From contig JASEGB010000002.1 in assembly GCA_030018275.1 (NCBI GenBank), forward strand, positions 59,638-123,637: 64,000 nucleotides of DNA, read 5' to 3'. The notes under the pieces were generated by a model. It was not told where the DNA came from, did no database searches, and saw nothing but the letters and a program-made list of their open reading frames with translations. Each line of letters starts with the position of its first letter. Positions within the stretch are counted from its first letter, which is position 1. This stretch comes from Actinomycetota bacterium. Lineage in GTDB: Bacteria; Actinomycetota; Aquicultoria; Subteraquimicrobiales; Subteraquimicrobiaceae. Positions 1 to 64,000 of this stretch are shown here, piece after piece. The position numbers were made by a program, and so were the translations under genes.

Positions 1-269
1 TGGGAACGATCAAGGTACCTGGTATAGGGATCGTTTAAGGACTCCACCATGCCCTTTATTGCTCCCTTGATCAACCTACGGGTGGGGATTTTCTCCAAAT
101 AGGTACGTTGAATCTCCTCCATGGCCTCTTGGACCAACCCCAAAGGATTTCTGGCTCTTTCCTCCTCCGCCCCTATTTGCCTTCCCAGGAGGAAACCACC
201 GGTAAAGCAAGCCCCAAGAAACATCAACAGCAGGAAAACTCCCGCTGCTACCAGGATAATCCTTTTGAA
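1..269 (-). CDS. Carboxy-terminal processing protease (S41 peptidase), N-terminal part. Partial: the gene runs off the left window edge.
   Basis: Minus-strand frame reads MFKRIILVAAGVFLLLMFLGACFTGGFLLGRQIGAEEERARNPLGLVQEAMEEIQRTYLEKIPTRRLIKGAIKGMVESLNDPYTRYLD. This is an N-terminal TM anchor followed by the S41/CtpA-type 'GAIxGMxxSLxDPYTxYL' region. TTG start after a GAGGTG RBS at about 269. The frame differs from the listed 76..279 ORF. Position downstream of ftsEX is typical. Confidence 0.55.
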
Positions 270-291
270 CAATCTTCACACCTCAATTCCA

Positions 292-1203
292 CTATACTCT
301 CAAAAACTTCCTCAGCGCTATAGCACTCCCAGTAACTCCTATGAGGATCCCAGCTAAAGTGAGAATCAGCATGAGCTTCCAGAAAATGACTTCACTGAAG
401 GATATGGGCAGGAAGGGCAATGCTTCTTTAGCCTTACTTATGAGGGAGAGCCTGGCTATATACAAGACCAAAATGGCGGCAACTGCACCAATTAAACCCT
501 GCAAAATCCCCTCTAATAGGAAGGGCCAGCGGATAAACCAATTGGAGGCTCCCACTAATTTCATTATGGCAATCTCTTTACGCCTGGCGAAGATGGCTAG
601 GCGTATTGTGTTGGCGATTAAAACCAAGGAGGCAAAGCAAAGTACAGCTATAATGATACCCCCTACTACACGGATAATCCAAGTAACTTTAAAAAACTTG
701 GGGATAACCTTCTGCCCGTATTTTATATCCCTCTCCAAATCATCGACGAGGTTGTGGATGCCCGATCGTTGCTTTATTTTTCTCACCGTTGAAGCGACCA
801 AACGGGGATTCTTCAGCCTTATCTCAAGAGAGGCGGGGAGAGGATTTCCAGAGACCGCTTCCAACAGCTCGGGTTGGTCTTTGAGATCCTTCTTCAATCG
901 CTCCCAAGCCTCTTCCTTGGAAATGTAATAAACCTTCGACACCTCAGACCATGAAAGAATTTCATTTTGGAGGGTTTTAACCTCACTGGTGGGAGTCGAA
1001 TCCTTTAAAAATACTTGAACCTCCACTTTAGATTCCAAGCCCCTAATGATATTCCCAACAATTAGCGCCAATATCACCACAGCTCCCACTAGAATGAGAC
1101 AGACTGCCACGGTACTCGCCGCAGCGATACTCATCACCCAATTTCTCTTGAAACTGGTCAGGGCTTCTCTGATGAAGTAGAAGATTCTAATCCTCATATC
1201 CAT
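292..1203 (-). CDS. ftsX: Cell division ABC transporter permease FtsX
   Basis: 303 aa. Four TM helices plus a large periplasmic loop give the FtsX topology. The N-terminus [13 protein letters not shown] is typical. The stop of ftsE overlaps the start by 17 nt. Confidence 0.9.
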
Positions 1204-1876
1204 ATACTCCCCGGAGCTGGTCTCGAATCACTCTGCCTTCTTCCAGAGCGATGACCCGCTTCCTGAAATTATTTACTATTTCCCGGTCATGGGTTGCCAT
1301 TAGCACGGTGGTCCCCGTGCGATTAATTCGGCTTAAAAGCGACACGATATCCATGGATGTTGCCGGATCTATGTTTCCCGTGGGTTCATCGGCAAGGAGA
1401 AGGGGAGGACGATTGACAAAAGCTCGGGCAATCGAAACCCTTTGTTGTTCCCCGCCGGAAAGCTCATCAGGATAATTATCGATCTTGTCCTCGAGACCCA
1501 CCAATCTGAGAACCTCAGGAACCTGGATCTTTATTGCATAAAATGGACGACCAATGACCTCAAGAGCAAAGGCTACATTCTCATAGACGGTTTTATTGGG
1601 AAGCAATTTAAAATCCTGGAATACACAACCTATATTTCTCCTTAAGTATGGAACCCTCCATGAACGGAGGTGCACAATGTCCTGCCCTGCTATATATACC
1701 TCCCCCTTGGTTGGCAATATTTCCCTCAAGAGGAGCCTAATGATGGTGGTTTTCCCAGAACCTGTGGGACCGACTATGAACACGAATTCCCCTTTTTGTA
1801 CGGTGATATTTACATCCTGTAGCGCGGGTTTACTCCCTTCATAAATCTTTGTGACATCCTTCATTTGAATCATCAT
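1187..1876 (-). CDS. ftsE: Cell division ATP-binding protein FtsE (ABC ATPase)
   Basis: 229 aa. Walker [13 protein letters not shown] signature LSGGEQQR and Walker B LLLADEP are present. It sits immediately upstream of ftsX. Confidence 0.92.
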
Positions 1877-1999
1877 CTTTGGTTCACTCCCAAAGCAAAT
1901 ATATTAACATAGGCTAGACATAAATCTTAATTAAGCTCATCTCAAATCAAATTCAAAATTCAGGTTCTTCTCCATTTTTAGTGGATACTCTTTTTCTCT

Positions 2000-2085
2000 C
2001 CTTTGATGGGAGCATATCTTTTTGACCTTGATGGGAGGAATCTTTTTTGTCTTCCCCTCCCTTGATGGGAGGGGATTGAGGGAGG
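2000..2085. repeat. Three direct copies of YTTGATGGGAG in the ftsE upstream region
   Basis: tcctttgatgggagc ... gaccttgatgggaggaa ... cccttgatgggagggga, spaced about 24 and 40 bp apart, between the tkt stop and the ftsE start. Confidence 0.5.
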
Positions 2086-2319
2086 GTACTACAAAGAACT
2101 TTCTCTTATTATCTCCAATACTCCCTCGATATTTTCAAGGATTTCATTGTCTTCGATATCTTTATCTCTATCTTTTTCTTTTTGATGTTGTCCACCATCG
2201 ACTTCTACTACAATCCTTTTCTCAAGACAAACAAAATCTACAATATACTCACCACTTGGCTGTTGCCGTCTAAACTTTAAACCACTTCAATCACCCCTAC
2301 CTTCAACTGCAAAATCTTC

Positions 2320-3273
2320 CTATACCCATTTTCTACTCAATACTCTCCCTACAGCTTCCACGATATCCTGGCTGGTGAGTCCATAATGCTTGAGAAGCTC
2401 TGCAGCCGAACCGGATTGACCGAACTCATCCCTGATGCCTACCCTAGCTATAGGAGTGGGCGTTGTCTCCGCGAGCAATTCAGCTATGGCGCTCCCAAGT
2501 CCCCCTATTATGGTATGTTCCTCGGCAGTAACCACAGCTTTCGTCTTCTCAACGGATTCTAAAATGCCTTCGGCATCCAAGGGCTTTATGGTGGGTACGT
2601 TGATGACCTCGACGCTTATTCCCTTCTCCCCTAGCTTCTCCGCGGCTTCGAGCGCTTCATTGACCATAATGCCGATGGCGAAAATCGTAACGTCCGACCC
2701 TTTCCTCAATTTTAAAATCTCACCGAATCTAAACCTGTAATTCACATCGAATATAATGGGAGCGGGTTCGCGACCCAGCCTGATGAATATTGGACCTTCG
2801 ATGTGATAGGCTGCCTTTACTGCCTCCCGCGCCTCAAAGTAATCCGCCGGTACAACCACCTTCATGTTTGGAACAGCCCGCATGACTGCGATATCTTCGA
2901 CGGATTGGTGAGAAGAACCATCCGCCCCCACGGAAATCCCAGCATGAGTTGGACAGAGTTTAACATTAAGATTTGAGTAGGCAATAGTGTTTCTCACTTG
3001 CTCAAAAGCACGCCCGGTGGCAAAGATGGCAAAAGATCCCGTGTAACAAACCTTACCACAGGTGGAGATTCCAGCTGCAATATCCATCATGTTTTGCTCG
3101 GCGATCCCACATTCGATAAACCGCTCCGGATAAGCATTGGCGAACTTAATGCTGGTCGTGGATTTAGCTAGATCTGCATCGAGGACAACAACATTTGGAT
3201 ATTTTGCTCCAAGTTCCAGCAGAGCATCCCCATATGCCTCTCTAGTCGCCCTCTTCTCTCTTAAATGGTTCAC
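2320..3273 (-). CDS. Transketolase, C-terminal subunit
   Basis: 317 aa. Pyrimidine-binding and C-terminal domains of a split transketolase. GTG start. Paired with the N-terminal subunit upstream. Confidence 0.9.
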   Translation of the reverse strand: MNHLREKRATREAYGDALLELGAKYPNVVVLDADLAKSTTSIKFANAYPERFIECGIAEQNMMDIAAGISTCGKVCYTGSFAIFATGRAFEQVRNTIAYSNLNVKLCPTHAGISVGADGSSHQSVEDIAVMRAVPNMKVVVPADYFEAREAVKAAYHIEGPIFIRLGREPAPIIFDVNYRFRFGEILKLRKGSDVTIFAIGIMVNEALEAAEKLGEKGISVEVINVPTIKPLDAEGILESVEKTKAVVTAEEHTIIGGLGSAIAELLAETTPTPIARVGIRDEFGQSGSAAELLKHYGLTSQDIVEAVGRVLSRKWV

Positions 3274-3297
3274 CGTTCACCGCTCACAGTTTACAGT
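3267..3297. repeat. Tandem heptamer array (GTTCACC family), copy A. It overlaps the tkt C-subunit start codon.
   Basis: Plus strand reads ggttcacc gttcacc gctcaca gtttaca. Minus-strand reading is CTGTGAG CGGTGAA CGGTGAA CC, which includes GTG start. Confidence 0.7.
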
Positions 3298-3308
3298 AAA
3301 ATGTACAT

Positions 3309-3353
3309 GGGCATAAATCCTCGAATATATTTTTCTGAAGGGGGTGGGCTAAT
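3309..3353. promoter_or_regulatory. Conserved roughly 45-bp leader motif, copy 1, upstream of the tkt C-subunit gene
   Basis: gcataaatcctcgaatatatttttctgaagggggtgggctaa is near-identical to the motif at 5088-5132 (cataaatcccgaatattcttccgaaggaggtgggctaa). Confidence 0.5.
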
Positions 3354-3411
3354 TCTAAAATTATGATCACCCACAGTAATTATGTCGAGATTAAGCTCAT
3401 ATTTTTGTAGT

Positions 3412-4251
3412 TTAACCCCTTTTTTCCAGCTCTTTAAGCGCTTTCTCCATTTGCTCCTTACTAGGAGCCTTACCATGCCACTCCACCCGGCCTTCCATGA
3501 AGGAGACTCCCTTCCCCTTGAGGGTATGAGCGATAATTATGCAGGGCTTCCCCTTGGTTTTATCGGCCTCAATGAGGGTATCCACGATATCCAAAACATT
3601 GTGCCCATTCACTTCGAGCACACGCCATCCAAAGGCAGACCACTTATCGGCGATGGGTTGAATCTCCATGACATCGCTCACCGGTCCATCTATTTGTAAG
3701 CCGTTGTAATCGAGGATGGCGACCAAGTTGTCCAATTTATAATGGGAAGCGAACATTGCCGTCTCCCAAACTTCACCCTCCTGGCTTTCCCCATCGCCTA
3801 TAAGGACATAGACATGGTAATCTCTCGCATCCATCTTCCCAGCTAAAGCCATTCCAGTTGCAGCCGCAAATCCGTGAGCCAAAGCTCCGGTGGATATCTC
3901 CACACCCAATACCTTTTTCATATCCGGATGTCCCTGTAAAATGCTTCCCAACCTTCTTAAGGTCCATAAAATATCGACGGGAAAGTAATCACATTCGGCT
4001 AAAGTGGCGTAAAGGAGGGGACATGCATGACCTTTACTCAATACAAATCTATCGCGGTCAGGCCATTTGGGATCTTCCGGACGGTGTCGCATGTGATGAA
4101 AATAGAGAGTGGCAACAATATCCGCTGCAGAGAGAGAACCTCCTGGATGACCGGAGCCTGCTTCTCCAATCATCCTTATAATATTCCATCGAAGAGTACG
4201 TGCCTTTTCTTCTAAAAAAGTTCTTAGTTTTTCGCGATCCAAAAGGTTCAC
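3412..4251 (-). CDS. Transketolase, N-terminal subunit (TPP-binding)
   Basis: 279 aa. Carries the thiamine-diphosphate binding motif region. GDGESQEGEVWE is characteristic of the transketolase N-terminal section. Confidence 0.9.
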   Translation of the reverse strand: MNLLDREKLRTFLEEKARTLRWNIIRMIGEAGSGHPGGSLSAADIVATLYFHHMRHRPEDPKWPDRDRFVLSKGHACPLLYATLAECDYFPVDILWTLRRLGSILQGHPDMKKVLGVEISTGALAHGFAAATGMALAGKMDARDYHVYVLIGDGESQEGEVWETAMFASHYKLDNLVAILDYNGLQIDGPVSDVMEIQPIADKWSAFGWRVLEVNGHNVLDIVDTLIEADKTKGKPCIIIAHTLKGKGVSFMEGRVEWHGKAPSKEQMEKALKELEKRG

Positions 4252-4324
4252 CTAATATCCAACAATATCGCTGCGCTCCTTATTTATATTCGCAGCTTCT
4301 CTCCATATACCTCCATTAAAATCC

Positions 4325-5068
4325 TCAAGTCCTTACCGCAAATTTTATTTCTTTCTTCCTTTCCACAAAATTTAAGACCTTATCTAACGAGCAATTTAAT
4401 ATATTCTCCTTAAGATACCCCGCTTCAAGGGCGAGTTTAATTGCTTCCCCAAACTCGCCAACTCCCTGGGCTAAATGAGCATCGCTGCTGATAATGATGT
4501 CCAAATTATGCCTTCGTGCAACCTTGGCAATCTCCAGATCGTATGCGTAACTACCCACTCGACTGGTACTCGTCAAAAATGAACTATTATTGATTTCAAA
4601 TAAAGCATCATGGGCTGCGGCTGCAGCTACCACCTCTTCGGCATCGATAGGAAAATTTGGATTTCCCGGGTGAACGATCACATCTACAAAGGGGTTTCTG
4701 ATTGCACCCAATAGTGCTCTCGTATTCTCCCTCGTAGTTTTCCCCTCATAACCGCAGCGAGGGTGGAAGCCGACGTGAACTATATCCAGAGTCTTGAGGA
4801 GATCCTGGGGCAAATCAAGATTCCCTCCCGAATCCACGATATTGGCTTCGACCCCCTTCAAAATCCGTACTCCATACAACTCCCTGGGTACTACCCTTAA
4901 ATTCCAGAAATGGTAAGCATGTGCTCCCCCGGGCAAACCAGGGCCATGATCCGTAATGGCAATGAGCTTCAGACCTTTAAGGGCTGCAGCCTTCGCTATC
5001 TCATCGATGGTGCTATATGCATGACCACTGGCAACCGTATGTATATGAAGATCTGCTACTAATTTCAT
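4325..5068 (-). CDS. PHP-domain phosphoesterase (YcdX-like)
   Basis: 247 aa. N-terminal HIHT motif and multiple conserved His/Asp residues of the PHP fold. Confidence 0.75.
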   Translation of the reverse strand: MKLVADLHIHTVASGHAYSTIDEIAKAAALKGLKLIAITDHGPGLPGGAHAYHFWNLRVVPRELYGVRILKGVEANIVDSGGNLDLPQDLLKTLDIVHVGFHPRCGYEGKTTRENTRALLGAIRNPFVDVIVHPGNPNFPIDAEEVVAAAAAHDALFEINNSSFLTSTSRVGSYAYDLEIAKVARRHNLDIIISSDAHLAQGVGEFGEAIKLALEAGYLKENILNCSLDKVLNFVERKKEIKFAVRT

Positions 5069-5087
5069 TCATTCCACCTTGTGCATG

Positions 5088-5132
5088 GTTCATAAATCCC
5101 GAATATTCTTCCGAAGGAGGTGGGCTAAGGAG
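5088..5132. promoter_or_regulatory. Conserved roughly 45-bp leader motif, copy 2, upstream of the PHP gene
   Basis: See 3309-3353. It lies 20 to 60 nt upstream of the PHP ATG on the minus strand. Confidence 0.5.
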
Positions 5133-5148
5133 GCTCTAGGCTTCTTTC

Positions 5149-6247
5149 TTATCCCCTTCTTCGTCTATGGAAAGCGATGATGAAATCATCGAGGTTTCCG
5201 TCCAAAACCTCTTGAACATTACCAGTTTCAAGATCAGTTCGATGATCCTTCACCAGACTATAGGGATGTAGGATATATGACCTGATCTGACTTCCCCAGG
5301 CAATCTCCTTCCTCTCACCTCGAAGTTCCTCTATCTTCTTTCGCCTTTCCTCCTGCATCCTCTCATATAGCCTGGCTCGCAAAATCTTCATCGCCGTTTC
5401 TTTGTTTTGAAATTGAGAACGTTCACTCTGACATTGGGCTACTATACCGCTGGGAAGATGGGTGATTCGGACGGCGGAATCCGTCACATTAACATATTGA
5501 CCACCGGGTCCCGTAGCCCTGTAGGTTTCCACCTTGAGATCCTTGGGATCGATGCTTACCTCTATCTTTTCATCTATCAATGGGATAACATCCACGGAAG
5601 CAAAGGAGGTATGTCTTCTCCTTTGAAAATCGTAGGGGGAAATTCTGACCAATCTATGGATACCCTTTTCAGCCTTAAGGAGTCCGTAGGCATATTTTCC
5701 ATGTACGGTGAAGGTGGCATCCTTTATCCCAGCTTCTTCCCCCGGAGAGACCTCATTTACTTCCACCTTAAATCCCTTGCGCTCGGACCAGCGAAGATAC
5801 GTCCTCAAAAGTATTTCCGCCCAATCCTGGGACTCGATACCACCAGCACCGGGATGGATATTGACTATGGCATCCAGTGAATCAAATTTCTCCCTAAACC
5901 AACTGCGAATTTCAAGATCCTCGACCTTTTGCTTAAGTTTCCTAAGGGATTTACCCACATCCTCGCTCAGAGCTATGTCACCTTCGGATATAGCAAGCTC
6001 ATTTAAAAGACAGAGGTCGTTATATTCTTCATTCATTCTTTCCCAGGAGGACACATCATCCTTCAAATCGCTTAAGCTCGACATGATCCTCTGTGCCCTT
6101 CGAGTATCATCCCAAAATCCCGGTTTAGCCGCCTCCGATTCGAGCTTTTTAATTCTCTCTCTCTTCCCCTCAATGTCAAAAATAATCCCCGATTTTTTCT
6201 ATTCTTTCACCAAGCCTTTGGAGTTCGTCAGAGTAGTCAATAAACAT
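5149..6247 (-). CDS. prfB: Peptide chain release factor 2, made by a programmed +1 ribosomal frameshift
   Basis: The main ORF has SPF and GGQ motifs. The upstream short frame MFIDYSDELQRLGERIEKIGDYF ends at an in-frame TGA in the context GGGGAT TAT TTT TGA C. After the shift it reads DIEGKRERIKKLESEAAKPGFWDD. This is the classic RF2 autoregulatory site. Confidence 0.9.
6170..6185 (-). other. prfB +1 frameshift site, TTT TGA C, with an upstream SD-like GGGGAT
   Basis: Read directly in the minus-strand sequence. The UGA lies at about 6177-6179. Confidence 0.85.
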
Positions 6248-6303
6248 TGCAATCCCACCTCTTTCACACAAATTTAGGCTTCCTAATTGACTAGACACTT
6301 AGT

Positions 6304-9069
6304 TTATCTGCCACAACACTTCTTGTATTTCTTGCCGCTACCACAAGGGCAAGGTTCATTCCTTCCTATCTTTCTCTTCTTCACGGGCTGAGTTGGAGTC
6401 GCTCTATAATCATCTCCAACGGCCTTGGGCATAGCGGGCATAACTGGTTCTCGAACTACCTGGACATGGAAGATATATCTGATGAAATCCTCCTTTATGC
6501 TCTGGGTCAAGTTTTGAAACATCTCAAAGGCTTCGTTTTTATACTCAATTAAGGGATCCCTTTGACCGATAGCCCTTAAACCGATGCCCTCCTTTAAATA
6601 ATCCATCTCGTAGAGGTGCTCTCCCCACTTATTGTCTATCACCTGAAGCATGATCATCCGCTCCAGCTCGCGCATCGTCTCCGCTCCCAGATCTTCTTCT
6701 CTCCTCTTATAAATCTCCTTAGCGGATTCCAGAAGCTCTTCAAATAATTGGTCTTGTGTTAGACTTTGCAGGTCAAGGACATCTTTACCCAAAGGAAGGG
6801 GATAAAGACTCCTAATGTAATCAAATAATCCATCTAAATCCCACTGCTCGGGATGGGTATTTCTATTGGTGAAAGTCTCAATGGCTTCCCTTATTACATC
6901 CTCCATTATATTCTGCACTTCATCATGGAGATTATCGCCCGATAGACATTTGGCTCTTTGCTCGTAAATCACCTCTCGCTGCTTATTCATGACATCGTCA
7001 TATTCCAAAACATGCTTTCTGATCTCAAAGTTTTGGGATTCAACCTGGCGTTGAGCGGTCTCAATGGATTTGGTGATCATCGAGTGTTCAATGGGCATAT
7101 CATTGGGTATGCCCATTCTCTCCATCAGTTTACCGACCCTATCCGAACCAAAAAGCCTCATTAAGTCATCTTCCAATGAAATATAAAATTGAGATGAGCC
7201 TGGATCACCCTGGCGTCCGGAACGACCCCTAAGCTGATTATCGATTCGCCTGGCCTCGTGGCGCTCGGTGCCGATGACATGTAACCCGCCCAGTTGTTTG
7301 ACTTCCTCAGCCATTTGGGGATCGGGAGGATTACCACCCAAAATGATGTCCACACCGCGACCAGCCATGTTGGTGGCAATGGTCACTGCGTGCTTTTTTC
7401 CCGCTTGGGCAATGATCTGGGCTTCCATCTCATGATATTTAGCGTTAAGAACCTGGTGGGGGATACCCCGTCGCTTGAGCATCTTACTTAGGCGTTCGGA
7501 TTTTTCAATGAAGATCGTACCCACTAACACCGGCTGACCTCTTTTATGCCTCTCGACGATATCGTCGACTACGGCTTTAAACTTGGCTTCTTCGGTTTTA
7601 TAAATCACATCGGATAAATCCTTTCGGATCATTGGCTTATTAGTGGGAATAACCACCGTCTCCAAGCCATAAATGTGCATGAATTCATCGGCCTCTGTGG
7701 CTGCGGTTCCAGTCATTCCCGCGAGCTTCTCATACATCCTGAAATAATTCTGCAAAGTAATAGTGGCTAGGGTTTGATTCTCCTCCTTTATCGCCACCCT
7801 TTCCTTCGCCTCGATGGCTTCATGAAGACCATCGCTGTACCTTCTTCCAAACATCAAACGTCCCGTGAACTCATCAACGATGATGACCTGGTTATCTTTC
7901 ACTACATAATCCCGATCCCTCTTAAACAGAGAATAAGCCTTCATGCTTTGTTTGTATCGATTCAGCCACTCAATTATGGGTACACCATAGGGGGATTGGG
8001 TTAAATCCACCAAATCATCGACACTGATATCCAATGCTTTGGCAATCCTCTGTTCTCCTCTATGAGTTATCTTTATGGTTTGCTCCTTCTCATTGGCGAC
8101 GAAATCATACTTATATTCATGCTTCTCTGGGTCAACCTCGGGATTCTTATCGTCTTTCGCCACCAAAAGCCAGCGCATGCGTGAAACATCTTGGTTAACC
8201 TTTCTGCAAATTCTACTCCTATCCTCAGCAGAACCAGAAATGATGAGAGGAGTCCTCGCTTCATCGATTAAGATGCTGTCCACCTCGTCGACGATGGCAT
8301 AGTGATGACCACGTTGAACTCGCTCATCTAGTGAACTTACCATATTATCCCTCAAATAATCGAAGCCAAATTCGGTATTCGTACCATAGGTGACATCAGC
8401 TTCGTAAGCTTCTCGCCGCTCAATGGGACGGAGGTTCTTCAAGCGTTCATCCTCGGCGGGATAATTAGGGTCAAATAGATACGCCGCATCGTGCTGAAGA
8501 ACTCCAACGGAAAGACCCAGAAAATGGTAGATGGGACCCATCCATTGGGTATCACGCTTGGCCAAATAATCATTCACGGTAACCACGTGGACGCCCTTCC
8601 CAAACAGAGCATTGAGATAAACGGGAAGGGTTGCGACTAAGGTTTTTCCTTCACCGGTCTTCATCTCAGCGATTTTACCCTCATGAAGGACAATCCCACC
8701 CATGATTTGGACATCGAAATGGCGCATATTTATCGTTCGTTTGGCGACCTCTCTAACAACCGCGTAAACTTCAGGTAGAATTGGATCCAAAATCTTGTTT
8801 CTGACCTGCTTCAACTTTTCGCTGAATTTAATCCTCTCCTCAGGCAGAGCACCTTTAATCTCCTCTTCTAAGCGCTTTAACTCCTCCTCAAATTCTTTTG
8901 ATCTTTCCTGGACGAAGCGCTTAAACTTGAGGGCTTTCGCCTTAAGTTCCTCATCGGGAAGACGACTGATCTCGGGCTCCAATGCATTTACAGCCGCTTC
9001 TCTTTCCTGAAGAGCTTTTAGCTTTTTCCCTTCTCCGAAACGGAGTACCTTATGAATTAAATTAAACAT
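6304..9069 (-). CDS. secA: Preprotein translocase ATPase SecA
   Basis: 921 aa. Contains DEAD-like motor domains. The C-terminal zinc-binding tail is [14 protein letters not shown]. Confidence 0.95.
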
Positions 9070-9149
9070 GTATATGCACCTTCAAATTTAGATTTTGTCG
9101 CATTTTACCACTATTTTAACATGGTCTAGCTCCATTCTCACTTTCCCAT

Positions 9150-9620
9150 ACTCAAACCAAAATCTTAACTCTCACAAAATCAATAACCTGTTCCGCAACT
9201 TTAATTGCTTCTTTGGCATCGTCTTCAGTGAATTCCTCAATTGCATACTCCCCAAAGGGACCGCTCCCTTTAACATCCATTTAGCTGCTTTCAAATCATA
9301 TTCTGATTGACATAACCAAACAGTAACATCTGGTCTATTTTCGCTCATAGATTACTTTTCCTTGACTCATTATCTCCTCAAGAAAAGGATTATTGTACTT
9401 GTGCATTTTCTTTAATTCTTGAGGAGTATAAACAAGTGGCTCAAATGGAACAATTATAATCGCACAATTTTAGTACCTCGCCAATACGATCGATTAACCG
9501 CTTTTTCCTAGTTTTTGATTATGAGCATATCTATATCACTATTTTCACTAAATTCTCCACGAGCCGCGGACCGAATAGAATGATCTTCTCTGGTTTATAC
9601 TTTTTGATTACTTGCTCGGC
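9150..9620 (-). pseudogene. Decayed HEPN/MNT toxin-antitoxin pair. The nucleotidyltransferase and HEPN fragments are spread over several frames.
   Basis: Minus-strand frames give GEFSENSDIDMLIIKN (MNT GS..DxD motif), then a stop. TPQELKKMHKYNNPFLEEIMSQGKVIYERK is the MNT C-terminus. MSENRPDVTVWLCQSEYDLKAAKWMLKGAVP followed by EYAIEEFTEDDAKEAIKVAEQVIDFVRVKIL is HEPN-like, frameshifted, with the R-x4-6-H core missing. Confidence 0.45.
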
Positions 9621-10038
9621 AATCCGATTTATTTCTCTCCCAAGCCTCTTTTCTAAACTGCTTTTCGCCACCAAAAATTCTCCTTTCACGCCCAAGGGTT
9701 CTCAAATAAAAACAGTAGTATCTTATCATATTTTAAAAATTCTACCAACTTCCCTCGTCGCTCGTCGCTCGACACTCGACTCTCTTTTAATCAGCCTATT
9801 GACCATCGACTTCCTTCTCTTTCCTATATATATCTTTGCCCGAGTAGAAAAACGCCCAAACATAGAAGTATATATAGCCTAGACATAATTCACGCTTAAT
9901 AATTCGATAAGAGTATCCTGGAAGGCGCATCTTAAGAGAACCGTTAAGCGAGCAAGGCTCGAACAGCGGCGGCAACGGCCGACCCGAACTTATGGAGGGC
10001 GTTCGCCCTTAAGAGAGCAGCGAGTAGGCTCGCAGCAG

Positions 10039-11304
10039 CTAGCGCCTGAGGAGTTTTCCTCGTCTTTGCAGGATATTTGTTAACGCCCTTACCACTTTGG
10101 GGTCGAATCGGAAGCCTTGTTGTTTTCTTATCCTCGTCACGGCTTGATTTGGGGTGAGGCGTTTTTCCGGCTTTTCTGCGTAGGTAAGCTCGTCGTAATA
10201 ACTAGCAACGTTGATAATTCGAGCCGCTATCGGGTGATCCGCTTCCGATCTCCTTTCTCCATCAAAAGCCCGATGATGCTTTCGGACAATGTTTGAAGCA
10301 TCCCTCAAGAATTCGACCTGCTCAAGGATTTCCGCGCCCACGACAGCGTGTGGAGGCTCGCCATCCTGCGAGGTCGTCTCCAATACCGAATCTAACGAAT
10401 CCTCATCTACCCCTATCTTCCCAAGGTCATGGAGTAAAGCAGCATATCCAACCAACTCGAGCTTTCTACCATGGATACCCATTTCCCGCGCGATATTAAT
10501 TGCATAACTAGCTACCCTTTGTGCATGACCACAATTTTGAGGATACTGCGTCTCGGCTGCGCTAGCGAGAGCCCTTATTGTATTGTAATAAGCTCTACGT
10601 ATATCCAGATATAATTTGAAGGAGTGTCTTGCCACCAACAGGGGGATGAAGAATAAAGGAGCAATCCAATAATGAATCTCCCAGAACAGCAAAGCCATGA
10701 GTATTCCAACGGAGAATAGAGCGGCGTAAATTGGTCCAAGGAGCCTTGTTCCACCAATGAAAGCTGAAAGGAAGAGAGTTCTCCTCTTCAGAGAATGCAG
10801 TAATTGATCTAAACCGACATCGATGAGGAAATAGCTGAGACAGAGAGCAATCAGCGGTAGAAAATCTCTGAATAAACCGAGTTCACCCGGGGCTGCTTGG
10901 TATGGACGCCCTCGAGTTAGATAGAAAAGGAGATAGAAAATGGTGCCGGAGATGCAAATTGTTATTGAGGTCACAGCGATTGGAAAGAGGACCCCTCCCA
11001 TCTCTACCATCTTCCGCCTTATTAGAGCAGTGATGATAATCCCAACAACGGTTGCAACGAGGATGTTTGAAAGTGGCAATAGAAGCAAAGCAGCTAGGAT
11101 GATAGCAGGGCTTACCGAAATGGATCCTCCTTGGGGCAATGTGATATCAAAGAATTCGGCCGTGCAAACTAAGGCAGCAAAGAAGATGAATTGAAGGATA
11201 TCGGAATATTCAAAAGAGATATCCCTCACGAAATAGGAAAATAACCCGCAACCAACCAGAATGATGAAGATTCTTACGATTAATCCTCTAGATATATCCG
11301 ACAA
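10039..11304 (-). CDS. Polytopic membrane protein with a C-terminal HD domain. It is a degenerate HD-GYP paralog.
   Basis: 421 aa. About 8 to 10 TM helices, then LLHDLGKIG. The GYP region reads HHRAFDGERR instead of HHERxDGxGYP. Confidence 0.7.
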   Translation of the reverse strand: MSDISRGLIVRIFIILVGCGLFSYFVRDISFEYSDILQFIFFAALVCTAEFFDITLPQGGSISVSPAIILAALLLLPLSNILVATVVGIIITALIRRKMVEMGGVLFPIAVTSITICISGTIFYLLFYLTRGRPYQAAPGELGLFRDFLPLIALCLSYFLIDVGLDQLLHSLKRRTLFLSAFIGGTRLLGPIYAALFSVGILMALLFWEIHYWIAPLFFIPLLVARHSFKLYLDIRRAYYNTIRALASAAETQYPQNCGHAQRVASYAINIAREMGIHGRKLELVGYAALLHDLGKIGVDEDSLDSVLETTSQDGEPPHAVVGAEILEQVEFLRDASNIVRKHHRAFDGERRSEADHPIAARIINVASYYDELTYAEKPEKRLTPNQAVTRIRKQQGFRFDPKVVRALTNILQRRGKLLRR

Positions 11305-12595
11305 GGCTCATCTGCCCTTTCCTTTTTTCACCCTCTCGAGGGTTAGCATTCAAGCCCAAACCCATCATTAATGCATTCACCAAAATTTTATCCCATTGAG
11401 ACCCACTGTATGTGGTGAGTTCCTCTATGACCGTTTCTTGATCCAGAGCTGGACGATAAGGACGAGCTGATGTCATAGCGTCATAGCTGTCAGCCACGGC
11501 TAAAATTCGAGCCATGAGGGGGATCATCTCCCCCTTAGTACCATCGACATAACCGGAACCATCCACCCGCTCATGATGATGAAAAATGGCGGGCACAACC
11601 TCCTTTAAGAATTCTATCTCTCTAATTATGGCCACGCCTATCTCCGGATGTTCCTCGACTTTCCTATATTCGGCGTGGGTAAGCTTCCCAGGCTTACTAA
11701 GAATTCTTCGAGTAATTCCTATTTTTCCCACATCATGGAGGAGAGCTGCGTACTTAAGCGTTTCGATTTTTTCCTCAGGCAAATGTAACTGCCTCGCGAT
11801 CTTCTCCGCATATTCCGCGACCCGTTCCGAATGGCCCCTGGTATATGGATCCTTGGCTTCAACCGCAGCGACCAGGGATTTCACCGTGCCCATGTAAGCT
11901 CCACGCAATTCCATATAAACTTGGAAGGTCTGCCTGGCGATGAGGAGGGGTGCTATGAGTAAGACGATTCCCGCTGGTCCAGCTTTGACATAGATTTGGG
12001 CCAAAATGACTCCTAACGGTGCGAGTGCAAAATAATTGGGAATGGCCCATTTGCAGTCAAAAAGCCAAATATTAACGGGGGAAATATCTTCCAAAAATCC
12101 GATCCCCATCGATACTAAAGAACTATTAATGAGAAAATAAGCAGCTGCACAAAGAATAAACGGTATAAGAATCCAAGGGAAATCAGAATAGCTAAGACCC
12201 TTGACCATTAAAATTGGTCCATGTGCATAAAGATAAACCAAACCCGCTATCCCCGTATCCAATATGGCCAGACTCCCATTGGCTAACCATCTATAAAAAG
12301 AGGATCTTTCCTTTATATCCCTCCAAACCACGGCGGTGGATAAGGCTGCCAGTGCAGCGGAAGCTGGTCCTAAAAGAAGAATGGCGGCATATAGGAGGGC
12401 AAAGCTAACGGAGACCGCTCCCACCTTGGGAAGATCTATTCCAAAGGACTCAGCGAGCCAAATTAATAAACCAAAGAGGAGAATATGCTGCCAAGATAGC
12501 ATAGGAGTGGCAGACACCAAGTAAAAGAGGAGAGCCGAGGCACACACGGTTAAAAATATCGAATATGCCTTAAAACTAATGGGTACTTTTTTCAA
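11288..12595 (-). CDS. Membrane-anchored HD-GYP domain protein (putative c-di-GMP phosphodiesterase)
   Basis: 435 aa. Carries LLHDVGKIG and HHHERVDGSGYVDG. The N-terminal polytopic domain is paralogous to the downstream gene. Confidence 0.82.
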   Translation of the reverse strand: MKKVPISFKAYSIFLTVCASALLFYLVSATPMLSWQHILLFGLLIWLAESFGIDLPKVGAVSVSFALLYAAILLLGPASAALAALSTAVVWRDIKERSSFYRWLANGSLAILDTGIAGLVYLYAHGPILMVKGLSYSDFPWILIPFILCAAAYFLINSSLVSMGIGFLEDISPVNIWLFDCKWAIPNYFALAPLGVILAQIYVKAGPAGIVLLIAPLLIARQTFQVYMELRGAYMGTVKSLVAAVEAKDPYTRGHSERVAEYAEKIARQLHLPEEKIETLKYAALLHDVGKIGITRRILSKPGKLTHAEYRKVEEHPEIGVAIIREIEFLKEVVPAIFHHHERVDGSGYVDGTKGEMIPLMARILAVADSYDAMTSARPYRPALDQETVIEELTTYSGSQWDKILVNALMMGLGLNANPREGEKRKGQMSLVGYI

Positions 12596-12715
12596 CCTTC
12601 AACCTCGTTTCAAGCTATCCCTTAATCCTCAACCTTGAACCCTATCAAATTCTAAATCTTGCACAAGTCAGAACTAAAGTTGCAATGATTGTTGGTTCTA
12701 AAAACCGCTTAACCT

Positions 12716-12955
12716 TCATGGAAGAGAGCTCCCTCCATAAAGTGTTCCTTTGCCATTGACCCCCTGGCTAATTTCTTGGAAAAGTAAACACACTGCCGAA
12801 AAGATTTGGTATTTAGGGGTTTTAGGGGAAGAGCAAGTGTATCTCTTCGATGGAACCACCTCTCCAGCTACGATGCGAGCTGCTTTTATTCCTTCGATCT
12901 GGCAGATTACATTCTCCAAGTTTTCTACATCGATTTTCTTCAAATCAGCCTTCAT
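12716..12955 (-). CDS. Hypothetical small protein. The call is doubtful.
   Basis: 79-aa ORF in an otherwise empty 500-bp gap. The first about 40 aa look protein-like (DLKKIDVENLENVICQIEGIKAARIVAGE). No convincing RBS. Confidence 0.2.
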   Translation of the reverse strand: MKADLKKIDVENLENVICQIEGIKAARIVAGEVVPSKRYTCSSPKTPKYQIFSAVCLLFQEISQGVNGKGTLYGGSSLP

Positions 12956-13045
12956 ACACTAGTCGGTGTTTAAGAGGATATAACCCTTTATTCTCTTTGC
13001 TCACGATTTTTCCTGCTTGTCACAAGGAAAATTTTTGAATAGAAA

Positions 13046-13080
13046 AACCCCATGTTATAAAACATGGGGTTCATGGGTTT
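13046..13080 (-). terminator. Rho-independent terminator downstream of csp
   Basis: Minus strand reads aaccccatgtt ttat aacatgggg followed by TTTTTCTATT. The stem is a perfect 9 bp. Confidence 0.75.
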
Positions 13081-13109
13081 GCTGTTAAATTCTTGAAAAT
13101 CTAACAGAC

Positions 13110-13310
13110 TTAGGGAGCTCTGCGGACATTCGCAGCTTGAGGGCCTCGGTCGCCTTGAACAATGTCGAATTCGACCTTTTCTCCCTCCCGTAGGGTTTTG
13201 AAACCCTCCTCCTGGATTGCAGAGAAATGAACGAATACATCTTCACCATCTTCGCGCTCGATGAATCCGTACCCCTTCTCTGCGCTGAACCATTTGACTC
13301 TTCCTTGCAC
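13110..13310 (-). CDS. cspA: Cold-shock protein (CspA family)
   Basis: [17 protein letters not shown] ... VFVHFSAI carries the RNP1 and RNP2 motifs. The likely start is a GTG 7 nt after a GGGAGG RBS. The listed TTG start at 13328 would add 6 aa. Confidence 0.9.
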
Positions 13311-13422
13311 TTCACAACCTCCCAACAAAAATTAAGCCACTTTCGTGGCAAGTCCTACTTGCAAGCTAACACTATCATAAATCATGAGGGGTGTCAATTT
13401 ATCATTTTCGGCTCAATAATAC

Positions 13423-14139
13423 TCAGTGATAGATAGTAGATCGAGCTATGGTGAGGACATTTACTCCATGCGCCCCTTGGGCGAGGAGGATTTTACTGCA
13501 TTCATTCACCGTGGCTCCCGTGGTTAAGACATCGTCTATTAAAAGAATCGTCTTATTTCGTAAATCTGCCTTACTTGAAGGAGAAAACACTCCTCTTACA
13601 TTTTTTCTTCTCTCCTCGATAGAGAGCTTATTTTGTTCCACAGTCTCTTTGGCTTTGATGAGAACTCCTTCGCAGGGCTTATCGACTCGTAGCGATATCT
13701 CCTCAGCCAATAAGCGCGATTGATTAAAACCCCTCTTGCGCTCCCTTCCTTTACTTAAGGGCACATAGGTGATCAAATCCACATCGAATAATCCCTGCTC
13801 AGCTCGGCTTATCATCAGTTGGGCGAAGACCGGCGCCAGTCTTCTGCCGTTATGGTATTTGAACCCGTGGATCGCCTCCCGCAAATTCCCATCATAAAGA
13901 CCAGCAGCCCGAGCCAAAGAGAATCGAAAATGCTTGCCACGGCACTCTCTGCATTCGTTGGTTTGAAGATTGCAGGGTTTTCCGCACTTAAGGCAGATGG
14001 GAAACTTAATCAAGGGCAAAGAAGAAAAACACTCGTCACAGAGTGGATCCCCACAAAGACAACCACAAACGAGGCACCGAGGAGGATATATCAAATTTAG
14101 CAAGCCCTTAAACAGCTTTCCCACCTTTCCCTCCCCCAC
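13423..14139 (-). CDS. comF: ComF family protein (phosphoribosyltransferase domain, ComFC-like)
   Basis: 238 aa. N-terminal Cys-rich zinc ribbon (CLVCGCLCGDPLCDEC). C-terminal PRTase motif LLIDDVLTTGAT. Confidence 0.8.
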   Translation of the reverse strand: MGEGKVGKLFKGLLNLIYPPRCLVCGCLCGDPLCDECFSSLPLIKFPICLKCGKPCNLQTNECRECRGKHFRFSLARAAGLYDGNLREAIHGFKYHNGRRLAPVFAQLMISRAEQGLFDVDLITYVPLSKGRERKRGFNQSRLLAEEISLRVDKPCEGVLIKAKETVEQNKLSIEERRKNVRGVFSPSSKADLRNKTILLIDDVLTTGATVNECSKILLAQGAHGVNVLTIARSTIYH

Positions 14140-14254
14140 AAACTCTTAAGACCAAAACTCCAATAATTTTCACACTTCGAATCGCTATTTCCTTAGTAAC
14201 CTTTTCCAAGTCTTTGATGGTTAGTGAGCTAGTGTCATTGCAAGGTATAGACAT

Positions 14255-15292
14255 TTATTCTCTAACGAGTTTCTCTAAATTGATCTCGAAAGGTAGTCTG
14301 ACGATCCCTTTTTCAGTGATGATGGCTTCGATGAGCTCGTGAGGGGTGATATCAAAGGCGGGATTGGCTATGGATATCCCACTTGGGGCTATTTGCTGAC
14401 CAAAGATATGAGTTACTTCTCTGGGATTTCGCTCCTCGATTGGGATTTGCTTCCCAGAAGGGATATTAAAATCAATGGTGGGCGTGGGAGCAGCTATATA
14501 GAAGGGGACATTATTCTCCTTCGCTAGAACTGCTAAGGTATATGTTCCAATTTTGTTGGCTACATCTCCATTGGCAGCAATTCTATCGGCACCCACAATT
14601 ACCTTGCTAATCTCTCCTATGCTCATGAGGAAACCCGCCATATTATCGGTGATTAAAGTGGCGGGTATTTTTTCCTTCATTAACTCCCAACATGTCAGTC
14701 GAGAACCTTGGAGAAGGGGGCGGGTCTCATCCACGTACACATGAATTTTCTTGCCCTGATTCCAAGCGGCTCGAATGACCCCCAGGGCGGTGCCATATCC
14801 TCCCGTGGCTAAAGTCCCTGTATTACAATGGGTGAGTATATTGTCCCCATCTTCTATGAGTGCTGCGCCAAGGGCTCCCAACTGGCGATTTGCCTCCTCA
14901 TCTTCCCTGGCAATCTCCATTGCTTCCTCATATAGGACTTTTTTCAGATCCTCGACGCAAAGATTCTTGCTTTTATGCACCAACCTCTTCATTCTTTGGA
15001 TGGCCCAAAAGAGATTGGCGGCTGTCGGTCTAGTCTGGGACATTTCTTCACAAACTCTCTCTATTTCATCGATGAACTGATCGCTGGTTTTCGCCGTGGA
15101 ATTTTTGGCTCCAAGAGCGATGCCAAAGGCAGCAGCCACCCCAAGGGCAGGAGCTCCTCTAACCTTCATGGATTTGATGGCTTCGGCGACTTGATGGGGA
15201 TTTGTGAATTCCAAATAATCTTCCTTAAGAGGAAGTTTCGTTTGATCCAGTATCCTTACCTTTTCATCAACCCACTCAATAGCCTTTATCAA
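14255..15292 (-). CDS. mtnA: S-methyl-5-thioribose-1-phosphate isomerase (eIF-2B alpha/beta/delta family)
   Basis: 345 aa. The N-terminal motif EWVDEKVRILDQTKLP and overall length match the MtnA / eIF-2B-like family. Confidence 0.82.
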   Translation of the reverse strand: MIKAIEWVDEKVRILDQTKLPLKEDYLEFTNPHQVAEAIKSMKVRGAPALGVAAAFGIALGAKNSTAKTSDQFIDEIERVCEEMSQTRPTAANLFWAIQRMKRLVHKSKNLCVEDLKKVLYEEAMEIAREDEEANRQLGALGAALIEDGDNILTHCNTGTLATGGYGTALGVIRAAWNQGKKIHVYVDETRPLLQGSRLTCWELMKEKIPATLITDNMAGFLMSIGEISKVIVGADRIAANGDVANKIGTYTLAVLAKENNVPFYIAAPTPTIDFNIPSGKQIPIEERNPREVTHIFGQQIAPSGISIANPAFDITPHELIEAIITEKGIVRLPFEINLEKLVRE

Positions 15293-15350
15293 TTTCGTCC
15301 CCCATGAAGCTCATAGCTCTGTAGCTCAGAAGCTCGAAACTGATTTTTTT

Positions 15351-15378
15351 CTGTGAACGGTGAACCGTGAACTGATTT
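15351..15378. repeat. Tandem heptamer array, copy B. It lies immediately 3' of the aldolase stop.
   Basis: ctgtgaa cggtgaa ccgtgaa. The same 21-mer occurs at 21400-21420. Confidence 0.75.
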
Positions 15379-15944
15379 TATTTTTCGAGCATTTCGATGA
15401 GATAATTTATCCTCGCCACTTCTTCGACCAACTCGGCGATGTTCACCGCTTCATTCAAATCTTCACCCACAGTCACGACGCCATGCATCTCCAACAGGGC
15501 AGCCTTACCCAACCTCAGGTGGTCTCTCACAGCTTCAGCGAGCTCCCTTGTGCCATAGACGAAAGGAGGAACAACCGGTACCCTCCCCAAAATGTACTCA
15601 CCTTCAGGATTCACGGGTCGCAAACTCTTCTTCAAATAGGCCAGGGCTGAGGCATAAGGAGAATGAGTGTGCACAATAGCATTGACATCCGGACGCGCTT
15701 TATATATCTCTATGTGCACCCACTTCTCAGTGGAGGGTTCCTCCTCCCCTTCCAGCTTTTCTCCCTCGGAATCTAAAACCACTAAATCTCTCTCGGATAG
15801 TTTGCCCAGGCAAGCACCGGTAGAGCTGATTAAAATCCTTCCCTCATCCACGCGGCAGCTTATATTCCCTACCCGCCCAATCACCAAGCCCTTTTCATAG
15901 ACCTCTTTTGCAGCTTGTATTATCTCTTCTTTATAGCCTTCCAT
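15378..15944 (-). CDS. Class II aldolase/adducin family protein. It is probably methylthioribulose-1-phosphate dehydratase or an L-fuculose-P aldolase-like enzyme.
   Basis: 188 aa. The His-rich metal site HTHSPYA is present. The location between mtnA and ahcY suggests MtnB. Confidence 0.72.
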   Translation of the reverse strand: MEGYKEEIIQAAKEVYEKGLVIGRVGNISCRVDEGRILISSTGACLGKLSERDLVVLDSEGEKLEGEEEPSTEKWVHIEIYKARPDVNAIVHTHSPYASALAYLKKSLRPVNPEGEYILGRVPVVPPFVYGTRELAEAVRDHLRLGKAALLEMHGVVTVGEDLNEAVNIAELVEEVARINYLIEMLEK

Positions 15945-15980
15945 TTTTTCCTCCCATTATAAAGCTCGGGAGCTCAGAGG

Positions 15981-17237
15981 CTATGTGCCCATCTCCCAGG
16001 ACTTAAGATATTTTTCTTGCTCGGAGGTGAGCTTATCTATTTCAATCCCCATAGAGGATAATTTAAGCCCTGCAATTTCCTCGTCTATCTCCTGTGGAAC
16101 GGAATAAACCTTCTTCTCCAAACTCCGACCATGCCTCAAAAGGAACTCGACGGAGAGAGCCTGGTTCGCAAAGCTCATATCCATGACGCTTGCCGGATGT
16201 CCCTCAGCAGCAGCCAGATTCACCAACCTTCCTTCGGCAAGAAGATAAAGCCTCCGTCCATCCTGCAAAGTATATTCATCGACAAAATCTCGAATTTTTC
16301 TTTTTTCTTTGGATAAAGCCTCTAAAGCAGGAATATCAATTTCCACGTTGAAATGCCCCGCGTTTGCCAGGATAGCTCCGTCCTTCATGACCTCAAAGTG
16401 CTCCTTGGTGAGTACGCGAATATCCCCAGTTGAGGTGATAAAAATGTCTCCGATTTTAGCCGCCTCCAAGGAAGTCATAACCCGATATCCATCCATCACC
16501 GCTTCCAGAGCCCTAATTGGTTTCACCTCCAAAATCACCACTTTTGCACCCATAGCTTGAGCTCGTTTAGCGATTCCTCGACCGCACCACCCATAACCCG
16601 AAATCACCACTGTCCTCCCAGCCAAAAGAACATTCGTGGCTCTCAAAATCCCATCTATGGTACTTTGCCCTGTACCATATCTATTATCGAATAGATATTT
16701 CGTCTGAGCATCGTTGACGGCGATTATGGGAAATAGGAGCACCCCTTCCCTGGCCATACTCCTCAATCTTATAACCCCTGTGGTGGTCTCCTCCGTTCCC
16801 CCGATGACCTCCCGAGCCTGATTCCTCCTTTGAGAATGAAGGGTTGAGATGAGATCAGCTCCATCATCCATGGTGATTACGGGTCTATGGTCTATAGCGG
16901 AGTTAATATGGTCGTAATATGTCTTGCTATCTTCACCCCTGATGGCAAAGACGGGGATTTTAAAATCTTCAACCAAAGAAGCAGCCACGTCATCCTGCGT
17001 GCTTAAAGGATTCGAGGCGCAAAGGGCAACATCCGCACCTCCCTCTTTAAGGGTTCTCACCAAGTTAGCCGTCTCCGAAGTTACATGGAGGCATGCGGAA
17101 ATTCTCGCACCTTGAAGGGGGTTTTTCTCACGGAAGCGTTCTCTTATTACCTTAAGTACCGGCATTTGGTTGTCCGCCCACTCTATGCGAAGCTTGCCCT
17201 TGGGCGCGAGAGCGATGTCCTTAATATCGTATTTCAC
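15981..17237 (-). CDS. ahcY: Adenosylhomocysteinase
   Basis: 418 aa. Carries the SAHH signature regions and the NAD-binding GYGWCGRG motif. Confidence 0.95.
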
Positions 17238-17275
17238 TTGAAATCCCCCCTTATCTACGTTCTAGGTTCAAGCCT

Positions 17276-18109
17276 TCAACCTTCAACGACTTTTCGGACA
17301 ATGCCTTTAATGAGTTTTCTGAGATTTACCTCAGTTTTCTGAGCTTGAACCAGAACCTCTTCGTGAGTCACTTTCTTTTTATCCGATACCACATCGGTGA
17401 TGCAAGAAATTCCCAAAACCCTAAGTCCAGCATGGTTGGCCACTATTGCTTCAGGCACCGTCGACATCCCCACGGCATTTGCTCCTATCCTAGCCAGAAA
17501 TTCAATTTCTGCGGGAGTTTCATAACTCGGTCCTGGAACTCCCACATAGACACCCTTGTGTAACCTGATTCCCTCCTCCCGAGCAACCTTTTGAGCGATT
17601 TCAATGAGCTTCCGATCATAGGCCTGGGACATATCAAGGAAACGAGGTCCGAGTTCTGGGTCATTTAATCCGATAAGGGGATTGGTTCCCATAAGGTTGA
17701 TGTGATCGGTGATGATCATAAAATCCCTGACATCGAAATCGGGGTTAAGTCCTCCAGCCGCATTGCTGAGGATGAGTATCTCGACCCCCAATTCTTTAAA
17801 CACCCTGATGGGAAGGGTTATTCCTTTCATGGTGTATCCTTCATAATAATGAGGACGCCCCTGCATGACGATGACTTCTTTCCCCTCAAATTTACCGGAG
17901 ACTAAATTTCCCGAATGACCTGGGGTCATTGGTATAGGGAAATGAGGGATATCTCGATAAGGAATAACCTTTTTATCCTTAATTTCATCAACCAATCCAC
18001 CCAGTCCTGAACCCAAAACTATGCCAATCAATGGTTTTACTTCTATTCTCTCCCGGACAAAGTGTGTTGACTCTCTAACCTGGTTTTTGAATTGCTCTAC
18101 GGGATCCAA
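17276..18109 (-). CDS. Purine nucleoside phosphorylase / 5'-methylthioadenosine phosphorylase (PNP/MTAP family)
   Basis: 277 aa. It has the PNP family 2 fold motifs. The context favours an MTA phosphorylase role. Confidence 0.82.
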   Translation of the reverse strand: MDPVEQFKNQVRESTHFVRERIEVKPLIGIVLGSGLGGLVDEIKDKKVIPYRDIPHFPIPMTPGHSGNLVSGKFEGKEVIVMQGRPHYYEGYTMKGITLPIRVFKELGVEILILSNAAGGLNPDFDVRDFMIITDHINLMGTNPLIGLNDPELGPRFLDMSQAYDRKLIEIAQKVAREEGIRLHKGVYVGVPGPSYETPAEIEFLARIGANAVGMSTVPEAIVANHAGLRVLGISCITDVVSDKKKVTHEEVLVQAQKTEVNLRKLIKGIVRKVVEG

Positions 18110-18301
18110 ATTTCACACTCCCCTAAATTTGCTCTCCCAGTTTTCGCTTAAAATATCGCACACTTATTTTAACAACTTATTTGAACTATTAACGAGTTAG
18201 GTTGACACTTCAGACATTCATTTTCGGAGCACTTCACCCCGACCATGGTGTTAACCCATCTTGTTAATAATACTACTTATTTACCATAATAACCTATTTA
18301 C

Positions 18302-18335
18302 CAGGCTATTCTCGAATTCTCAAGAATTTGAGAAT
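18302..18335. promoter_or_regulatory. Near-perfect 32-bp AT-rich palindrome between the PGI/PMI stop and the methionine-salvage operon start
   Basis: ctattctcgaattctcaagaatttgagaatag. The arms CTATTCTCgAATTCT and AGAATTtGAGAATAG are inverted repeats. Confidence 0.45.
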
Positions 18336-18351
18336 AGTTGGGTGGTTATTT

Positions 18352-19479
18352 TCATGAAGATTCAGCTAGTTTCTTCTTAAGCAAAGTTATCCTGTGAACC
18401 GGTGTGGGATCCACCCCATTTAAAACTGCGAGATAGGCACTGACAAAATCTCCAAAATATATGATGGAGAAGGTTCTAGTCAGTTTTGATTTGCCCTCCG
18501 CCCACACTTCAACAACATCGCCGAAATGATCTTCTATGAGCGATCTCGTGATCTCAATCCTCCTCTTAATCCTCTCCGGCTCACCCTCATCCCTGAGCAG
18601 GATCAGGTAGAAATTTTCCGTAATATTCTCCAAGAGTTCCCATCCCACCGTCTCATTGTGATTGAGTTCGGGGAAAACGTGCCAAAAGGCTGGTATCTTG
18701 GCATTCTCATTGAACTGGCACTTCCAACGAAGGGCAGCGACCGCAGTAGGACCATCGGAACCATAAACCACGGGAATCCTGCCAAAGAGCTTAATGGCTA
18801 AGCCCTTGGCTCCATTCTGCTCACAAGGTCGACTTAAGGATAACTTTTTTGCCTTATCTTTAAGGAGCTTGATGGTCTCCTCAATATCCCCCATCTTGTT
18901 CGCTATGATATCCGACTTCTGCAGGGCTATTAAGATTGGCAATGTGAGATAACCAAGAGCCGACCGGGGCTGAATGCCACCGGGAATTTTGATTAAAGGC
19001 ATACCGTGCTTTTGAGCCGCACTTTCCAGCATGCCGCCGGATGCTATGGATATTATGGGACAGCCCAACCGAACAGCCTGATCGAAACAGCTCAAAGTCT
19101 CTTCAGTATCACCGGAATAGCTCACCGCAAAGCATAATGTCCCTCGATCAACAAAACTGGGAATGGAGTAACCCTTGCTCACCCAAATCGGGACTTTGAC
19201 CTCATCGCTTAAGATAGTTTTGGTGATGTCCCCACTTATGCCAGAGCCACCCATCCCCATAATCAGAATGGAATTTAGAGATGGCACCCTGCCGTGCCCA
19301 TGGGGCCAGGCAGGCAGGAAATCGAGGGGTGTTTCCCCCGCCAACCTGACCGCTTCCTCACATTGGTCTGGGAAATGCTCTAAACCTAAGAGCATTCCCT
19401 CTGCATCTACTGCCTTTACCTTTTCAACATCGTCTAGATCGATGGTTATCCCATTCACCGAATGTTTCCACTTCTCCAT
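18352..19479 (-). CDS. Bifunctional phosphoglucose/phosphomannose isomerase (SIS domain, archaeal-type PGI/PMI)
   Basis: Two SIS domains. The N-terminus MEKWKHSVNGITIDLDD fits this family. The listed ORF extends 41 codons upstream into a repeat element, and that extension is rejected. Confidence 0.78.
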   Translation of the reverse strand: MEKWKHSVNGITIDLDDVEKVKAVDAEGMLLGLEHFPDQCEEAVRLAGETPLDFLPAWPHGHGRVPSLNSILIMGMGGSGISGDITKTILSDEVKVPIWVSKGYSIPSFVDRGTLCFAVSYSGDTEETLSCFDQAVRLGCPIISIASGGMLESAAQKHGMPLIKIPGGIQPRSALGYLTLPILIALQKSDIIANKMGDIEETIKLLKDKAKKLSLSRPCEQNGAKGLAIKLFGRIPVVYGSDGPTAVAALRWKCQFNENAKIPAFWHVFPELNHNETVGWELLENITENFYLILLRDEGEPERIKRRIEITRSLIEDHFGDVVEVWAEGKSKLTRTFSIIYFGDFVSAYLAVLNGVDPTPVHRITLLKKKLAESS

Positions 19480-19626
19480 TAAAATTGCTTCCCTGTTTGG
19501 GTCTTTGGGTCGACACGGAGGTTGACCCCTACGTTTGATCGTCTTGCGGTTTTTTGTAGGGACGAACCTCTGTGTTCGCCCTTCAGTAGCGCGGTGGTTC
19601 ATCCGCCGCTATTGCTTTGTCGGGGA

Positions 19627-19667
19627 CCCGCCTGGAGCGAAGCCTCCCTTTGGGACCGGACGGGCAG
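19627..19667. repeat. 40-bp repeat, copy 1 (intergenic)
   Basis: cccgcctggagcgaagcctccctttgggaccggacgggcagg. Copy 2 at 19965-20005 differs at about 2 positions. Confidence 0.7.
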
Positions 19668-19680
19668 GTAAACCCCGACG

Positions 19681-21228
19681 CTACGATCTACAGCGAGCCT
19701 CGTCCAGAATCTCTTGTCCCACTTTAAGGAGAGTAGAAACTCTTTGGGGACTGCTGGCTTCGGCGTAAATGCGAACGACCGCCTCCGTTCCAGATGGTCT
19801 GATCAGGAGCCAACTCTCATCGGCAAGGAGAAACTTGCACCCATCCATATTGTCGATGGTAACCACCTTAACTCCAGCCAATTCGCTGGGATTGAAAGTC
19901 TTTAAATAGTTAAGGAGATTTTCCCTTACAGTTGATGCCGTTTCCACACCATGTCTGCCGACAGGCCCGCCTGGAGCGAAGCCTCCCTTTGTGACCGGAC
20001 GGGCAGGCAGGTCCACCCGGTCATAATAAAAATAACCTATTCTCTTCATTAAATCATCCACCAATTCCTTGAGGGTCTTCCGGTGAGTGATCATGATTTC
20101 CACGAGAAGCAACCCAATTAAGATTCCATCCCTCTCCGGGATGTAATTCTTTATCCCAATGCCTCCGCTTTCCTCGCCCCCGATTAAAACATCGCGGGTC
20201 AAAATATGCTCGCATATGTATTTGAATCCAATGGGAGTTACATGTAGGGGCAGATTATACTTCCGCGATAAGATATCAATCATTTGAGTGGTGGAAACGG
20301 TCTTGACCACTTCGCCGCGCCATTTGCGCTGGTTAACCAGGTGCTCTAAAAGAAGTGCAAATATCTGGTGAGAGTCGATGAATGCTCCTGAAGGATCAAT
20401 GGCTCCCGTTCGATCCGCATCTCCATCCATCGCCAGACCTACATCGAAACCTCTCCTTTTGACCTCGCGACGAAGATCCTCGAGGTTCTCCGAGATGGGC
20501 TCGGGATTTATCCCCCCAAAGGTAGGATTTATCCCCTTATGGATTTCTACCACCTCGCAACCAAGCCTGGAAAGAGCTTCACTTAAGTATCCCTGCCCCG
20601 CTCCGTACATGGGATCGACAACCACCTTGAGTTGGAAGTTAGGAGTTGGGAGTTGGGGGAATAGGTTTTTGTCTAGGAGGGTGAGGATGTTGGAGAGGTA
20701 TGCTTCCTTGGGATCGAAAAAGCGCAGGCGATCTTCCTGGGTTGCTTCCTCGCCCCAGGCCCCTTTTCGGGGCAGAGAAATCTTGAGCGGTTTCTTACCC
20801 CGAGCTGAATTCCTTCGATAGCACTGCTCTATTTTCCCGGTGATCTCCGGAGTTGCGGAACCGCCGAAAGAAGCTTTAAACTTCAAACCATTGTACTGAG
20901 GAGGGTTATGGCTCGCCGTAATGAGAATGGCTCCATCCGCCCGTTTGTCCACAACGGCAAATGAGACCACGGGAGCGGGAGCAAAACTCTCAGTGAGTAA
21001 AACATCGAAGTCATTTGCCGCGGCAACGAGAGCCGCTTCCAAGGCAAACCTGTCCGAAAGAAACCTGGTATCATAACTGACAATTAATCTTGGCCGAGGG
21101 CTGATAGCTGAAGGCTGAAAGCTGATTTTAATGTAGTCGCATATGGCTTGAGAGACCCATCTCACGTTCTCGAAGGTGAAATCGTCCGCTATTATTCCTC
21201 TCCAGCCATCAGTGCCAAATCTAATCAT
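19681..21228 (-). CDS. Phosphomannomutase/phosphoglucomutase (alpha-D-phosphohexomutase)
   Basis: 515 aa. Active-site TASHNP, a metal-binding DGDADR-like loop and the phosphate-binding RPSGTE motif are present. It contains the second copy of the 40-bp repeat in-frame (PARPVTKGGFAPGGPVGRHG). Confidence 0.9.
   Translation of the reverse strand: MIRFGTDGWRGIIADDFTFENVRWVSQAICDYIKISFQPSAISPRPRLIVSYDTRFLSDRFALEAALVAAANDFDVLLTESFAPAPVVSFAVVDKRADGAILITASHNPPQYNGLKFKASFGGSATPEITGKIEQCYRRNSARGKKPLKISLPRKGAWGEEATQEDRLRFFDPKEAYLSNILTLLDKNLFPQLPTPNFQLKVVVDPMYGAGQGYLSEALSRLGCEVVEIHKGINPTFGGINPEPISENLEDLRREVKRRGFDVGLAMDGDADRTGAIDPSGAFIDSHQIFALLLEHLVNQRKWRGEVVKTVSTTQMIDILSRKYNLPLHVTPIGFKYICEHILTRDVLIGGEESGGIGIKNYIPERDGILIGLLLVEIMITHRKTLKELVDDLMKRIGYFYYDRVDLPARPVTKGGFAPGGPVGRHGVETASTVRENLLNYLKTFNPSELAGVKVVTIDNMDGCKFLLADESWLLIRPSGTEAVVRIYAEASSPQRVSTLLKVGQEILDEARCRS
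19965..20005. repeat. 40-bp repeat, copy 2, inside the phosphomannomutase CDS
   Basis: cccgcctggagcgaagcctccctttgtgaccggacgggcagg. Confidence 0.7.
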
Positions 21229-21241
21229 CTTCGTTCACCAT

Positions 21242-21262
21242 GGAATCGTTGACCGTTCACCG
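21242..21262. repeat. Heptamer pair (gttgacc gttcacc) just upstream of the phosphomannomutase start
   Basis: Minus strand reads GGTGAACGGTCAACG..GGTGAACGAAG ATG. Confidence 0.6.
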
Positions 21263-21392
21263 AAATATCCTTTAATGAATTCTTAAGAGCACTAATCATC
21301 ATAGCAAGTCTATTGCACTCTTCATAGAAATGTTTGTAATCTTCGGTGGTAATAAAAGTGAATTCCATTTCTCCTCAAGCTTTTATGATCTT

Positions 21393-21426
21393 CACTGTGA
21401 ACTGTGAACGGTGAACCGTGAATGAA
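21393..21426. repeat. Tandem heptamer array, copy C. It lies immediately 3' of the gmd stop.
   Basis: ctgtgaa ctgtgaa cggtgaa ccgtgaa. Confidence 0.75.
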
Positions 21427-21430
21427 GGTG

Positions 21431-23404
21431 TTAAACTCTTTTGCGCCAATAGTTTAGCAAGTCTTCCAGGGTCTTTTCGAAGGGGATTTCCGGTTCCCAG
21501 CCCGTGGCTTTCTTGAACTTAGTGGCATCTCCCGCCAAGATGGGAACATCCGAGGGACGCATGCGAGCGGGGTCTTGCCTTATCTCCACATCCACATCGC
21601 TCAATTTGAGCAGCATGTTGAGCATATCTGCAATCTTAACCGCCTTCCCCGATGCGATATTATACACCTCTCCAGGCTCACATTTTTCCAGCGCCAGCCA
21701 ATAAGCTCTTACCACATCTCGGACATCCGAGAAATCGCGTTTCGCTTCCAGATTTCCCACTTCAATTACGGGCTCTTTTAAGCCCTTTTCAATCTCCGCA
21801 ATCTGTTTAGCGAAGTTCGACGCCACAAAAACTTCTCCACGCCTTGGTCCCGTGTTATGAGCTAAAAGATTACCCACGCCCGCTTGAAACATTCCATCTT
21901 CTGTAGAAAAATCCCACACCTCCTCAGAATAATCTATTGGATTAAGAGATTTTATAATTCCATCTGGCTTTTGAAGATGTTTGCCCCAATTTTTATGAGC
22001 TTTTATATCTGAATTTAAATTTATAGAAATATATCCTTTCCTTTTATCTTCGAAATTAATATTAATTTCCTGTCCAGTAGTCTCTTTTATTAAATAACAC
22101 AATCCCGCGGCCAATATCCTTGACTTAGTCTTGAAATTTTTGAATTTATATTCACCATGTCCTTTCTTTAATCCATCTCCTTCATTATAGCCTTCAAGGA
22201 AAGCAAGTTTTGCTTCCTTTTGAGCGTTTAAGATACATTGGGGAACTTTTTTATTTCCATCAGAAGCATATACCTGTGGATATAACCACTTAGCAAATTT
22301 TCCAGGATTTCTTACAGATAATCTTAAACTACTCTTATTTTCTTGATAAAAACTATCTTTTCCAAAATGTTTAAGGAGAATTCTTTTTGTTTTATCTAAA
22401 AGAGTTTTATTAGTGTTATCAACTCTAACTTTCCCTACAGTTATGCATCCTTCTGCAACAAAAAATCCAAAAAACCAAGCTACCTCTTCATTCACATGCA
22501 TTATATTACTCGATGGATAATTAACAATAGCAACTTTATCCCCTATTTGAAGGTTTACAACTTCTTCCGGTTTCAAATCCTTACCAATAATAGAATGATT
22601 ATCTGTAACTTCTAATAGTCCCTTTTTAGTTAAAATTCTAATTAATTTATTATCGCGAATGGGATGGCAACTAATTTCTTTAAGTTTAACCCAATGATTA
22701 TTTGACCACACTGATAAATTGTATCTCCGTAAATTCCAAACTTTGACATCCCCTATAAACTTGCCTGATTTATATCCTCCGATTTTATATTTATTTCTCA
22801 TCTCATTAATGTATTTGATATCTATCAAACCTGAGGAATCGTCTCTAATCATTACTGGTGTCCACTTAGATACTGAGTGATTGAAAGCACGGGTTCGCAC
22901 GATGTGCATGCCATAGCTTCGATGATATTGGTATCCCAATAAATCCTGAGCTACCTTGCTCACCCCATAGGGACTCAGAGGCCTTAAGGGATTGGTCTCC
23001 CTTATGGGAATCTCATTTTCATAGACGAGACCATACTCCTCGCTGCTTCCAGCGAGCTGAACTCGAGGGTTAAGCTTCAGCTCGCGGATGGCTTCGAAGA
23101 GATTAACCTGACCAATGATATTTGTCACTAGGGTCTCAGCGGGTGCATGCCAGGAACTTGGTATGTACGATTGTGCTGCTAAATGAAAAATGTAATCGGG
23201 TTTGCTTTGCTCTAAAGCTTTAATTACCGAGGAGGCATCTCGAAGATCACAATCAATTAGCTTAATCTTGCTCCTGATGTGATCGATATTTTCCGTTCGA
23301 CTCCTCCACCTGATGGTCCCGAAAACTTCAGCGCCCTTTCCCAGGCAGTATTCGGCGAGATGACTTCCCACAAACCCCGTTATACCTGTGATGAGTACCT
23401 TCAC
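21431..23404 (-). CDS. gmd: GDP-mannose 4,6-dehydratase interrupted in-frame by a 341-aa LAGLIDADG intein
   Basis: The N-extein carries the SDR Rossmann fold GITGFVGSHL ... YGVSK ... RAFNH. The C-extein reads TGPRRGEVFV ... to the end. The exteins total about 316 aa, typical for Gmd. The canonical Gmd motif FNHESPRRGETF is split between H176 and T518. Confidence 0.9.
   Translation of the reverse strand: MKVLITGITGFVGSHLAEYCLGKGAEVFGTIRWRSRTENIDHIRSKIKLIDCDLRDASSVIKALEQSKPDYIFHLAAQSYIPSSWHAPAETLVTNIIGQVNLFEAIRELKLNPRVQLAGSSEEYGLVYENEIPIRETNPLRPLSPYGVSKVAQDLLGYQYHRSYGMHIVRTRAFNHSVSKWTPVMIRDDSSGLIDIKYINEMRNKYKIGGYKSGKFIGDVKVWNLRRYNLSVWSNNHWVKLKEISCHPIRDNKLIRILTKKGLLEVTDNHSIIGKDLKPEEVVNLQIGDKVAIVNYPSSNIMHVNEEVAWFFGFFVAEGCITVGKVRVDNTNKTLLDKTKRILLKHFGKDSFYQENKSSLRLSVRNPGKFAKWLYPQVYASDGNKKVPQCILNAQKEAKLAFLEGYNEGDGLKKGHGEYKFKNFKTKSRILAAGLCYLIKETTGQEININFEDKRKGYISINLNSDIKAHKNWGKHLQKPDGIIKSLNPIDYSEEVWDFSTEDGMFQAGVGNLLAHNTGPRRGEVFVASNFAKQIAEIEKGLKEPVIEVGNLEAKRDFSDVRDVVRAYWLALEKCEPGEVYNIASGKAVKIADMLNMLLKLSDVDVEIRQDPARMRPSDVPILAGDATKFKKATGWEPEIPFEKTLEDLLNYWRKRV
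21854..22876 (-). mobile_element. Intein (class 1) with a LAGLIDADG homing-endonuclease domain, inside gmd
   Basis: Ser1 follows the ...FNH extein. Block B is LEVTDNH. The two dodecapeptide motifs are FFGFFVAEGCI and FLEGYNEGDG. The C-terminal blocks are VWDFSTEDGMFQAGVGNLLAHN. The +1 extein residue is Thr. The region is visibly more AT-rich than the flanking gmd sequence. Confidence 0.85.
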
Positions 23405-23467
23405 CTTTCAACCTCCCAAATTTAAAATTTCATAAAAAATTACAGTTTTGGGTTGTTCAATCCGAAT

Positions 23468-23489
23468 AACAGGTCTAAAGACCTGTTTC
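23468..23489. repeat. Hairpin repeat aacaggtc taaa gacctgtt, family member 1
   Basis: Perfect 8-bp inverted repeat. The same core occurs at 31826-31845, 53369-53391 and 53470-53526. Confidence 0.7.
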
Positions 23490-23565
23490 TACTATTTTAA
23501 ATGAATGTAAAAATTGGATTTAAGGATTTATTATGCCTGGTAAATAAAGGTGTCGAGGTCTGACC

Positions 23566-24678
23566 CTAGAATTTGATTTTTGCTCTTTCAATCTTTGTAT
23601 CGGGCCAGATTCTCACCCCTCGTTTAAGATGGTTCTCATCCTCGATGATCATATTGTCTCCTAAAACGGCGGTCTCCGCCACGTGAACCTTCTTGCCCAG
23701 GCAAAGCCCTCTACCCAAAAGGCTATTCCTGACAACACTGGCTTCATCGATGTGGCAACCATCAAAGATTACGCATCTCTCAAGCATGGCCCCTGTTTGA
23801 ATCACGCAATTATTCCCTATCGTGGTATTACTAAAAATTGTAGCATTGGAGTGGATACGGCAGTTCTTTCCAATCACCGTGGGACCAAATATGGTGGCTT
23901 CCGGACCTATTTCCGTCCCCTCGCCAATCCAGACCCTAGGCTTAATCTCTCTCCCAGAGAATTCGAAGTCAAGCTTGCCATCCAAGATATCATGATGGGC
24001 TTGGAGATACTTTTCAGGAGTCCCGATATCCAGCCAGTAGGCGCCGGATGGAAATCCAAAAACCCTCTCGCCCTTCTCCAGCAGAGTAGGGAAGAAATCG
24101 CGCTCGAAGGAATAATTCTCACCCTTCGGTGCATACCTCAAAATTTCCGGTTCAAGCACGTAGGTTCCGGCATTGATCAGGTCCGTGGTTACTTCATCCC
24201 AGCTTGGCTTCTCCACGAAATTCAGAACTTGACCCGAAGTATCCAGGAGAACCAAGCCATACGCTGTGGGGTCTTCCACAGGAGTCAAGGCGATGGTCGC
24301 CATCGCTTTCTTCGCGTGATGGTATTCCATGAGTTGAGCGAGATTAAGATTTGTAACGATATCACCATTGAAAACGATGAAGGTTCCTTCCAAAAATCTC
24401 TCCACATTCTTGACGGCGCCACAAGTGCCTAGGGGTTTTTCCTCAGTCACATAGGTAAGCTTCACCTTCAGATGGCAACCATCAGCGAAATAAGATTCAA
24501 AACATTCAGGACGATAACTCGTGCTCAAGATGATATCGGTGATGTCGAATTGCTTAAGCAATCTTATAACGTGCTCTAAGAGTGGGATATTGACCAAAGG
24601 AAGCATGGGTTTAGGAATGGTGCAGGTGAGTGGTCTTAGGCGTGTTCCCTGCCCTCCAACCAGAATTACAGCTTTCAT
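23566..24678 (-). CDS. Mannose-1-phosphate guanylyltransferase-like NDP-sugar pyrophosphorylase (N-terminal nucleotidyltransferase plus C-terminal left-handed beta-helix)
   Basis: 370 aa. It has the signature motif ILVGGQGTRLRPLT and C-terminal hexapeptide repeats. Confidence 0.85.
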   Translation of the reverse strand: MKAVILVGGQGTRLRPLTCTIPKPMLPLVNIPLLEHVIRLLKQFDITDIILSTSYRPECFESYFADGCHLKVKLTYVTEEKPLGTCGAVKNVERFLEGTFIVFNGDIVTNLNLAQLMEYHHAKKAMATIALTPVEDPTAYGLVLLDTSGQVLNFVEKPSWDEVTTDLINAGTYVLEPEILRYAPKGENYSFERDFFPTLLEKGERVFGFPSGAYWLDIGTPEKYLQAHHDILDGKLDFEFSGREIKPRVWIGEGTEIGPEATIFGPTVIGKNCRIHSNATIFSNTTIGNNCVIQTGAMLERCVIFDGCHIDEASVVRNSLLGRGLCLGKKVHVAETAVLGDNMIIEDENHLKRGVRIWPDTKIERAKIKF

Positions 24679-24738
24679 TTATAATCCCCTCCAATTTGTG
24701 ATTCGCTTTTTGTCGGGGATAAACCCCGACACTACTTA

Positions 24739-25608
24739 CTACTTGCGCCGTCTTAAAAAATTGATGCAAACAAGAAGGCATCCTCTTAAGCACAAACCCA
24801 AGGCAACCAAGAGTTTCAGATATCTCTTCCAGCTATTCCCATACCGCTTTGAATAGAACCGATACATGCTCTTTTGAAACTCGATTATCATTGGCATACT
24901 CTGCCTCTTGCTACTCTCGGCAATATAATGAACCACCCTGGCATCAGGTGTGAAATAAACCCTCCAACCTTTCTTCCACATTCGGTAGCACAGATCCAAA
25001 TCTTCAACGTACATGAAGTAACCTTCATCAAAAAATCCCACATCCTCCAGGGCTTTTCTGCGAAGACATATAGCTGCCCCCGAAACCCAATCCACGACTC
25101 GCTCGGATTTATGATCCCAATCAGCCATCTTGTATTTTCTGGAGATGGGATTGGATGGAAAAATAACGCCAAAAAAGGCATGCACCATAGCTTCTCCAAA
25201 GGAGGGAAAATTCCTGCAAGAGTACTGGATCGAACCATTGGGGTTTAAGAGCAGAGGTCCCACCACCCCCACATCCTCATGGTTTTCCATGAATTCCACC
25301 AGCCTGTCCGACGCCTTAGGGAAAACTCGGGTATCGCTATTAAGCAGGAATATATATTTTCCTCGACTCGCCTCAATGGCTTGATTGCATGCTTTGGCGT
25401 ACCCAATATTGATGGGGTTCTGGATCAACCGGACTTCGGGGAATTCCTTTTTAACCATCTCCACGCTGCCATCGGTGGAATTATTGTCCACGACGATTAC
25501 TTCGAAAGGACACCCTTTCTCGAAAATCGAGGTCAGACAATCCTTAAGTAAATCTTTGGTATTCCAACTGATTACGGCAATGCTCAAATCCAAAGTTTCC
25601 ACTTTCAC
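24739..25608 (-). CDS. Glycosyltransferase family 2
   Basis: 289 aa. Motifs VVDNNSTDGS, a DxD and a C-terminal ED. Confidence 0.85.
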   Translation of the reverse strand: MKVETLDLSIAVISWNTKDLLKDCLTSIFEKGCPFEVIVVDNNSTDGSVEMVKKEFPEVRLIQNPINIGYAKACNQAIEASRGKYIFLLNSDTRVFPKASDRLVEFMENHEDVGVVGPLLLNPNGSIQYSCRNFPSFGEAMVHAFFGVIFPSNPISRKYKMADWDHKSERVVDWVSGAAICLRRKALEDVGFFDEGYFMYVEDLDLCYRMWKKGWRVYFTPDARVVHYIAESSKRQSMPMIIEFQKSMYRFYSKRYGNSWKRYLKLLVALGLCLRGCLLVCINFLRRRK

Positions 25609-25618
25609 GACAAATAAT

Positions 25619-26608
25619 TCACCACAAATGTCTTCTTATCCAAGCCTTATAATCGAATTTCTGAAACCACTTCTCTATCTCCACCTGGCTCACCTTTCTA
25701 TTCTTTTGGATAACTCTCCTTTTCGCAAAAGTTCTGGGCAACTCCCTTAAAATATCAATCCAACCCAATAACGCCGCTGGACATCTGAAAAGGAGTGCTC
25801 CCGTCTTTAAGGTATCCGTGATCAGAAAATGATGGAGATTCCTCAAAATGCTGGCGAAGGAATCGTTCTTGAGGATCATCAGATATCTATTTTTGTAATT
25901 GTGGATTTCCACCAATTTGGTTCTCCTTACGGCAATTCCCCCACGATAATGATAAGCCACAGCAGAGGGTGTATAAATACATTTCCATCCATGCATCTGT
26001 GCCCGCCAATTGAGATCCACATCCTCTAAAAAGGCAAAGAAGGCTTCATCGAAGTACTCCCCACCTGCCTTAACATCCTCCAGCATTCCCCTCTTGTACA
26101 GGGAAGCCGCGGCACAGGAGCCGAAAATGTATTCCACTTGGTCGTATTGACCCTCATCAATTTCTCCATCTCCTCTATCGATGACCAATCGATTCTCGAA
26201 CATGGTGTGACCCACCGAGTCTATAACCTTTGTTCGACCTTCATCGTTGAACCTCAATAACTTGCCCGAAACTGAACCAATTTTTTCATCCAAAGAAGCG
26301 GCTTTGACCATCTCACTTATATAGGTGGGGGTCATCACGACATCTATATTCAAAGGTATCACATAAAGACCCTTGGAGGTAGCAATCCCTTGGTTGATAG
26401 CCATTGAAAACCCCTTATTTTCCTCGTTCTCTATGAGGATTACGGAGGGATAGTTTCTCTTTATGATTTCCTGAGACCCATCGGTTGAGCTATTATCGAT
26501 GACGATTACCTCTAGTGCCGGATAAGTCTGACCTAGCACCGAATCCAGGCAATCCTTTACAAACCTTTTCCCGTTCCAATTCACAATAATAACCGAGACT
26601 AGATCCAT
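25619..26608 (-). CDS. Glycosyltransferase family 2
   Basis: 329 aa. Motifs VIVIDNSSTDGS and DVD. Confidence 0.85.
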   Translation of the reverse strand: MDLVSVIIVNWNGKRFVKDCLDSVLGQTYPALEVIVIDNSSTDGSQEIIKRNYPSVILIENEENKGFSMAINQGIATSKGLYVIPLNIDVVMTPTYISEMVKAASLDEKIGSVSGKLLRFNDEGRTKVIDSVGHTMFENRLVIDRGDGEIDEGQYDQVEYIFGSCAAASLYKRGMLEDVKAGGEYFDEAFFAFLEDVDLNWRAQMHGWKCIYTPSAVAYHYRGGIAVRRTKLVEIHNYKNRYLMILKNDSFASILRNLHHFLITDTLKTGALLFRCPAALLGWIDILRELPRTFAKRRVIQKNRKVSQVEIEKWFQKFDYKAWIRRHLW

Positions 26609-26618
26609 TTTTCATCCC

Positions 26619-26679
26619 AGTTCATCGTTCACAGTTCACCGTATAATTCGTTCACCGTTCACCGTGGACCGTTCACCGC
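26619..26679. repeat. Tandem heptamer array, copy D. At about 8 units it is the longest copy, and it lies upstream of the GT2 start.
   Basis: gttcaca gttcacc gtataattc gttcacc gttcacc gtggacc gttcacc. Confidence 0.75.
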
Positions 26680-26807
26680 GAATCGGCCTTGAACCCAAAT
26701 GTGGTTCATGGTTTCATTTTATCGAGATTAATCTCTATTTTTATACTACCTCACAATAGAAAAGACAACATTCTAAACCCTGCCTACCACTTATCACCTA
26801 TGCGGTG

Positions 26808-26925
26808 AAAAGTAGGGGTGGGGTTTATCCCCACCCAAAATAATCATTCATTAATGTAGGGGCGGAACTCCATGCCCGCCCAAAGCTATAGCGGGGGACA
26901 AGCCCCCGCCTACAAATTCGATGTA
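26808..26925. repeat. Three tandem GC-rich hairpins sharing a TAGGGG / CCCGCC core
   Basis: gtaggggtgggg-ttta-tccccaccc. taggggcgg-aactccatg-cccgccc. tagcggggg-acaag-cccccgcctac. They lie between the GT2 start and the galU stop. Confidence 0.55.
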
Positions 26926-26929
26926 TATA

Positions 26930-27787
26930 CTAATAACTGTGCAACATCCTCAAATAATCCATTAAGTCCTCTCTCAAATCCTCTTTCGCGAGGGCTATCT
27001 CGATGTTTGCTTTAAGCCAATCTATCTTGCTGCCAATATCGTATCTCTTCCCCTCAACTTTGTAGGCATAAATATTCTGTTCAGCGAGGAGCAACCTTAA
27101 GGCATCGGTGAGCTGAATTTCATTGTTCCTACCGGGTGGCGTCCTCTCCAGGCAGTCAAAAATCTCAGGTGTCAGGATATACCGCCCAAAAATGGCTAAA
27201 TTTGAGGGGGCTTCCTCCAAGGGAGGTTTCTCAATTAAGTTTTCGACCTTGTAAATCCTCTCGCCAATGGGATATCCATCGATGATACCATATCTTTCGA
27301 CCTTATCGCGGGGTACTTCCTCCACAGCTATAATCGGTGAGCCGCACTCTCTGAATATATCAAGCAATGTTCTGGTGCAGGGAATATCCATTAAAGTGAT
27401 GGTATCCCCCAATAAAACGGCAAAGGGTTCATCGCCGACATGTTTCCTAGCACAAAGAACGGCGTGTCCCAAACCCCGAAGCTCCTTCTGCCTGATGTAA
27501 TGGATATCGGCGAGGTCGGCGATACCCTGCACGTGCGTCAAAAAATCGTGCTTTTCTTCCTCCCTCAAAAAATACTCAAGCTCAAAGGACTTGTCGAAAT
27601 GATCCTCAATCGCCCTTTTGCCCCGCCCGGTGATCACCAAAATATCCTCAGCCCCCGAAGCCACAGCCTCCTCGATAACGTACTGGATGGTTGGCTTGTC
27701 GACCACGGGGAGCATCTCCTTTGGTTGAGACTTGGTTGCCGGGAGCAACCTGGTTCCGTAACCAGCAGCCGGAATAACCGCCTTCAT
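26930..27787 (-). CDS. galU: UTP--glucose-1-phosphate uridylyltransferase
   Basis: 285 aa. The N-terminus AVIPAAGYGTRLLPATK..PKEMLPVVDKP matches GalU throughout. Confidence 0.9.
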   Translation of the reverse strand: MKAVIPAAGYGTRLLPATKSQPKEMLPVVDKPTIQYVIEEAVASGAEDILVITGRGKRAIEDHFDKSFELEYFLREEEKHDFLTHVQGIADLADIHYIRQKELRGLGHAVLCARKHVGDEPFAVLLGDTITLMDIPCTRTLLDIFRECGSPIIAVEEVPRDKVERYGIIDGYPIGERIYKVENLIEKPPLEEAPSNLAIFGRYILTPEIFDCLERTPPGRNNEIQLTDALRLLLAEQNIYAYKVEGKRYDIGSKIDWLKANIEIALAKEDLREDLMDYLRMLHSY

Positions 27788-27840
27788 TGAATCCCCCCAA
27801 ACCAGTTTCGGACAAAGCGCTTTCTATACATCGTATGCCT

Positions 27841-28281
27841 TCAAAGCTTCGCTGGATCGAGGCGCCTAACTTCCTTAATGAGATCGAAGTGTGCATCGGT
27901 ACTGATTATGCACTCGATACCATTGCTGAGCATCACAGCGGCGTGAATTAAATCCCGAGGAGCAATCCTAGCCTTCATATATTTTTCAACCAGCTCTATT
28001 AGCTTACTTACTTCAGAAAGACCTACTGGGAGAACTTCCAATCCGAGTGCATAAATATCTTTACACACTTGAAGGGCAGTGGTCCACTCGCCAACAAGAG
28101 CATAGCGGTATATTATCTCTTGAAAAACTTCACTATCAGTTACGGGAAGACCAAATTCTTTCTCAAAACTGCCATCCGCTATTTTCAGAATAAGTTTTGC
28201 ACAAGGCTCTTTATAAGGATGGTCTTTCCCCCGAGCATACATCACAATGTTGGTATCAATGAAGTAGGCTGTTTCTACCAT
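27841..28281 (-). CDS. vapC: PIN-domain toxin (VapC-like)
   Basis: The FIDTNIV N-terminus and conserved acidic residues are present. The likely start is 14 codons inside the listed ORF. Confidence 0.72.
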   Translation of the reverse strand: MVETAYFIDTNIVMYARGKDHPYKEPCAKLILKIADGSFEKEFGLPVTDSEVFQEIIYRYALVGEWTTALQVCKDIYALGLEVLPVGLSEVSKLIELVEKYMKARIAPRDLIHAAVMLSNGIECIISTDAHFDLIKEVRRLDPAKL

Positions 28282-28538
28282 CCTCCATGCCCTCGGGCTA
28301 TAAGCTCCTCGATCTCTTCCCAAGTGGGTAACTTTTCCTGAGCTGATATAATTCTCTGTGCCGCTTGCATCCGTACCTTCTTGGAAACCTCATCTTCCGC
28401 AAGAACTGTTTTCTCCACAGCCTCTCGTATCAAAGCAGCAACCGAGACCCCTCGGAGTTTTGCTTTCTCTTCTAGCTTCCGATATTGCTCCGGCTCAAAC
28501 AAGATCATCGCCTTTTTGGTTAATGACACCACTGTCAC
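28275..28538 (-). CDS. vapB: Ribbon-helix-helix antitoxin (VapB/CopG-like)
   Basis: 87 aa. It overlaps the PIN gene start. It has an RHH-like N-terminus and a charged C-terminus. Confidence 0.6.
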   Translation of the reverse strand: MTVVSLTKKAMILFEPEQYRKLEEKAKLRGVSVAALIREAVEKTVLAEDEVSKKVRMQAAQRIISAQEKLPTWEEIEELIARGHGGW

Positions 28539-28632
28539 CTCTTTTATATCAACATCAATATATATAACACTTGAGACTTTGTCAACACATTAGGCATCAG
28601 TCAACAGCCAGCTGAATTTGCCGGGAGCCTCG

Positions 28633-30018
28633 CTAAATTAAAGACTCGCCTTCTAAACCTTGTGCTTCCATAAATAAGCTAGTTTCGGGTCTTTGAATTT
28701 TCTCCAGAGAAATGCCTTTAACTCCGATTCCCGTATAAACGAAACCGAATTCCGTTAAAAGCTGAGAATCTAAACAATTTCTGGTATCGAATATAATTGG
28801 TTTCTTGAGCAACGATTTGATTCTTTCAAAATCAAGCCATCTGAATTCATCCCACTCGGTCAACAAAACGAGCATATCACTGTCCTTAGCTACCTCATAG
28901 GCATTAGTGGCGAACTCGACGCCCTTTAAAACCCGCCCGGCATTTTCCATAGCCGCAGGGTCGTAAGCTTTCACAAGGGCACATTCCGTTTGGAGATGAT
29001 TTATGATATCTATCGCCGGTGCGTCCCTAACATCATCGGTATTTGGTTTGAAGGATAAACCTAATATACCAATGCACTTATCTTTAAGATCACCTAAAAG
29101 TTGTCGGATCTTCACCACCACTAACCTCTTTTGATCTTCATTAACCTTTAAAACCTCCTTAAGCAGGTTGAATTCGTATCCACAATCTTCAGCAATTTTA
29201 ATGAACGTTTTACAGTCCTTGGGCAAACACGAACCTCCCCAGCCCGGTCCAGCCTTGAGGAATTCAAAACTGATCCTCTTATCATATCCCATCCCTGTAG
29301 CTACATCCTTTACATTTGCCCCCACAGTATCGCATAGATTCGCTATGAAGTTTATGAAAGAAACCTTGGTCGCCAAAAAGGCATTGCAAGCATACTTTAT
29401 TATCTCTGCACTGATCTGGTCGGTAATGAGAATGGGAGCTTTAAGGGGGCGATAAAGCTCGGTCATAATTTCGGCAGCTTTTTGACTATCCGTGCCTATG
29501 ATAATTCTGTCTGGATTGAGGAAATCTTTTACCGCCGAGCCTTCGCGCAAAAATTCAGGATTGGAAACCACATCAAACTTGTGAGGATAAACCATATTTT
29601 CAAGGATTATCCTTTTAACCAGCTCAGCTGAGCCCACAGGTACTGTGCTCTTATTGGCAATTATAGTATATTTATTAATCCCTTTAGCTATGCCCTTTGC
29701 GGCAGACTCAACATGGGATAAATCCACACTTTTTTCATTGAATGGAGTTCCAACCGCGATGAAAACAATATCGGATTCACTCACACCTTCTCCAACATCC
29801 ATTGAAAAACTCAATGTATTTCTCTTATAATTCTTTTCCACGATTTTGCTCAGCCCTGGCTCATGAACAGGAATTACACCATTGCACAAACTTATTATTT
29901 TGGAGCCATCGATATCCACACAAACAGCGTCGTGACCAATATCAGCCAAGCAAGCCCCCATAGTCAATCCAACATATCCGGTCCCTATAATACAAACTCT
30001 CAATGTTCTCCCCTCCAA
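28633..30018 (-). CDS. ugd: UDP-glucose 6-dehydrogenase / nucleotide-sugar dehydrogenase
   Basis: 461 aa. N-terminal NAD motif GTGYVGL and the catalytic Cys region GGSCLPKD. Confidence 0.9.
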   Translation of the reverse strand: MEGRTLRVCIIGTGYVGLTMGACLADIGHDAVCVDIDGSKIISLCNGVIPVHEPGLSKIVEKNYKRNTLSFSMDVGEGVSESDIVFIAVGTPFNEKSVDLSHVESAAKGIAKGINKYTIIANKSTVPVGSAELVKRIILENMVYPHKFDVVSNPEFLREGSAVKDFLNPDRIIIGTDSQKAAEIMTELYRPLKAPILITDQISAEIIKYACNAFLATKVSFINFIANLCDTVGANVKDVATGMGYDKRISFEFLKAGPGWGGSCLPKDCKTFIKIAEDCGYEFNLLKEVLKVNEDQKRLVVVKIRQLLGDLKDKCIGILGLSFKPNTDDVRDAPAIDIINHLQTECALVKAYDPAAMENAGRVLKGVEFATNAYEVAKDSDMLVLLTEWDEFRWLDFERIKSLLKKPIIFDTRNCLDSQLLTEFGFVYTGIGVKGISLEKIQRPETSLFMEAQGLEGESLI

Positions 30019-30068
30019 AAGCTGAAATTATAAAAGCTCCTCCAATGCATTCCATTGTTTTTTCTACA

Positions 30069-30719
30069 TTATTGGGGCGACTTCCTCTTTAAATCCCTTT
30101 CCCTCACAACAACCCACACCAAACATGCTAACACTATAAGACAAAGGAGAACATAAAAAAGAGAAAAGGGCTTATCCCTGAGTATCCTTCCCATTGCGGC
30201 ATTTACTAACTGTCCTAGATCCATATCGATGTAAGTTTGAAAAGCAAGATCTTTTCCGGAAAGAGCATCACCATTCAAGTAAGCTGCACCCTTGGGATAA
30301 GCATCTTTAGAGCTCAAAAAGATACCAACGGGATTTTTCAAGGTCGAGTTGGGTGATTCAAGCAAAAAGTAATATTCTTTATTTTTAGAATCTGGAATGG
30401 GCGCAAAAGTAAACGTATTAAAAACCTCATTCTGAATTTTAGAACCACCGATTCTGACCTCAGCTAAATTCCTATCGGCTGCCAAAGAATCTTTTAATTT
30501 GAATATAACTTCTGAAGGCTTTTTGGAATCTTTGATGGATAATTTAACATCGATACGATTTAGATTCCTCTCCTGGCAAATGAAGGATTGCCCAATAGTT
30601 TTTGAGCCATAAATGTGCTCGATGATATCGGAAGAAGTGCTCGGGCTCTCCAAGGGGACTTGAACGCATCCACCCAAGAGGAATGCTATAAAAAATAAGG
30701 CAAAAAATACCCTCTTCAA
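30069..30719 (-). CDS. Hypothetical lipoprotein with a C-terminal TM anchor
   Basis: 216 aa. Lipobox LLGGC after the signal peptide. Hydrophobic C-terminal helix. Confidence 0.5.
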   Translation of the reverse strand: MKRVFFALFFIAFLLGGCVQVPLESPSTSSDIIEHIYGSKTIGQSFICQERNLNRIDVKLSIKDSKKPSEVIFKLKDSLAADRNLAEVRIGGSKIQNEVFNTFTFAPIPDSKNKEYYFLLESPNSTLKNPVGIFLSSKDAYPKGAAYLNGDALSGKDLAFQTYIDMDLGQLVNAAMGRILRDKPFSLFYVLLCLIVLACLVWVVVRERDLKRKSPQ

Positions 30720-30734
30720 CTTGTTATCCCTCAG

Positions 30735-31715
30735 TTACTCCTTCCTCGCTTGCTTTCCTGCGGATCTGTCTGAACTCTCTTCCAGTTCTTTCTTCTTCAA
30801 CCGATACAAGAGCTCCTCAGTGAGCTTGCGATTGGCATCGATTAGATCGGCTATGACACCGAGGCTAACCGTTTGAAAACCGAGGATCATCAATACAGCA
30901 GCCAGAATTAAGGATTGGATGTGACCACCGGACTGACCACTGAAATAAAAATATAGAAACCTTACTCCAATCCCAACGCCACCCAGAAACAACAATGTAC
31001 CCATTATAAAGAAAACTTTCAAGGGTTTATACATGGTATAAGTTCTCACTATGGTTATCCCCGCTCTCCTAATGTACGAGGGTATGTTCGAAATCAATTT
31101 TGAGTGACCTTCCCTCGCCCTGAAGGTACAAGGAACCTCTGAAACGACCAACCGCTTGTTGATTGCCTGGATGATCGTCTCCTGAGTATATGTATAATCC
31201 GATAAAACATTGATTCTCAATGCAGCTTCCCTTGAAAATGCCCTGAAGCCAGTTTGCGAATCGTAAATGGGGTAACCAACCAACCTTCTTACGAAGAAGC
31301 TCCCGATAACATTCCCCCACTTCTTTCCAAAGACCATATGGTCCAATTTCCAAACCTGTCTATTTCCTAAAACTATGTCCGCTTTATGTTCCAAAATTGG
31401 TTTAATGAGCTTGGGGATTTCCTGCTGATTGTATTGCAAATCGGCATCAGTATTGACGACGATGTCCGCTCCAAGTTTTAAAGCAGTTTCCAATCCTATT
31501 TTAAAAGTGAATGCCAGACCCCGATTAGTTTTTTGAGAAAGGATATAGTCCGCTCCCGCCTTCCTCGCAACCTCGGCAGTATTATCCGTGGAACCATCAT
31601 CGACCACCAATACATCTACCTTATCGATGCCGGGGATATCTCGGGGGATTTCTTGAATCACCGAAGCAATGGATTTCTCCTCATTATACGCGGGGATCAT
31701 CACAACCAGTTTCAT
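30735..31715 (-). CDS. Polyprenol-phosphate sugar synthase-like GT2 (DPM1/GtrB-like) with C-terminal TM helices
   Basis: IPAYNEE, VVDDGSTDNT and DADLQ motifs, plus two C-terminal TM segments. The start is taken at MKLVVMIPAYNEE. Confidence 0.8.
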   Translation of the reverse strand: MKLVVMIPAYNEEKSIASVIQEIPRDIPGIDKVDVLVVDDGSTDNTAEVARKAGADYILSQKTNRGLAFTFKIGLETALKLGADIVVNTDADLQYNQQEIPKLIKPILEHKADIVLGNRQVWKLDHMVFGKKWGNVIGSFFVRRLVGYPIYDSQTGFRAFSREAALRINVLSDYTYTQETIIQAINKRLVVSEVPCTFRAREGHSKLISNIPSYIRRAGITIVRTYTMYKPLKVFFIMGTLLFLGGVGIGVRFLYFYFSGQSGGHIQSLILAAVLMILGFQTVSLGVIADLIDANRKLTEELLYRLKKKELEESSDRSAGKQARKE

Positions 31716-31788
31716 TTTCCTGCACCTTTGTAACTTCGCATTTTTAAACACCTCGTAGAAACAAACCTTCAGGCAGACACACTTTTGA

Positions 31789-31845
31789 TCTGTAGAAACA
31801 GATCTTCAGGTCTGTTATTAGTAACAGGTCTAAAGACCTGTTTTT
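31789..31845. repeat. Composite hairpin repeat holding both family cores
   Basis: gtagaaacagatcttcaggtctg is the reverse complement of the core at 53478-53500 with 1 mismatch. It also holds aacaggtctaaagacctgtt. Confidence 0.7.
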
Positions 31846-31976
31846 ACATGATTCTACACTCTACCGAAGTGCAACCTTTATAATAAATATACGAGATAAC
31901 CGACCGAATACCTTCTAGCTAAGCTGCTTCATCTCGCCCGTGTCTGCCGTATTCTGTAGCGCGGCCGTAGCCTTTA

Positions 31977-32012
31977 GTCATTGCGAGCGAGCCCAAGGCG
32001 AGCGCGGCAATC
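31977..32012. repeat. gtcattgcgag palindromic repeat family member
   Basis: gtcattgcgagcgagcccaaggcgagcgcggcaatc. The stem is ATTGC/GCAAT. Confidence 0.65.
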
Positions 32013-32014
32013 TT

Positions 32015-33967
32015 TTATCTTCTCCCCAATATCACGATAATATCCGTCTGGATTGAAGAATCTTTTTTCAAAATTGCGGAGTATTTACCTTTAATTTGAT
32101 CAGCGACCAATTGCGCAACATCTTCATTGGCTGATCTATAACGGATGATGGTCTGAGCGTAATCATAGCTGTCCGCATTTCGTATATTCCTGATATTAAA
32201 ACCATTTCTCCTCAGAAGATCGGCAATCTCTTTGGCTGAACCCGTAATCCCATTCCCGTTAAGAACATCTATCCTCGCCTTGCTTTTATCTACAACTGGC
32301 TCAGCAACCGCAGGAAGTCCGCCCTTCCTATCTCGCCCTAAGATAAGGGCAATGTCTATGTCCAAATCGGGAGATAGATTTGGATAAAGCAAAGCCGGAT
32401 AGAATTCTTCAATTTCTTTAGCCACAAGATTAGCTACACTCTCTTGCCCTGGTTTATGACGGATAACGGTGCGGGGATAAGCATCATAGCCCGCGTCCCC
32501 AATGGTCTGAATACTAAAACCGCTTTCGCTCAGCTTAGAGGCGATACTTGTTGCCTCTCCCCTTACTCCATTCCCATTTAGCACATCGATCTTAACTTTA
32601 CTTTTATCAATTTCCAAAGTTACTTTAGCTTCAGGAGTCTTTGGAGCCTTCGCCGCAGCTTTAATGGATTCCTTTTGCGGCTTCTTCGCTATCATCGGTG
32701 AAGTGGCAACCCTGTGAACCTTCTTGGTAAACCACAGTCGCCCTGTAGCATACGCACCACCGATTAAACAAACCAAAAAAAATAGAATAATTACACCAGC
32801 TAGGGCTCGAATTTTCACTTTTCTCGTAAGGCGCTTAGCCATAACTCGAGGTCTTACTTTGTGGGGGATCGTTTGCACAGCTTCCGTAGCAACCGCTGGT
32901 TTTTCCAGAAGTTTTTCCGGAGAAAGGATTCTAAAAGAAGCGGATGTAATCTTAGCTAAAGTTTTCCTACATTTAACAAACACCTCATTTTCTTTTGCAT
33001 ATTCAATTAACAATGAAGCTGCTACCAGAGCAAAAAAGGCATAAGCGAGCATTCCCACCAATCTTGCTTTGGATGCGTCTCCTACCATTAGGAAAATTGG
33101 ACAGCATAATAACAAGAGTAAAGCAGTGGCGAGTTCGACCAATATTTCTGATATCCGCTTTTCTTTTGCATATTCAAGCAACCATAAAAACACCCCAACA
33201 CCCAAGAAAACATAAGCTGACTTCCCAATTAAACTTGCTCTGGAGACATCACCAAACATCAAGAATAGGGAACAACACAATAGCAAAGGTAAAGCAATAA
33301 CCACTGAAAATCTATAATCCAATTTATAAATCCAGCAGAAAATAAAATACAAAATAAGCAGGTATCTCAAACGTATTACAAAACCAAAAATTGATATGTT
33401 TCCAAAGAATGCCGTAAATAATATTCCACCGACAAGTAATGAGGTCAGAACATAATCGTAGTTAACTTTAACAAACTCACTTACAATTTCGAATCCTTCT
33501 ATCTTTACTTCCTCTTTTTCACCACCAAGCACCAATATGGAAAGCAAAATTATTAAAATCCCGGAAATGAAAGATAAAAGACGCGAAAGATTACCCAATC
33601 CTGCAGTTTTATACCATATAAGGATTGCCCCTAAAATTCCCAGCCCGATGATGAACCCAAGTTCCTTTAATGTTATTACCTCATGCCGAACTTCTTCTTT
33701 CTCTTCTCTACTGGTGAGTGCAGCAATGACGCCACTAACTAAAACGATTACTAAAAGGATGTTGAGATTGAAGAAAAAACTTACGAAGCCTTCCTTTATT
33801 GTCTCAAGCAATAAGAGAATCAAATAAGTTGCTAACGATGTCACAAATATATCCTGATTGACATCCCGCAAAAATTTCAGAAACTCAATATGTTTCGTGT
33901 TCAAAATACGTCTTTTTCGATTATTAACTCTTGCAGACAGGTTCATTCTTTCCTCGCTTGTCTTCAA
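32015..33967 (-). CDS. Polytopic membrane protein with two C-terminal LytR_C-like domains
   Basis: 650 aa. About 10 TM helices, including an internal duplicated TM hairpin (LLLCCSLFLMFGDVSRASLIGKSAYVF and LLLLCCPIFLMVGDASKARLVGMLAYAF). Two extracytoplasmic repeats, (K/R)IDVLNGNGV/ITG...GF.I...G.A....TVIRH/TIIRY, match the LytR_C pattern. Confidence 0.6.
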   Translation of the reverse strand: MKTSEERMNLSARVNNRKRRILNTKHIEFLKFLRDVNQDIFVTSLATYLILLLLETIKEGFVSFFFNLNILLVIVLVSGVIAALTSREEKEEVRHEVITLKELGFIIGLGILGAILIWYKTAGLGNLSRLLSFISGILIILLSILVLGGEKEEVKIEGFEIVSEFVKVNYDYVLTSLLVGGILFTAFFGNISIFGFVIRLRYLLILYFIFCWIYKLDYRFSVVIALPLLLCCSLFLMFGDVSRASLIGKSAYVFLGVGVFLWLLEYAKEKRISEILVELATALLLLLCCPIFLMVGDASKARLVGMLAYAFFALVAASLLIEYAKENEVFVKCRKTLAKITSASFRILSPEKLLEKPAVATEAVQTIPHKVRPRVMAKRLTRKVKIRALAGVIILFFLVCLIGGAYATGRLWFTKKVHRVATSPMIAKKPQKESIKAAAKAPKTPEAKVTLEIDKSKVKIDVLNGNGVRGEATSIASKLSESGFSIQTIGDAGYDAYPRTVIRHKPGQESVANLVAKEIEEFYPALLYPNLSPDLDIDIALILGRDRKGGLPAVAEPVVDKSKARIDVLNGNGITGSAKEIADLLRRNGFNIRNIRNADSYDYAQTIIRYRSANEDVAQLVADQIKGKYSAILKKDSSIQTDIIVILGRR

Positions 33968-34023
33968 TTGCTACATAGCACAAATCAATTACCCATGCTT
34001 CCTGAATATATGCAACATTTTTT

Positions 34024-34210
34024 AGTCACTGCGAGCCCCTGTTTTGGGCGTTGCAGTCTCCTGATTGAGATCACCACGGCTGCGCCTCGCGACGACTTCG
34101 TCGGATTGCTTCGGGACTAAAGTCCCTCGCAATGACATCAGTGCAGTCATTGCGAGCGAAGCAATCTCGTGAGCAATTTAGATGCTTCTGAGCCGTCAGA
34201 AGTGCTAGCC
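34024..34210. repeat. Cluster of gtcattgcgag-family palindromic elements
   Basis: ctcgcaatgac-atcagtgca-gtcattgcgag is a perfect hairpin. gtcattgcgagcgaagcaatc. cgacgacttcgtcggattgcttcgg. Confidence 0.7.
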
Positions 34211-35688
34211 TAAAGGAGTCCAGGCTTTTTCAAAGTGATCTCAATGGAGCCGAGTACTATTTCTTCGCCCCTCCCTGTAAGACCTGGTGCATGAAGCACA
34301 AAATTCAATTTGTTATCTTTTGCCTCAATTTCAGTTAAATCTATAGTGACAGAGTTTGTTCGCCACACGCCCTTCCTTTTCGCAGGAATAGTGTAGTCCG
34401 CCACAATATAATCTATGTCGGTAAGTACAAGGTCCTTGGAATATGGCGCAGTTTTCACCGGAATTGGATCAAAAAGCGAATCTTTTGAAAAAGCAAAGTA
34501 GCCACCTTCTGAACTTAAAACAATATCACCCTTTTCAGTAACTATTTTATTTGTTTCCCTCCCAAGATTTACACTAAAGCTCTCATTTTCCTTATTAAGT
34601 ACTAACTTTCGATTATCATTTATGTGTAAAGTTTGTAGACCAGGCATATGCCACGACATAGCGCTTAGCTTTTTACCATTTGTGTAAAGGGTATTTTCCT
34701 TCGTTGGTCCTATCTTATATAAGTCATGGTCAGCAAGGAAAACCTTTTCCTCAAAGCAAAGATATTTTTGTTGAGACTCTAAGTCCTTAATCACAACATC
34801 AACTCCACATTCCAAAACAATCTTATATACACCCTCTTTTAAATCAGGAGCCATAACTTCAACCTTTTGAAGTTTTGAAGGTTTGCCGCTATTGGAAGCA
34901 TCTCCATCATCAGGAACAATTTGAGAATGTATCAATTTGCTTCCCGAGAAAATATTTATATTCAAAGGATCGGGTCCCTCATACCAATTGATATCTTGCT
35001 TGTTAAGAGCAAACTCAAGAGGCTGGTCCTTCACGTATATGTAGAAGGTATGAGGACCCCTTAATGAAGCATCGATCTCAGTACCTTCATTTACCTTACT
35101 AATCTCAACTCTTGGTCGCTGTACAAACTCATAGTGATAAGTAGCAATGCGAGCTTTTTCAGCTTTCTTACTCTTGGGAACAGGTGGATTAGCAATGAAA
35201 TCACCAACACTAGCAAATCTCTTCTTCCTCTGAAAGAGAGTCAGACCATTACTTTGAAGTCTATTCCAAGTCAAGGCATTAAGAGATTTATTATGCACGG
35301 GCTTGAAAATACATTGCCCAGTAGCAATATCCCGAACTCCTACCAAAAATTCCTCAGGGTCTCCTTGATATTTTATCTTGACCTCTGCCGTAGCAAACTT
35401 GGTATAAGGTACTTTAAGATCAAAAGTTACCTGGTCAGTTGTCATTTTTTGCTGAGGTATCTGGTAATACGCACCTTTCTTATCTCTGCTTAAGGCAGCA
35501 GAAGGAACAAGAGGGGTGGGTATAGCAATATTTTCAGAGCCTTCTGTTAAATCCATCTTATAAGTGACTGTAGCACCAAAAGGAGCAACATTCTTGTACA
35601 CTAAAAGACCAAAAAATATAATGGCAAGGAAAATGATTATTGCTCTTGCTCTCCGCCTAGCCAAAGATAGCCTTTCACCTTGCTGCAC
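34210..35688 (-). CDS. Hypothetical exported or membrane-anchored protein
   Basis: 492 aa. N-terminal signal-anchor, no recognisable catalytic motif. Confidence 0.5.
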   Translation of the reverse strand: MQQGERLSLARRRARAIIIFLAIIFFGLLVYKNVAPFGATVTYKMDLTEGSENIAIPTPLVPSAALSRDKKGAYYQIPQQKMTTDQVTFDLKVPYTKFATAEVKIKYQGDPEEFLVGVRDIATGQCIFKPVHNKSLNALTWNRLQSNGLTLFQRKKRFASVGDFIANPPVPKSKKAEKARIATYHYEFVQRPRVEISKVNEGTEIDASLRGPHTFYIYVKDQPLEFALNKQDINWYEGPDPLNINIFSGSKLIHSQIVPDDGDASNSGKPSKLQKVEVMAPDLKEGVYKIVLECGVDVVIKDLESQQKYLCFEEKVFLADHDLYKIGPTKENTLYTNGKKLSAMSWHMPGLQTLHINDNRKLVLNKENESFSVNLGRETNKIVTEKGDIVLSSEGGYFAFSKDSLFDPIPVKTAPYSKDLVLTDIDYIVADYTIPAKRKGVWRTNSVTIDLTEIEAKDNKLNFVLHAPGLTGRGEEIVLGSIEITLKKPGLL

Positions 35689-35889
35689 TTACCACCCCTC
35701 CCAGTTTACAAATAGAACCATTTTTACACTATCTGCCTATTTCTTTGAAGCCCTGAGCCCAGATATCTTGCGACCCCCAAACTATGCTAATGCAGCTCAT
35801 ACCTTATTTGATGAACTCGCTTATGTGTTTCAGAAAACGAGGAACATCTCTAACGGCTGCTTGGAGACCATCATAAACCTTCTTGGTAT

Positions 35890-36219
35890 CTATCTCATCA
35901 TATTCATGTACAAGCCTGTTTCGAAGACCAGCACAAGGAGAATCTCTCTTGCAAAATCTGGTGGAAGAACACCAACTTTTGCAAGATCCAAGAAGGATCT
36001 AAAGTAATCAGATGGAGGTGGATGCCCTTCCTCGGTAATTATGTGATAACTGATATCTATCATTCTGCCAATCATTCGTTCGAGATACCGCTCAGCCATC
36101 ACTTCATTCGCCGAATTTGCAGCATAATTTTCATAGCTTAAATTGGCTAAAGATCTTATAGCTTCGAAGTCTTCACTAATAAGGTTGATTTTCCGCATGA
36201 TCAGAGTTTTGTCAATCAT
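35890..36219 (-). CDS. HEPN-domain toxin (HepT/DUF86-like)
   Basis: 109 aa. R-x(6)-YH motif (GRMIDISYH). It overlaps the upstream MNT gene by 4 nt. Confidence 0.6.
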   Translation of the reverse strand: MIDKTLIMRKINLISEDFEAIRSLANLSYENYAANSANEVMAERYLERMIGRMIDISYHIITEEGHPPPSDYFRSFLDLAKVGVLPPDFAREILLVLVFETGLYMNMMR

Positions 36220-36692
36220 TCACCAGCTTCTCCCGCATAACGAGCAATAAATCGTCGGGCAAATTCCTCTTCCATTCTGAAATACTTTCTATGGTCAACA
36301 TATCGTTTAAAAGCATATATTTTAAGTCGAGCAAGGTCACTTTCTTTGCCATAAAGAATTTCATTTCTTTCCATAATCTTTTTGAGAAATAAGGGATCAG
36401 CTTGATTGATGACGGCAAGGTCAACTTCTCTTTCAGGAATAAGTTTCTGCAACTCAAAAAGAAGGTCTGAATACTTCTCCATAGAGAGATCAGGCTTTTT
36501 ACAAAGAACGGCGATATCAACGTCGCTTTGGGGGTGAACCCTGGTGGATACTGCCGAACCGAAAGCGAGGATCATACGAAGATTAAACCTCCTGGCGATC
36601 TTCTCAAAATCGTTCTCATTCGCATTATTTGAAAACTTAAATAATTCCATTTGACCTGCTTTCTCCTTCACGCATAAAATTCTACCCTTCAT
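36216..36692 (-). CDS. Minimal nucleotidyltransferase (MntA-like antitoxin)
   Basis: 158 aa. Pol-beta NTase motif GSAVSTRVHPQSDVDIAV. Confidence 0.75.
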   Translation of the reverse strand: MKGRILCVKEKAGQMELFKFSNNANENDFEKIARRFNLRMILAFGSAVSTRVHPQSDVDIAVLCKKPDLSMEKYSDLLFELQKLIPEREVDLAVINQADPLFLKKIMERNEILYGKESDLARLKIYAFKRYVDHRKYFRMEEEFARRFIARYAGEAGE

Positions 36693-36726
36693 AATCTACT
36701 TTTTCTTAGACGTCTCGTCAATCAGA

Positions 36727-36770
36727 TGATCGGTTTCTTCTACATTGGCTGCCCAATGCCTTTTCAAAAA
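36727..36770. promoter_or_regulatory. Shared roughly 35-bp motif upstream of a TA cassette, copy 1
   Basis: ggtttcttctacattggctgcccaatgcctttt matches 37940-37975 (agtttcttctacatcacctgcccaatacctttt). Confidence 0.5.
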
Positions 36771-36911
36771 CTTAAAATTTCCTACCTATTATAAAGCACT
36801 GCTCCACCAATGGATACACTGTTCGCAATAAAACGAAGCATCAAAGACTATGTGATGCATATTACACTCGGTTTATTTACCACAAAACAAGTCATTTTGA
36901 GCCCTTCCCTT

Positions 36912-37100
36912 GTTGTCATTGCTTCACTTCGTTCAGGACAAGTCTGAGCCCTTCGCTTAACCGTCATTCTGAAGGACCCTGAGTGAAACGAAGGGGACTG
37001 AAGAATCTCATATCCCTCTTTGTCATTGCGAGCTTCGATTTATCGAGGCGTGGCAATCCGACGAAGTCGTTGCGAGTCCGCCTGAGGCGGACGAACAATC
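36912..37100. repeat. Cluster of gtcattgcgag-family palindromic elements
   Basis: gtcattgcttcacttcg. cgtcattctgaagga...ctgaagaatc. gtcattgcgagcttcg. ccgacgaagtcgttgcgag. Confidence 0.7.
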
Positions 37101-37138
37101 TGTGTCTTCACAGCAAACAGCGTTTTGTGATCCCTGAA

Positions 37139-37543
37139 CTATTTGGAGAGTGTTTCTAAGAATGTTTTTGGAGATAGAATCTTAAGGCCGACTCCGTCCG
37201 CTTTTTGAAGGCGCACGTCACCAGTAACCAGCATTTCTGCTTTCCCTTCTCTTGCAGTCTCAATAATTGGATTGTCGGAAGCATCCTTAGCCCAACTCCC
37301 TTTAGAGTCAACGACGGGAATGAGTTCAGAAAAAGAAAGAATTTCCTCAATTAGATTGCCAACTAAATTAGACTCCAAATCAAACTTTCCTTCTGCCACC
37401 CTTCTAAACTCTTGAAGGATATAAAGGGAGGTTACAGAAGTAAATTTGCCTTTTCTCGCATGTTCCAAAATCTCCCCAGAGATACCACCAAAGAGAATTC
37501 CAGAAAGTAGAATATTGGTATCCAGAACAACTCTAACGGCCAT
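37139..37543 (-). CDS. PIN-domain protein (VapC-like toxin)
   Basis: 134 aa. VLDTNILL N-terminus and a conserved Asp near the C-terminus. Confidence 0.75.
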   Translation of the reverse strand: MAVRVVLDTNILLSGILFGGISGEILEHARKGKFTSVTSLYILQEFRRVAEGKFDLESNLVGNLIEEILSFSELIPVVDSKGSWAKDASDNPIIETAREGKAEMLVTGDVRLQKADGVGLKILSPKTFLETLSK

Positions 37544-37781
37544 AGCGGATTTCAGATAGGGCGCGGTTTATGTCTTCTTCTTTTAAACCCATCTCTTTTG
37601 CCTTTTGACGTGTTTTTTCCACCAGTTCATCCCATTGAGATTTGACTTTTGAAAGGACAATCCTATCGCCCTCAATTTCGACATCAACTTCACTTGCAGG
37701 TTTGATATTAAGACGCCCCGCAATGTCCTTTGGGATTGTCACTGTCAAGCTGTTTCCAACCCGTCTTATCTTGAGTTTCAT
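37533..37781 (-). CDS. AbrB/MazE/SpoVT-family antitoxin
   Basis: MKLKIRRVGNSLTVTIPKDIAG swapped-hairpin motif. The start is taken at the internal Met. Confidence 0.65.
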   Translation of the reverse strand: MKLKIRRVGNSLTVTIPKDIAGRLNIKPASEVDVEIEGDRIVLSKVKSQWDELVEKTRQKAKEMGLKEEDINRALSEIRYGR

Positions 37782-37939
37782 TTTGGCTTCCTCCTGAATT
37801 CTGGATATACCAAGTATATACAAAGAAAACTGCTGTGTCAAGCTAGGCACAAACTCCCCAAGGATTTCAACAAAATCAACAACGCCCCTGAATTATAACC
37901 TATCTGTTTTACGATGTCTGCAAAGCTCCGCAGACAATA

Positions 37940-37975
37940 AATCAGTTTCTTCTACATCACCTGCCCAATACCTTT
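37940..37975. promoter_or_regulatory. Shared roughly 35-bp motif upstream of a TA cassette, copy 2
   Basis: See 36727-36770. Confidence 0.5.
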
Positions 37976-39457
37976 TTAGGATTTCTCTATTAATCCCTTC
38001 AATATCAAAATATCCTCGCTTTTAATTTCCTTAAAAAGCACGAGTAAGCCCATGTACGCCAATGCAGCAACCACATAGAGGATAGTCAAATTCAAACCAG
38101 TGGCGGGAACCATAATAAAAATGAATGAAATCACCAGAGAAGAAATCAAAATCTTGAAAACTGACTGTGGAGAAACCAAAGTCGCAAAATTTTTCCAAAG
38201 CAAGCTTGCTCCCAAGATAACCCCAACCAAGCAAGTTAACGTAGTTGCCATGGCCGCTCCACTTAATCCGTAGTGAGAAATTAAACTCATGCATAATCCA
38301 GCATCTGCCAAGACCAAGAAAGAAGCTAAGATTATAACTTCTTTAAAATTATTGTTCGCCATTAAGATAGAGAGGATTGCCAGGAGAATAGAAATAAAGG
38401 CATAGCCGAAAGCCAAAATAGCAAGAGGAGAACCAGCAGCTAAATATCTTTGAGAGTACAGCAAGGAAACAAGATTCGTGGAAGTAACCGCCATAACAAA
38501 AGAAATTGGCACCAAAAACAGGAGCAAAAACCTCAAAGCTTGATTAATGTACCTTTTGGTCTGTTCGATCCTTCCTTCAGCGATAGAATTAGTGATAGCA
38601 GGAAAAAGAGCACTGGAAAGAGCACCAAAAAGAAAATAAAGAACTTTAGCTAGAGTGCTGGCGGCGACATAATAGCCAACCTTAGGTGCACTTAAAACGA
38701 TCTCCTTAACAAACCATAGATCAATGCTCATAAGCAAATTGAACAGAAGCCCAACGATCGCGAAAGGAACTGCCAGTTTTAAAAGCCCAAATGACTTTAC
38801 TGTCTTTACCGTATCATTTATGTCCACCTCTTCTGTGCCACCAATTAGCTCTCTAAAATAATAAAATCCTACCAGAAATCCAAAAACAGAGGCCATAATG
38901 TTTCCAATTAAGGCTCCTGCAACTGAAAGACCTAAAAGCACTAGCCCAACAACAAAGATAAGCTTTGAAAAAAAATATACAATTGAGGCAATTGCCTGCT
39001 GCTTGTAAAACCTCGAGCCGTTCAATAAGGCGATATAAATGTTATAAAAAGCCAATATGGGGATGTCTAAAATAGCGATCTTAAAATAAACATCTATTTT
39101 TGGATCATTAAAGATACGGGAAAGAAAGGGGGAAAATGAAAAGGCTAATACAAATAAAATAATTGCAACTAAAGACTGAAGATAAATAGCTTTTTTCTCA
39201 ATAACCTTTGTAAAAAAAGGAGATTCAGCTACCTTTTTGATGGCTGCACCTGAGACTCCGCCCAGAGTAATTTCCAGCCAGACAAGTAAAGAAATCACAA
39301 AACCAAAGAGTCCATAATGACTGGGACCGAGCACTCTACCCAAAGTGATATGTAAAGCATAGCCACATATCAGAGCAAAAGCCTGACTAATAGTTAAATA
39401 AAAGGTCCCTTGTGCTACTGTTTTTTTCATTAGCAACCTGTCACTCTCTAGAGTCAA
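37976..39457 (-). CDS. wzx: Polysaccharide biosynthesis protein / oligosaccharide flippase (Wzx, MOP superfamily)
   Basis: 493 aa, about 12 to 14 TM helices. The N-terminal region has the glycine-rich spacing typical of the Wzx family. Confidence 0.8.
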   Translation of the reverse strand: MTLESDRLLMKKTVAQGTFYLTISQAFALICGYALHITLGRVLGPSHYGLFGFVISLLVWLEITLGGVSGAAIKKVAESPFFTKVIEKKAIYLQSLVAIILFVLAFSFSPFLSRIFNDPKIDVYFKIAILDIPILAFYNIYIALLNGSRFYKQQAIASIVYFFSKLIFVVGLVLLGLSVAGALIGNIMASVFGFLVGFYYFRELIGGTEEVDINDTVKTVKSFGLLKLAVPFAIVGLLFNLLMSIDLWFVKEIVLSAPKVGYYVAASTLAKVLYFLFGALSSALFPAITNSIAEGRIEQTKRYINQALRFLLLFLVPISFVMAVTSTNLVSLLYSQRYLAAGSPLAILAFGYAFISILLAILSILMANNNFKEVIILASFLVLADAGLCMSLISHYGLSGAAMATTLTCLVGVILGASLLWKNFATLVSPQSVFKILISSLVISFIFIMVPATGLNLTILYVVAALAYMGLLVLFKEIKSEDILILKGLIEKS

Positions 39458-39809
39458 GTCTTACATTATCTTTAAAAATTCTCAATCAATAGATTCGAAT
39501 GCTTTTATTCCTCTCTACTATTCAAATTGACAGTCCCATACTTTCCTTCATATACAAATATCTTCTACTGGCAAGTTTCTCTTATTATCTCTATAGCAAA
39601 ATTCCAGATACGTCTAAGACAAGATGGTTGATTCGTGAATAACCTCACATCTCTCATTCTTCCTCGGGATCCTCCTTAAAGTGCAAAATACGGTTAAAAG
39701 ATTCTAAATAACTGACCCTGGGGCATAATTTAATTTAAGCTATGTTGTCGCATATACCACATGATATTGGGTGCTTAGATAAATTATTTATTCTTGTGCT
39801 TGTTTGATT

Positions 39810-40337
39810 TCACATACTCCATATGAGGTGTTTTACCCTCATTGGTGAATAATCATTTATGATATTGAAATAGACTGCACATTGAAAAGTAAATATGCAA
39901 GTAAGTACCAGAGTCTTTACCCTGTCTAAATGCTTGACTGGTAGTTTGTCAGAAAGAGCAAATATTTCCTGAATCTGTCCAAAGAAAGGCTCAATGGTAA
40001 TTGATCTATTCTTGTAGATGGCTCTTCCCTCTTTGGAATTAAAGAACTCTGCTTCTTTTCTTCTCTCTTTCTTGGTATGCTTTTTGACTTCTACTGGGGT
40101 AATTAGCTTTTTTTCTCGCTTTTTCTCGTACTCTTTTAATTTGTTGTCATCATAGCCCGCATCGCCAGTAATAAATTTAGTCTCTTTAGGAAGAGAAGCT
40201 GTTAGTTTTGGATATAACTTATTATCTGGCACATTAGCACTTACCACATCAGCATTTAGAGTCAATATTTCCACAAGAGGGGACTTTCTGCTTTTTAATA
40301 TCATCTTTGTGCCAAATGTTGCCATTAGCCCAGGCAA
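39810..40337 (-). pseudogene. IS4/IS5-family DDE transposase, C-terminal fragment
   Basis: 175 aa. It has the DAGYD and IEPFFGQI motifs. The N-terminal half is absent or frameshifted. Confidence 0.7.
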
Positions 40338-40444
40338 GATAGAGTCAATAGATACAGTTTTAATGTCTGCTAGCTTCTTAACAACAAAAGCTGTGGCTGC
40401 TCTTATGATACATACAGTAAGGCCAAAGAAGAACTTTTAAGTCT

Positions 40445-40817
40445 TCTATCAAAGGTTCTTCTGTCAGGAATACTTTTAAGACCAATAGCAGAGTATGTTT
40501 AATCTTTTCTTAGCGATAAACGCAGCCCACTCCGTAGGGAAATTATGATTGTTAATTATGTCAAAACTTTTTGGTATCATCCTTCCTATATTGAGCATGT
40601 TACCGAGTACAATGTAATAAGGTGAACAAGATAGGGACAAAGGTAGAAGAGGAGGGACAATATTTATTGTAACTTCTGGAAAACACCTTTCTTTATCTAC
40701 AGCATTGGTAAATATTTCTACTTCGTGTCCCCTTTTTGAAGCTCAATTGATAATCTTAATATTTGTCTTTCTCCACCCGCGGGATGAACAAAGGGGGTGT
40801 GAATCATTGCTATTCTC
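40445..40817 (-). pseudogene. GT4 glycosyltransferase N-terminal fragment, frameshifted and then truncated by the IS fragment
   Basis: MRIAMIHTPFVHPAGGERQILRLSIELQK. After a 1-nt slip in the aaaaagggg run it continues GHEVEIFTNAVDKE...DIINNHNFPTEWAAFIAKKRLNI. Confidence 0.6.
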
Positions 40818-40852
40818 ATACCTCCGATTCGAGGTAAAAATATGATAATGAC

Positions 40853-41344
40853 ATGATTAAAACACCAGTAGAAGTATTTGGTGTATGCGCAGCTGCAGCA
40901 CTTTATAGAAGCAAGGCATTGAAAGAGGTTGGATTATTTGACAAGAGCTTCTTTACAATACTGGAAGATGTTGACTTGTCTTGGAGGATCAGATTATCAG
41001 GATATAAGGCTCTTCTTGTGCCTACAGCAAAGGTATTCCATAAGCGGGGAATCTCAGGGAGGAAACAGAACTCAAAAAGGTTGGCAATGCTCAAAACATA
41101 TTATGGAAGCAAAAATCGAGTTTGCCTTGTTCTCAAGTATTACCCTACTGGACTAATTCTTAAATTTTTTGCTCTTCTTTGTTGTAGGTTTTTCCGTGCA
41201 TCAACATGCAGTATGGGAATCAAAGATAATCTCATCACTGACGTCTTTAGATGTCTCAAACAGAGGAAAACCATACACCACAAGTACCCAAATATTAAGG
41301 AGATACAAGACAAATGGATTCGCCGTAGTCCAATAGGTATTTGA
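40853..41344 (+). pseudogene. GT2 glycosyltransferase C-terminal fragment. The N-terminal catalytic half is missing.
   Basis: 163 aa. FDKSFFTILEDVDLSWRIRLSGYKALLVPTAKVFH is the typical GT2 C-terminal region. There is no upstream DxD domain. Confidence 0.6.
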
Positions 41345-41576
41345 TGCCTATATTATTATGAGCAAAACTGTCTTTCTTGCGCTTAAAGCAGGCGAAGTTG
41401 CCAAAAAGACTTCTCTCGAAAACAAGCTAGCTGCAATCAAACAAAAATCCTCCCCTCCTGAGCTCATTAACATTTGGGCTGCATTTCTTCAACCTATTGT
41501 CATACAAAGTTCTATTAGCCAAACTACCATTTTATCACATAATTCCCCATACCTCAAAAACAAGCTTTGTAGCTGC

Positions 41577-42431
41577 TCAATCAACACCTTCTTGGACCCT
41601 ATACAATTTTGAAGCAGGATCCACTAGGCGTAGAAAGTAATCCCTTTTTGATAACTCGCCATCGAACTGCTGAAGCGAAATTGGGCCATCTACCAGGATA
41701 TAGACAGGTACATTATTCTGCTTTAATGTCGCAGTAATATTTGCCAACAGCTTAGGATCCTGCTGCAAACTACTAATAATTCCGACTTTCCGCTTCGGAA
41801 AGAGCATTTTATCAAAGTATTGACAAAGGATCACTGAATCTGATTCAGTGTTTGCAAAAATCGTCTCTGCAATTTCAGAATACTTAAGCGCCACTTCACG
41901 ATTACTAACCATCGCGGGATAAGTTGCTTGAATGCCCATCAAAACAAACATAAATACAGCAAAGACAGCAAGAATCTTACGTCTACTAATACCTAGAACG
42001 AATTCTACAAACAGGGGTACACATAATACATAGATTGGCAGGAAATACCGAATATACGAGTTATGCAAGAGTATTGGGCACTGTGCACGAAAACCAGTCA
42101 ACAAGAAATAGGTAAATAAAAATACCGGTATTGGAAAATATGCTACATAGGCAACCGCCCTCTTTTTGCATAGGCAATACAATGCACCAAGAATTGGTAA
42201 AATGAAAAGTGGCATTGCATTAGCCATAAGTTTAACGTTTTCAATCAGATTTACGGGTTGGTTCCCGGGCGGAGGAATTGTATTTTTCCATCTCAAGCCA
42301 ACGTGCAATCCCGTTTTGAAATATCCTCCGTAGAAGCTCTTATTTAAAGCAAGGAATGGGATTGAAGTTAAAAGCAGAATAGCAACCGCTGCTAGAAGAT
42401 ATTTGTAGTTAATCGATCTTCTTTTCAACAA
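41577..42431 (-). CDS. Polytopic membrane protein, possibly the C-terminal part of a GT-C-like glycosyltransferase. It may be truncated by the adjacent IS remnant.
   Basis: 284 aa. About 6 TM helices plus a roughly 100-aa soluble tail. The upstream region is occupied by transposase debris. Confidence 0.4.
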   Translation of the reverse strand: MLKRRSINYKYLLAAVAILLLTSIPFLALNKSFYGGYFKTGLHVGLRWKNTIPPPGNQPVNLIENVKLMANAMPLFILPILGALYCLCKKRAVAYVAYFPIPVFLFTYFLLTGFRAQCPILLHNSYIRYFLPIYVLCVPLFVEFVLGISRRKILAVFAVFMFVLMGIQATYPAMVSNREVALKYSEIAETIFANTESDSVILCQYFDKMLFPKRKVGIISSLQQDPKLLANITATLKQNNVPVYILVDGPISLQQFDGELSKRDYFLRLVDPASKLYRVQEGVD

Positions 42432-42439
42432 GAGTACTT

Positions 42440-42970
42440 TCTTAAATGATCTTTACTCTCGAGGTCTTAAAGGAAAACATCTAAGTCTCATAATAGTTGA
42501 TGGCTGCCCTGGACTTTTAAAAGCCTTGGATATTGTCTATCCTTACATTCCTATACAACGCTGTTGGGTTCATAAATTAGCAATGTAGCTAATAAATTGC
42601 CTCAGAGAAAGCAAGAAGAGGTACTAAAAGGTGCAAAAGCTATCTATAAGGCAGAAAACAAAAAAGAAGCACTAAGATTATACTGGGAGTGGGCAAAAGC
42701 TTACCGCAAATCTTATCCTGAAGCAGTGGAGTGTTTGAAAAAGACATAGATGGACTCCTGTCCTTCATGGACTTTCCTAGAAAGCACTGGATAAAGATAA
42801 GAACAACCAACATCATTGAAAGATCTTTCAGAGAAGTAAGAAGAAGAACAAGACCAATGAGCTCATTTTCCAACTATAGGAGTGTCGACAGAATCATCTA
42901 TGGCATTATTCATTACTTGAATTCTAAGTGGGAGAAGAAACCCTTGAAGGAATTTACACAATTATCTTGA
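42440..42970 (+). pseudogene. IS256-family (mutator-type) transposase remnant. It is N-terminally truncated and has at least 2 frameshifts.
   Basis: Frames give LSLIIVDGCPGLLKALDIVYPYIPIQRCWVHKLA, then (fs) NVANKLPQRKQEEVLKGAKAIYKAE...EAVECLKK, then (fs) DIDGLLSFMDFPRKHWIKIRTTNIIERSFREVRRRTRPM. This is the IS256 signature. Confidence 0.75.
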
Positions 42971-43076
42971 CACTACCTTTAAAATTTTATTATGGCCAAG
43001 TTTTTCGTCTATATGAATTGCGTACTTTCATATGTTTTATATGCTATACTATAGTTTGGCAAATTTAATTGCTCAT

Positions 43077-43555
43077 TCACAAATGAATATCACGCTGCCT
43101 TTGGCATAAATCTTTCAAGTACTGGTTCAAGAGAACTTTTTCAAGAGTCATCTTGCAGACCTCTTTTAGAAACAGCTGGAAGTGTTCCTGGCGATGTTTG
43201 AAGATTACTTGAGAGATGTTTTTGAGTCGAGCGTCCTTAACCAAACGATGCTGAAGATAAGCTAAGGCTAGAAGACAAAGGGTTAGGTATTTGGTGATGC
43301 CCTCAACCGTTCTTAGTCTGAAGTCTCCCAAACCCAACCGAGTCTTAAGGTAAAGATGGTCGATCTCTACTTGCCAGCGCTCTCATAGTAATTCAGCACT
43401 TCTTTTGCTTTAAGGGAGGTATCTGTCGACAAGAAGTACTCTGGGTATCTATCCCGGGGGTGCCTTTTTGAGATGATCACCTTAACCTCCTCACCGAAAT
43501 CGCTTATGAAGCCCTTAAAAGTGGATGTGAGGTGGGTAGCGGAGCTCAACATCAC
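43077..43555 (-). pseudogene. IS4-like (IS701/ISH3-type) transposase C-terminal remnant with a frameshift
   Basis: YYES..(fs)..QVEIDHLYLKTRLGLGDFRLRTVEGITKYLTLCLLALAYL is the typical end of DDE IS4-family transposases. Confidence 0.6.
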
Positions 43556-43712
43556 TTTGTTAAAGCTCTTGTTCCTTAAGCGCTTGGCATAAGATGAGAC
43601 CTCTTACCGTTAAGCTTTCGGTTATGTTTGATCCTGCAGATGACATTAAAACCTTTGCGGAAACAGAACTATCAATGCATCCACTACCTCTCTTAAATGT
43701 CTAAATTGAGGC

Positions 43713-44096
43713 TTGGTGAGTCTAAGATTGAGAGCTAAAAGGAATTCCAGTAAATGCTTTGATGGTCCTGCGATTTTTGCTATCATGGAAGCTGCCTCCA
43801 GAAGGTGGATTGTTGGTTGCTATCTATATTCACTTTTCACTTTCTGGAGGTTTTCCACATCAGTGGTTTTGTTCCTTTTAGCTAATTTTTTGCCAAACTA
43901 CAGTGCTATAAATAAACAAATAATTTATACAAAAATTATGGTCTTGGCTTTGGTGATGAATATTATATTAAACCTTTTGCTTATTCCTAAATACTCCTAT
44001 ATTGGAGCAAGTGTAGCTGCAGTTATCCCTCAATTTTTACAATCCCTACTGTTATTTTTATTGGTAAAAAACTTTTATAAAAATGCAATTTATTAA
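43713..44096 (+). pseudogene. Wzx-type flippase C-terminal fragment
   Basis: 127 aa. Only the last 3 to 4 TM helices are present (GASVAAVIPQFLQSLLLF). No N-terminal part. Confidence 0.5.
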
Positions 44097-44718
44097 GATT
44101 CTCAAATCACTTTGTAGACATTTCTTTCCTAGATTATTTGAATATTTAAGAAAAGAACTTTCCGATTGTAATACAGTTTTGGATTTGGGTTGTGGCTATA
44201 ATTCTCCTATTCAATATTGTAATATTCCTTTTTCAATTGGAGTTGAAAAATTTGAACCCTATCTCAAAGAAAGCAAAGAGAAAAAAATTCATAATCAATA
44301 TATAAAAGCTGATATTACAAAAATAGAATTTAAACCAAAATCATTTGATGCTGTAATAGCCATTGATGTGTTAGAGCATTTATCTAAGGAAGAAGGTTAT
44401 GAGCTATTAAAAAGAATGGAAAAATGGGCAAGAAAGAAGATTATTATCTTTACACCAAATGGATATGTATATCAAGATGACTATGATAATAATCCTCTTC
44501 AAGAACATAAATCCGGGTGGAATGCTGAGGAATTAAAGAAATTAGGATTTAAAATTTTTGGAGTCAATGGTTGGAAAAGACTCAGAGGATACAGGGGAAA
44601 AATAAAATATAAACCAATTCTTTTTTGGAGGATAATTTCGGATTTGACTCAAAAGATAACCTATCGTTTTCCAAATTTGGCATTTCAATTATTCGCTATT
44701 AAAAATCAAAGAAGATAG
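44083..44718 (+). CDS. Class I SAM-dependent methyltransferase
   Basis: 211 aa. Motif I is VLDLGCGYNS. Post-I is AIDVLEHL. Confidence 0.8.
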   Translation: MQFIKILKSLCRHFFPRLFEYLRKELSDCNTVLDLGCGYNSPIQYCNIPFSIGVEKFEPYLKESKEKKIHNQYIKADITKIEFKPKSFDAVIAIDVLEHLSKEEGYELLKRMEKWARKKIIIFTPNGYVYQDDYDNNPLQEHKSGWNAEELKKLGFKIFGVNGWKRLRGYRGKIKYKPILFWRIISDLTQKITYRFPNLAFQLFAIKNQRR

Positions 44719-44732
44719 ATGAAGCTATTATT

Positions 44733-45260
44733 ATGCGTGAATTAATTAAACAATTTGTCAAAATCATTGCTGAGACTTTACCTATCTCCGAACCTGTTTT
44801 TGAGTTTGGGGCTCTTCAGGTGTCAGGCCAGGAAGGTTTTGCAGATCTTCGCCCTTTTTTCCTAGGTAAGAAATATGTTGGTTGTGATATACGAGAGGGT
44901 CCAGGCGTAGACCGAATTTTGAATCTCCATCACATAGAACTTCCTTCAGAGTCAGTTGGGACAGTTTTAATTCTCGATACACTCGAACATGTAGAATTTC
45001 CAAGAAAGGCAATGGAAGAAGTTTACAGAATACTTAAACCAAATGGTTTTACCGTGATTAGTTCCGTTATGAATTTTCCCATCCACGATTGTCCATCTGA
45101 TTATTGGCGTTTTACCCCGCAAGCTTTTAAGAGCATTCTAAAGCTTTTTAATTTTTCATTCGTTGATTTCGCTGGCGATGAACACTTTCCTCACACTGTT
45201 GTGGGATTAGGTTTTAAGGGTTTGCCCCCTAAAGATTTTGATAAATTTAAAAAAGTTTAA
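44733..45260 (+). CDS. Class I SAM-dependent methyltransferase
   Basis: 175 aa. It has the VGCDIREGPG and ILDTLEHVEFP motifs. Confidence 0.75.
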   Translation: MRELIKQFVKIIAETLPISEPVFEFGALQVSGQEGFADLRPFFLGKKYVGCDIREGPGVDRILNLHHIELPSESVGTVLILDTLEHVEFPRKAMEEVYRILKPNGFTVISSVMNFPIHDCPSDYWRFTPQAFKSILKLFNFSFVDFAGDEHFPHTVVGLGFKGLPPKDFDKFKKV

Positions 45261-45486
45261 ACTTTGGAAAAGGGAATGGAGTAATTCTTCAAAGAAGTCG
45301 TGGAAAGCATTGGTAAAAATATGCGTTCCTCCGATACTTTTAGATTTATATCGAAAAATTCAAAAAATTCAACTTTAGGCACAATGTCGTCTAACAGAGT
45401 GTATCTAGTTTTACTATGTTTTATATAGATACGCTCGAAAAGTTAAACATAATTAACCTCGGAACACCAAGAAAATAAAATAAAAA

Positions 45487-46380
45487 ATGAACTATCCAAA
45501 AGTTTCGATAATAATTCTTAATTGGAATGGTTTAGAAAACACTATAGAGTGCTTAGAATCTTTACAGAAGATCACCTATTCAAACCATGAAGTCATAATC
45601 GTTGACAATGGCTCGAAGGGAAATGATGTAAAAATTTTAAAGCAAAAGTTTGGAGAATATGTTCATGTAATTAAGAATAAAAGAAACCTTGGCTTTGCTG
45701 AAGGAAACAACGTTGGTATTAGATATGCAATGAGAAAAGACAGTGGTTATATTCTTTTATTAAACAATGATACCATTGTCGATGCAGACTTTCTGACTGA
45801 GTTGATAAAGGTTGCAGAGAGTGATCCCAAAATCGGAATTGTTGGGCCAAAGATCTATTATTACTATGAGCCAGATAAGATTTGGTTCGCTGGAGGAGAA
45901 ATACATTGGTGGAAAGGAAAAACAAAACACCTACATACCCGCGAGATTGACAAAGGGCAAGCGAATAAGATCAGAGAGGTTGATTATATAACAGGGTGTA
46001 CTCTTCTTGTGAAAGGGAGTGTACTTAAGAAAATTGGATTATTGGATGCATCATATTTCTCCTACTTTGAAGAGACGGATTTTTGTGTTCGAGCTAAACA
46101 AAAGAATTATACGATTTTATATGTCCCGACTGCAAAAGTGTGGCACAAGATTTCTGCTACATCACATTACCAAGATGCATTCTATAATTATTACTTTGCT
46201 AGGAACAGAATCATTTTTATGAAAAAGCACGGAAGGTTGCTATATCGATTAACATTTTACCCATACCAGGTTTTTGTCAAAAGTCTAGGCGCCTTGCTGA
46301 TTTTTGGATTGAAACGCAAGAATCCTAGATCAGCATTTGCTTACATAAAGGGAATTGTTGATGGGCTCAGGTGTAACTGA
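45487..46380 (+). CDS. Glycosyltransferase family 2
   Basis: 297 aa. It carries IVDNGS, NND and a C-terminal EETDFC. Confidence 0.85.
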   Translation: MNYPKVSIIILNWNGLENTIECLESLQKITYSNHEVIIVDNGSKGNDVKILKQKFGEYVHVIKNKRNLGFAEGNNVGIRYAMRKDSGYILLLNNDTIVDADFLTELIKVAESDPKIGIVGPKIYYYYEPDKIWFAGGEIHWWKGKTKHLHTREIDKGQANKIREVDYITGCTLLVKGSVLKKIGLLDASYFSYFEETDFCVRAKQKNYTILYVPTAKVWHKISATSHYQDAFYNYYFARNRIIFMKKHGRLLYRLTFYPYQVFVKSLGALLIFGLKRKNPRSAFAYIKGIVDGLRCN

Positions 46381-46414
46381 TTACATGCAATCCTCATTAT
46401 CGAAGCTCATCAAC

Positions 46415-48283
46415 TCACTTTTCCACCTTGTAAACATATAGAACCTTGTCAACAACTTGAATGTCTGTTGGAGGAAGCTCGCCAATCGTTCTCTGTATGG
46501 GAGCATATCCTTGATGCAAAGGTTTTGGAGGAATTAACTCAGGTCTTGTGTATCTATCTGCAGCGATTATCCTTCTAAGAATCATTGTTGGCTCTCTAAC
46601 TGCGGTAATCATTCTTAATTCTTCGTCTGAAAAAAGCCGGAAATTAGGTAATATCTCGTACTTATTTTCTAAGTTAAGATCACTTTTGCTTGAAATAACG
46701 AAAATGTCTGACTCATTCTCCAATTCTTGCAGAACCCTTTCTGTATCTAAATCCTCATAATTAGAAGAAATTGTTCTATATCCGTAAACAAAGTGTAATG
46801 GTTCAGCGATTTCATGATCCTGGAGGGCGACTACTAGAGCTGCATTAGTGTCACCAATAGCTCTGTGTATTTTGTCAAGCCGCTTTCGCATATACTTTTC
46901 TTCAGCGAAAACCAAGAGAGGCGCCCAAGTAGCTAAAAATAGGGTTATTACCAAAAAAATGCAACCAATTTTTAATTTACTACTTTTGACACTGTCAATC
47001 CCCATAGAAGTCGCTAAGAATAAAAGAGGAATCAGTACTACGTGGTAGTGTCTCATAAACCAAGGATGTACCCATGAAATTGTGGGATATTTTATCAACA
47101 AGAACGCCGGGCTGCTCAATAAGACCAGCTGCAAAAATTTGAAATTGTATTTTTTGTATTTCAACCCTATGACTATGAAAGCTAACAAAGGAATTATTAA
47201 ATATGCATTAAAGCAGTCGAAAACATATCGCAATGTGTAGTTCTCGTAAGTCGGATAACTTGTCGCTACTCCACTTGAAGACGAGAAGAAGCTCGTTATT
47301 AGACTAGATATTTTTATCCACATAGCTCTCAAGTACATCAAACAATATCGTGATCGAGTCAAATATAGATAAAGACATAAGATAGAAAAATTGAGCATGA
47401 CGAAGATAGAAGCAAAAATGGCTTTTTCCGAAAACTGTAGGTGGTATTTTCTATGTTTATTATTCAAAATCCACAAAATCACAGTAACTGTTATAAAAAC
47501 AATTAAGTACAATAACAGTTCAAACCTCACAACCAAACCCAATGAGAGAGGAATGAAGCTTGCAATAATATAGTCCCCGTTTTTCCTTTCAATCCCATCT
47601 AAAAACAAAAGAAAAGTCAGCCATATTAAAAGAATCATAAGATTTTCAGATAGAGTCTCTCTGGCAAACCCGAGAGTGTTGTAGTGTAAAGAAAAAAGCA
47701 CTGTAAATATTAAACCCACCTTAGGACTACTTAGAATCTTGCCAACAAGATACAAAACTAAAAGAGCAAAAAACAATAACAATGAATTTGCCCAAAATAA
47801 TCCCTCTAGCCCACCAATCTTATAAAAATAGCTTAAAAACACGCTGTACCCGGGGAGAAATTGTGCAGTATAGGTGTGGGGTGCCACTTCCATAAAACCA
47901 GCGTAAAAGGGATATCCCCTAAATGGAATAAAGATAGACCCCTTCTTTGCAATATGCATCGCAAAGAAACTATATACCCCACTATCATACCCACCCCATA
48001 AAGTTACATGATGGAATATCCCATTCAAAATTGAAAAAAAGAGAGAGATTCCCACAGCTATTTTGTCATAGTGTGAGAAAACCAGTTTTTTGGTACTAGC
48101 AAGGTATAAAGGAAAACAAAGTGATAGGAATAGACAAGAAATTAGAAGTAGGCTTACGTATCGATAAACTTCAAGAAAAACAGAAAGCATACCTACACCC
48201 ACAATGATACTGATCGCTAAAGATGCAAAAACAATAGCTTCTCCAACTGTATATTGTTTATCGAATGTATTATCTGATTTCAC
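46415..48283 (-). CDS. Large polytopic membrane protein. It is a GT-C-like candidate glycosyltransferase or polymerase.
   Basis: 622 aa. At least 12 TM helices followed by a roughly 150-aa C-terminal soluble domain. No soluble catalytic motif was identified. Confidence 0.5.
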   Translation of the reverse strand: MKSDNTFDKQYTVGEAIVFASLAISIIVGVGMLSVFLEVYRYVSLLLISCLFLSLCFPLYLASTKKLVFSHYDKIAVGISLFFSILNGIFHHVTLWGGYDSGVYSFFAMHIAKKGSIFIPFRGYPFYAGFMEVAPHTYTAQFLPGYSVFLSYFYKIGGLEGLFWANSLLLFFALLVLYLVGKILSSPKVGLIFTVLFSLHYNTLGFARETLSENLMILLIWLTFLLFLDGIERKNGDYIIASFIPLSLGLVVRFELLLYLIVFITVTVILWILNNKHRKYHLQFSEKAIFASIFVMLNFSILCLYLYLTRSRYCLMYLRAMWIKISSLITSFFSSSSGVATSYPTYENYTLRYVFDCFNAYLIIPLLAFIVIGLKYKKYNFKFLQLVLLSSPAFLLIKYPTISWVHPWFMRHYHVVLIPLLFLATSMGIDSVKSSKLKIGCIFLVITLFLATWAPLLVFAEEKYMRKRLDKIHRAIGDTNAALVVALQDHEIAEPLHFVYGYRTISSNYEDLDTERVLQELENESDIFVISSKSDLNLENKYEILPNFRLFSDEELRMITAVREPTMILRRIIAADRYTRPELIPPKPLHQGYAPIQRTIGELPPTDIQVVDKVLYVYKVEK

Positions 48284-48584
48284 AAACTATTCTCTCCTTT
48301 GCTAATCCAAATGAATCCACAATGACTTTGCCCTCTGTTTTCTCTATTTTTTATAATATCGATATCTTTTTGAAAGTTGTTCCGTTTTCTTTGCCACTGC
48401 TTATAACCCATTATCGGAGGCTTTCCTATAGAAAAGTCTTTTTGCTCTTATTTTTGGCATTTCAGAATTGCTCATATTTCTCTTTTATAAGATCGCAGGG
48501 GGCACAGGTAACAACAAAACGAATGCCTATCTGAAAAAAGTGTAATATTTGAACTCTACATTGACTGCGGACCCATTTTTGCTC

Positions 48585-49691
48585 TCAGGTAACCAACCTT
48601 CCGTATGTGTCGTGATGCAGTTTTGCAATATTATCCCAAGAAAGTTCTTCTTTTAAAAGCCGTTCATTGCGGCAAAACAACTCCAGCTTTTTCTCATCAT
48701 TCAGCAAATCTAATATTGCGCCAGCAAGTACCTCACTATTCTTTGGCGGCACAGTTAGACCTATTCTATATTCCTGAACTACTTTCGCCATACCACCAAC
48801 ATCGGTTGCAATAATTGGTTTTTCATAGGTAATTGCCTCTCGATAGAGCACACCGCTTTGCGTGATATGGACGTACGGCAACACCATTAGCTTGGATGCA
48901 GAAACTATCGCTGGTATATCTAAGTCTTTAACAAAACCTGTAAAAAAAACTTTTCCTTCGAGCTCAAGATCATTAACCATTGACTTTAGCTTCCCAAGGT
49001 AATTCGCATGACTTGGCGATGCACCACCAGCTATTACTAGGACTAAACCTTTTCTTCTTTCTAGCACTTTGGGAAAAGCTGCGATAAGATACTCAAGGCC
49101 TTTATTTGGTCTTATGGCACCCAAAAAAGTTATCAAGACGCTGTTTCCCAAATTATATCTTTCTCTTATTTTCTGTTTTTCCAGTAATGTAACCTCTTTA
49201 GCTTGATCCACACCGTGAGGTATAGTCTCTACTTTTTCTGCATCAATTTTAAATTTGACAAGCAGTTCATTTTTGTGCTCTCTGGTATGAACTAAAATCT
49301 TATTTGTCAACCTATAAATTATGGTTTCATATAAATGAAAGAGAAGTTTTGTGAATATATTTAAATGCTTTTCATAAATACTTGACTTCTCATGAGCAGT
49401 AAGAACCAGTTTTGCTTTTACTCGAAACGGTTTCAAGCAGATAAGAAAAAGCGGGAAAAGGGGACCGCATATAGTAGGAGTATACTGAACGTGTACAATA
49501 TCAGGACGCTTTCTTAATACTTCATATAAGAACCCAAACCATGCTAACAAATGTTTCTTTTCCCTGTAAAAAAAAATCCTCCCTAAAATAACCTCGACAT
49601 CATTTCCCTTGAGGCCATCTATTAATTGTTTGGTATATTTTGAAACTCCGCAACCCTCCGTGGGGTAACTACTAACCACATAGACTTTCAA
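48585..49691 (-). CDS. Glycosyltransferase family 4 (GT-B, glycos_transf_1)
   Basis: 368 aa. C-terminal motif region PYVHITQSGVLYREAITYEKPIIATDVGG. Confidence 0.85.
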   Translation of the reverse strand: MKVYVVSSYPTEGCGVSKYTKQLIDGLKGNDVEVILGRIFFYREKKHLLAWFGFLYEVLRKRPDIVHVQYTPTICGPLFPLFLICLKPFRVKAKLVLTAHEKSSIYEKHLNIFTKLLFHLYETIIYRLTNKILVHTREHKNELLVKFKIDAEKVETIPHGVDQAKEVTLLEKQKIRERYNLGNSVLITFLGAIRPNKGLEYLIAAFPKVLERRKGLVLVIAGGASPSHANYLGKLKSMVNDLELEGKVFFTGFVKDLDIPAIVSASKLMVLPYVHITQSGVLYREAITYEKPIIATDVGGMAKVVQEYRIGLTVPPKNSEVLAGAILDLLNDEKKLELFCRNERLLKEELSWDNIAKLHHDTYGRLVT

Positions 49692-50791
49692 TTGTTTTCA
49701 CCTTGGATTAGTTCCCAAAACTCTTCAAAATATTCTTTAGCAATGCCTTCCCAACCAAAGTTACCTAAAGTAAATTCTCTGGCCCTTTCCCCAAAATCTT
49801 TCCGTTTTTGATCATTGTCTATCAATTCATTGATTCTATTCACATAATCACTTATGTTATAAGGCTCGACTAAGAAACCATTACAACCATCTTCTATTGC
49901 GTTTTGAATCCCCTCAAGTCTGGATGCAATCACTGGGAGAGCGCATGAAGATGCCTCCAGAGCGACAATTCCAAATCCCTCCATATCCCCTTTGACCTTT
50001 ATGTTTGGCATTATAAATATGTCAGATGCGTTGTAAAGCAACTTCAAAGTGTCGACATTTACCTCGCCCAACAATAGTACATAATCTTGCACGGTTTTTT
50101 CTCTTATGCTTTCTTCTATTCTTTCTTTCATTACTCCATCACCAGCAATTAAATATAGAATTTCTCTTCTTTTCTCAATAAGTTTTGGCATAATGTTTTC
50201 AATAAACCAGTGGAAGCCTTTTCTCTCAACCAGTCTTCCAACCGAAAGAAGAATTTCTCTCTCCGTAAGATCAATGCCTATTATCTTTGAGATTTGCCTT
50301 CTAAACTCACCCCTATCTCCATCCAGATAAAACTCATTAAAATCTATGCCTACGGTTATTACCGAGCATTTATCTGCTTTAATCCCCCTCCGCAGGCATT
50401 CCTCCCTCGTAGCCTCACTTATACAGATAATCTTGTTAGCCATATTGGTGAACCTTGGCACTACCGACTGATAAACTCTATTCGGATAAGTTATATCCAA
50501 GCCGTGAACTTTTACGACCACGGGTTTTCTGAAAATCTTCAAGAAAGGGATCAGGGGTGATAACAGAGCGTCACTTAAAAATACTGTATCAACATCTCTC
50601 CTTGCCCATAACAAAAAGAGTTTGAGAAAAGCATAGATGTAAAACAAGGGTGAATATTTGCCAAAGTTATTCGAGATAACCTTCAAATCCAGATGCTTAC
50701 TCAAATTGCAAGCCAAATCATAATTTAGTTTCTCCGCTCCTCCCACATCAGGAGGATAATTTCTGGCAATAAAAACCAGTTTCACGCTCAC
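49688..50791 (-). CDS. Glycosyltransferase family 4 (GT-B)
   Basis: 367 aa. C-terminal region EGFGIVALEASSCALPVIASRLEGI. Confidence 0.85.
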   Translation of the reverse strand: MSVKLVFIARNYPPDVGGAEKLNYDLACNLSKHLDLKVISNNFGKYSPLFYIYAFLKLFLLWARRDVDTVFLSDALLSPLIPFLKIFRKPVVVKVHGLDITYPNRVYQSVVPRFTNMANKIICISEATREECLRRGIKADKCSVITVGIDFNEFYLDGDRGEFRRQISKIIGIDLTEREILLSVGRLVERKGFHWFIENIMPKLIEKRREILYLIAGDGVMKERIEESIREKTVQDYVLLLGEVNVDTLKLLYNASDIFIMPNIKVKGDMEGFGIVALEASSCALPVIASRLEGIQNAIEDGCNGFLVEPYNISDYVNRINELIDNDQKRKDFGERAREFTLGNFGWEGIAKEYFEEFWELIQGENN

Positions 50792-50869
50792 GCCTCGTCA
50801 TTGCAATCTAGTGTTGGGCCTATCACGCTTATTTTCATAACCTAATTACCCTCTTACCCCTTTCCCCTA

Positions 50870-51010
50870 TTTCTCACGGAGAGAGTGAGATCCAGAAAGT
50901 ATCTTCCTCACAACGAAGTTATCGTCGGTGTGGCTCATTTTAAACTGAATCATCTCTCCTAATAATCCTAAAGTTGCAAATTGGACACCCATAAGCATTA
51001 GAAGAACACC
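50870..51010. repeat. Displaced copy of the 3' end of the GT2 gene at 52363-53328 (copy A)
   Basis: gtggctcattttaaactgaatcatctctcc...cccataagcattagaagaacaccgaaaag aligns to 52425-52515. Confidence 0.6.
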
Positions 51011-51059
51011 GAAAAGCAAAATATGGCGATAAAAACCACTTTATCTGCAGATGCATTTC

Positions 51060-51458
51060 CTAGGAGCTTTTCTTCTCAATCCATCTTTTAATAATGCGAT
51101 GAACATCTTCGGCTGCATTAAGTGCTTCTTTTGCATCTCCGAGAGAAGGCATGGAAACACTACTCGCTGGAACAGCGTCAGGATACCTAGTGGGGATATA
51201 GTACCCATCGATGACCTTGAATTCCTTCTCATATCCTAATAACTCCGTTTTGATTTCGTAACAAAGCGGCCAAAGTTCCACAAGCTTATGGGTCTTCGGA
51301 TAAAGCCTGCCATTAAAAAGTAAAAAAGCTTTTAAACTCTTCTCAACGGATTGCTGGGCTAAAAAGCAAACCTGAGCATAGAAAGCATTTTCCAACCCTA
51401 AACGAGCGAATTTTAAATCATCTTCAGCTCTAGATAACCATTTTTCATGCTGCTGCAT
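51060..51458 (-). CDS. HEPN-domain protein (toxin of a HEPN/MNT pair)
   Basis: 132 aa. It has a HEPN helix bundle. It overlaps the MNT gene by 14 nt. Confidence 0.75.
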   Translation of the reverse strand: MQQHEKWLSRAEDDLKFARLGLENAFYAQVCFLAQQSVEKSLKAFLLFNGRLYPKTHKLVELWPLCYEIKTELLGYEKEFKVIDGYYIPTRYPDAVPASSVSMPSLGDAKEALNAAEDVHRIIKRWIEKKSS

Positions 51459-51834
51459 CGTAAATCACTTTACCTTTTTCCAAAACCTCCTTCTGAAAAA
51501 ACAGATTGCTTTTTGCCTCCTCCTCAAATTCTTCCGGCGTATACACCAGAAAATCAATACCTACGTCATAGTCACATAAAGTGATTACCTCTTTTAATCT
51601 TTCATAAAAACCTGTATTTGTTTTTTTTATGATGAGCAAATCGATATCGCTTGTTAGTGAAATTTGTCCACTAACAATGGAACCGAACAGGATTATCTTC
51701 TCTGGCTTATATTTCTCTTTTAAAGTGCTAACGATAGATTCAATATTCCTTTCTAAAAGCTTTTTTCTGCTTTCACACAAATTCTTAGTCACTCTACCTC
51801 TCCTCTCCGTTTTGCTTTCAAGATACTGCTCCAA
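51445..51834 (-). CDS. Minimal nucleotidyltransferase (MNT antitoxin)
   Basis: 129 aa. Motif GSIVSGQISLTSDIDLLI. TTG start. Confidence 0.75.
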   Translation of the reverse strand: MEQYLESKTERRGRVTKNLCESRKKLLERNIESIVSTLKEKYKPEKIILFGSIVSGQISLTSDIDLLIIKKTNTGFYERLKEVITLCDYDVGIDFLVYTPEEFEEEAKSNLFFQKEVLEKGKVIYDAAA

Positions 51835-51949
51835 TTCGGCAATAAACTTCTCTGCGTCTCTAACAACTATCTCATCCGTGGTTCGTCAATTTTTATCTTG
51901 ATGCTATAGTCAGACTCCTCTCTTTCCTTGCGAATGTAATCATCTGTAC

Positions 51950-52200
51950 ACCTCTCACATCAACGATGTTAATACCCATTATAACTTCTCTTACTACCCC
52001 AATCTAACCTCGCATCTTTTATTTTTCGAAGTTGTAATCTTCGCCTGCTATAGCCTCTCGCTATACAAGAAATCTTATCCTCTTTGCTCACTATCCCAAT
52101 GCTGAGAGCCAATAATTCTTCTTATGGTAAAGTTATCATTAATGTGGCTCATTCCAGACTGAATCATCTCTCCTCCACTCGTCTCTAAATTCTTTGACAA
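51950..52200. repeat. Degenerate duplicate (copy B) of 52298-52500, the GT2 3' end plus about 80 bp of its downstream flank
   Basis: cacatcaacgatgttaatacccattataacttctcttactacc matches catctcaatagatgttaatacccattataactacttttactaacc. The GT2 tail homology follows it. Confidence 0.6.
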
Positions 52201-52362
52201 TATCTTCCCACTTCATAGTAATTGCCTCCTTCCCAATTCCATAAATCTATTCCGTCCCTTTCGATACTATTATAAAGAGGGTCGGCGACAGACACCTCTC
52301 ATCTCAATAGATGTTAATACCCATTATAACTACTTTTACTAACCCAGTCTAACCTGCATTTT

Positions 52363-53328
52363 TTATTTTCCGAAGTTTTGTGAGCGCTGAGAGCCAAGAA
52401 TCCTTCTTATTGTAAAGTTTTCGCTGGTGTCACTCATTTTAAATTGAATCATCTCCCCGAGTAATCCCAGAGAGATAAATTGGATTCCCATAAGCATTAA
52501 TAGAACACCGAAAAGTAGAAGAGGTCTGTGACCAATTCCTTGACCCATAAACCAAAGTACAGATAGATAGGCATTGATGATGAATCCCAAAATCAACATG
52601 ATCAGTCCCAGTAGTCCGAAAAGATGCAAAGGCTTTAAGCAGTAGTCGGTCAAAAACATGACAGTGAGTAGGTCGAGAAAGCCTCTGATGTAGCGTATCG
52701 CTCCGTACTTCGATTGCCCCGATTGCCTCGGTCTGTGGTTTATTTTGACTTCCCCAACCTTGAAGCCCTTCCCGTGAACAAGAACGGGAAGATACCTATG
52801 TAGCTCCCCGTAAAGCTTTATGCCCTTGGCTGTCTCTCGCCTATATACTTTGAATCCGCAGTTAAAGTCGTGGAGTTTTATTCCGCTTATTAAGGAGGTG
52901 ACCTGATTGAAAAGTTTTGAGGGAACCCTTTTTGAGAAGGAATCATGTCGAGGATATCTCCAGCCGGAGACGAGGTCGTATCCCTCCTCGATTTTTGAGA
53001 GGAATTTGGGAATCTCTGCTGGATCGTCTTGAAGATCGGCATCCATGGTGATAATTATTTTACCATCCGCATATTTGAATCCAGCAGAAAGGGCAGCAGC
53101 TTTTCCAAAATTACGCCGCAATTGAATGATCTTTACCGCTTTATCCTTGGCGTACAACTTCTCAAGGGAAGATATAGAACCATCTGAGCTTCCATCATCA
53201 ACGAAGACTATCTCGTAGCTCTTCCCGAGATTAGATAATGTGCTTGTGAGCTGTTTGTGGAGTTGTTCAAGACTCTGGCTCTCATTGTAAACTGGAATGA
53301 CTATGGAGATTTCATTCAAATTGATCAA
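52363..53328 (-). CDS. GT2 polyprenol-phosphate glycosyltransferase (ArnC/GtrB-like) with two C-terminal TM helices
   Basis: 321 aa. It carries IPVYNE, VFVDDGSSDGS and DADLQDDP, then a TM pair. Confidence 0.85.
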   Translation of the reverse strand: MINLNEISIVIPVYNESQSLEQLHKQLTSTLSNLGKSYEIVFVDDGSSDGSISSLEKLYAKDKAVKIIQLRRNFGKAAALSAGFKYADGKIIITMDADLQDDPAEIPKFLSKIEEGYDLVSGWRYPRHDSFSKRVPSKLFNQVTSLISGIKLHDFNCGFKVYRRETAKGIKLYGELHRYLPVLVHGKGFKVGEVKINHRPRQSGQSKYGAIRYIRGFLDLLTVMFLTDYCLKPLHLFGLLGLIMLILGFIINAYLSVLWFMGQGIGHRPLLLFGVLLMLMGIQFISLGLLGEMIQFKMSDTSENFTIRRILGSQRSQNFGK

Positions 53329-53368
53329 CCCCGATTAATATTCTGCACTTTTGGCAAAAATAACGGTA

Positions 53369-53526
53369 AAAACAGGTCTTTAGACCCGTGAGGCTATTGA
53401 CAGGCGAGAAATCTTGCTCCTCGCATGTATGAAAGCACTATAATTGTTAACAATCACCTGTTAATAATAACAGACCTGAAGGTCTGTTTCTACAGGTCTA
53501 AAGGTCGTGCCTGACCTGAAGGGTCA
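53369..53526. repeat. Repeat-rich intergenic block holding aacaggtct-family hairpins, a gcgag hairpin and a gtcattgcgag-family element (to 53590)
   Basis: aaaacaggtctttagacccgtg. gcgagaaatcttgctcctcgc. cagacctgaaggtctgtttctacaggtctaaaggtcgtgcctgacctgaagggtcat. ggattgcttcggctacgcctcgcaatgac. Confidence 0.65.
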
Positions 53527-53688
53527 TTTCCGAGCACAGCTAAGAATCTCAAAGGGATTGCTTCGGCTACGCCTCGCAATGACGAATAATGGTTGCTATC
53601 CACTATTTTGGGAGAAGAGCCGTAAATTATTATTTCTCCAGAGCAGCTTTAAATCCTCCCACTCAATTTGATGCTTCACGAGTTAACT

Positions 53689-55050
53689 TCATTTGTCGAT
53701 ATGGTGAGTCCCAATCCGAATCTCTATGCCCTGCGATTTCTTTAAGCTCATGAATACTAAATATATCATCCAAATTGAAACCGCTGTAAAAACGCTTCTA
53801 AAAATCCCGATGAAGTTATCAACGGGATAAACACTAGAGATAATCTCCGAAGGACTGAGCAGACTAGCAAAGAAGCTTGGATGAACAGGGCATAGTAAAT
53901 AACCAGCAAGGGCTCTTCCCCATTGAAAAGTATACACCACAAAACAGACAATCTGGATAAGATGGAGTTTCAAGTATTTAATGTCCTCAGCAATTGCAAA
54001 CACCAGGAAGAATGTCAACCAACTCAAATATTGGGGATGGAATCGAGATATGGAAAAAAAGAGTAAAAGAATTAAAAGGGGATATCCCCAGGCATCCGCA
54101 AAATTGCCCTTTGAGAAATAAAAGCAATATATGAGGATAAGTGTGTAGCAAACAACAAAGATATAAAGGTAATCATGATAACCAAGGAAAAAACTCATGC
54201 TATAAAAATATCTAGTCTCTGGCATTTTTAGCCACGTGCTAATCTCACCGAAATAACCTATGAAAAGCCTATACGCAACCGCTAGAACAATTAAAGGTGA
54301 AAGTGCCCATGCAAAAATCTTCATTCGGGAAAGGAGGGTTCGCCCAAGCATAAATGCAATGGGAATTATAAATAGCAAAGGAAAGGCTCGGATAGTGACA
54401 CTTAATCCCAGTATGATCATAGCGAAGCATAAGCGTTCCCGTTGCAATAAATATAAAAAGAGAAAAATGAAAAAAGCTATCAATACCTCATATCTACCAA
54501 AAATATATGTGCCAAAAATGCAGATTGGGTTCACCATCCAGAATTTAAAGGCTCTTAAACCTTGAGGCACCTTCTTGAAAAGATACAGGAGCAAGATTGC
54601 ACAGGCGATATCGAATAATAGATAGGGAAATTTGAGGAGAAAGAGCGTTCGAAAGATATTTTGGTGATTGCAAAACTTGAAAAAGGTTTGCCACACCAGT
54701 GGAGATTCCCAAGTCTTGGCTCCCCACCACCATGGGTGAGTCCAAATCTCGTTATAATAAGGCATAAGCGGGGTGAAGATATAAAGGGTAAGAGCATGAA
54801 TGAAATGAGCGCCAACATTGATGGATGCACGGGTTAAATTGTGGTGGTAAACGATCTCATGGGCTCTCCAATATATTGCCAATAGGTCAGCATGAGCTGC
54901 AAAGGGCATTAGGATTAATCGAATAAGCAAGCCCAGAAGAAACCATTTTAGAAGAGTTAGAAGAGTTAAAGTTCTTTCGGGAGAGGAGCGGTATTGTTCC
55001 GGGATTAATTTATTGAATATGGATCCGGGGTAAAGTGATAATTTTTTCAA
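53689..55050 (-). CDS. Polytopic membrane protein (GT-C-like candidate)
   Basis: 453 aa, about 11 TM helices. It sits adjacent to the ArnC/GtrB-like GT2. Confidence 0.5.
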   Translation of the reverse strand: MKKLSLYPGSIFNKLIPEQYRSSPERTLTLLTLLKWFLLGLLIRLILMPFAAHADLLAIYWRAHEIVYHHNLTRASINVGAHFIHALTLYIFTPLMPYYNEIWTHPWWWGAKTWESPLVWQTFFKFCNHQNIFRTLFLLKFPYLLFDIACAILLLYLFKKVPQGLRAFKFWMVNPICIFGTYIFGRYEVLIAFFIFLFLYLLQRERLCFAMIILGLSVTIRAFPLLFIIPIAFMLGRTLLSRMKIFAWALSPLIVLAVAYRLFIGYFGEISTWLKMPETRYFYSMSFFLGYHDYLYIFVVCYTLILIYCFYFSKGNFADAWGYPLLILLLFFSISRFHPQYLSWLTFFLVFAIAEDIKYLKLHLIQIVCFVVYTFQWGRALAGYLLCPVHPSFFASLLSPSEIISSVYPVDNFIGIFRSVFTAVSIWMIYLVFMSLKKSQGIEIRIGTHHIDK

Positions 55051-55443
55051 CTGAACTCCTTATCCTTTTTCAACACGCCACATCAATAAAAAACTTCTCT
55101 CCTGACCAGAGAGTTGGTTCTTGTATTTTGTGTTCCGATTAGCAAAGAATCTTTGAGGATATCTGGGTTAACTCAGGTATTTTCACGCTCAACATATCCC
55201 CTTATTTCCACGGAGAGCGAGATCGGGAAAGGATTTTTCCGCTGTTTCCAGATATTCTTGTGAACTTTCCAGACGGACTTCTACAAGAGTTTTTGTGCTG
55301 ATTTATATTCGCCTGCCCCGTTGCTTCTGGCGGGTTCGGGACCATTAGACATTAGGCATTTGTTCATCGGTTTCTTTTCCACATTCATTTCCCCACTTCA
55401 TAATTTCCAGCTTTCTCAATCCGCATCCGGTAATTACACTTGG

Positions 55444-55803
55444 TCATTTAATAAGTGGACGGATACGAATTTTACCTTCGCTTGCTACAATAAAATGGTC
55501 TAATATCTGAGTAGGCTTTTTGGAAAGGATTGTCTCTAAAGCAGCGATTTTAAGAGAGGGTGACTCTTGAACAAATCGAAATAAAATAATCCCTCGTACT
55601 GGTAATCTTTGGCGATAAATAAGAAATCCAAAATCTTTATCGTTCGTGATTATAACTCTATTCGTGCGAAACGCATAATCCAATAAAAAAGAATCTTCGC
55701 GACTAGCAAGTTCTTTCGTAGTCGCGACAATAATATTATGACCTTTTTCGGCAAGATAATGAACAACCGACTGACCTATATTTTCATCAATTAGAAATTT
55801 CAT
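55444..55803 (-). CDS. DUF5615 / PIN-like (Mut7-C-like) putative toxin
   Basis: 119 aa. The N-terminus FLIDENIG is typical of DUF5615 partners of DUF433. Confidence 0.55.
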   Translation of the reverse strand: MKFLIDENIGQSVVHYLAEKGHNIIVATTKELASREDSFLLDYAFRTNRVIITNDKDFGFLIYRQRLPVRGIILFRFVQESPSLKIAALETILSKKPTQILDHFIVASEGKIRIRPLIK

Positions 55804-55813
55804 TAGAGAAATA

Positions 55814-56068
55814 TTACGTCTTCAGGATGGGGTAAACCTCCTCTTCTTCTATAATTTTCTCGGCATAAAGAAGCGCAGCACGAATATCATCTTTTTTTAA
55901 AGAAGGGTATTCTCTAATAATATCTTCATCCCGCCAGCCCTGGGCAACCAATTTTATAACCAACTCCACCGGAATACGTGTCCCCAAAATGATTGGTTTG
56001 CCTAGCAAAATCTTTGGATTAATTTCTATACGTTTCATAAAATCTTTCATTCTTAATCTCATCTCCAT
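55814..56068 (-). CDS. DUF433-family putative antitoxin
   Basis: 84 aa. PIILGTRIPVELV matches the DUF433 core. Confidence 0.55.
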   Translation of the reverse strand: MEMRLRMKDFMKRIEINPKILLGKPIILGTRIPVELVIKLVAQGWRDEDIIREYPSLKKDDIRAALLYAEKIIEEEEVYPILKT

Positions 56069-56191
56069 GCAATTGTTTTTGCAGCCCTGTTCCCACTTCT
56101 TCTTTACAGCCCAAGTTTAATGCAACATTAAGATAAAATCAACAAGCAGGTCCCAAATCAGATACCCAATCTAACTACATATCCACAACTT

Positions 56192-56587
56192 CTATTCCTT
56201 CCAGTCTTTTGAAAGTCTCTTATCAAATGTGGCTGCTCTCTTGTACCCCCTTTTCTTCACCAGGCAACCATTATAGGCATTTATGAATTCCATATTATCA
56301 TCCTTGTATTTCTCTATAGCCTCTTCTATTAAGTTCGCATTCATAACTTTAAGGCCTTTTGTGTGAAGAAGACTTTTTATTACATCCTTTACCTCTTCCT
56401 TAAGAAAACCGTAGTAAGACTCTAAAACCCATATAATTTCCGCTATTACCATCTCAGAGGTAACCAGCTTTATTTCTCCCTTTTCAGCCTTTTCAAATAA
56501 ATCCTTTGCCTTCTCGTAGAGGTCTTCGACATCAGCTACAAAGAACCTTAAAAAGACATTGGTGTCTACAAAGATCGGCTCACTCAC
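56192..56587 (-). CDS. vapC: PIN-domain toxin VapC
   Basis: 131 aa. FVDTNVFL N-terminus. Confidence 0.8.
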   Translation of the reverse strand: MSEPIFVDTNVFLRFFVADVEDLYEKAKDLFEKAEKGEIKLVTSEMVIAEIIWVLESYYGFLKEEVKDVIKSLLHTKGLKVMNANLIEEAIEKYKDDNMEFINAYNGCLVKKRGYKRAATFDKRLSKDWKE

Positions 56588-56834
56588 CCTTTAATCCTTC
56601 CTCCGCTACCCTTTTGGAGACCACCTTTTTGGTATAATCTCTTTCATTTCCTGCACCTATAGCTCTGCCTCTGGCAATCCCACCTAAACTTAACAATGAT
56701 CTTCTTTCAACTTTCTTAATCTTCACCATATCTCCTTCTAATTCAAAAATAACCTCATCCCCTTCTTTAATCCCAAGTTTTTCCCTCAACGCTTTCGGCA
56801 CAGTTACCTGTCCCTTTTTGGTTAATACTGGCAT
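56580..56834 (-). CDS. vapB: AbrB/SpoVT-family antitoxin (VapB)
   Basis: MPVLTKKGQVTVPKALREKLGIKEGDEV. It overlaps the vapC start. Confidence 0.65.
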   Translation of the reverse strand: MPVLTKKGQVTVPKALREKLGIKEGDEVIFELEGDMVKIKKVERRSLLSLGGIARGRAIGAGNERDYTKKVVSKRVAEEGLKGE

Positions 56835-57063
56835 TTCTTCAAGCAAAAATATCGCATCTCTCTTAACTAATACGTCTTCTGTCAACTTTTTTCTTCATCA
56901 GTGTTATCAGCACTATCCGTGCTCTCAGCGTTTCGTTATCCATATTCTCAGCGGTTGCCAAAGCAAATAGCTGAGGCAACAAATCAGCGTTATTCTTCTT
57001 GTCTGAGAATTGCTCAGCTTAGCAAATAAGGCAATGATGGGAGATTTAGGGTCAAATTTGTGC

Positions 57064-57285
57064 TTAACCATGAAAGGCCACTGCGTATCCTTTTTTTGGA
57101 ATTTCTCCAGTATAAAACAGAGCGATGTCTCCTCTCACTTTACTTTGCTTTTCATAGATCTCATCCCTTGCCTTACTGTGAGCAATAACTTCGCCTTCTA
57201 TTGGATGACCCAAGTCATCCGTCTTCAAGACCCTTAGAAGAACCCACTCATCCCTGTATTTCTTTTTGATCTCATCCACTCTCAT
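57064..57285 (-). CDS. Hypothetical small protein
   Basis: About 73 aa from the internal Met (MRVDEIKKKYRDEWVLL...). No recognisable motif. Confidence 0.35.
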   Translation of the reverse strand: MRVDEIKKKYRDEWVLLRVLKTDDLGHPIEGEVIAHSKARDEIYEKQSKVRGDIALFYTGEIPKKGYAVAFHG

Positions 57286-57618
57286 TTGTAGACCTCCTCT
57301 CTCCTTTATCCTTTTTCTTCTCCAATCATAACTAAATATCCAAGACAACCAAGTAAGGTCAAGCCAGAAATTACCAGCCCAATATAGAATAAACTCTGAG
57401 GCCAGAAATATAGGGTAATTGTGAAATTCTTGGTTCCAACCTTCTTAGGATCTAAGTACCATATTTTGTAGGATTGATTTCTCTCAAAAGTCTATCTTTC
57501 AGCCTATGTTTTTTCCGATAATCCTCAGGAATAGCAAGTCGACTTCTGAGAATAAAGTAAAGATCGAAGAAATCTCTGGGCGCTTTTCGTCTGAAAAGAG
57601 CTTCAAATTTTTCAACCA

Positions 57619-57828
57619 CTAAAGAATCTTCAAATCTAAATCCTCAGAAAAACGCGGGCTCCCGTAGATGATCTTTAGAGCGGTTCCGTCCTTAAACAAT
57701 AGCCTTTCGGAACCTTTCTGCTGGTAAAAGTAAGACAAAAAGAGGTGCTGACAATATTCGCGGGCTACGTTGAGGTCGCTTGTTTGAGCTTTGGTGGCAA
57801 ATCTCTTTATCGCATCCTTGGTGATCAT
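57619..57828 (-). pseudogene. AbiEii/DUF1814-type nucleotidyltransferase toxin. Only the N-terminal 69 aa are present.
   Basis: LLFKDGTALKIIYGSPRFSEDLDL matches the AbiEii N-terminal motif. An early stop follows. Confidence 0.5.
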
Positions 57829-58217
57829 AAGACATCCATGGCCAATTTCATTAAGTTTTCCCTTTTAAAAACCTTGGTGTATTCGATTACTCTTTTTTTG
57901 CGAAGATTTTTCGCCTGCAGCCTCTCGTTCATGCTTCTTTTCTTAAGATCAACAAAGTAGAGATAATCAACAAGAGCCTTTTCCGGCTCCGCAATGAAAA
58001 CGGTCAAGTCATCGATCTTTCTCGGCTCATATCCTGTAAAGGCCTCTTTTCTAATTTTGTAATATCGGTAGATTTTATTTAACACTTCGAACTCCCTCGT
58101 TGGCTTGGTTGTCGCAGAAGTAATGGTGTAAACAGTTTCGGGGATAAGGTGGTAGTAAGACAAGGCATATTCGAAGGAAACATAGGAAGGCTGATAAAGT
58201 TTGTTCGCTTCACTCAC
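57825..58217 (-). CDS. AbiEi-like antitoxin C-terminal domain protein
   Basis: 130 aa. SFEYALSYYHLIPETVYTITSATTKPTREF resembles the AbiEi C-terminal region. Confidence 0.45.
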   Translation of the reverse strand: MSEANKLYQPSYVSFEYALSYYHLIPETVYTITSATTKPTREFEVLNKIYRYYKIRKEAFTGYEPRKIDDLTVFIAEPEKALVDYLYFVDLKKRSMNERLQAKNLRKKRVIEYTKVFKRENLMKLAMDVL

Positions 58218-58291
58218 TCCCTTCTCAGCCAGTCCACTTTGATCAGACTCTCTACCTGCTCCAAATCGGGGTCACCGCTTAAAAGTGGAGC

Positions 58292-59419
58292 CTACTCACA
58301 AGCAAGATCCTCACTTCGCGCCTCAAGAAGAGCTTTTATGAGTCTCACTATCCTCTCGCCGGACTTTCCATCTCCAAAGGGAATTTCCCAATCCCGCCTG
58401 GCTTTGAGCATCTCATCGACGCTCTCCAACATCCTTGCCGGTTCGGTTCCAGCCAAGATGTTTGAGCCCACTTCCAAGGTCTCGGGTCTTTCGGTGTTGT
58501 CCCTCAGGGTCACACAAGGGACACCCAATACACAGGATTCCTCCTGAACTCCACCTGAATCTGTTAAAATCAATTTCGCCTCGGATTCCAGTAGCAAGAA
58601 ATCCAGATACCCCAGAGGTTCAATTACCTCTATACTCTCCACCAGATTTTCAAGATTATATTCCTTTATCATTTTCAAGGTCCTGGGGTGGATGGGATAA
58701 ACGATTGACACCTTATATTTTTCCTGAATCTTATTTAACCCTCTCAGGATACGCTCAAGTCTTTCGGCATCATCAGTGTTCTCTGCTCTGTGGAGGGTGA
58801 CGAGGAAATATTCCTCTCCCGCCTGCCATTGCGAACTTCCTCGCCTCCTAGCGATTTCCAGGTTCTGGTAAACGGCATCGACGATAGTATTTCCGGTGAC
58901 GAATATCTTATCCTCCGGGATACCTTCCTTGAGTAGATTATCTTTGGCGGTTTCGGTGGGGGCGAATAAATAATCGGAGATGTGATCTGCAATTATACGA
59001 TTGATTTCCTCGGGCATGGCTCTATCATCGGATCTCAACCCCGCCTCCACATGCCCGAATTTCACGGGCAATTTCGATGACACGAGCGCCGAGGCGACGA
59101 CGGTATTTGTATCGCCCTCCGCCAGAGCAATATCGGGATTTTCCTCCCGCAAAACTCGTTCGATTTCCACCAACATCTTCCCCGTCTGAACGCCGTGAGA
59201 ACCGGACCCTATACCCAGGTTGTATTTTGGCTGGGGGAGTTCCAAATTCCTGAAGAATATCTCATCCATGGTGTAAGAGTAGTGCTGCCCCGTATGCAAA
59301 AGAAAGTAGCACATATTCCTACCTTCGAGCGCCCTTATTACCGGCGCCATCTTTATGATCTCAGGTCTTGTGCCCAAAATTACCGCAATTTTCTTCACAT
59401 GTACTCCTTGACTTATCAA
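58292..59419 (-). CDS. wecB: UDP-N-acetylglucosamine 2-epimerase (non-hydrolysing)
   Basis: 375 aa. It carries GTRPEIIKMAP, HTGQHY and HVEAGLRS. The real start may be the GTG about 8 codons in. Confidence 0.9.
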   Translation of the reverse strand: MISQGVHVKKIAVILGTRPEIIKMAPVIRALEGRNMCYFLLHTGQHYSYTMDEIFFRNLELPQPKYNLGIGSGSHGVQTGKMLVEIERVLREENPDIALAEGDTNTVVASALVSSKLPVKFGHVEAGLRSDDRAMPEEINRIIADHISDYLFAPTETAKDNLLKEGIPEDKIFVTGNTIVDAVYQNLEIARRRGSSQWQAGEEYFLVTLHRAENTDDAERLERILRGLNKIQEKYKVSIVYPIHPRTLKMIKEYNLENLVESIEVIEPLGYLDFLLLESEAKLILTDSGGVQEESCVLGVPCVTLRDNTERPETLEVGSNILAGTEPARMLESVDEMLKARRDWEIPFGDGKSGERIVRLIKALLEARSEDLACE

Positions 59420-59481
59420 GGATACTGAAATAGATTTGTGATTGACCGGATGGTTTCTGCAATTTATTAAATTAAATTAAA

Positions 59482-59946
59482 ATGAATTCTATCTCAAAAG
59501 AAATTGCCATAATTTTCATAGCTATGCTTCCCATCGCCGAATTAAGATTGGCTCTCCCTATGGCATTAAATGTATACCAGATGTCAATTGGTGAGGCATT
59601 CTTTTGGTCAGCTTTGGGAAATTTCCTCCCAATCTTCTTCATCGTTTATTTGCTGGAAGGGGTCTCTCATTGGCTTTCCGAGCACTTCCATCTCTTCAAC
59701 CGATTTTTTACCTGGCTCTTTGAGAGAACTCGCAGGAAACATAGTAAAAAATTCGAAATTTTTAAGAATATGGCTTTGGTAACCTTCGTAGCCATTCCCC
59801 TGCCCATGACCGGTGCCTGGAGTGGAGTAGCCGCTTTTGTTTTTGGTATCCCCCCTAAAAGGTCTTTACCCTTAATTGGTTTAGGGATATTGATCGCCGG
59901 AATAATTGTTGCTTCCCTCTCCCAGGGAATGGGATTGCTGTTATAA
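59482..59946 (+). CDS. Small membrane protein (COG2426-like putative small exporter)
   Basis: 154 aa, 4 TM helices. Confidence 0.55.
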   Translation: MNSISKEIAIIFIAMLPIAELRLALPMALNVYQMSIGEAFFWSALGNFLPIFFIVYLLEGVSHWLSEHFHLFNRFFTWLFERTRRKHSKKFEIFKNMALVTFVAIPLPMTGAWSGVAAFVFGIPPKRSLPLIGLGILIAGIIVASLSQGMGLLL

Positions 59947-59961
59947 CCAGTTGGCAAAAGA

Positions 59962-60342
59962 TTATGTCCTCGTGATCAAAAAAACGCCAAAGCAGATCAC
60001 GAAGGTTCCCAGCCAGCGCAATGCAGTTACATTCTCTCGTAAAAGGATGCTGGAAATAATGAGAACCATGACGTAACTTAAACCCAGCATGGGATAAGCA
60101 AAGCTCAAATCGACTCGGGAGAGGACCACAAGCCAAATGGAAGCTGCTATAACATATAAAAACAAACCCAATACCACAAGAGGAGTCGTGGCAACCATAA
60201 CAATCGTTCCCCCTAGATTAGAAAGATGACTGGCGGATATCCTGCCTACCGAATTCATCCCTACTTTCAAACAGAGCTGACCGGAAACGGCGAAACTGAT
60301 GCTTAAAATGATTAAAGCTAAAGAAGCTAACATTTTGTCCAC
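59962..60342 (-). CDS. Small 4-TM DMT-superfamily protein (EamA / ArnE-ArnF-like)
   Basis: 126 aa. Its size and topology resemble the undecaprenyl-phosphate-sugar flippase subunits. Confidence 0.5.
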   Translation of the reverse strand: MDKMLASLALIILSISFAVSGQLCLKVGMNSVGRISASHLSNLGGTIVMVATTPLVVLGLFLYVIAASIWLVVLSRVDLSFAYPMLGLSYVMVLIISSILLRENVTALRWLGTFVICFGVFLITRT

Positions 60343-60400
60343 CTCGCCCTTAATTAAATTATCGATTTCGTCAATTAAATTTGGAATCTAGTTAATGATT

Positions 60401-62680
60401 TTACAATCTACTTAATTGCTCTTTAACATCCTCAGAAACTGCGCCGGGTCCTCCTAAGACATATATGGTGGATATGTTGGACTTATTATGGCTGACAAAG
60501 GAGCGGGTTACATCGGGCACCATACCTGGTTCCACAAGAAGGATAGGAGCAGGATTCATCCTTGCGGCGAGTGCCCCACCAGCTAATCCATCAGCGAAGA
60601 AGTCCCCCCTAGTCACAAAGATAGGACCTGGAGAGGTAAAGCGGAAAAGGGAATTTTCGTCGATTGCAATCTTCACCGCGGTTTCGTATTGGTCAGCTCC
60701 CCAAAGTCTGGTCAATATGTTGTACCCTGAGTTTCTCAAGTATTGCTCCACATCGGGATGGACAGCTCCCGGACCCCCCACTATGATGAGATTTCTTATC
60801 CCCAAATCCTGAAGAACTTGTAAGGTCTCGGATGGAATCAAAGTAGGCTTGGTCAAGAGGATGGGCATGTTATTGGCTGCAGCTGGGGAGGAGACCGCGA
60901 GGGCATCGGGGAAGTTTTCTCCGGTGGTGATGATGGCTGTGGTTGGAGGGACTATCCCAAAGTTTACGGAGTTTATGAAAATTCTCCTGGCAACATCGGC
61001 TGCAGTTCCGTAGGATGTGTTCTGCCAGATTCTGTCGGGAGTGATACCGTTAGCCCTCAATTGATTTAAAACATTCTCAGATATGGCGCCGGGCCCACCT
61101 AAAACTATCGCTATTTTAGTGCCCAATCTTTTTATCTCCGCTAAGCTCTCCGAACTCAAAGTTTCAGGATTAGTGAGTAAAATAGGTATGGGTGTATTTA
61201 CCATCGGGTCATTTCTAAAGGTGTAAGCCAAAGGAACTCCGGGTAAAGCATCGGTGAAGTAATCATCCCGAGCCACTAAAACTACTCTGGAAGAGGACCA
61301 GCCAGCTTGAGAGATAGCAACGGCGGTTCCATGAGAAGTTTGACCCCAGAGAGGTCTGGTGTGTGAGCCAACTGATTTAATAAAATCCCTGATAGCCGTC
61401 TCAAAAGCGGTGCCCTTTATAGTATAATAAGGTTCGTTCTGCTCCTTCTCCCAATAATAAGGAGATAAAATATGCGCTCCATGCCTATAAGCTACTTGCA
61501 AGGCTCTAAAGCAACGGAGGTAATGATCCCCCCAGTTATAAGATGCGGAATATGGATTATGCTGAGGCTGGCCAATGCTGGGATTATGCTCAAAGATGCC
61601 CCAATTTGGAGACCAAGCGCGAGCGGTGGCAAAAAGATTTTCATCGAAGCAAGTGTTCTGGAGGGTTGTAATTCCAATACATCCCCCATTGACACTGGCA
61701 GTTTCCAAGGGGCTAGCCAGAAAATACCTGCTCCAAAAGGGGTTATCGGTTCGAACCGTTTGATGAGTATATATTCTTGAGGCAGGCAAACCCACTTCTC
61801 GGAACCAATCAACCTCTCTTTGAACCTGTATATCCACAAGGCGAATTCTAAAGTTGGTCCATTCTTCAGCTCGAGGATTACCCGCGATTGGCTCTCCAAA
61901 AGCTGGACGAGGGGGACCCACCTCCTCCCAGCTCTTAAAAGAAGTCTCCATTGCTCTGTTAAAAGCGGATAAATCGCCGCCAAATTTTGCTTTCTCAAAT
62001 TCTCTAAACTCCCTTATGGTGTCCGGATTGTAATCCGTATAATAAAAGGGACTCATAAAAATCTCCGCATCTGTGTTTACCCCAATGAGAAGGTCCGGTC
62101 GCTCTCGATAAAATTGGGCAATTATTGTTGCAGCGGCTTTAAAATTCCTTTCCTGATAACGCCTTATCTCCGTATTAAGATTGTTGTAAGTTAGCAGGCG
62201 CCCCAATCCTGGAATGGTTCCCATCTCATCCGTGGGAACGGTGCCATCGTCTTTCCATTGGCAATTCATTGGATTTTGTTCTAAGTATACAATGGCATTA
62301 ACACTTGGGTCTCTTCTCACTGTTCCCCCCCAAGGTCCACCATTAAACACGATAACTACAGGAAGATTAGTCTCTTTCGCCAAGTTAAGGATATTGTTCA
62401 AATTGGTGGGATCAAATTCAAAATCTTGAGCTCTTCCCTTTGTCTCGCTCATATAAAAGAGACTCGCAGTGAAGCCAATTTTAGCATAATATCCCCCTGT
62501 GCCTAATCTTCCCTTCATATCCATAAGATTCTCGTAGGTACAGTTACCAACTATTGGAGCTATAAAGAAGGTTTCTTCATAACTAGCTGCATTACTAATA
62601 TGGGGAAAGCATGCTAAAACCATGAATAAAATGAGAATCAAAATTAGAAACCTGGTGCGCATCTTGCTCCTCCTTTGCAA
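60401..62680 (-). CDS. Secreted protein with three C-terminal CWB2 cell-wall-binding repeats
   Basis: 759 aa. Signal peptide. A roughly 450-aa N-terminal domain of unknown, possibly glycoside-hydrolase-like, fold. Three repeats of about 95 aa with the pattern G.D.Y.TA..IA...........TG..F.DAL......A.....P.LL.........L..LG.....I.GG.GAV. Confidence 0.75.
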   Translation of the reverse strand: MQRRSKMRTRFLILILILFMVLACFPHISNAASYEETFFIAPIVGNCTYENLMDMKGRLGTGGYYAKIGFTASLFYMSETKGRAQDFEFDPTNLNNILNLAKETNLPVVIVFNGGPWGGTVRRDPSVNAIVYLEQNPMNCQWKDDGTVPTDEMGTIPGLGRLLTYNNLNTEIRRYQERNFKAAATIIAQFYRERPDLLIGVNTDAEIFMSPFYYTDYNPDTIREFREFEKAKFGGDLSAFNRAMETSFKSWEEVGPPRPAFGEPIAGNPRAEEWTNFRIRLVDIQVQREVDWFREVGLPASRIYTHQTVRTDNPFWSRYFLASPLETASVNGGCIGITTLQNTCFDENLFATARAWSPNWGIFEHNPSIGQPQHNPYSASYNWGDHYLRCFRALQVAYRHGAHILSPYYWEKEQNEPYYTIKGTAFETAIRDFIKSVGSHTRPLWGQTSHGTAVAISQAGWSSSRVVLVARDDYFTDALPGVPLAYTFRNDPMVNTPIPILLTNPETLSSESLAEIKRLGTKIAIVLGGPGAISENVLNQLRANGITPDRIWQNTSYGTAADVARRIFINSVNFGIVPPTTAIITTGENFPDALAVSSPAAANNMPILLTKPTLIPSETLQVLQDLGIRNLIIVGGPGAVHPDVEQYLRNSGYNILTRLWGADQYETAVKIAIDENSLFRFTSPGPIFVTRGDFFADGLAGGALAARMNPAPILLVEPGMVPDVTRSFVSHNKSNISTIYVLGGPGAVSEDVKEQLSRL

Positions 62681-62798
62681 CCTCTAATTTAACTTTTTAT
62701 TCTTTCTATCGGATTTCTCCTCCAGTCTTTTTAAATAATTTTCCAAATTAGCGTCAAGAAAAGCTCAATGGTTCTGCCGACTCCCTTGAGAAAAAGCA

Positions 62799-63999
62799 CT
62801 ACCTTCTCTTCCCGATAATTTTATGGAAGTTTAGGGCTAAAATTTGAAAAAATACAATGCTCGCCGCTATTCCGCTGACGAGCTTGCCCAACCAGAAACT
62901 CCGAGGTCGGTAAACCAACTGGATTTTATGAGAGCCGGATGAAAGCGGAATCGAGCGAAGGATGTAATTCGCTCTCAAAATTTCTGTTTCCTTCCCATCT
63001 ACATAAGCCTTCCATCCCGAACAAAATACTTCACTTAAAAGTAAGAGGCATCTTCCTCTTGAGTTAACCAAAAGCTTAATCTCATTCGGTTCGTAAACCG
63101 TAATTCTGACGTAATCTCTACCAACAGGACCGGATAAAACCTCATCCTTCTTGGGCAAAGAAGGTATTTTTTCCAGAACGGCTACGTGCCTTGGATCAAA
63201 ATTTTCGCTTTTTAACTTCCCAAAAATTTCTTTTTTCCCTTTCAGAACCTCCCACCTATGTATGAGAAAAGCACGAGGTAGATAATTTGGATTTTTATAA
63301 ATCTTCATATCCTTATCGAAAACTTTCCATGAGGATAAACTTTGGATTTCCTCCGAACTCAATATGTATTTAGCATTCAGCAAATCTAATAGTTTAGAAT
63401 TTAAAGAGTCAACACTTATAAAATTCGGAATTTCATTAAAAATTGCATATTTCCCATGATCTTCAATGAGATTTACAAATTCGGCATAGCGGTTGAGGAT
63501 AAAAACATCACTACCCTGGACGTCAAACAAGCCATATATCATCCCCGTATTTGGGGTTAACGGTGAGAATAAACCCTCGTGACCAAATCTTACCACTCTG
63601 AAAAGCTCCGGATCTTTCCGAAGAAAATTTATGGAAGGGGTATCGAAGTAAACTATCTTAGGACCCACATAACTTAGAAAGCTCATCCCGAAGAGGAAAA
63701 TATCTAAAACTATCAATCCAAGGGCTAATACCTTAAAAATTGAAACATTAATTTTCTTTCTAAGCAAAAGGGTCAATAGGATTGCCGAAGCGCTAAAAAA
63801 CAAAAGAAATAATCCCACCTCCCGAGCAAGATATATCGCAGAAGCTTTATATTTTATAACCGCCGGTAAGGTTGAAAATATCAAAAGACCAGCACAAATT
63901 GTGGCTACTGCCAAAAAATAGAGCATTTTCTTTGATCTAGATTCGGAAAACGAATTCGTAAGATAGTGCATTCCCAATCCGGAAAGAACCGATAATGAA
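62799..63999 (-). CDS. YfhO-family membrane protein, partial. The N-terminus lies beyond the right edge.
   Basis: TM helices followed by the conserved C-terminal extracytoplasmic domain (…PRAFL…VYEPNEIKL…). No stop codon is reached upstream before the window ends. Confidence 0.55.
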   Translation of the reverse strand, partial: SLSVLSGLGMHYLTNSFSESRSKKMLYFLAVATICAGLLIFSTLPAVIKYKASAIYLAREVGLFLLFFSASAILLTLLLRKKINVSIFKVLALGLIVLDIFLFGMSFLSYVGPKIVYFDTPSINFLRKDPELFRVVRFGHEGLFSPLTPNTGMIYGLFDVQGSDVFILNRYAEFVNLIEDHGKYAIFNEIPNFISVDSLNSKLLDLLNAKYILSSEEIQSLSSWKVFDKDMKIYKNPNYLPRAFLIHRWEVLKGKKEIFGKLKSENFDPRHVAVLEKIPSLPKKDEVLSGPVGRDYVRITVYEPNEIKLLVNSRGRCLLLLSEVFCSGWKAYVDGKETEILRANYILRSIPLSSGSHKIQLVYRPRSFWLGKLVSGIAASIVFFQILALNFHKIIGKRR

Positions 64000-64000
64000 A

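Follow-up and report, generated by a model that had tools for sequence, protein, structure and literature searches.

Heptanucleotide arrays at gene boundaries in an Actinomycetota genome: a repeat family with a putative remnant of an intervening-sequence-like cassette

The GTGAACN/GTTCACN arrays of the window (the whole 64-kb stretch of DNA analysed) are intergenic seven-base tandem repeats, a kind common in bacteria. On balance, we favour their interpretation as an STRR-like heptanucleotide family that comprises the inverted arms of a decayed, selfish four-helix-bundle (4HB) cassette of the 23S rRNA intervening-sequence (IVS) type, together with leftover solo arms. The arms are likely to act as an RNA or DNA hairpin and, incidentally, as a source of GGTGA SD sequences and start codons. 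It is unlikely that the arrays are regulator binding sites.

Heptamer arrays in the window

Tandem GTGAACN units were located at five intergenic sites, 3267-3297, 15351-15378, 21242-21262, 21393-21426 and 26619-26679, where an earlier note on this DNA had placed them. With at most one mismatch, GTGAACNGTGAAC was matched 11 times versus 0.11 times expected from dinucleotide shuffles of the window (largest shuffle value 2). All 11 matches were within 3268-26662, and none was found in the other 37 kb of the window. Period-7 arrays were detected by TRF at 3268-3291, 15353-15372, 21394-21422 and 26620-26678. The hexamer recurring most at lag 7 in the window was GTGAAC (7 times versus at most 2 for any other), and, with multiples of 3 set aside, lag 7 was enriched relative to the other lags (60 versus 16-25). 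The identical 21-mer described earlier was recovered as CTGTGAACGGTGAACCGTGAA at both 15351-15371 and 21402-21422, with 0 expected. The block GGTGAACGGTCNACG is common to the right arm at 21233-21262 and to 26660-26678, and the 3267-3294 array with its flank is 79% identical to 26644-26676 over 33 nt. The arrays form one sequence family with the order of variable positions in common. Long ORFs contain none of them; intergenic DNA makes up approximately 18% of the window.

The same arrays recurred in assemblies made independently (Logan SRR23186779, GCA_030019535.1, a JGI metagenome, GCA_002339355.1 and GCA_022735775.1). An assembly artefact as array source was ruled out by this recurrence.

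The arrays lie in a cluster of sugar-nucleotide, glycosyltransferase and methionine-salvage genes. The spacers are intergenic, as had been noted, but the surrounding operons are not only classic housekeeping ones. A CSD gene is also present in the window.

Table 1. Positions of heptamer arrays and of the bracketed ORF in the window.
Feature	Position	Strand	Context
Four-unit array GTAAACT GTGAGCG GTGAACG GTGAACC (gene strand)	3267..3294	-	Between halves of split transketolase
Solo left-arm-type array	15353..15373	+	Gene (-) strand GTTCACG GTTCACC GTTCACA
Left arm of putative cassette, (A/G)TTCACN x4 on gene strand	21393..21426	+	8 nt past GDP-mannose dehydratase stop
47-aa ORF MEFTFITTEDYKHFYEECNRLAMMISALKNSLKDISVNGQRFHGERR, then stop	21225..21368	-	Own GAGGAG SD
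Right arm of putative cassette, GTGAACG GTCAACG (21262-21249), then solo GGTGAACG (21240-21233)	21233..21262	-	
Longest array, GTGAACN 4 + 3 units (gene strand) with AATTATAC between	26620..26679	-	
Second tandem family, GAGCTTCT GAGCTACA GAGCTAT GAGCTTC	15300..15335	-	TRF 15308-15335
Third heptamer family, GGTTGAA on gene strand	17267..17307	-	Spans PNP gene stop

Viewed on the gene strand, GTTCACN arrays lie 4-8 nt past a stop codon, and GTGAACN arrays overlap a start codon or sit 0-14 nt ahead of it. Orientation tracked position at five of five window sites and in every relative examined. The earlier argument that mixed orientation speaks against a purely mRNA-level signal was wrong, since GTTCACN strictly follows stops and GTGAACN strictly precedes starts. 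Orientation tied to stop and start in this manner is the appearance of two inverted-repeat arms on one transcript.

The C-terminal subunit of the split transketolase is predicted to start at the GTG of the last unit at 3267-3294 (3273-3271), the sole start upstream of its conserved ATREAYG. The gene previously labelled tkt does encode a transketolase, but the C-terminal half of a split one. The 15353-15373 array opens 4-5 nt past the TAA of a class II aldolase gene (15378-15944), approximately 60 nt upstream of an mtnA-like gene, and was also found in the relatives L122 and L123. The longest array stops 11 nt ahead of the ATG (26608) of a family-2 glycosyltransferase gene. The PGM/PMM gene is led by GGTGAACGAAG-ATG, a start confirmed by alignment with relatives; GGTGA is its sole SD-like sequence, and the solo GGTGAACG stops 4 nt short of this ATG (21228). 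The proposal that the unit doubles as SD and start (GTG for tkt, ATG for PGM/PMM) stands as a reading of the sequence.

Of the further heptamer families, the second shares the spacer of the 15353-15373 array, immediately ahead of the mtnA-like gene, and recurs as two units at approximately 15950-15975, upstream of the aldolase gene. The third is followed by inverted CTTGAAC CTAGAAC, and a second copy (12591-12623) overlaps the TTG start of an HD-domain gene.

Candidate cassette and its 47-aa ORF

At 21225-21426, arrays of opposite orientation bracket a 47-aa ORF. The order on the gene strand is upstream stop, (GTTCACN)x4, SD, 47-aa ORF, (GTGAACN)x2 plus one unit, and downstream start. The ORF reads through the right arm in its last codons and ends in a TGA that overlaps the PGM start codon, ATG. 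The only NCBIfam match was TIGR02436 (E=0.025), at model positions 79-109 of 109, the C-terminal end. Our own 4HB profile, which was built from 82 ORFs of PF05635 loci, matched at positions 88-119 with E=0.26 among 19,338 ORFs; this equates to approximately 1e-5 for the 47-aa ORF as a single pre-specified ORF. The 4HB match covers a 30-residue fragment and is under the curated cut-offs. No PF05635 match was obtained in a Pfam search at E<=10, and the ORF was an orphan among 1.84 billion representatives. We read it as the putative C-terminal-helix remnant of a four-helix-bundle gene (PF05635/TIGR02436, S23p/Avd-like). Pairing of the window arms was weak, with a fold no better than that of shuffled sequence (z=-0.36).

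In the relative L124, a 45-aa ORF homologous to the window remnant was found in a different spacer, bracketed by (GGTTCGA)n, a unit related to the third heptamer family of the window, and (TTGAACC)n; this remnant cassette has a stable long stem (z=-2.7). The GMD-PGM spacer, which holds the remnant in the window, contains other small genes instead in L124 and L206-L208.

Turnover among relatives

Whether related genomes have the arrays at orthologous spacers had been raised earlier; at some spacers they do (L122, L123, L124, L206-L208), with varying unit number. The left arm at 21393-21426 has 4 units in the window versus 3 in the close strain L123. At the orthologue of the 26620-26679 site, upstream of the glycosyltransferase gene, 7 units were counted in L123, 3 in L206-L208 and 2-3 in L124. 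Unit counts thus change between strains and species with flanking genes constant, and from orthologous spacers of some relatives the arrays are missing, again without change in flanking genes. Other heptamers fill equivalent positions. In L206-L208, mtnA is preceded by GGTGAACGAAATTG in the same start-proximal arrangement.

PF05635 genes and GTGAACN arrays in other genomes

Full-length PF05635 genes in three unrelated genomes (Acidimicrobiaceae, Bacteroidales and an unclassified MAG) are bracketed likewise, in the order stop, GTTCACN/GTACACN array, gene, GTGAACN/GTGTACN array, next gene. For a wider sample, 80 metagenomic PF05635 loci were chosen without regard to repeats, and an array was defined as at least 3 heptamer units. 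Arrays were present upstream in 28 loci and downstream in 26; 38 loci had at least one array beside the gene, and 16 of these had arrays on both sides. In 16 of the 16 two-sided loci, the downstream array was the reverse complement of the upstream one (permutation null for such pairs: mean 1.6, maximum 6). Heptamer arrays had a density of 1.76 per kb near the PF05635 gene versus 0.10 per kb further off, with a small intergenic control of 2 arrays in 6.3 kb. Periods 5, 6 and 8-11 were nearly absent near PF05635 genes (at most 0.25 per kb). The same bracketing was seen in 5 of 14 PF05635 loci on viral contigs.

PF05635 cassettes lie between the stop and the start of co-directional genes; no target-site duplication and no mobility enzyme were seen in them. 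Their heptamers were highly diverse (34 sequences in 38 loci) and differed even between loci with 84%-identical proteins. That the heptamer is almost never the same across loci argues against a sequence-specific reader. Arm duplexes were no more stable on the sense than on the antisense strand (15 of 28, p=0.27), so that arm pairing gives no support to an RNA-level role.

The GTGAACN unit itself forms arrays in Gemmatimonadota, Bacteroidota, Acidobacteriota, Cyanobacteria, Chloroflexota, an archaeon and viral contigs. A 4HB gene was near such arrays in 4 matches at 120 genome loci (181 arrays in all) and in none of 92 viral loci. The distribution of heptamer arrays is therefore much wider than that of 4HB cassettes, and the solo arrays of the window, three in number, may have arisen without such a cassette; as most arrays elsewhere are without a nearby 4HB gene, a cassette origin of the solo arrays stays conjectural. 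About one third of the GTGAACN arrays elsewhere are short-loop hairpins with the opposite arm order (GTGAAC then GTTCAC), and these are outside what the cassette model explains.

Proposed origin and alternative explanations

The favoured interpretation is a small selfish intergenic cassette, which would be kin to 23S rRNA intervening sequences with an S23p/PF05635 (Avd-like) gene. The arrays at 3267-3294, 15353-15373 and 26620-26679 would be solo arms belonging to this family, which either remained after internal deletion or were distributed locally via recombination or duplication, and would retain the arm-specific site, the left type past a stop and the right type before a start. In the transcript or in single-stranded DNA, the two arms could pair into a long stem, which RNase III may process, on the model of the 23S rRNA intervening sequence. 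Array size would shift by slippage. Since right arms end at the next gene, GGTGA and GTG may serve the downstream cistron as SD and start, and this reuse would let the element sit in an operon with little harm. The earlier suggestion of a small mobile repeat comes close to the evidence, given that the arrays are one family, that one pair brackets a putative PF05635 remnant and that relatives have a homologous remnant cassette, or other small genes, in different spacers of this operon.

If the sense GTGAACN were the functional form, the arrays could be bound by a protein that recognises single-stranded RNA (cold-shock, S1 or CsrA-like) and controls translation of the downstream cistron. Three of the five arrays are sense and end 0-14 nt from a start, in place of a canonical GGAGG SD, and GGTGAACGAAATTG is arranged in the same way before mtnA in L206-L208. 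MacGregor reports TAACTGA repeats as equally start-proximal and cites cold-shock proteins as binding approximately 7 nt per monomer (PMC4679880), and the window has a CSD gene. This explanation is nevertheless improbable: the other two arrays are antisense and past stop codons, one orthologous site varies from 2 to 7 units, relatives lack arrays in spacers with the same flanking genes, and PF05635 loci nearly always differ in their heptamer. Independent replication slippage at each site, giving ordinary simple-sequence repeats with neither element ancestry nor function, would fit the copy-number differences between strains, the several unrelated heptamer families together in the window and the intergenic heptamer excess of many bacteria, a proposed product of slippage (PMC4692102, PMC6344855). 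We consider it unlikely, as it leaves unexplained the identical 21-mer with the same variable-base order at two sites, the shared flanks and the stop/start-tied orientation at five of five sites, the inverted pair around the 4HB remnant and the 16 of 16 reverse-complementary arms at PF05635 loci.

The earlier note had preferred double-stranded DNA sites for a regulator or nucleoid protein. Transcription factors reading heptameric direct repeats have a precedent of the SARP/OmpR type in Actinomycetota (PMC5930380), and the arrays are scattered within one gene neighbourhood. The window units, however, are contiguous with a period of 7 that is not the helical repeat, they lie between stop and start inside co-directional gene strings, and their number is not conserved. 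Promoter-like matches were not enriched (23 versus 21.3 expected), and a lineage-specific regulator would not account for a unit spread over many phyla and viral contigs. A DNA-level binding array is thus unsupported and very improbable.

Comparison with known systems

In a REPtron, inverted REP sequences flank the gene of a RAYT transposase. By analogy only, the present elements resemble it in having a gene between inverted short repeats that also occur gene-less and as hairpins in intergenic DNA; the repeat is often beside the gene (38 of 80 loci) and the gene rarely beside the repeat (approximately 2-3%). Unlike REP, which is a fixed palindrome, the PF05635 repeat varies in sequence and is arrayed in tandem, and no mobilisation in trans is evident. 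We know of no nuclease or transposase activity of PF05635 four-helix bundles. SARP sites consist of heptamers approximately 11 bp apart (about one helical turn) on one helix face, overlapping the -35 box at promoters. With the SARP operators of Streptomyces (PMC5930380), the window shares heptamer direct repeats in an actinobacterial genome. Its arrays differ in being contiguous, with period 7, and in their position at stop/start boundaries within operons.

Classical STRR units are CCCCAGT, TTGGTCA and CAACAGT. The GTGAACN unit differs from these, one window pair can be tied to a putative PF05635 remnant, and the MAG has a low GC content and belongs to a deep-branching lineage of Actinomycetota, not to the cyanobacteria. 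No HIP1 repeat was found here. The STRR heptanucleotides of heterocystous cyanobacteria and the general intergenic heptamer excess of bacteria (Mrazek 2007, as cited in PMC4692102; SPADE survey, PMC6344855) are similar in that tandem seven-base units, in approximately 3 to tens of copies, are intergenic, dispersed and variable among close relatives, and at times form inverted pairs (GGGAATC in Xanthomonas, PMC4692102).

TAACTGA direct repeats were reported from marine Beggiatoaceae, Cyanobacteria and Bacteroidetes, and for those of Beggiatoaceae translational control by an RNA-binding protein was proposed (MacGregor 2015, PMC4679880). They are likewise intergenic heptamer direct repeats of 2-6 units, patchy across phyla, with other heptamers in the same spacers, mostly forward and a few nt from a start codon, displacing the canonical SD. 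Compared with this description, the window has another unit, two of five arrays reversed past stops and one inverted pair around an ORF remnant. The searched sections of that paper nowhere refer to S23p, to four-helix-bundle proteins or to intervening sequences.

The 23S rRNA IVS with an S23p/four-helix-bundle ORF is known from Coxiella burnetii and was reported in Leptospira, Xanthomonas, Brucella and Haemophilus too; in Coxiella, RNase III cuts a 28-bp terminal stem, and tandem heptamers that vary between strains lie directly upstream of the S23p ORF (PMC4990558). The window element differs in its location between operon protein genes and not in helix 25 or 45 of 23S rRNA, in arms that are wholly heptamer arrays and in an ORF reduced to a 47-aa remnant; RNase III processing would apply to it by analogy. 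Like the 23S IVS, it is a small insert with terminal inverted repeats that would form a stem and a PF05635-type ORF in the loop, the heptamers adjoin the ORF in strain-variable copies, and the ORF decays while the RNA/DNA framework stays.

Heptamer arrays in the spacers of a co-directional gene string

The five tandem arrays of GTGAACN/GTTCACN described in the earlier note were all found in place, and the observation is real (Table). They occupy four spacers with 2-4 units each (4+3 upstream of the glycosyltransferase gene) and are confined to the first 27 kb of the window, outside long ORFs save for start-codon overlap. GTGAAC was by far the top hexamer of the window for recurrence at lag 7, and the count at lag 7 was 60 vs 16-25 at other lags that are not multiples of three. 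The window has 11 matches to GTGAACNGTGAAC when up to one mismatch is tolerated; shuffles that preserve dinucleotides predict 0.11. The 21-mer said to be shared by two sites, CTGTGAACGGTGAACCGTGAA, has exactly two exact copies, at 15351 and 21402. Since the same sequence is present in independent assemblies, the arrays are not assembly artefacts. Like STRR-type (short tandemly repeated repetitive) sequences, they comprise at least about three head-to-tail units at dispersed spacer sites and are polymorphic in copy number between close relatives. A known RNA family was ruled out as their identity, because the window contains no Rfam match at gathering thresholds and no tRNA; rRNA is absent as well.

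Nearly all genes of the window are on the minus strand, and the spacers that contain the arrays belong to a co-directional string. It runs from a nucleotidyltransferase, two family-2 glycosyltransferases and a second nucleotidyltransferase through GDP-mannose dehydratase (with a LAGLIDADG intein), PGM/PMM, PGI, PNP and adenosylhomocysteinase to a class II aldolase and an MtnA-like isomerase; a split transketolase follows farther along. The adenosylhomocysteinase is identical or near-identical to proteins of MAGs named 'Actinomycetota bacterium', and its relatives at 73-79% identity are named Subteraquimicrobiales, Oleimmundimicrobium and Aquicultor. The HIP1 repeat is absent from the window. 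By this absence and by the adenosylhomocysteinase, which assigns the window to an Actinomycetota MAG lineage, a cyanobacterial origin and a classical STRR were ruled out.

The GDP-mannose 4,6-dehydratase has 657 aa and a LAGLIDADG homing-endonuclease domain mid-protein, and therefore contains an intein; its orthologues in the related species L124 and the further relatives L206-L208 have 316 aa and are without it. Small selfish-gene cargo and fragments (DUF559-like, nucleotidyltransferase/HEPN, GIY-YIG, DUF4258 with a 77-aa partner, zinc-ribbon ORF) crowd the spacers of this lineage, and the cargo at one spacer varies among relatives.

Coordinates of arrays, cassette and other features (window positions unless a relative is named)
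Feature	Coordinates	Remarks
GTGAACN array	3267-3294	ahead of transketolase C-subunit start; Tandem Repeats Finder, period 7, 3268-3291
GTTCACN array	15353-15373	after aldolase stop; Tandem Repeats Finder, period 7, 15353-15372
Cassette	21225-21426	left arm, 47-aa ORF, right arm
GTGAACN array, right arm	21233-21262	ahead of PGM/PMM start
GTTCACN array, left arm	21393-21426	after dehydratase stop; Tandem Repeats Finder, period 7, 21394-21422
GTGAACN array	26620-26679	ahead of glycosyltransferase start; Tandem Repeats Finder, period 7, 26620-26678
GDP-mannose 4,6-dehydratase gene	21431-23404 (-)
GGTTGAA tandem family	12591-12623, 17267-17307	gene boundaries
GAGCTNN tandem family	15300-15335, 15950-15975	gene boundaries
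PGM-internal heptamer runs	20629-20657 (-), 21100-21125	first run (CCAACTC)x4
PGM 42-nt insertion and its spacer hairpin copy	19966-20007 and 19627-19668
PGM second insertion	~20752-20772	21 nt
Other dispersed repeats	26816-26915; 23467-23492, 31822-31847, 53468-53493; 31760-34200, 36700-37100, ~53400
~45-nt motif	~3303-3353, ~5085-5128 (-)	two spacers
Small spacer cargo	1877-2319, 9070-9579; L123 17965-18093; L124 4746-4961; L206 4113-4442, 5591-6135
Weak promoter matches near arrays	26615-26586, 26797-26770

Orientation of the arrays and the dehydratase-PGM cassette

On the coding strand, two of the five arrays read GTTCACN and come just after a stop codon, 4-5 nt past the aldolase TAA and 8 nt past the dehydratase TAA; the other three are GTGAACN arrays ahead of starts. 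The predicted GTG start of the transketolase C-subunit gene lies in the last GTGAACN unit, the PGM start is preceded by GGTGAACGAAG-ATG, and 11 nt separate the ATG of the glycosyltransferase gene from the end of the array upstream of it. GGTGA is complementary to UCACC of the conserved 16S rRNA 3' end. This orientation rule was kept in every relative examined. Mixed orientation had been taken as an argument against an mRNA-level role; this argument fell away, as orientation tracks the position of stops and starts, and such position-dependent orientation reads as the two arms of an inverted repeat. For annotation, repeat units at such spacers may furnish start codons and SD sequences, and a short ORF flanked by arrays may be what is left of a gene.

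In the dehydratase-PGM spacer the coding strand reads (A/G)TTCACN x4, a GAGGAG SD, a 47-codon ORF, GTGAACG GTCAACG, GGTGAACG and the PGM start. The 47-aa ORF (MEFTFITTEDYKHFYEECNRLAMMISALKNSLKD followed by 13 more residues) was searched against 18,950 NCBIfam models and matched only TIGR02436, 'four helix bundle protein' (4HB; S23p/Avd-like, PF05635), at E=0.025. The match covers model positions 79-109 of 109, the extreme C-terminus, and its score of 14.8 bits lies below the cut-off of 24, as expected for a match to a fragment. In our own 4HB profile, built from 82 ORFs in 80 metagenomic PF05635 loci, the ORF aligned at positions 88-119 with E=0.26 among 19,338 ORFs, which amounts to ~1e-5 for this single pre-specified ORF. 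A Pfam scan of the small spacer ORFs gave no PF05635 match, just DUF559 and HEPN fragments in relatives. When a word-indexed collection was queried with the 47-aa ORF, the self-match alone was returned, and an exhaustive HMMER search of 1.84 billion representatives gave the ORF itself and chance matches to 'ALKNNLKDIIKSG' repeats of long repeat proteins. A conserved mini-protein family was thereby ruled out and the ORF reads as an orphan remnant; judged by its sequence, it fits the C-terminal remnant of a 4HB gene and not an intact member.

A second element of this kind lies in a different spacer of L124, whose adenosylhomocysteinase is 94% identical to that of the window. It consists of (GGTTCGA)n, a 45-aa ORF ending LEDYLRLINFSERILSKLSGLINSLNP, and (TTGAACC)n. 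The two ORFs share ~32% identity over 28 positions (manual alignment), and the 45-aa ORF has a weak alignment to the 4HB profile, at the end that the window ORF matches. The cassette arms in the window are inverted heptamer arrays whose predicted fold pairs ~12 bp and is weak (z=-0.36); the arms of the L124 element fold as a long stem (z=-2.7), and intact cassettes elsewhere form long stems of -30 to -140 kcal/mol. A cassette origin of 21225-21426 is well supported.

PF05635 genes between inverted period-7 arrays

The genome collection was scanned for (GTGAACN)x3, which gave at least 120 loci in many phyla; the scan describes taxonomic spread and not per-genome counts. Among the 120 matches listed, a full-length PF05635 gene adjoins the array in 3 (Pfam E=1e-27 to 1e-40), and 3/3 share the layout of the window: stop codon, GTTCACN/GTACACN array, PF05635 gene, GTGAACN/GTGTACN array, next gene.

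To remove selection on arrays, 80 metagenomic loci (L126-L205) were retrieved by 4HB protein alignment alone. Period-7 arrays of at least 3 units within ~200 bp of the PF05635 gene were found upstream in 28/80, downstream in 26/80, on either side in 38/80 and on both sides in 16/80. Their density was 1.76/kb by the PF05635 gene vs 0.10/kb farther off and 0.32/kb in a small intergenic-only control; periods 5, 6 and 8-11 were nearly absent. The downstream consensus was the reverse complement of the upstream one (at most one mismatch) in all 16 two-array loci; 2000 permutations averaged 1.6 such loci and never exceeded 6. The cassettes directly abut co-directional genes on both sides, the stop of one gene before them and the start of the next after them. 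Arrays were present at 5/14 PF05635 loci from viral contigs, and the sole locus with both arms was inverted.

Heptamers were almost never repeated between loci (34 sequences in 38 loci). When co-variation of protein and heptamer was examined, heptamers differed even at 84% protein identity, which makes a sequence-specific code between protein and repeat unlikely. PF05635 cassettes conserve the heptamer period and inverted symmetry, not sequence. In L126-L205, the array upstream of the 4HB gene had more G than C in 16/16 two-array loci, YAG occurred in ~20/34 distinct heptamers (manual count) vs ~22% expected, and units of the TAACTGA and GGGGAAT types known from the literature were also seen among the arms.

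The arrays themselves are a far wider phenomenon than 4HB cassettes, as 4HB genes are rarely found near them: in the 120 matches listed, with 181 arrays (at least 3 units), four 4HB matches lay within 800 bp of an array, and none of the 92 viral loci had a 4HB gene near a GTGAACN array. About one third of the arrays in these 120 matches have an inverted partner; most of these pairs have their arms the other way round from the cassette (GTGAAC first, GTTCAC second) and enclose a loop of 13-110 nt that lacks an ORF. In the same matches, short-loop GTGAAC-GTTCAC hairpins were especially common in Gemmatimonadales, and GTGAACN arrays often shared a spacer with different heptamers (AGTGACA, GGAATCG, GTTAGGA, TAACTGA).

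Turnover between relatives and other repeats

As a comparison proposed in the earlier note, orthologous spacers of related genomes were inspected; arrays are present in some of them, with varying unit number. The left arm has 4 units in the window vs 3 in the close strain L123, and the array upstream of the glycosyltransferase gene has 7 in both, 3 in L206-L208 and 2-3 in L124. The content of the dehydratase-PGM spacer also differs: the window and L123 have the 4HB remnant there, L206-L208 have a DUF4258 gene and a 77-aa gene, and L124 has a zinc-ribbon ORF. Between the adenosylhomocysteinase and aldolase genes the spacer measures 12-36 bp except in L124, where it is the site of that genome's remnant cassette. 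Upstream of mtnA, GGTGAACGAAATTG in L206 stands in place of GGGGGACGAAATTG in the window. At equivalent boundaries other heptamer families are found, and a stop (TGA) or start (TTG) codon sometimes falls within their unit. Among relatives, inverted pairs of the GGTTGAA/GGTTCGA family occur in the PNP-AdoHcyase spacer of L206 and in the remnant cassette of L124.

Heptamer runs inside the PGM gene were ruled out as insertions, since the encoded residues are conserved in relatives. The (CCAACTC)x4 run encodes PQLPTPNFQL, a peptide kept in relatives, and is therefore coding sequence and not a recent insertion. Two in-frame insertions in the same gene are missing from relatives and look like tiny hairpin elements inserted in coding sequence: one of 42 nt, which adds ARPVTKGGFAPGGP and copies, at 98%, a GC-rich hairpin of the adjacent downstream spacer, and a palindromic one adding PRKGAWG. 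Further dispersed repeats of the window include three GC-rich hairpins of the GTAGG-CGGGGG...CCCCCG-CTA type upstream of the glycosyltransferase gene, TAACAGGTCTAAAGACCTGTT hairpins, and clusters of GTCATTGCGAG-type repeats. A ~45-nt motif, TTAGCCCACCYCCTTCRGAA...GGATTTATG, lies upstream of the transketolase C-subunit gene and of gene 4325-5068 and could be a promoter or leader element.

Discussion

The window is best read as holding a decayed IVS-like (23S rRNA intervening sequence) 4HB cassette in an operon spacer, well supported for 21225-21426, together with solo arms of the same heptamer family. The three solo arrays are probably relics of cassette arms, because they share unit order, blocks and flanks and lie at arm-appropriate positions. 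By analogy with the 23S rRNA IVS, the cassette arms would pair in the transcript, and the right arm would give GGTGA and GTG to the downstream cistron. Sense and antisense arm-duplex energies, compared as a test for RNA-level selection, showed no difference, the duplexes being equally stable in both strands.

Binding sites for a regulator, as the earlier note had proposed, are an unlikely explanation. In SARP sites the centres of successive repeats lie ~11 bp, roughly one turn of the helix, apart. These SARP/OmpR operators are the nearest model among known direct-repeat regulators and do not fit units that are contiguous with period 7. Sigma-70-type consensus sites, the only promoter type searched, were not in excess in the window (23 vs 21.3 expected), and no promoter or terminator signals coincide with the arrays, save weak promoter matches near the glycosyltransferase array. 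The alternative of a small mobile repeat was broadly right. A further reading, a widespread two-part selfish system in which the PF05635 protein recognises or propagates heptamer-periodic hairpins of any sequence, strikes us as improbable at present. The prokaryote-wide heptamer excess would then largely be gene-less progeny, the 23S rRNA IVS a special case and the window a decayed master copy with solo arms; RAYT/REP may offer a parallel for such a pairing of gene and arrays.

The window ties one heptamer family to a gene remnant, and the locus itself is of moderate interest. Higher interest attaches to the general association: about half of PF05635 genes adjoin heptamer arrays (38/80), inverted where on both sides (16/80). 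In the literature searched, no paper was found tying PF05635 genes in general to such arrays, which is not proof of novelty. Testable hypotheses are that operon transcripts are processed by RNase III at these stems, that the pentameric four-helix-bundle protein binds heptamer-periodic nucleic acid, and that IVS-like cassettes exist in mRNA operons.

We class the window element as kin of STRR-type repeats and S23p intervening sequences. From classical cyanobacterial STRRs it differs in its unit, GTGAACN, and its host, an Actinomycetota MAG. That heptamer repeats are in excess in the intergenic DNA of bacteria is recognised and unexplained (PMC4692102, PMC6344855); of the periodic repeats in such DNA of prokaryotes, tandem heptamers were reported to be the most abundant, with 'no clear clue' to function (PMC6344855). 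TAACTGA repeats (MacGregor 2015, PMC4679880) are start-proximal; this forward position, with no canonical SD, is matched by 3/5 window arrays, and the other two differ in being reversed and after stops. The 23S rRNA IVS is inserted in helix 25 or 45, its stem is cut by RNase III, and its S23p-adjacent heptamers vary among strains (PMC4990558). The window element differs in lying between the GDP-mannose dehydratase and PGM/PMM genes, and resembles the IVS in the heptamers next to the ORF, which are tandem and strain-variable as in the Coxiella IVS (PMC4990558); the 4HB ORF family and the stem would be further likenesses.

Follow-up and report, generated by a model that had tools for sequence, protein, structure and literature searches.

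How does the same short sequence come to lie both within the reading frame of a housekeeping gene and in the non-coding DNA immediately beyond it? The window (the whole 64-kb stretch of DNA analysed here) contains a 42-nt repeat, termed unit A, at two sites given in + strand coordinates, 19627–19668 and 19966–20007, which agree at 41 of 42 positions (97.6%) with one G/T difference. The initial annotation had detected this pair, which is real, with coordinates that were off by 1–2 nt and an identity (~95%) that was slightly low. Tolerating up to three mismatches brought up no third match anywhere in the 64 kb, and 100 shuffles gave 0. One copy had been placed in frame within the phosphomannomutase coding sequence, and this copy (19966..20007, minus strand; CCTGCCCGTCCGGTCACAAAGGGAGGCTTCGCTCCAGGCGGG on the gene strand) is found to make up exactly 14 codons, 408–421, encoding PARPVTKGGFAPGG. 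The other had been placed between the PMM stop codon (19681–19683) and the start of PGI, and that location is confirmed: it spans 19627..19668 (minus strand) in the loop of a REP-type hairpin directly past the stop codon, and carries C at position 16 where the CDS copy carries A. The 42-nt boundaries are identical at the two sites. Placement of the CDS copy is ambiguous by 5 nt (GCCTG), and that of the intergenic copy by 0 nt, with no target duplication and no flank homology. The two targets are unlike: TTTA^ for the REP loop, CCTG^ for PMM. Unit A has no stop codon in any frame and lacks the GTAG tetranucleotide; its terminal 8 nt pair at 6 of 8 positions plus one wobble (CCTGCCCG against the reverse complement of CAGGCGGG, 6/8), and it folds only modestly, with a DNA MFE of about −7 kcal/mol and an RNA z-score between about −1.9 and −2 in context.

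The host gene of the CDS copy (phosphoglucomutase/phosphomannomutase family, PMM; 19681..21228, minus strand) encodes a protein of 515 aa with all four domains intact. Exactly the 14 residues encoded by unit A (408–421) are missing from homologous proteins: from P0002, from that of UBA2594 and from 20 others of greater distance (21 homologs). The suggestion that homologs might carry the same residues encoded by divergent DNA does not hold. An alignment of PMM with PDB 1tuo runs to residue 410 and picks up again at 446, and in the AF2 model (pTM 0.86) pLDDT falls below 50 only at residues 412–430, 154–164 and 240–243. The insert is thus predicted to form a low-confidence (disordered) surface loop of domain 4, between its first strand and first helix; domain 4 is where the initial annotation had suggested mapping it. 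The catalytic Ser lies at a distance from this loop, as do the metal loop and the RPSGTE loop that binds phosphate. The insertion would merely lengthen a flexible Gly/Pro/Ala-rich segment, and would be tolerated because its 14 codons contain no stop in any frame and because it lies away from the active-site elements.

The locus was compared in three relatives: Ca. Subteraquimicrobium UBA2594 (~94–98% identical to the window), GCA_040755895 (~91%) and GCA_030019535 (99.4% over 21.5 kb). Identities give the tree ((window, UBA2594), GCA_040755895), with 94.4% against about 91%. GCA_030019535 has unit A at both positions; its CDS copy is identical to that of the window, including a private C>A change, and its intergenic copy bears a private C>T change of its own. 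UBA2594 has an identical intergenic unit A at the orthologous site and a CDS site that is otherwise conserved and lacks the unit, and GCA_040755895 has unit A at neither site. Nucleotide comparison with these two relatives therefore provides precise empty sites for both copies. Judged by these alignments, both copies are evidently derived insertions that arose in separate events, the intergenic one being the older; the polarity assigned to the CDS event is that of parsimony with two outgroups. The initial annotation had proposed that a small repeat element was inserted with the frame preserved, or else gene conversion. These data support that proposal, whether the CDS copy arrived by mobilisation of a discrete unit or by short-homology copying. 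The contrary outcome that it named, an intergenic copy derived by duplication of ancestral coding residues, is contradicted by the homologs, which lack the residues.

The genome carries bona fide REP-like units composed of GTAG and a hairpin, one of which hosts the intergenic unit A. Six GTAG-hairpin units were observed in the window (the host hairpin and five others) against 0.58 expected. The host supplies GTAG, a 5′ arm and the start of the loop on one side of unit A (GTAGCGTCGGGGTTTA; 19669..19684, minus strand), the TAG within it being the PMM stop codon, and a 3′ arm on the other (TCCCCGAC; 19619..19626, minus strand). GCA_040755895 retains the empty hairpin site, GGGGTTTA^TCCCCGAC. An empty twin of the host hairpin (GTAGTGTCGGGGTTTATCCCCGACA) lies at 24711..24735 (minus strand) of the window; its ortholog in GCA_040755895 has received a family insert distinct from unit A, 58 nt long, which agrees with unit A in loop position and orientation; the site is empty in both the window and UBA2594. 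A terminator scan returned only a weak hairpin at 19591–19610, which is distinct from unit A.

The intergenic copy had also been held responsible for a spurious 41-codon N-terminal extension of the downstream ORF. This gene encodes a bifunctional-type PGI (SIS + bact-PGI_C) and spans 18352..19479 (minus strand) from its probable true start. The extension, at 19480–19602, is probably indeed spurious, since gene calls in the relatives begin at the MEKW/MERW methionine (19479 in the window). The 42-mer is not its cause, however: it lies outside the extension, upstream of the first ATG at 19602, and the ORF instead reads through an inverted, REPIN-like pair of GTAG-hairpin units (19509..19583; units at 19509–19534 and 19558–19583).

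Directly 3′ of the CDS unit A lies a second element, the S unit (CCTGTCGGCAGACATGGTG; 19947..19965, minus strand), which encodes part of PVGRHGV. It is present in the PMMs of all three lineages, and about 7 aa (GRHGVET) are missing at this point from homologs further removed; by this distribution S is evidently an older, related insertion. On the other side, unit A is flanked by GACCTG (20008..20013, minus strand), a sequence common to a composite found downstream of rho in UBA2594 and represented by GACCTA in a glycosyltransferase insert. Unit A with its S flanks (67 nt, 19947–20013) matches the rho-downstream composite at 94%, and the A+S arrangement is seen at three loci, RNase R among them. 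Within PMM, unit A differs from the family consensus at 1 of 42 positions, compared with about 3 of 17–19 between the S beside it and other S units (Fisher p about 0.07); the smaller divergence suggests that unit A is the younger of the two. The domain 4 loop of PMM would then have grown stepwise, by about 7 aa and later by 14.

The initial annotation had noted that uniqueness of the 42-mer to its two sites would argue against a mobile repeat. Unit A recurs in UBA2594, both downstream of rho and within a ComEC-like ORF; the window's own lineage has it in RNase R too, as an A+S composite, and there 26 residues lie opposite 5 in PDB 8cdu. Unit A appears to be part of a small, undescribed, modular and lineage-specific family of GC-rich, weakly palindromic repeats with ends of the form CCTGCC...CAGGYGG(G). 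Family lengths of 21–54 nt are all multiples of three; single units measure 21–42 nt and composites up to 69 nt, and GC content is 62–76% against 42% for the genome. A GT2 glycosyltransferase gene has a 54-nt family insert, for which an empty allele is known. In the PGI coding sequence, a family-like insert of 28 nt (CCTGCCTGCCTGGCCCCATGGGCACGGC; 19291..19318, minus strand) replaces 1 nt, a net gain of 27 nt or 9 codons, and encodes LPAWPHGHG; it is absent from GCA_040755895 and present in GCA_030019535, and an assembly gap occupies the site in UBA2594. Exact-core copies number three in the UBA2594 draft, and the window's lineage has three copies in about 73 kb. A search for homologs of the N-terminus of the ComEC-like protein gave no match, so the polarity of that insertion is taken solely from its composition and its place between hydrophobic segments.

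The DNA of this clade that was examined amounts to about 125 kb, and profile searching (nhmmer) of the DNA examined for diverged A/B units found nothing beyond the known copies. Unit A had no match in JGI metagenomes, viral contigs, or phage or plasmid records, and Rfam identified no family in the window. A 20-mer scan of metagenomes matched L005 and L006, which share the 20-mer and nothing else, and these were set aside as chance matches. A six-frame concatenated unit peptide searched against 5.8 billion proteins matched none, not even the window's own protein, as matches this short cannot reach E≤10. The sole match of an exhaustive HMMER search with a 30-aa shell+A peptide, P0121, is an unrelated tandem-repeat protein whose score was summed from weak stretches. 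Identity as a CRISPR repeat, a riboswitch or sRNA, an intein-like segment or captured filler DNA was also rejected, since none of these fits single, dispersed, identical-ended copies in both coding and non-coding DNA.

We consider it probable that unit A is a discrete, non-autonomous mini-repeat of this lineage-specific family that entered the PMM–PGI region twice, independently, and is tolerated in the PMM loop. The first insertion, common to the window's lineage and UBA2594, would have been into the loop of the GTAG-type REP hairpin just past the PMM stop, and the second, in the window's lineage only, into the PMM coding sequence directly 5′ of the older S unit. Because the intergenic insertion combines unambiguous 42-nt boundaries with the lack of both a target-site duplication (TSD) and flank homology, unit A must, on this sequence evidence, have moved as a discrete entity at least once. 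Tentatively, mobilisation of the units may have occurred in trans, through an enzyme that works on single-stranded or hairpin DNA, for which RAYT/IS200-like HUH chemistry would be the obvious candidate. Such an activity would account for insertions that leave no target duplication, in hairpin loops and beside units already present. The ORFs of the 64-kb window include no relevant transposase or RAYT (Y1_Tnp), only a DDE fragment; no related full-length IS was seen in about 125 kb, and the DDE fragment (39810–40337) shares no ends with unit A. Copy number looks low, and the missing GTAG, weak terminal inverted repeats and modest folding of unit A also count against the mini-repeat reading. Three of five junctions (PMM, GT2 and PGI) show 5–10 nt of similarity between the target and the element end, which fits homology-assisted copying and target recognition equally well.

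Could gene conversion over short homologies, or template switching during replication, instead have written the CDS copy into PMM, with the S unit providing the homology? The donor would be either an A+S composite elsewhere, of the kind that UBA2594 has downstream of rho, or, at a distance of 339 nt, the intergenic copy. S and GACCTG were already in PMM before the event, the rho-downstream composite matches the empty PMM site over 10 nt on the left (GACCTGCCTG) and 5 nt (GCCTG) on the right, and the GT2 and PGI targets likewise resemble unit 3′ ends; local copying is further favoured by the confinement of all the window's family units to 19285–20013. We nevertheless regard this account as unlikely. 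The REP-loop insertion has the same 42-nt boundaries without any flank homology, the S flank in PMM was not co-converted and keeps 3 differences from the rho-type S, and the neighbouring intergenic copy offers junction microhomologies of just 4 nt and 1 nt. Local duplication alone is contradicted by the copies at unlinked loci. Loss rather than gain has even less to recommend it. If A+S were ancestral in PMM, a precise, hairpin-aided deletion of unit A between GCCTG direct repeats must have occurred independently in UBA2594 and GCA_040755895. The 5-nt repeat flanking the 42 nt would indeed make a slippage deletion precise, and the composite exists at three loci; yet the tree would demand two identical losses in place of one gain, unit A appears younger than S and is absent from every more distant PMM, and we judge such a history very improbable.

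The 14-aa peptide might alternatively be a selected protein module, a functional loop to which the DNA repeat is secondary. In its favour, five of the six coding copies are read in a common frame and orientation (Pro-Ala...) and give similar Pro/Gly/Ala-rich peptides. However, the same sequence also occupies intergenic DNA and hairpin loops that are non-coding, disorder is predicted for the segment, the host proteins are unrelated in function, and the peptide is found in no other protein among 1.84 billion cluster representatives, so that selection for a module is hardly credible. A repeat misassembly that spliced 42 nt into PMM can be practically dismissed: the source is a short-read MAG, and the assembly gaps of UBA2594 do coincide with family units, but the independently assembled GCA_030019535 has the same in-frame insertion with its private C>A and an intergenic copy that differs by its own private change, and junction k-mers shared over at most 10 nt are too short to mislead an assembler.

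Insertion of a discrete mini-repeat, the reading that we favour, has several implications. It is in Rickettsia that selfish repeats settling in frame within housekeeping genes are best documented. Here, dated, stepwise events with preserved empty sites are found in an Actinomycetota lineage (class Ca. Aquicultoria) that is unrelated and uncultured, with units of only 21–42 nt, and they offer a concrete example of protein loop growth. REP hairpin loops would be reusable as landing pads at one defined position. Annotators of such MAGs should bear a repeat origin in mind when they meet spurious ORFs, assembly gaps or short Gly/Pro-rich ‘lineage-specific loops’. Should hairpin targeting and the frame bias prove to be genome-wide, the family would provide a useful handle on mechanisms of single-strand DNA integration. 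A bolder proposal, to which we give little weight, is that the units are previously undescribed ‘codon-phased’ mini mobile elements, adapted to persist in essential genes and spread by hairpin-loop-directed single-strand integration that also hits REP hairpins at one loop position; it is prompted by unit lengths that are multiples of three, the stop-free frames of unit A and the single frame of almost all coding copies. If true, these elements would be about three times smaller than the Rickettsia palindromic elements (RPEs), the smallest so far shown to behave in this way, and a tractable model of selfish DNA that lengthens protein loops.

Among known systems, MITEs are mostly 50–500 bp long and show clear terminal inverted repeats together with target-site duplications. 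Those of the Correia/NEMIS, ERIC, BOX and cyanobacterial types resemble the present units in being small and non-autonomous and in permitting in-frame fusions when intragenic, but the terminal inverted repeats of unit A are weak (6/8) and its single unambiguous insertion lacks a TSD. PATEs, derived from IS200/IS605, insert 3′ of a fixed tetra- or pentanucleotide. They share with unit A the lack of a TSD and a dependence on hairpins, which makes a single-strand insertion route plausible, whereas the TTTA^ and CCTG^ targets of unit A are unlike one another and its units are far shorter. REP and REPIN sequences are about 20–40 nt long and occur in tens to hundreds of copies per genome. Like RAYT-mobilised REP/REPIN/BIME sequences, which are imperfect palindromes, the units are short and GC-rich and lack target duplications; their own palindromy is weak. 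REP clusters are described as arising by insertion into or beside existing elements (PMC3116915). Unit A differs in having no GTAG/CTAC, an apparently low copy number and no RAYT nearby in the window, and its location is not extragenic: it is found in PMM, RNase R and the ComEC-like ORF, and related units in PGI and GT2. RPEs (Ogata et al. 2000) are, as summarised in PMC10969869, about 100–150 bp long and inhabit obligate intracellular Rickettsia. They too are non-autonomous, occur both intergenically and in frame in unrelated housekeeping genes, have frame-compatible lengths and a recurrent frame, and are apparently tolerated (here in predicted loops); in-frame insertion into unrelated genes is seen here in PMM, RNase R, GT2 and PGI. 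The units described here nevertheless measure 21–42 nt (composites up to 69 nt), have no sequence in common with RPEs, are modular and tandem, also occupy REP hairpin loops, and belong to an uncultured Actinomycetota lineage known from MAGs alone. RPEs and REP/REPIN clusters are the closest analogues of unit A, which is a member of neither.

The initial annotation had described a repeated sequence of about 40 nt lying both within a phosphoglucomutase/phosphomannomutase-family gene (PMM) and in the adjacent intergenic region. The repeat is real, although its coordinates and identity figure had been slightly off: it is a 42-nt direct repeat (unit A) at 19627-19668 and 19966-20007, identical at 41/42 positions. 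With up to 3 mismatches allowed these are the only two matches in the 64-kb window, and none was found in 100 dinucleotide-preserving shuffles. The local genes are all on the minus strand, and on the gene strand unit A reads CCTGCCCGTCCGGTC[C/A]CAAAGGGAGGCTTCGCTCCAGGCGGG, with a GC content of 71-74% against 42% for the window overall and no stop codon in any of the six frames. The upstream copy corresponds precisely to codons 408-421 (PARPVTKGGFAPGG) of PMM (gene 19681-21228, 515 aa, all four Pfam domains present), and the second falls between the PMM stop codon and the downstream gene, PGI.

Alignment with homologs, proposed in the initial annotation as a check, bore out an insertion in PMM. 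Among 22 aligned proteins, the closest relative (P0002, 92% identical) and 20/20 others lack exactly 14 residues, the site reading DLPV--------------GRHG in homologs and DLPARPVTKGGFAPGGPVGRHG in the window; alignment to the best solved homolog, 1tuo, stops at residue 410 and restarts at 446. Immediately 3' of the coding copy is S (CCTGTCGGCAGACATGGTG), a related but older unit, to which PMM owes approximately 7 residues (GRHGVET) that more distant PMMs lack. In the related genome GCA_040755895, the sequence compared (L001) has no copy of unit A at up to 3 mismatches; on the gene strand it reads GGACCT^GCCTGTCGGCAG at the coding site and, past the PMM stop codon, GTAGCGTCGGGGTTTA^TCCCCGAC, and the window carries the same 42 nt at each caret. 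The search beyond the window that had also been proposed was made with a 22-nt core of unit A against one genome per GTDB species, and matched only Ca. Subteraquimicrobium carltonvillense UBA2594 (Actinomycetota, class Ca. Aquicultoria), a genus not named in the searchable literature. UBA2594 has an identical intergenic copy at the orthologous site, and its 494-aa PMM lacks the coding copy.

Syntenic DNA of the window is 94.4% identical to UBA2594, and either is ~91% identical to GCA_040755895. By these comparisons both copies of unit A are derived insertions of different age. Given the site states and the identities, the parsimonious order places the S unit of PMM, common to all three lineages, as the oldest step, followed by the intergenic unit A shared by the window and UBA2594, and finally by the coding copy, which is limited to the window's lineage. 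The initial annotation was right in its main reading, that a small repeat element has been inserted with the reading frame preserved. Misassembly was ruled out by the sister strain GCA_030019535 (99.4% identical to the window over 21.5 kb, large indels absent), which has both copies and shares the private C>A change of the window's coding copy. Its intergenic copy has its own private C>T, indicating that the two copies now evolve independently.

In an AlphaFold2 model of PMM (pTM 0.86, mean pLDDT 83), pLDDT values below 50 are limited to residues 412-430, 154-164 and 240-243. The first of these segments takes in most of unit A together with S and separates strand 401-408 from helix 431-444 of domain 4, the domain for which structural mapping had been suggested; the motifs for catalysis and ligand binding are left intact. 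Segment 154-164 includes another private 7-aa insert, PRKGAWG, encoded by a 21-nt in-frame sequence at 20752-20772 (CCCCGAAAAGGGGCCTGGGGC) with a CCCC-GAAAA-GGGG hairpin, which is single in the window and absent from UBA2594 and GCA_040755895. Heptanucleotide tandem arrays (GTTCACC/GTGAACC, GAGTTGG, GCTGAAA, TTCAACC), reminiscent of cyanobacterial STRR repeats, are also common in the window. Two are within PMM (20629-20657 and 21100-21125), where they are translated (ISFQPSAISPRP and PQLPTPNFQLK) at gaps relative to PDB 1tuo, and others are intergenic (21394-21422, 26620-26678, 3268-3291, 15353-15372, 17267-17287 and 12591-12605); copy number varies, with a 7-nt indel at 21403-21409 relative to GCA_030019535 and a 22-nt difference from other relatives. 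Two distant Actinomycetota PMMs (P0032 and P0037) carry 1-2 copies of the peptide SPPRGEDKGEGA in a different, N-terminal variable loop, which suggests that repeat-derived loop insertions may occur in PMM of other lineages too.

The intergenic copy occupies the loop of a hairpin, GTAG-CGTCGGGG-TTTA^T-CCCCGAC, in which the TAG of GTAG is the PMM stop codon and which has the classic layout of REP elements, GTAG followed by a GC-rich stem. This insertion has unambiguous boundaries and lacks a target-site duplication; placement of the coding copy has a 5-nt ambiguity (GCCTG). The window holds six such GTAG-hairpins against 0.58 expected, all extragenic (251, 19509-19534, 19558-19583, 24711-24735, 26812-26836 and 26891-26913). 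One of the six, at 24711-24735, is a twin of the host hairpin with an empty loop in both the window and UBA2594. In its orthologue in GCA_040755895, TA is replaced by a different insert, of 58 nt, which shares both loop position and orientation relative to GTAG with the window's intergenic copy and, like it, ends in CAGGCGG followed by TCCCCGAC. The inverted hairpin pair at 19509-19583 resembles a REPIN. In the PGI ORF, the extension of 41 codons at the N-terminus is probably spurious; it arises from reading through these neighbouring hairpins and not, contrary to the initial claim, from the intergenic 42-mer.

Unit A belongs to a modular family. Together with its flanks it spans 67 nt (19947-20013) and matches, at 94% identity, a composite in the intergenic DNA immediately following rho in UBA2594. 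A ComEC-like ORF of UBA2594 carries in-frame a diverged copy of unit A and, after it, unit B (33 nt, CTTGCCCGTCAAAGCCCAGGCATGGCAGGTGGG); unit B recurs in the REP-loop insert of GCA_040755895 and in a 54-nt (18-codon) in-frame insert in a glycosyltransferase gene (GT2) of the same genome, where the window is empty. PGI in the window has a net 27-nt (9-codon) family-like insert not present in GCA_040755895, and RNase R of GCA_030019535, ~14 kb beyond the window's left edge, has an A+S composite (26 residues versus 5 in PDB 8cdu). This RNase R (13065-15033 of the sister-strain locus L008) is called as three consecutive ORFs of 142, 109 and 404 aa, the third carrying the insert, which reflects either a frameshift or pseudogene, or assembly errors. 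The window's family units all lie within 19285-20013, and two assembly gaps in UBA2594 adjoin family units. Additional, degenerate members in the window's lineage may be represented by short S-like GC-rich islands in L008, at 19107-19130 in the LeuRS C-terminus (CCTGGCCTGCCGGCAGGCAGGG, encoding PGLPAGRE) and at 19505-19560 between genes (...CAGGCGGGCGCAGGCTATGGCGGGCAGG).

Units A and B are 62-76% GC, against 42% for the window, and the end pattern CYTGYCYRTS...CAGGBKG gives 0.5 matches per shuffled window. Component units of 42 (A), 33 (B) and ~21 nt (S), and net coding inserts of 42, 27 and 54 nt, are all multiples of three. Five coding occurrences (PMM, PGI, ComEC-1, GT2 and RNase R) start in phase 0 (CCT-GCC, Pro-Ala) in sense orientation, the exception being one reversed partial unit in the ComEC-like ORF. 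Either selection on the peptide that the units encode or targeting in a preferred direction could account for this bias (p ~0.004 by our calculation, assuming six equiprobable states).

As read from the aligned genomes, units have inserted repeatedly and datably, with empty sites kept in relatives and boundaries identical where flanks are unrelated; the one unambiguous junction lacks a target-site duplication, one REP hairpin-loop position has been used twice by two different cargos, and new units have inserted beside existing ones. Most simply, this would be read as the movement of a discrete unit, on single-stranded or hairpin DNA, by a function acting in trans. The window's ORFs include no Y1/HUH gene, only a DDE_Tnp_1 transposase fragment (39810-40337, 175 aa); the contig of GCA_030019535 ends near window position ~42.3 kb by our coordinate projection, and the spot may be variable or rich in repeats.

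The main rival to mobilisation of a discrete unit is copying of the unit into a site through short homology. An A+S composite like that downstream of rho has flanks sharing 10 nt and 5 nt with the empty PMM site, and the targets in GT2 and PGI likewise resemble the 3' ends of units. The intergenic neighbour, as donor to the coding site, would offer microhomologies of just 4 nt and 1 nt. Since flank homology cannot account for the REP-loop insertion, at least one event needs a discrete-unit mechanism; either process could have produced the coding copy. Alternatively, an A+S composite might have been ancestral in PMM and unit A precisely deleted twice independently, which is less parsimonious and hard to square with the lower divergence of unit A (1/42) compared with the adjoining S (~3/17-19).

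The region has further variable features. A 1023-nt in-frame insertion with a LAGLIDADG_3 match, an intein (21856-22878, within the minus-strand ORF 21431-23404), interrupts a gene of the GDP-mannose-dehydratase/epimerase family; it is present in the 99.4% identical sister strain and absent from UBA2594 and GCA_040755895, indicating recent lineage-specific acquisition. Between the orthologues of 23404 and 23566, UBA2594 has several hundred extra bases absent from the window (insertion point ~23433), with a small GIY-YIG-nuclease-like ORF (…YTGVTSNLQRRVYEHKNKLVEGFTRKY…) and GC-rich flanking repeats. Another, distinct dispersed repeat, richer in AT and built from GTAGAAACAG with AACAGGTCT-AAAG-ACCTGTT hairpins, some in inverted pairs, occurs at 23467-23492, 31782-31847 and 53456-53503, and at ~19455-19490 of L008. 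Around a HEPN/nucleotidyltransferase toxin-antitoxin pair (50916-52515), several 45-101-nt segments recur at 80-87% identity (50916-51016 with 52415-52515, and 51948-52033 with 52292-52377), and multiple toxin-antitoxin genes with PIN domains are present in the window too.

Unit A had no match in the Rfam, phage, plasmid, viral-contig or JGI-metagenome collections. A MITE would be expected to have a target-site duplication, but unit A has none and its terminal repeats are weak; nor does it have the fixed target of IS200/IS605-type elements. Rickettsia palindromic elements insert in-frame into unrelated genes (PMC10969869). Unit A is functionally alike in this respect, but it is 42 nt where those elements are ~100-150 bp, and shares no sequence with them. 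The family resembles REP/BIME/REPIN clusters, yet differs in its lack of GTAG, its intragenic copies, its apparently low copy number and the absence of shared sequence. It is not a member of either group, and its tiny modular units, codon-phased lengths, frame bias and targeting of REP hairpin loops are unusual. We conclude that, within the known kind of selfish mini-repeats, the element represents a new variant of narrow distribution.

Follow-up and report, generated by a model that had tools for sequence, protein, structure and literature searches.

Inteins are usually pictured as concentrated in replication and repair proteins, and those of the archaeal UDP-glucose/GDP-mannose dehydrogenase (UDP-GlcDH) have been listed by Novikova et al. 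(2016; PMC4760082). The latter are a published case in a nucleotide-sugar enzyme; their host is of an enzyme family and fold unrelated to the one described here and their insertion site is different. A full-length intein has also been mentioned in the gmd gene of Thermosynechococcus (PMC9403480). It probably belongs with the inteins of bona fide Gmd (GDP-mannose 4,6-dehydratase) from Chloroflexota and cyanobacteria, which are homologous to the present one (28% identity end to end, E = 2e-46) and share with it the FNH-x-x-P-R-R-G loop, the architecture and a length of ~340–350 aa. Their site lies one residue downstream (FNHE/C...HN/SPRRG versus FNH/S...HN/TGPRRG here; slashes mark the splice junctions). 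At least 120 bona fide Gmd clusters carry this downstream-site intein, with Cys at position 1 in 114/120 and Ser at +1, and its canonical Gmd host passes the NCBIfam gmd equivalog model TIGR01472 (445.6 versus a cut-off of 415 bits), whereas the present host fails it (197.6 bits). A Trichodesmium intein was presumably also listed by InBase under 'Ndse' (nucleotide-sugar epimerase?); 'Ndse' was not found together with 'intein' in the literature searched.

The best matches by both sequence and fold are solved archaeal inteins: PI-PkoII (KOD Pol-2, PDB entry 2cw7), TliVMA/PhoVMA (7qss, 7qst, 7qsu) and PI-PfuI (1dq3). In these, as in the present intein, a Hint domain is split by a two-motif LAGLIDADG domain, and identities in structural alignments are 14–19%. 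The solved inteins reside in a polymerase or ATPase of Thermococcales, whereas the element described here lies in a nucleotide-sugar SDR and its family extends over many bacterial phyla; it is also smaller, and the extra DNA-recognition region of the PI-SceI type is not visible in its model. PolB inteins at YGD/S...HN/TDS, which we take to be the site type of PI-PkoII, are sequence relatives with the same Ser1/Thr+1 chemistry.

Precursor gene and host enzyme

The precursor gene (Table 1) was located in a 64 kb stretch of DNA from an Actinomycetota bacterium, the whole of which is referred to here as the window. Its reading frame is unbroken along the full length and its product is a Gmd-family extended SDR with an intein inside. 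Judged from sequence and predicted fold, the insert is very probably a true class-1 intein, equipped with a LAGLIDADG endonuclease domain and predicted to splice and to home, in the FNH/TGPRRGE loop of a short-form GDP-mannose-4,6-dehydratase-family SDR.

Table 1. Predicted features of the precursor gene and its flanking genes (window positions).
Feature	Position	Strand	Remarks
Precursor ORF, 657 aa, 74.7 kDa, GTG start	21431..23404	-	Stop codon within coordinates
N-extein, residues 1–176	22877..23404	-	Rossmann part, GxxGxxG, catalytic GSSEEYG and YGVSK; ends ...RAFNH
Intein, residues 177–517, 341 aa, 39.0 kDa, pI 9.45, GC 31.3%	21854..22876	-	
N-terminal part of Hint splicing domain, intein residues 1–120, all beta	22517..22876	-	Ser1 (block A SVSKWTPV) and block B
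Block B TDNH, residues 267–270 (Thr267, His270)	22595..22606	-	
LAGLIDADG homing-endonuclease domain, intein residues ~121–299, two alpha/beta repeats	21980..22516	-	
LAGLIDADG motif 1, VAWFFGFFVAEGC, residues 308–320, acidic Glu318	22445..22483	-	
LAGLIDADG motif 2, KLAFLEGYNEGDG, residues 399–411, acidic Asp410	22172..22210	-	
C-terminal part of Hint domain, blocks F and G (EVWDFSTEDGMFQAGVGNLLAHN)	21854..21979	-	Asp498, His516 and Asn517 present
C-extein, residues 518–657 and stop, Thr+1 (TGPRRGEVF...)	21431..21853	-	Substrate-binding part of SDR
Sugar-1-phosphate nucleotidyltransferase, ManC/GMPPB type	23566..24678	-	Upstream neighbour
Phosphomannomutase/phosphoglucomutase	19681..21228	-	Downstream neighbour

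The insert opens with SVSKWTP (Ser1), closes with LLAHN and is followed by Thr518. As an earlier note on this DNA had claimed, it splits FNH/TGPRRGE, and its boundaries fall exactly in the motif RAFNH/TGPRRGE, which is near-invariant in the family. The spliced extein (316 aa, 35.7 kDa) is colinear with PF16363 (GDP_Man_Dehyd), covering positions 1–331/332 in a single stretch (E = 4e-90), and it aligns with 2pk3 and 7us5 free of gaps across the junction. The catalytic residues (GSSEEYG at 119–125, Y146 and K150) are present.

The name gmd given to the gene in the earlier note is imprecise: the TIGR01472 score falls short of the cut-off, and the closest solved relative is the Rmd reductase 2pk3 (E = 4e-89, the best PDB match); homologs also bear the name Rmd in JGI records. 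The host loop, GPRRGE, is of the dehydratase type (S/G)PRR(G/S)(E/D); the corresponding residues are GPRRSD in the dehydratase 7us5, SPRRG in canonical Gmd and GPGQ in Rmd (2pk3 and 6x3b). The host belongs to the Gmd family, and its assignment as a dehydratase is unproven. The gene lies in a mannose-activation operon composed of PGI, PMM, the gmd-like host, ManC and two GT2 genes, and within the 64 kb window neither a second SDR was found nor the separate Gmd that would have to supply an Rmd with its substrate; the support for a GDP-mannose dehydratase role is contextual, coming from the ManC-like and PMM flanks and from the absence of a second SDR. The UDP-Glc dehydrogenase homologue of the window (28633–30018) is of normal length (461 aa) and carries no intein. 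No RNA genes were found in the 64 kb window with Rfam.

Fold and splicing residues of the insert

In profile searches with the insert, PF14528 (LAGLIDADG_3) was matched above its Pfam gathering score (E = 2.7e-9, 37.6 versus 22.5 bits), and matches to NCBIfam models of intein-bearing proteins were also obtained; the Pfam model Intein_splicing (PF14890) gave no match to this copy at E ≤ 0.1, though many of its homologs match. Sequence matches in the PDB were PI-PkoII and VMA inteins. The AlphaFold (AF2) model of the insert has a pLDDT of 88.7 and a pTM of 0.90, and its best Foldseek matches are all endonuclease-containing inteins, namely 7qsu (E = 3e-21), 2cw7, 1dq3 and PI-SceI, with TliVMA and PI-PkoII among them; E-values to solved inteins range from 3e-21 to 1e-9. 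The mini-inteins 5o9i and 4e2t likewise match the model, and its central domain matches I-DmoI with a TM (target) of 0.6–0.68. In the endonuclease part, the order helix, two strands, helix, two strands, helix occurs twice over. As modelled, the insert is a Hint fold with a nested LAGLIDADG repeat fold.

Its GC content drops sharply at both boundaries, as would also be expected of a chimera or of mobile DNA, and the insert might on that ground be taken for an accessory domain peculiar to the lineage, a transposon inserted in frame or a chimeric assembly with AT-rich foreign DNA joined in. This reading has practically no probability left and is effectively refuted: the fold and motifs are those of solved inteins, the boundaries lie exactly at codons that restore the conserved motif and over 100 homologs sampled elsewhere are built in the same way, at the same site. 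A transposon or IS element was rejected because neither terminal inverted repeats nor target duplications were found at the insert boundaries, and an assembly artefact is ruled out by the presence of the same 657-residue protein, with one substitution (Q286K), in an independent Logan assembly (P0001).

The claim of a complete class-1 LAGLIDADG intein at residues 177–517 is borne out by this fold, by the two motifs and by the core splicing residues, which were compared with those of 117 homologs carrying an intein at the same site. The first-residue nucleophile, Ser177, corresponds to Ser in 115/117 homologs (Cys in the other 2/117); the block B Thr and His are kept in 117/117, as is the C-terminal His-Asn pair (His516-Asn517 here), and the +1 residue is Thr in 110/117 and Ser in 7/117. 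By established intein chemistry, an all-oxygen nucleophile pair such as Ser1 and Thr+1 tends to be less reactive than Cys, which is a point against active splicing. Both LAGLIDADG helices finish in an acidic residue (...FFVAE318G and ...YNEGD410G), which is Glu in 111/117 homologs at the first position and Asp in 114/117 at the second, and a conserved NKK/NKR motif is kept in the window copy.

Block F departs from the consensus. Asp498 is present, but the His pair that most same-site inteins keep (100/117) is replaced by Gly504 and Gln507, a combination shared with just one other member of the family. The Asp and His of block F are auxiliary in class-1 inteins and not universal; the replacement could slow Asn cyclisation. 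Together with the missing PF14890 match, the loss of both histidines is what might be expected if the insert were a splicing-dead remnant, with the gene inactivated or its product a 75 kDa protein with a disrupted active site. We regard this as very unlikely. Ser1, the block B Thr and His, the block F Asp, His-Asn and Thr+1 are intact, and no stop codon or frameshift is found across the 1023 nt of AT-rich insert DNA. The exteins are 92% identical to an intein-less orthologue and retain their catalytic residues, the window contains no SDR paralogue that could replace the host in the mannose operon, and in the close relatives P0002–P0007 the block F positions are likewise variable while everything else is kept.

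On the preferred reading, a class-1 intein capable of splicing, translation would give the 74.7 kDa precursor, in which an N–O acyl shift at Ser177 would be aided by Thr267 and His270 of block B. Thr518 would then attack the ester formed at Ser177, and His516-assisted cyclisation of Asn517 would free the 39 kDa intein; an O–N shift would finally link His176 to Thr518, giving a 35.7 kDa active enzyme.

Same-site inteins, acquisition and predicted mobility

The earlier note took the insertion site to be rare or undescribed, which does not hold. At least 117 protein clusters (90% identity) of ~10 phyla have a homologous intein exactly at the FNH/T site, which is common to 117/117 full-length homologs, and the intein is present in 20 GTDB species-representative genomes of ~10 phyla. 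One JGI record is already named 'GDP-D-mannose dehydratase/intein/homing endonuclease', and the gmd intein of Thermosynechococcus and the downstream-site Gmd clusters also speak against a site without description. NCBI names for such ~660-residue proteins are 'GDP-mannose 4,6-dehydratase' or 'hypothetical protein', and the NCBIfam search gave no match to an intein-aware model of this host. Present at this position in hundreds of uncultured microbes, the element is genuine and little described, but not rare.

The intein is part of this large and well conserved family spread over many phyla. Its members lie in short-form Gmd-like genes of Rokuibacteriota, Fervidibacter/Armatimonadota, Binatia, Limnocylindria and Acidimicrobiia, and likewise of Desulfobacterota, Omnitrophota, Nealsonbacteria and an unclassified archaeon MAG. 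They agree with the window's intein in insertion site and block residues at intein identities of 44–72%, their exteins being 47–74% identical to the window's, and they are allelic to it. They are absent from the window's own lineage, where the nearest relatives are intein-free. Relatives of the intein also occur at a third catalytic-motif site of Gmd-family proteins, in GT2 glycosyltransferase motifs, in PolB and in subtilases.

The closest relative of the extein, P0121 from an Actinomycetota MAG, is 92% identical, has 316 residues with the site uninterrupted and is encoded at a locus (L080) syntenic with the window, whereas the closest inteins reside in exteins just 59–65% identical to the window's. 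GC contents are 31.3% for the insert, 47.7% and 49.9% for the exteins and 42.2% for the whole window; the GC3 values are 22% for the insert and 50% and 55% for the exteins. The AT-richness on which the earlier note had relied is real, but as an argument it is weakened because the intein family is AT-richer than its own exteins in most of the host genomes examined; other AT-rich stretches also exist in the window, with a GC minimum near 43.7–44.7 kb. Taken together, the colinear host obtained on removal of the insert, the intein fold, the empty site in the closest relative and GC3 indicate a real, horizontally acquired class-1 intein. Horizontal acquisition, with which the earlier note had found the AT-richness consistent, is at the sequence level well supported for this Actinomycetota lineage.

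At the junction, ACGGGACCA (T-G-P) in the window corresponds to GAAGGAGCA (E-G-A) at L080, i.e. four differences in 9 nt; the coding sequence of the spliced junction is ...GCTTTCAATCAC/ACGGGACCAAGGCGT... in the window and ...AATCAC/GAAGGAGCAAGG... in the L080 allele. The L080 relative thus lacks the Thr+1 required for splicing. A co-conversion tract at the junction was considered and gave no significant signal, since twenty other 9 nt windows of the gene differ from L080 at five or more positions.

A viral vector was also considered. The same-site intein is present on four IMG/VR contigs, whose flanks show only sugar-modification genes and one HNH gene; the ORFan-rich contig L094 gave no match to a PHROG hallmark, GenBank phages yielded only a 27%-identical relative and plasmids none. 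Transfer of the intein by viruses is unproven.

If the endonuclease is active, the freed intein would act as a site-specific endonuclease that cleaves alleles without the intein where they encode FNH/TGPRRG, and would be copied into the cut allele through repair (homing). It is possible, though we think it rather unlikely, that splicing has been retained while the endonuclease is inactive, the element then being a fixed, vertically inherited and immobile passenger. In favour of this, intein and extein identities correlate strongly across the same-site family (r = 0.87), as would follow if the two had long been inherited together, vertically, within clades; no recent donor is visible, the closest intein DNA known being just 70–71% identical; and the acidic residue of motif 1 has been lost in 6/117 homologs, so that decay does occur in the family. 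Against such immobility, Glu318, Asp410 and the NKK/NKR motif are all kept in the window copy, and the endonuclease part is as conserved across the family as the Hint part (65% versus 66% identity), unlike a decaying domain. Presence and absence are sporadic, as the empty site of the 92%-identical relative illustrates, and a GC3 so far from that of the host points to gain rather than to ancient residence in the lineage.

Mean pairwise identity across the family is 65% for intein and host alike. One conjecture, to which we give little credence, is that inteins of the Gmd loop have long been kept as conditional post-translational switches (responding, for example, to redox state, temperature or substrate) and are not mere parasites. 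It would explain why conservation of the intein, together with its endonuclease domain, matches that of the host enzyme, why the intein sits in the nucleotide-sugar-binding loop, why two Gmd subfamilies carry homologous inteins at neighbouring codons and why relatives are found in GT2 glycosyltransferase motifs. If true, the first committed step in the synthesis of 6-deoxyhexose surface glycans would be under the control of such a switch.

Knowledge of how inteins work is unchanged by the finding. To protein engineers, a compact Ser1/Thr+1 intein that has many natural variants could be of interest. In uncultured lineages this clade of inteins has spread into nucleotide-sugar and glycan enzymes, namely Gmd-family proteins, at two neighbouring sites and at a third in a catalytic motif, and GT2 glycosyltransferases. 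The usual picture of replication and repair hosts was drawn from cultured genomes, and metagenomic data may reveal a second niche.

The insert and its identity

Removal of residues 177-517 left a protein of 316 residues, which matched Pfam family PF16363 (GDP_Man_Dehyd) continuously from position 1 to position 331 of 332 (E = 4e-90). The spliced extein was aligned with the solved structures 2pk3 and 7us5 and was colinear with both, the junction being free of gaps. The insert starts with SVSKWTP, finishes with LLAHN and is followed by Thr518; the TDNH block B, the two LAGLIDADG motifs and the terminal His-Asn listed in an earlier note on this DNA were all found, and its coordinates for the insert were exact. 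The features are collected in the table.

Positions of features in the window and its relatives, and proteins bearing related inteins (arrows mark intein junctions)
Feature	Position or protein	Strand	Remark
Precursor ORF, 657 aa, uninterrupted	21431..23404	(-)	ORF call in window
Insert, residues 177-517	21854..22876	(-)	exact mapping of the residues in the earlier note
Block B TDNH	residues 267-270
LAGLIDADG motif 1	residues 308-320		VAWFFGFFVAEGC
LAGLIDADG motif 2	residues 399-411		KLAFLEGYNEGDG
Short intergenic spacers	23405-23565 and 21229-21430
UDP-glucose/GDP-mannose dehydrogenase homologue	28633-30018	(-)	normal length, 461 aa, without intein
Lower-GC region	28600-55000		36-41% GC per ORF (45-50% in remainder of window)
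AT-rich ORF	44083-44718		GC 28.5%, GC3 20%
GC minimum	near 43751-44773
Extra flanking genes of locus L080	5126-5455 and 6604-7148		intein-free syntenic relative
Neighbouring-site Gmd proteins	P0265, P0409-P0527		e.g. Anaerolinea MBE2233159.1, Synechocystis salina LEGE 06155
GT2 glycosyltransferase hosts	P0291, P0388		...VD↓S...HN↓TGSTD
Peptidase_S8 hosts	P0253, P0284		subtilase catalytic Asp motif, ...VLD↓S...HN↓TG
PolB hosts	P0376, P0366 (loci L022/L023)		PolB motif C

The insert scored over threshold with Pfam LAGLIDADG_3 and matched the intein portions of the NCBIfam models for RNA polymerase A'', RFC, V-ATPase A, Tes and GyrA; its sequence matches in the PDB were PI-PkoII and the Thermococcus/Pyrococcus VMA inteins. 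An AlphaFold2 model, for which 15 family members were aligned, reached a mean pLDDT of 88.7 and a pTM of 0.90. It is all beta in the N-terminal part and beta again in the C-terminal part, with two alpha/beta repeats making up the central domain. Its top Foldseek matches in the PDB were endonuclease-containing inteins only (TliVMA 7qsu, E = 3e-21; PhoVMA, PI-PkoII, PI-PfuI and PI-SceI), the Hint (splicing) part resembling mini-inteins and the central domain resembling I-DmoI. A transposon was rejected as an explanation because neither terminal inverted repeats nor target duplications were found at the boundaries and the opposite strand of the insert has no ORF of 80 aa or more. The restored host, the sequence matches, the fold and the absence of transposon marks identify the insert as a class-1 intein in which a two-motif LAGLIDADG homing endonuclease is nested, as the earlier note had read it. 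An assembly artefact was ruled out by an independent Logan assembly, in which the 657-aa protein is identical except for one substitution (Q286K).

PF14890 did not match this intein, and both family-consensus block-F histidines are replaced (G504 and Q507), a pair found in one other family member only. The element is an ordinary intein by architecture and expected chemistry; it is very probably a genuine intein that currently is, or lately was, splicing-competent.

The GC content is 31.3% in the insert versus 47.7% and 49.9% in the flanking coding parts (GC3 22% versus 50% and 55%), and in the composition profile the fall coincides exactly with both boundaries. Other AT-rich DNA in the window forms a broad lower-GC region at about 28-55 kb with a minimum near 44 kb, where one ORF is as AT-rich as the intein; the region is possibly a surface-glycan gene island that varies by horizontal transfer.

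The interrupted host gene

The label gmd used in the earlier note was imprecise: the host does belong to the Gmd Pfam family (PF16363), but it scored 197.6 bits against the NCBIfam gmd equivalog, below the cut-off of 415 bits. Its best solved relative is a reductase, Rmd of Aneurinibacillus thermoaerophilus (2pk3, E = 4e-89), followed by the Campylobacter GDP-heptose 4,6-dehydratase (7us5, E = 1.5e-70) and, third, by classical Gmds (about 1e-50). The names of intein-less homologs conflict, being 'GDP-mannose 4,6-dehydratase' at NCBI and 'GDP-4-dehydro-6-deoxy-D-mannose reductase' at JGI. The interrupted loop reads GPRRGE in the host, GPRRSD (7us5) or SPRRG (canonical Gmd) in dehydratases and GPGQ in both solved Rmds, and the catalytic Ser-Glu and Tyr-x-x-x-Lys residues are kept. 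The gene lies between a PMM gene and a ManC-type nucleotidyltransferase gene, with a PGI-family gene and two GT2 genes adjoining, and no second SDR fit to serve as Gmd was found within the 64-kb window. Loop, catalytic residues and gene context favour a putative short-form Gmd-family GDP-sugar dehydratase.

Published inteins are biased towards replication, repair and nucleotide-metabolism proteins, and the only sugar-nucleotide enzyme in the survey was UDP-glucose/GDP-mannose dehydrogenase, a host family in archaea (PMC4760082); against this bias the host class is unusual. The homologue of that dehydrogenase in the window is uninterrupted. In the literature searched, a gmd intein was mentioned once, in passing, for Thermosynechococcus (PMC9403480), and no description of the FNH↓TGPRRG site was found.

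Same-site and related inteins

A whole-precursor search returned at least 120 clusters (90% identity) at 82-100% query coverage and 50-68% identity, of which 117 with lengths of 640-700 aa were aligned. The insert occupies the identical place in 117/117; block B T..H (117/117) and the terminal His-Asn are invariant, the first intein residue is Ser (115) or Cys (two), the residue at +1 is Thr (110) or Ser (seven), and the endonuclease acidic residues are retained in 111 and 114, respectively. Among the GTDB species-representative genomes scanned, 20 carry the same-site intein (Rokuibacteriota/Methylomirabilota, Fervidibacter and other Armatimonadota, Binatia, Limnocylindria, Acidimicrobiia, Syntrophaceae, Desulfobacteraceae, Omnitrophica, Nealsonbacteria, an unclassified bacterium MAG and an archaeon MAG). 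The rarity suggested in the earlier note was thus not upheld. Since the element is common in databases and is already named as an intein in one JGI record, it is, though correctly detected and largely undescribed, neither rare nor a new type of system.

Four IMG/VR contigs (L082, L083, L084 and L089; 24-219 kb) have a Gmd-like gene interrupted by the same-site intein, the GC of the intein lying 8-18 points under that of the extein in every case. Flanking genes are those of methyltransferases, of E1 dehydrogenase/transketolase-like proteins, of a further SDR and of a single HNH endonuclease. The 7-kb loci showed no virion genes, and the contigs are putatively viral, by IMG/VR classification. 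A further 13.8-kb locus (L094, ENA ERZ15184980 NODE_260) bears P0004, among the nearest intein alleles, amid dense short co-directional ORFs. Among these only GtrA and a GtrB-like GT2 had Pfam matches, and the locus gave no match to a PHROG hallmark.

An exhaustive intein-only search (E <= 1e-3) gave 1475 representative clusters (50% identity), and Gmd-like exteins were present in 46 of the best 150. Many of the 46 are canonical Gmds, whose inteins are homologous to that of the window but lie one residue downstream (FNHE↓C...HN↓SPRRG). One of these Gmds, once spliced, scored 445.6 bits, over the equivalog (TIGR01472) cut-off, and its intein is 28% identical to that of the window over the full length (E = 2e-46). 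A search seeded with it gave at least 120 clusters, with the neighbouring site in all 120 examined; the carriers are Chloroflexota and cyanobacteria, including a cultured Synechocystis salina (LEGE 06155). Further hosts, bearing relatives of this Ser1 intein clade (block A SVPxYTP), are family B DNA polymerases (YGD↓S...HN↓TDS), GT2 glycosyltransferases and S8 subtilases; the subtilase P0253 has two matched intein stretches. A Gmd-family homolog with two inteins (P0029; L010, Armatimonadota MAG JBBIJA010000034) has one at the usual position (FNH↓S...HN↓SGPRR) and another of about 467 aa (residues ~122-588; AGS↓SVTGDTP...LLHN↓SEEYG) within the catalytic Ser-Glu motif, with helix-turn-helix domains centrally (HTH_23, HTH_29, Sigma70_r4_2); the latter is a third intein site of the Gmd family.

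Acquisition and predicted splicing

The closest extein relative (P0121, Actinomycetota MAG) is 92% identical, also 316 aa long, uninterrupted and syntenic, and its gene shares 88.3% DNA identity with the spliced coding sequence. At the insertion point it reads FNH-E-G-A-RRGE versus FNH-T-G-P-RRGE in the window, and so lacks the Thr nucleophile; among 120 intein-less homologs, 77 have T, 34 have E, six have S and one has C at the equivalent of +1. The nearest inteins are 72-65% identical in protein and about 70% in DNA, while their exteins are only 59-65% identical. These identities and the GC3 gap jointly support the view that the lineage of the window gained the intein horizontally, as the earlier note had suggested. 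Its argument from AT-richness holds in part: the insert is indeed AT-richer, but so are the inteins in most genomes examined (GC e.g. 0.33 versus 0.47, 0.39 versus 0.57, 0.61 versus 0.67), so that low GC is in part characteristic of the intein family. The locus of the intein-less relative (L080, GCA_002339355.1) has a 109-aa GIY-YIG ORF directly upstream of the Gmd-like gene and a DUF4258 gene and a 77-aa gene directly downstream, the latter two possibly, at a guess, a toxin-antitoxin pair; these flanking genes are absent from the window's spacers.

Family-wide, pairwise intein and extein identities are correlated (r = 0.87, both means 65%) and the endonuclease domain is conserved equally with the splicing domain, which suggests that the whole intein is under purifying selection and that it has descended for the most part vertically inside clades, being transferred now and then.

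By established intein chemistry, splicing would proceed by an N-O acyl shift at Ser177, transesterification by Thr518, succinimide formation at Asn517 assisted by His516 and an O-N shift to the native His176-Thr518 bond, with an enzyme of 35.7 kDa and a basic endonuclease of 39.0 kDa as the predicted products. The unspliced precursor is expected to be inactive because the insert occupies the conserved FNH/PRRG loop, which, judging by the family and by conservation among the 117 homologs, probably lies at the nucleotide-sugar site in Gmd-type SDRs. The free intein would cleave empty alleles and then home.
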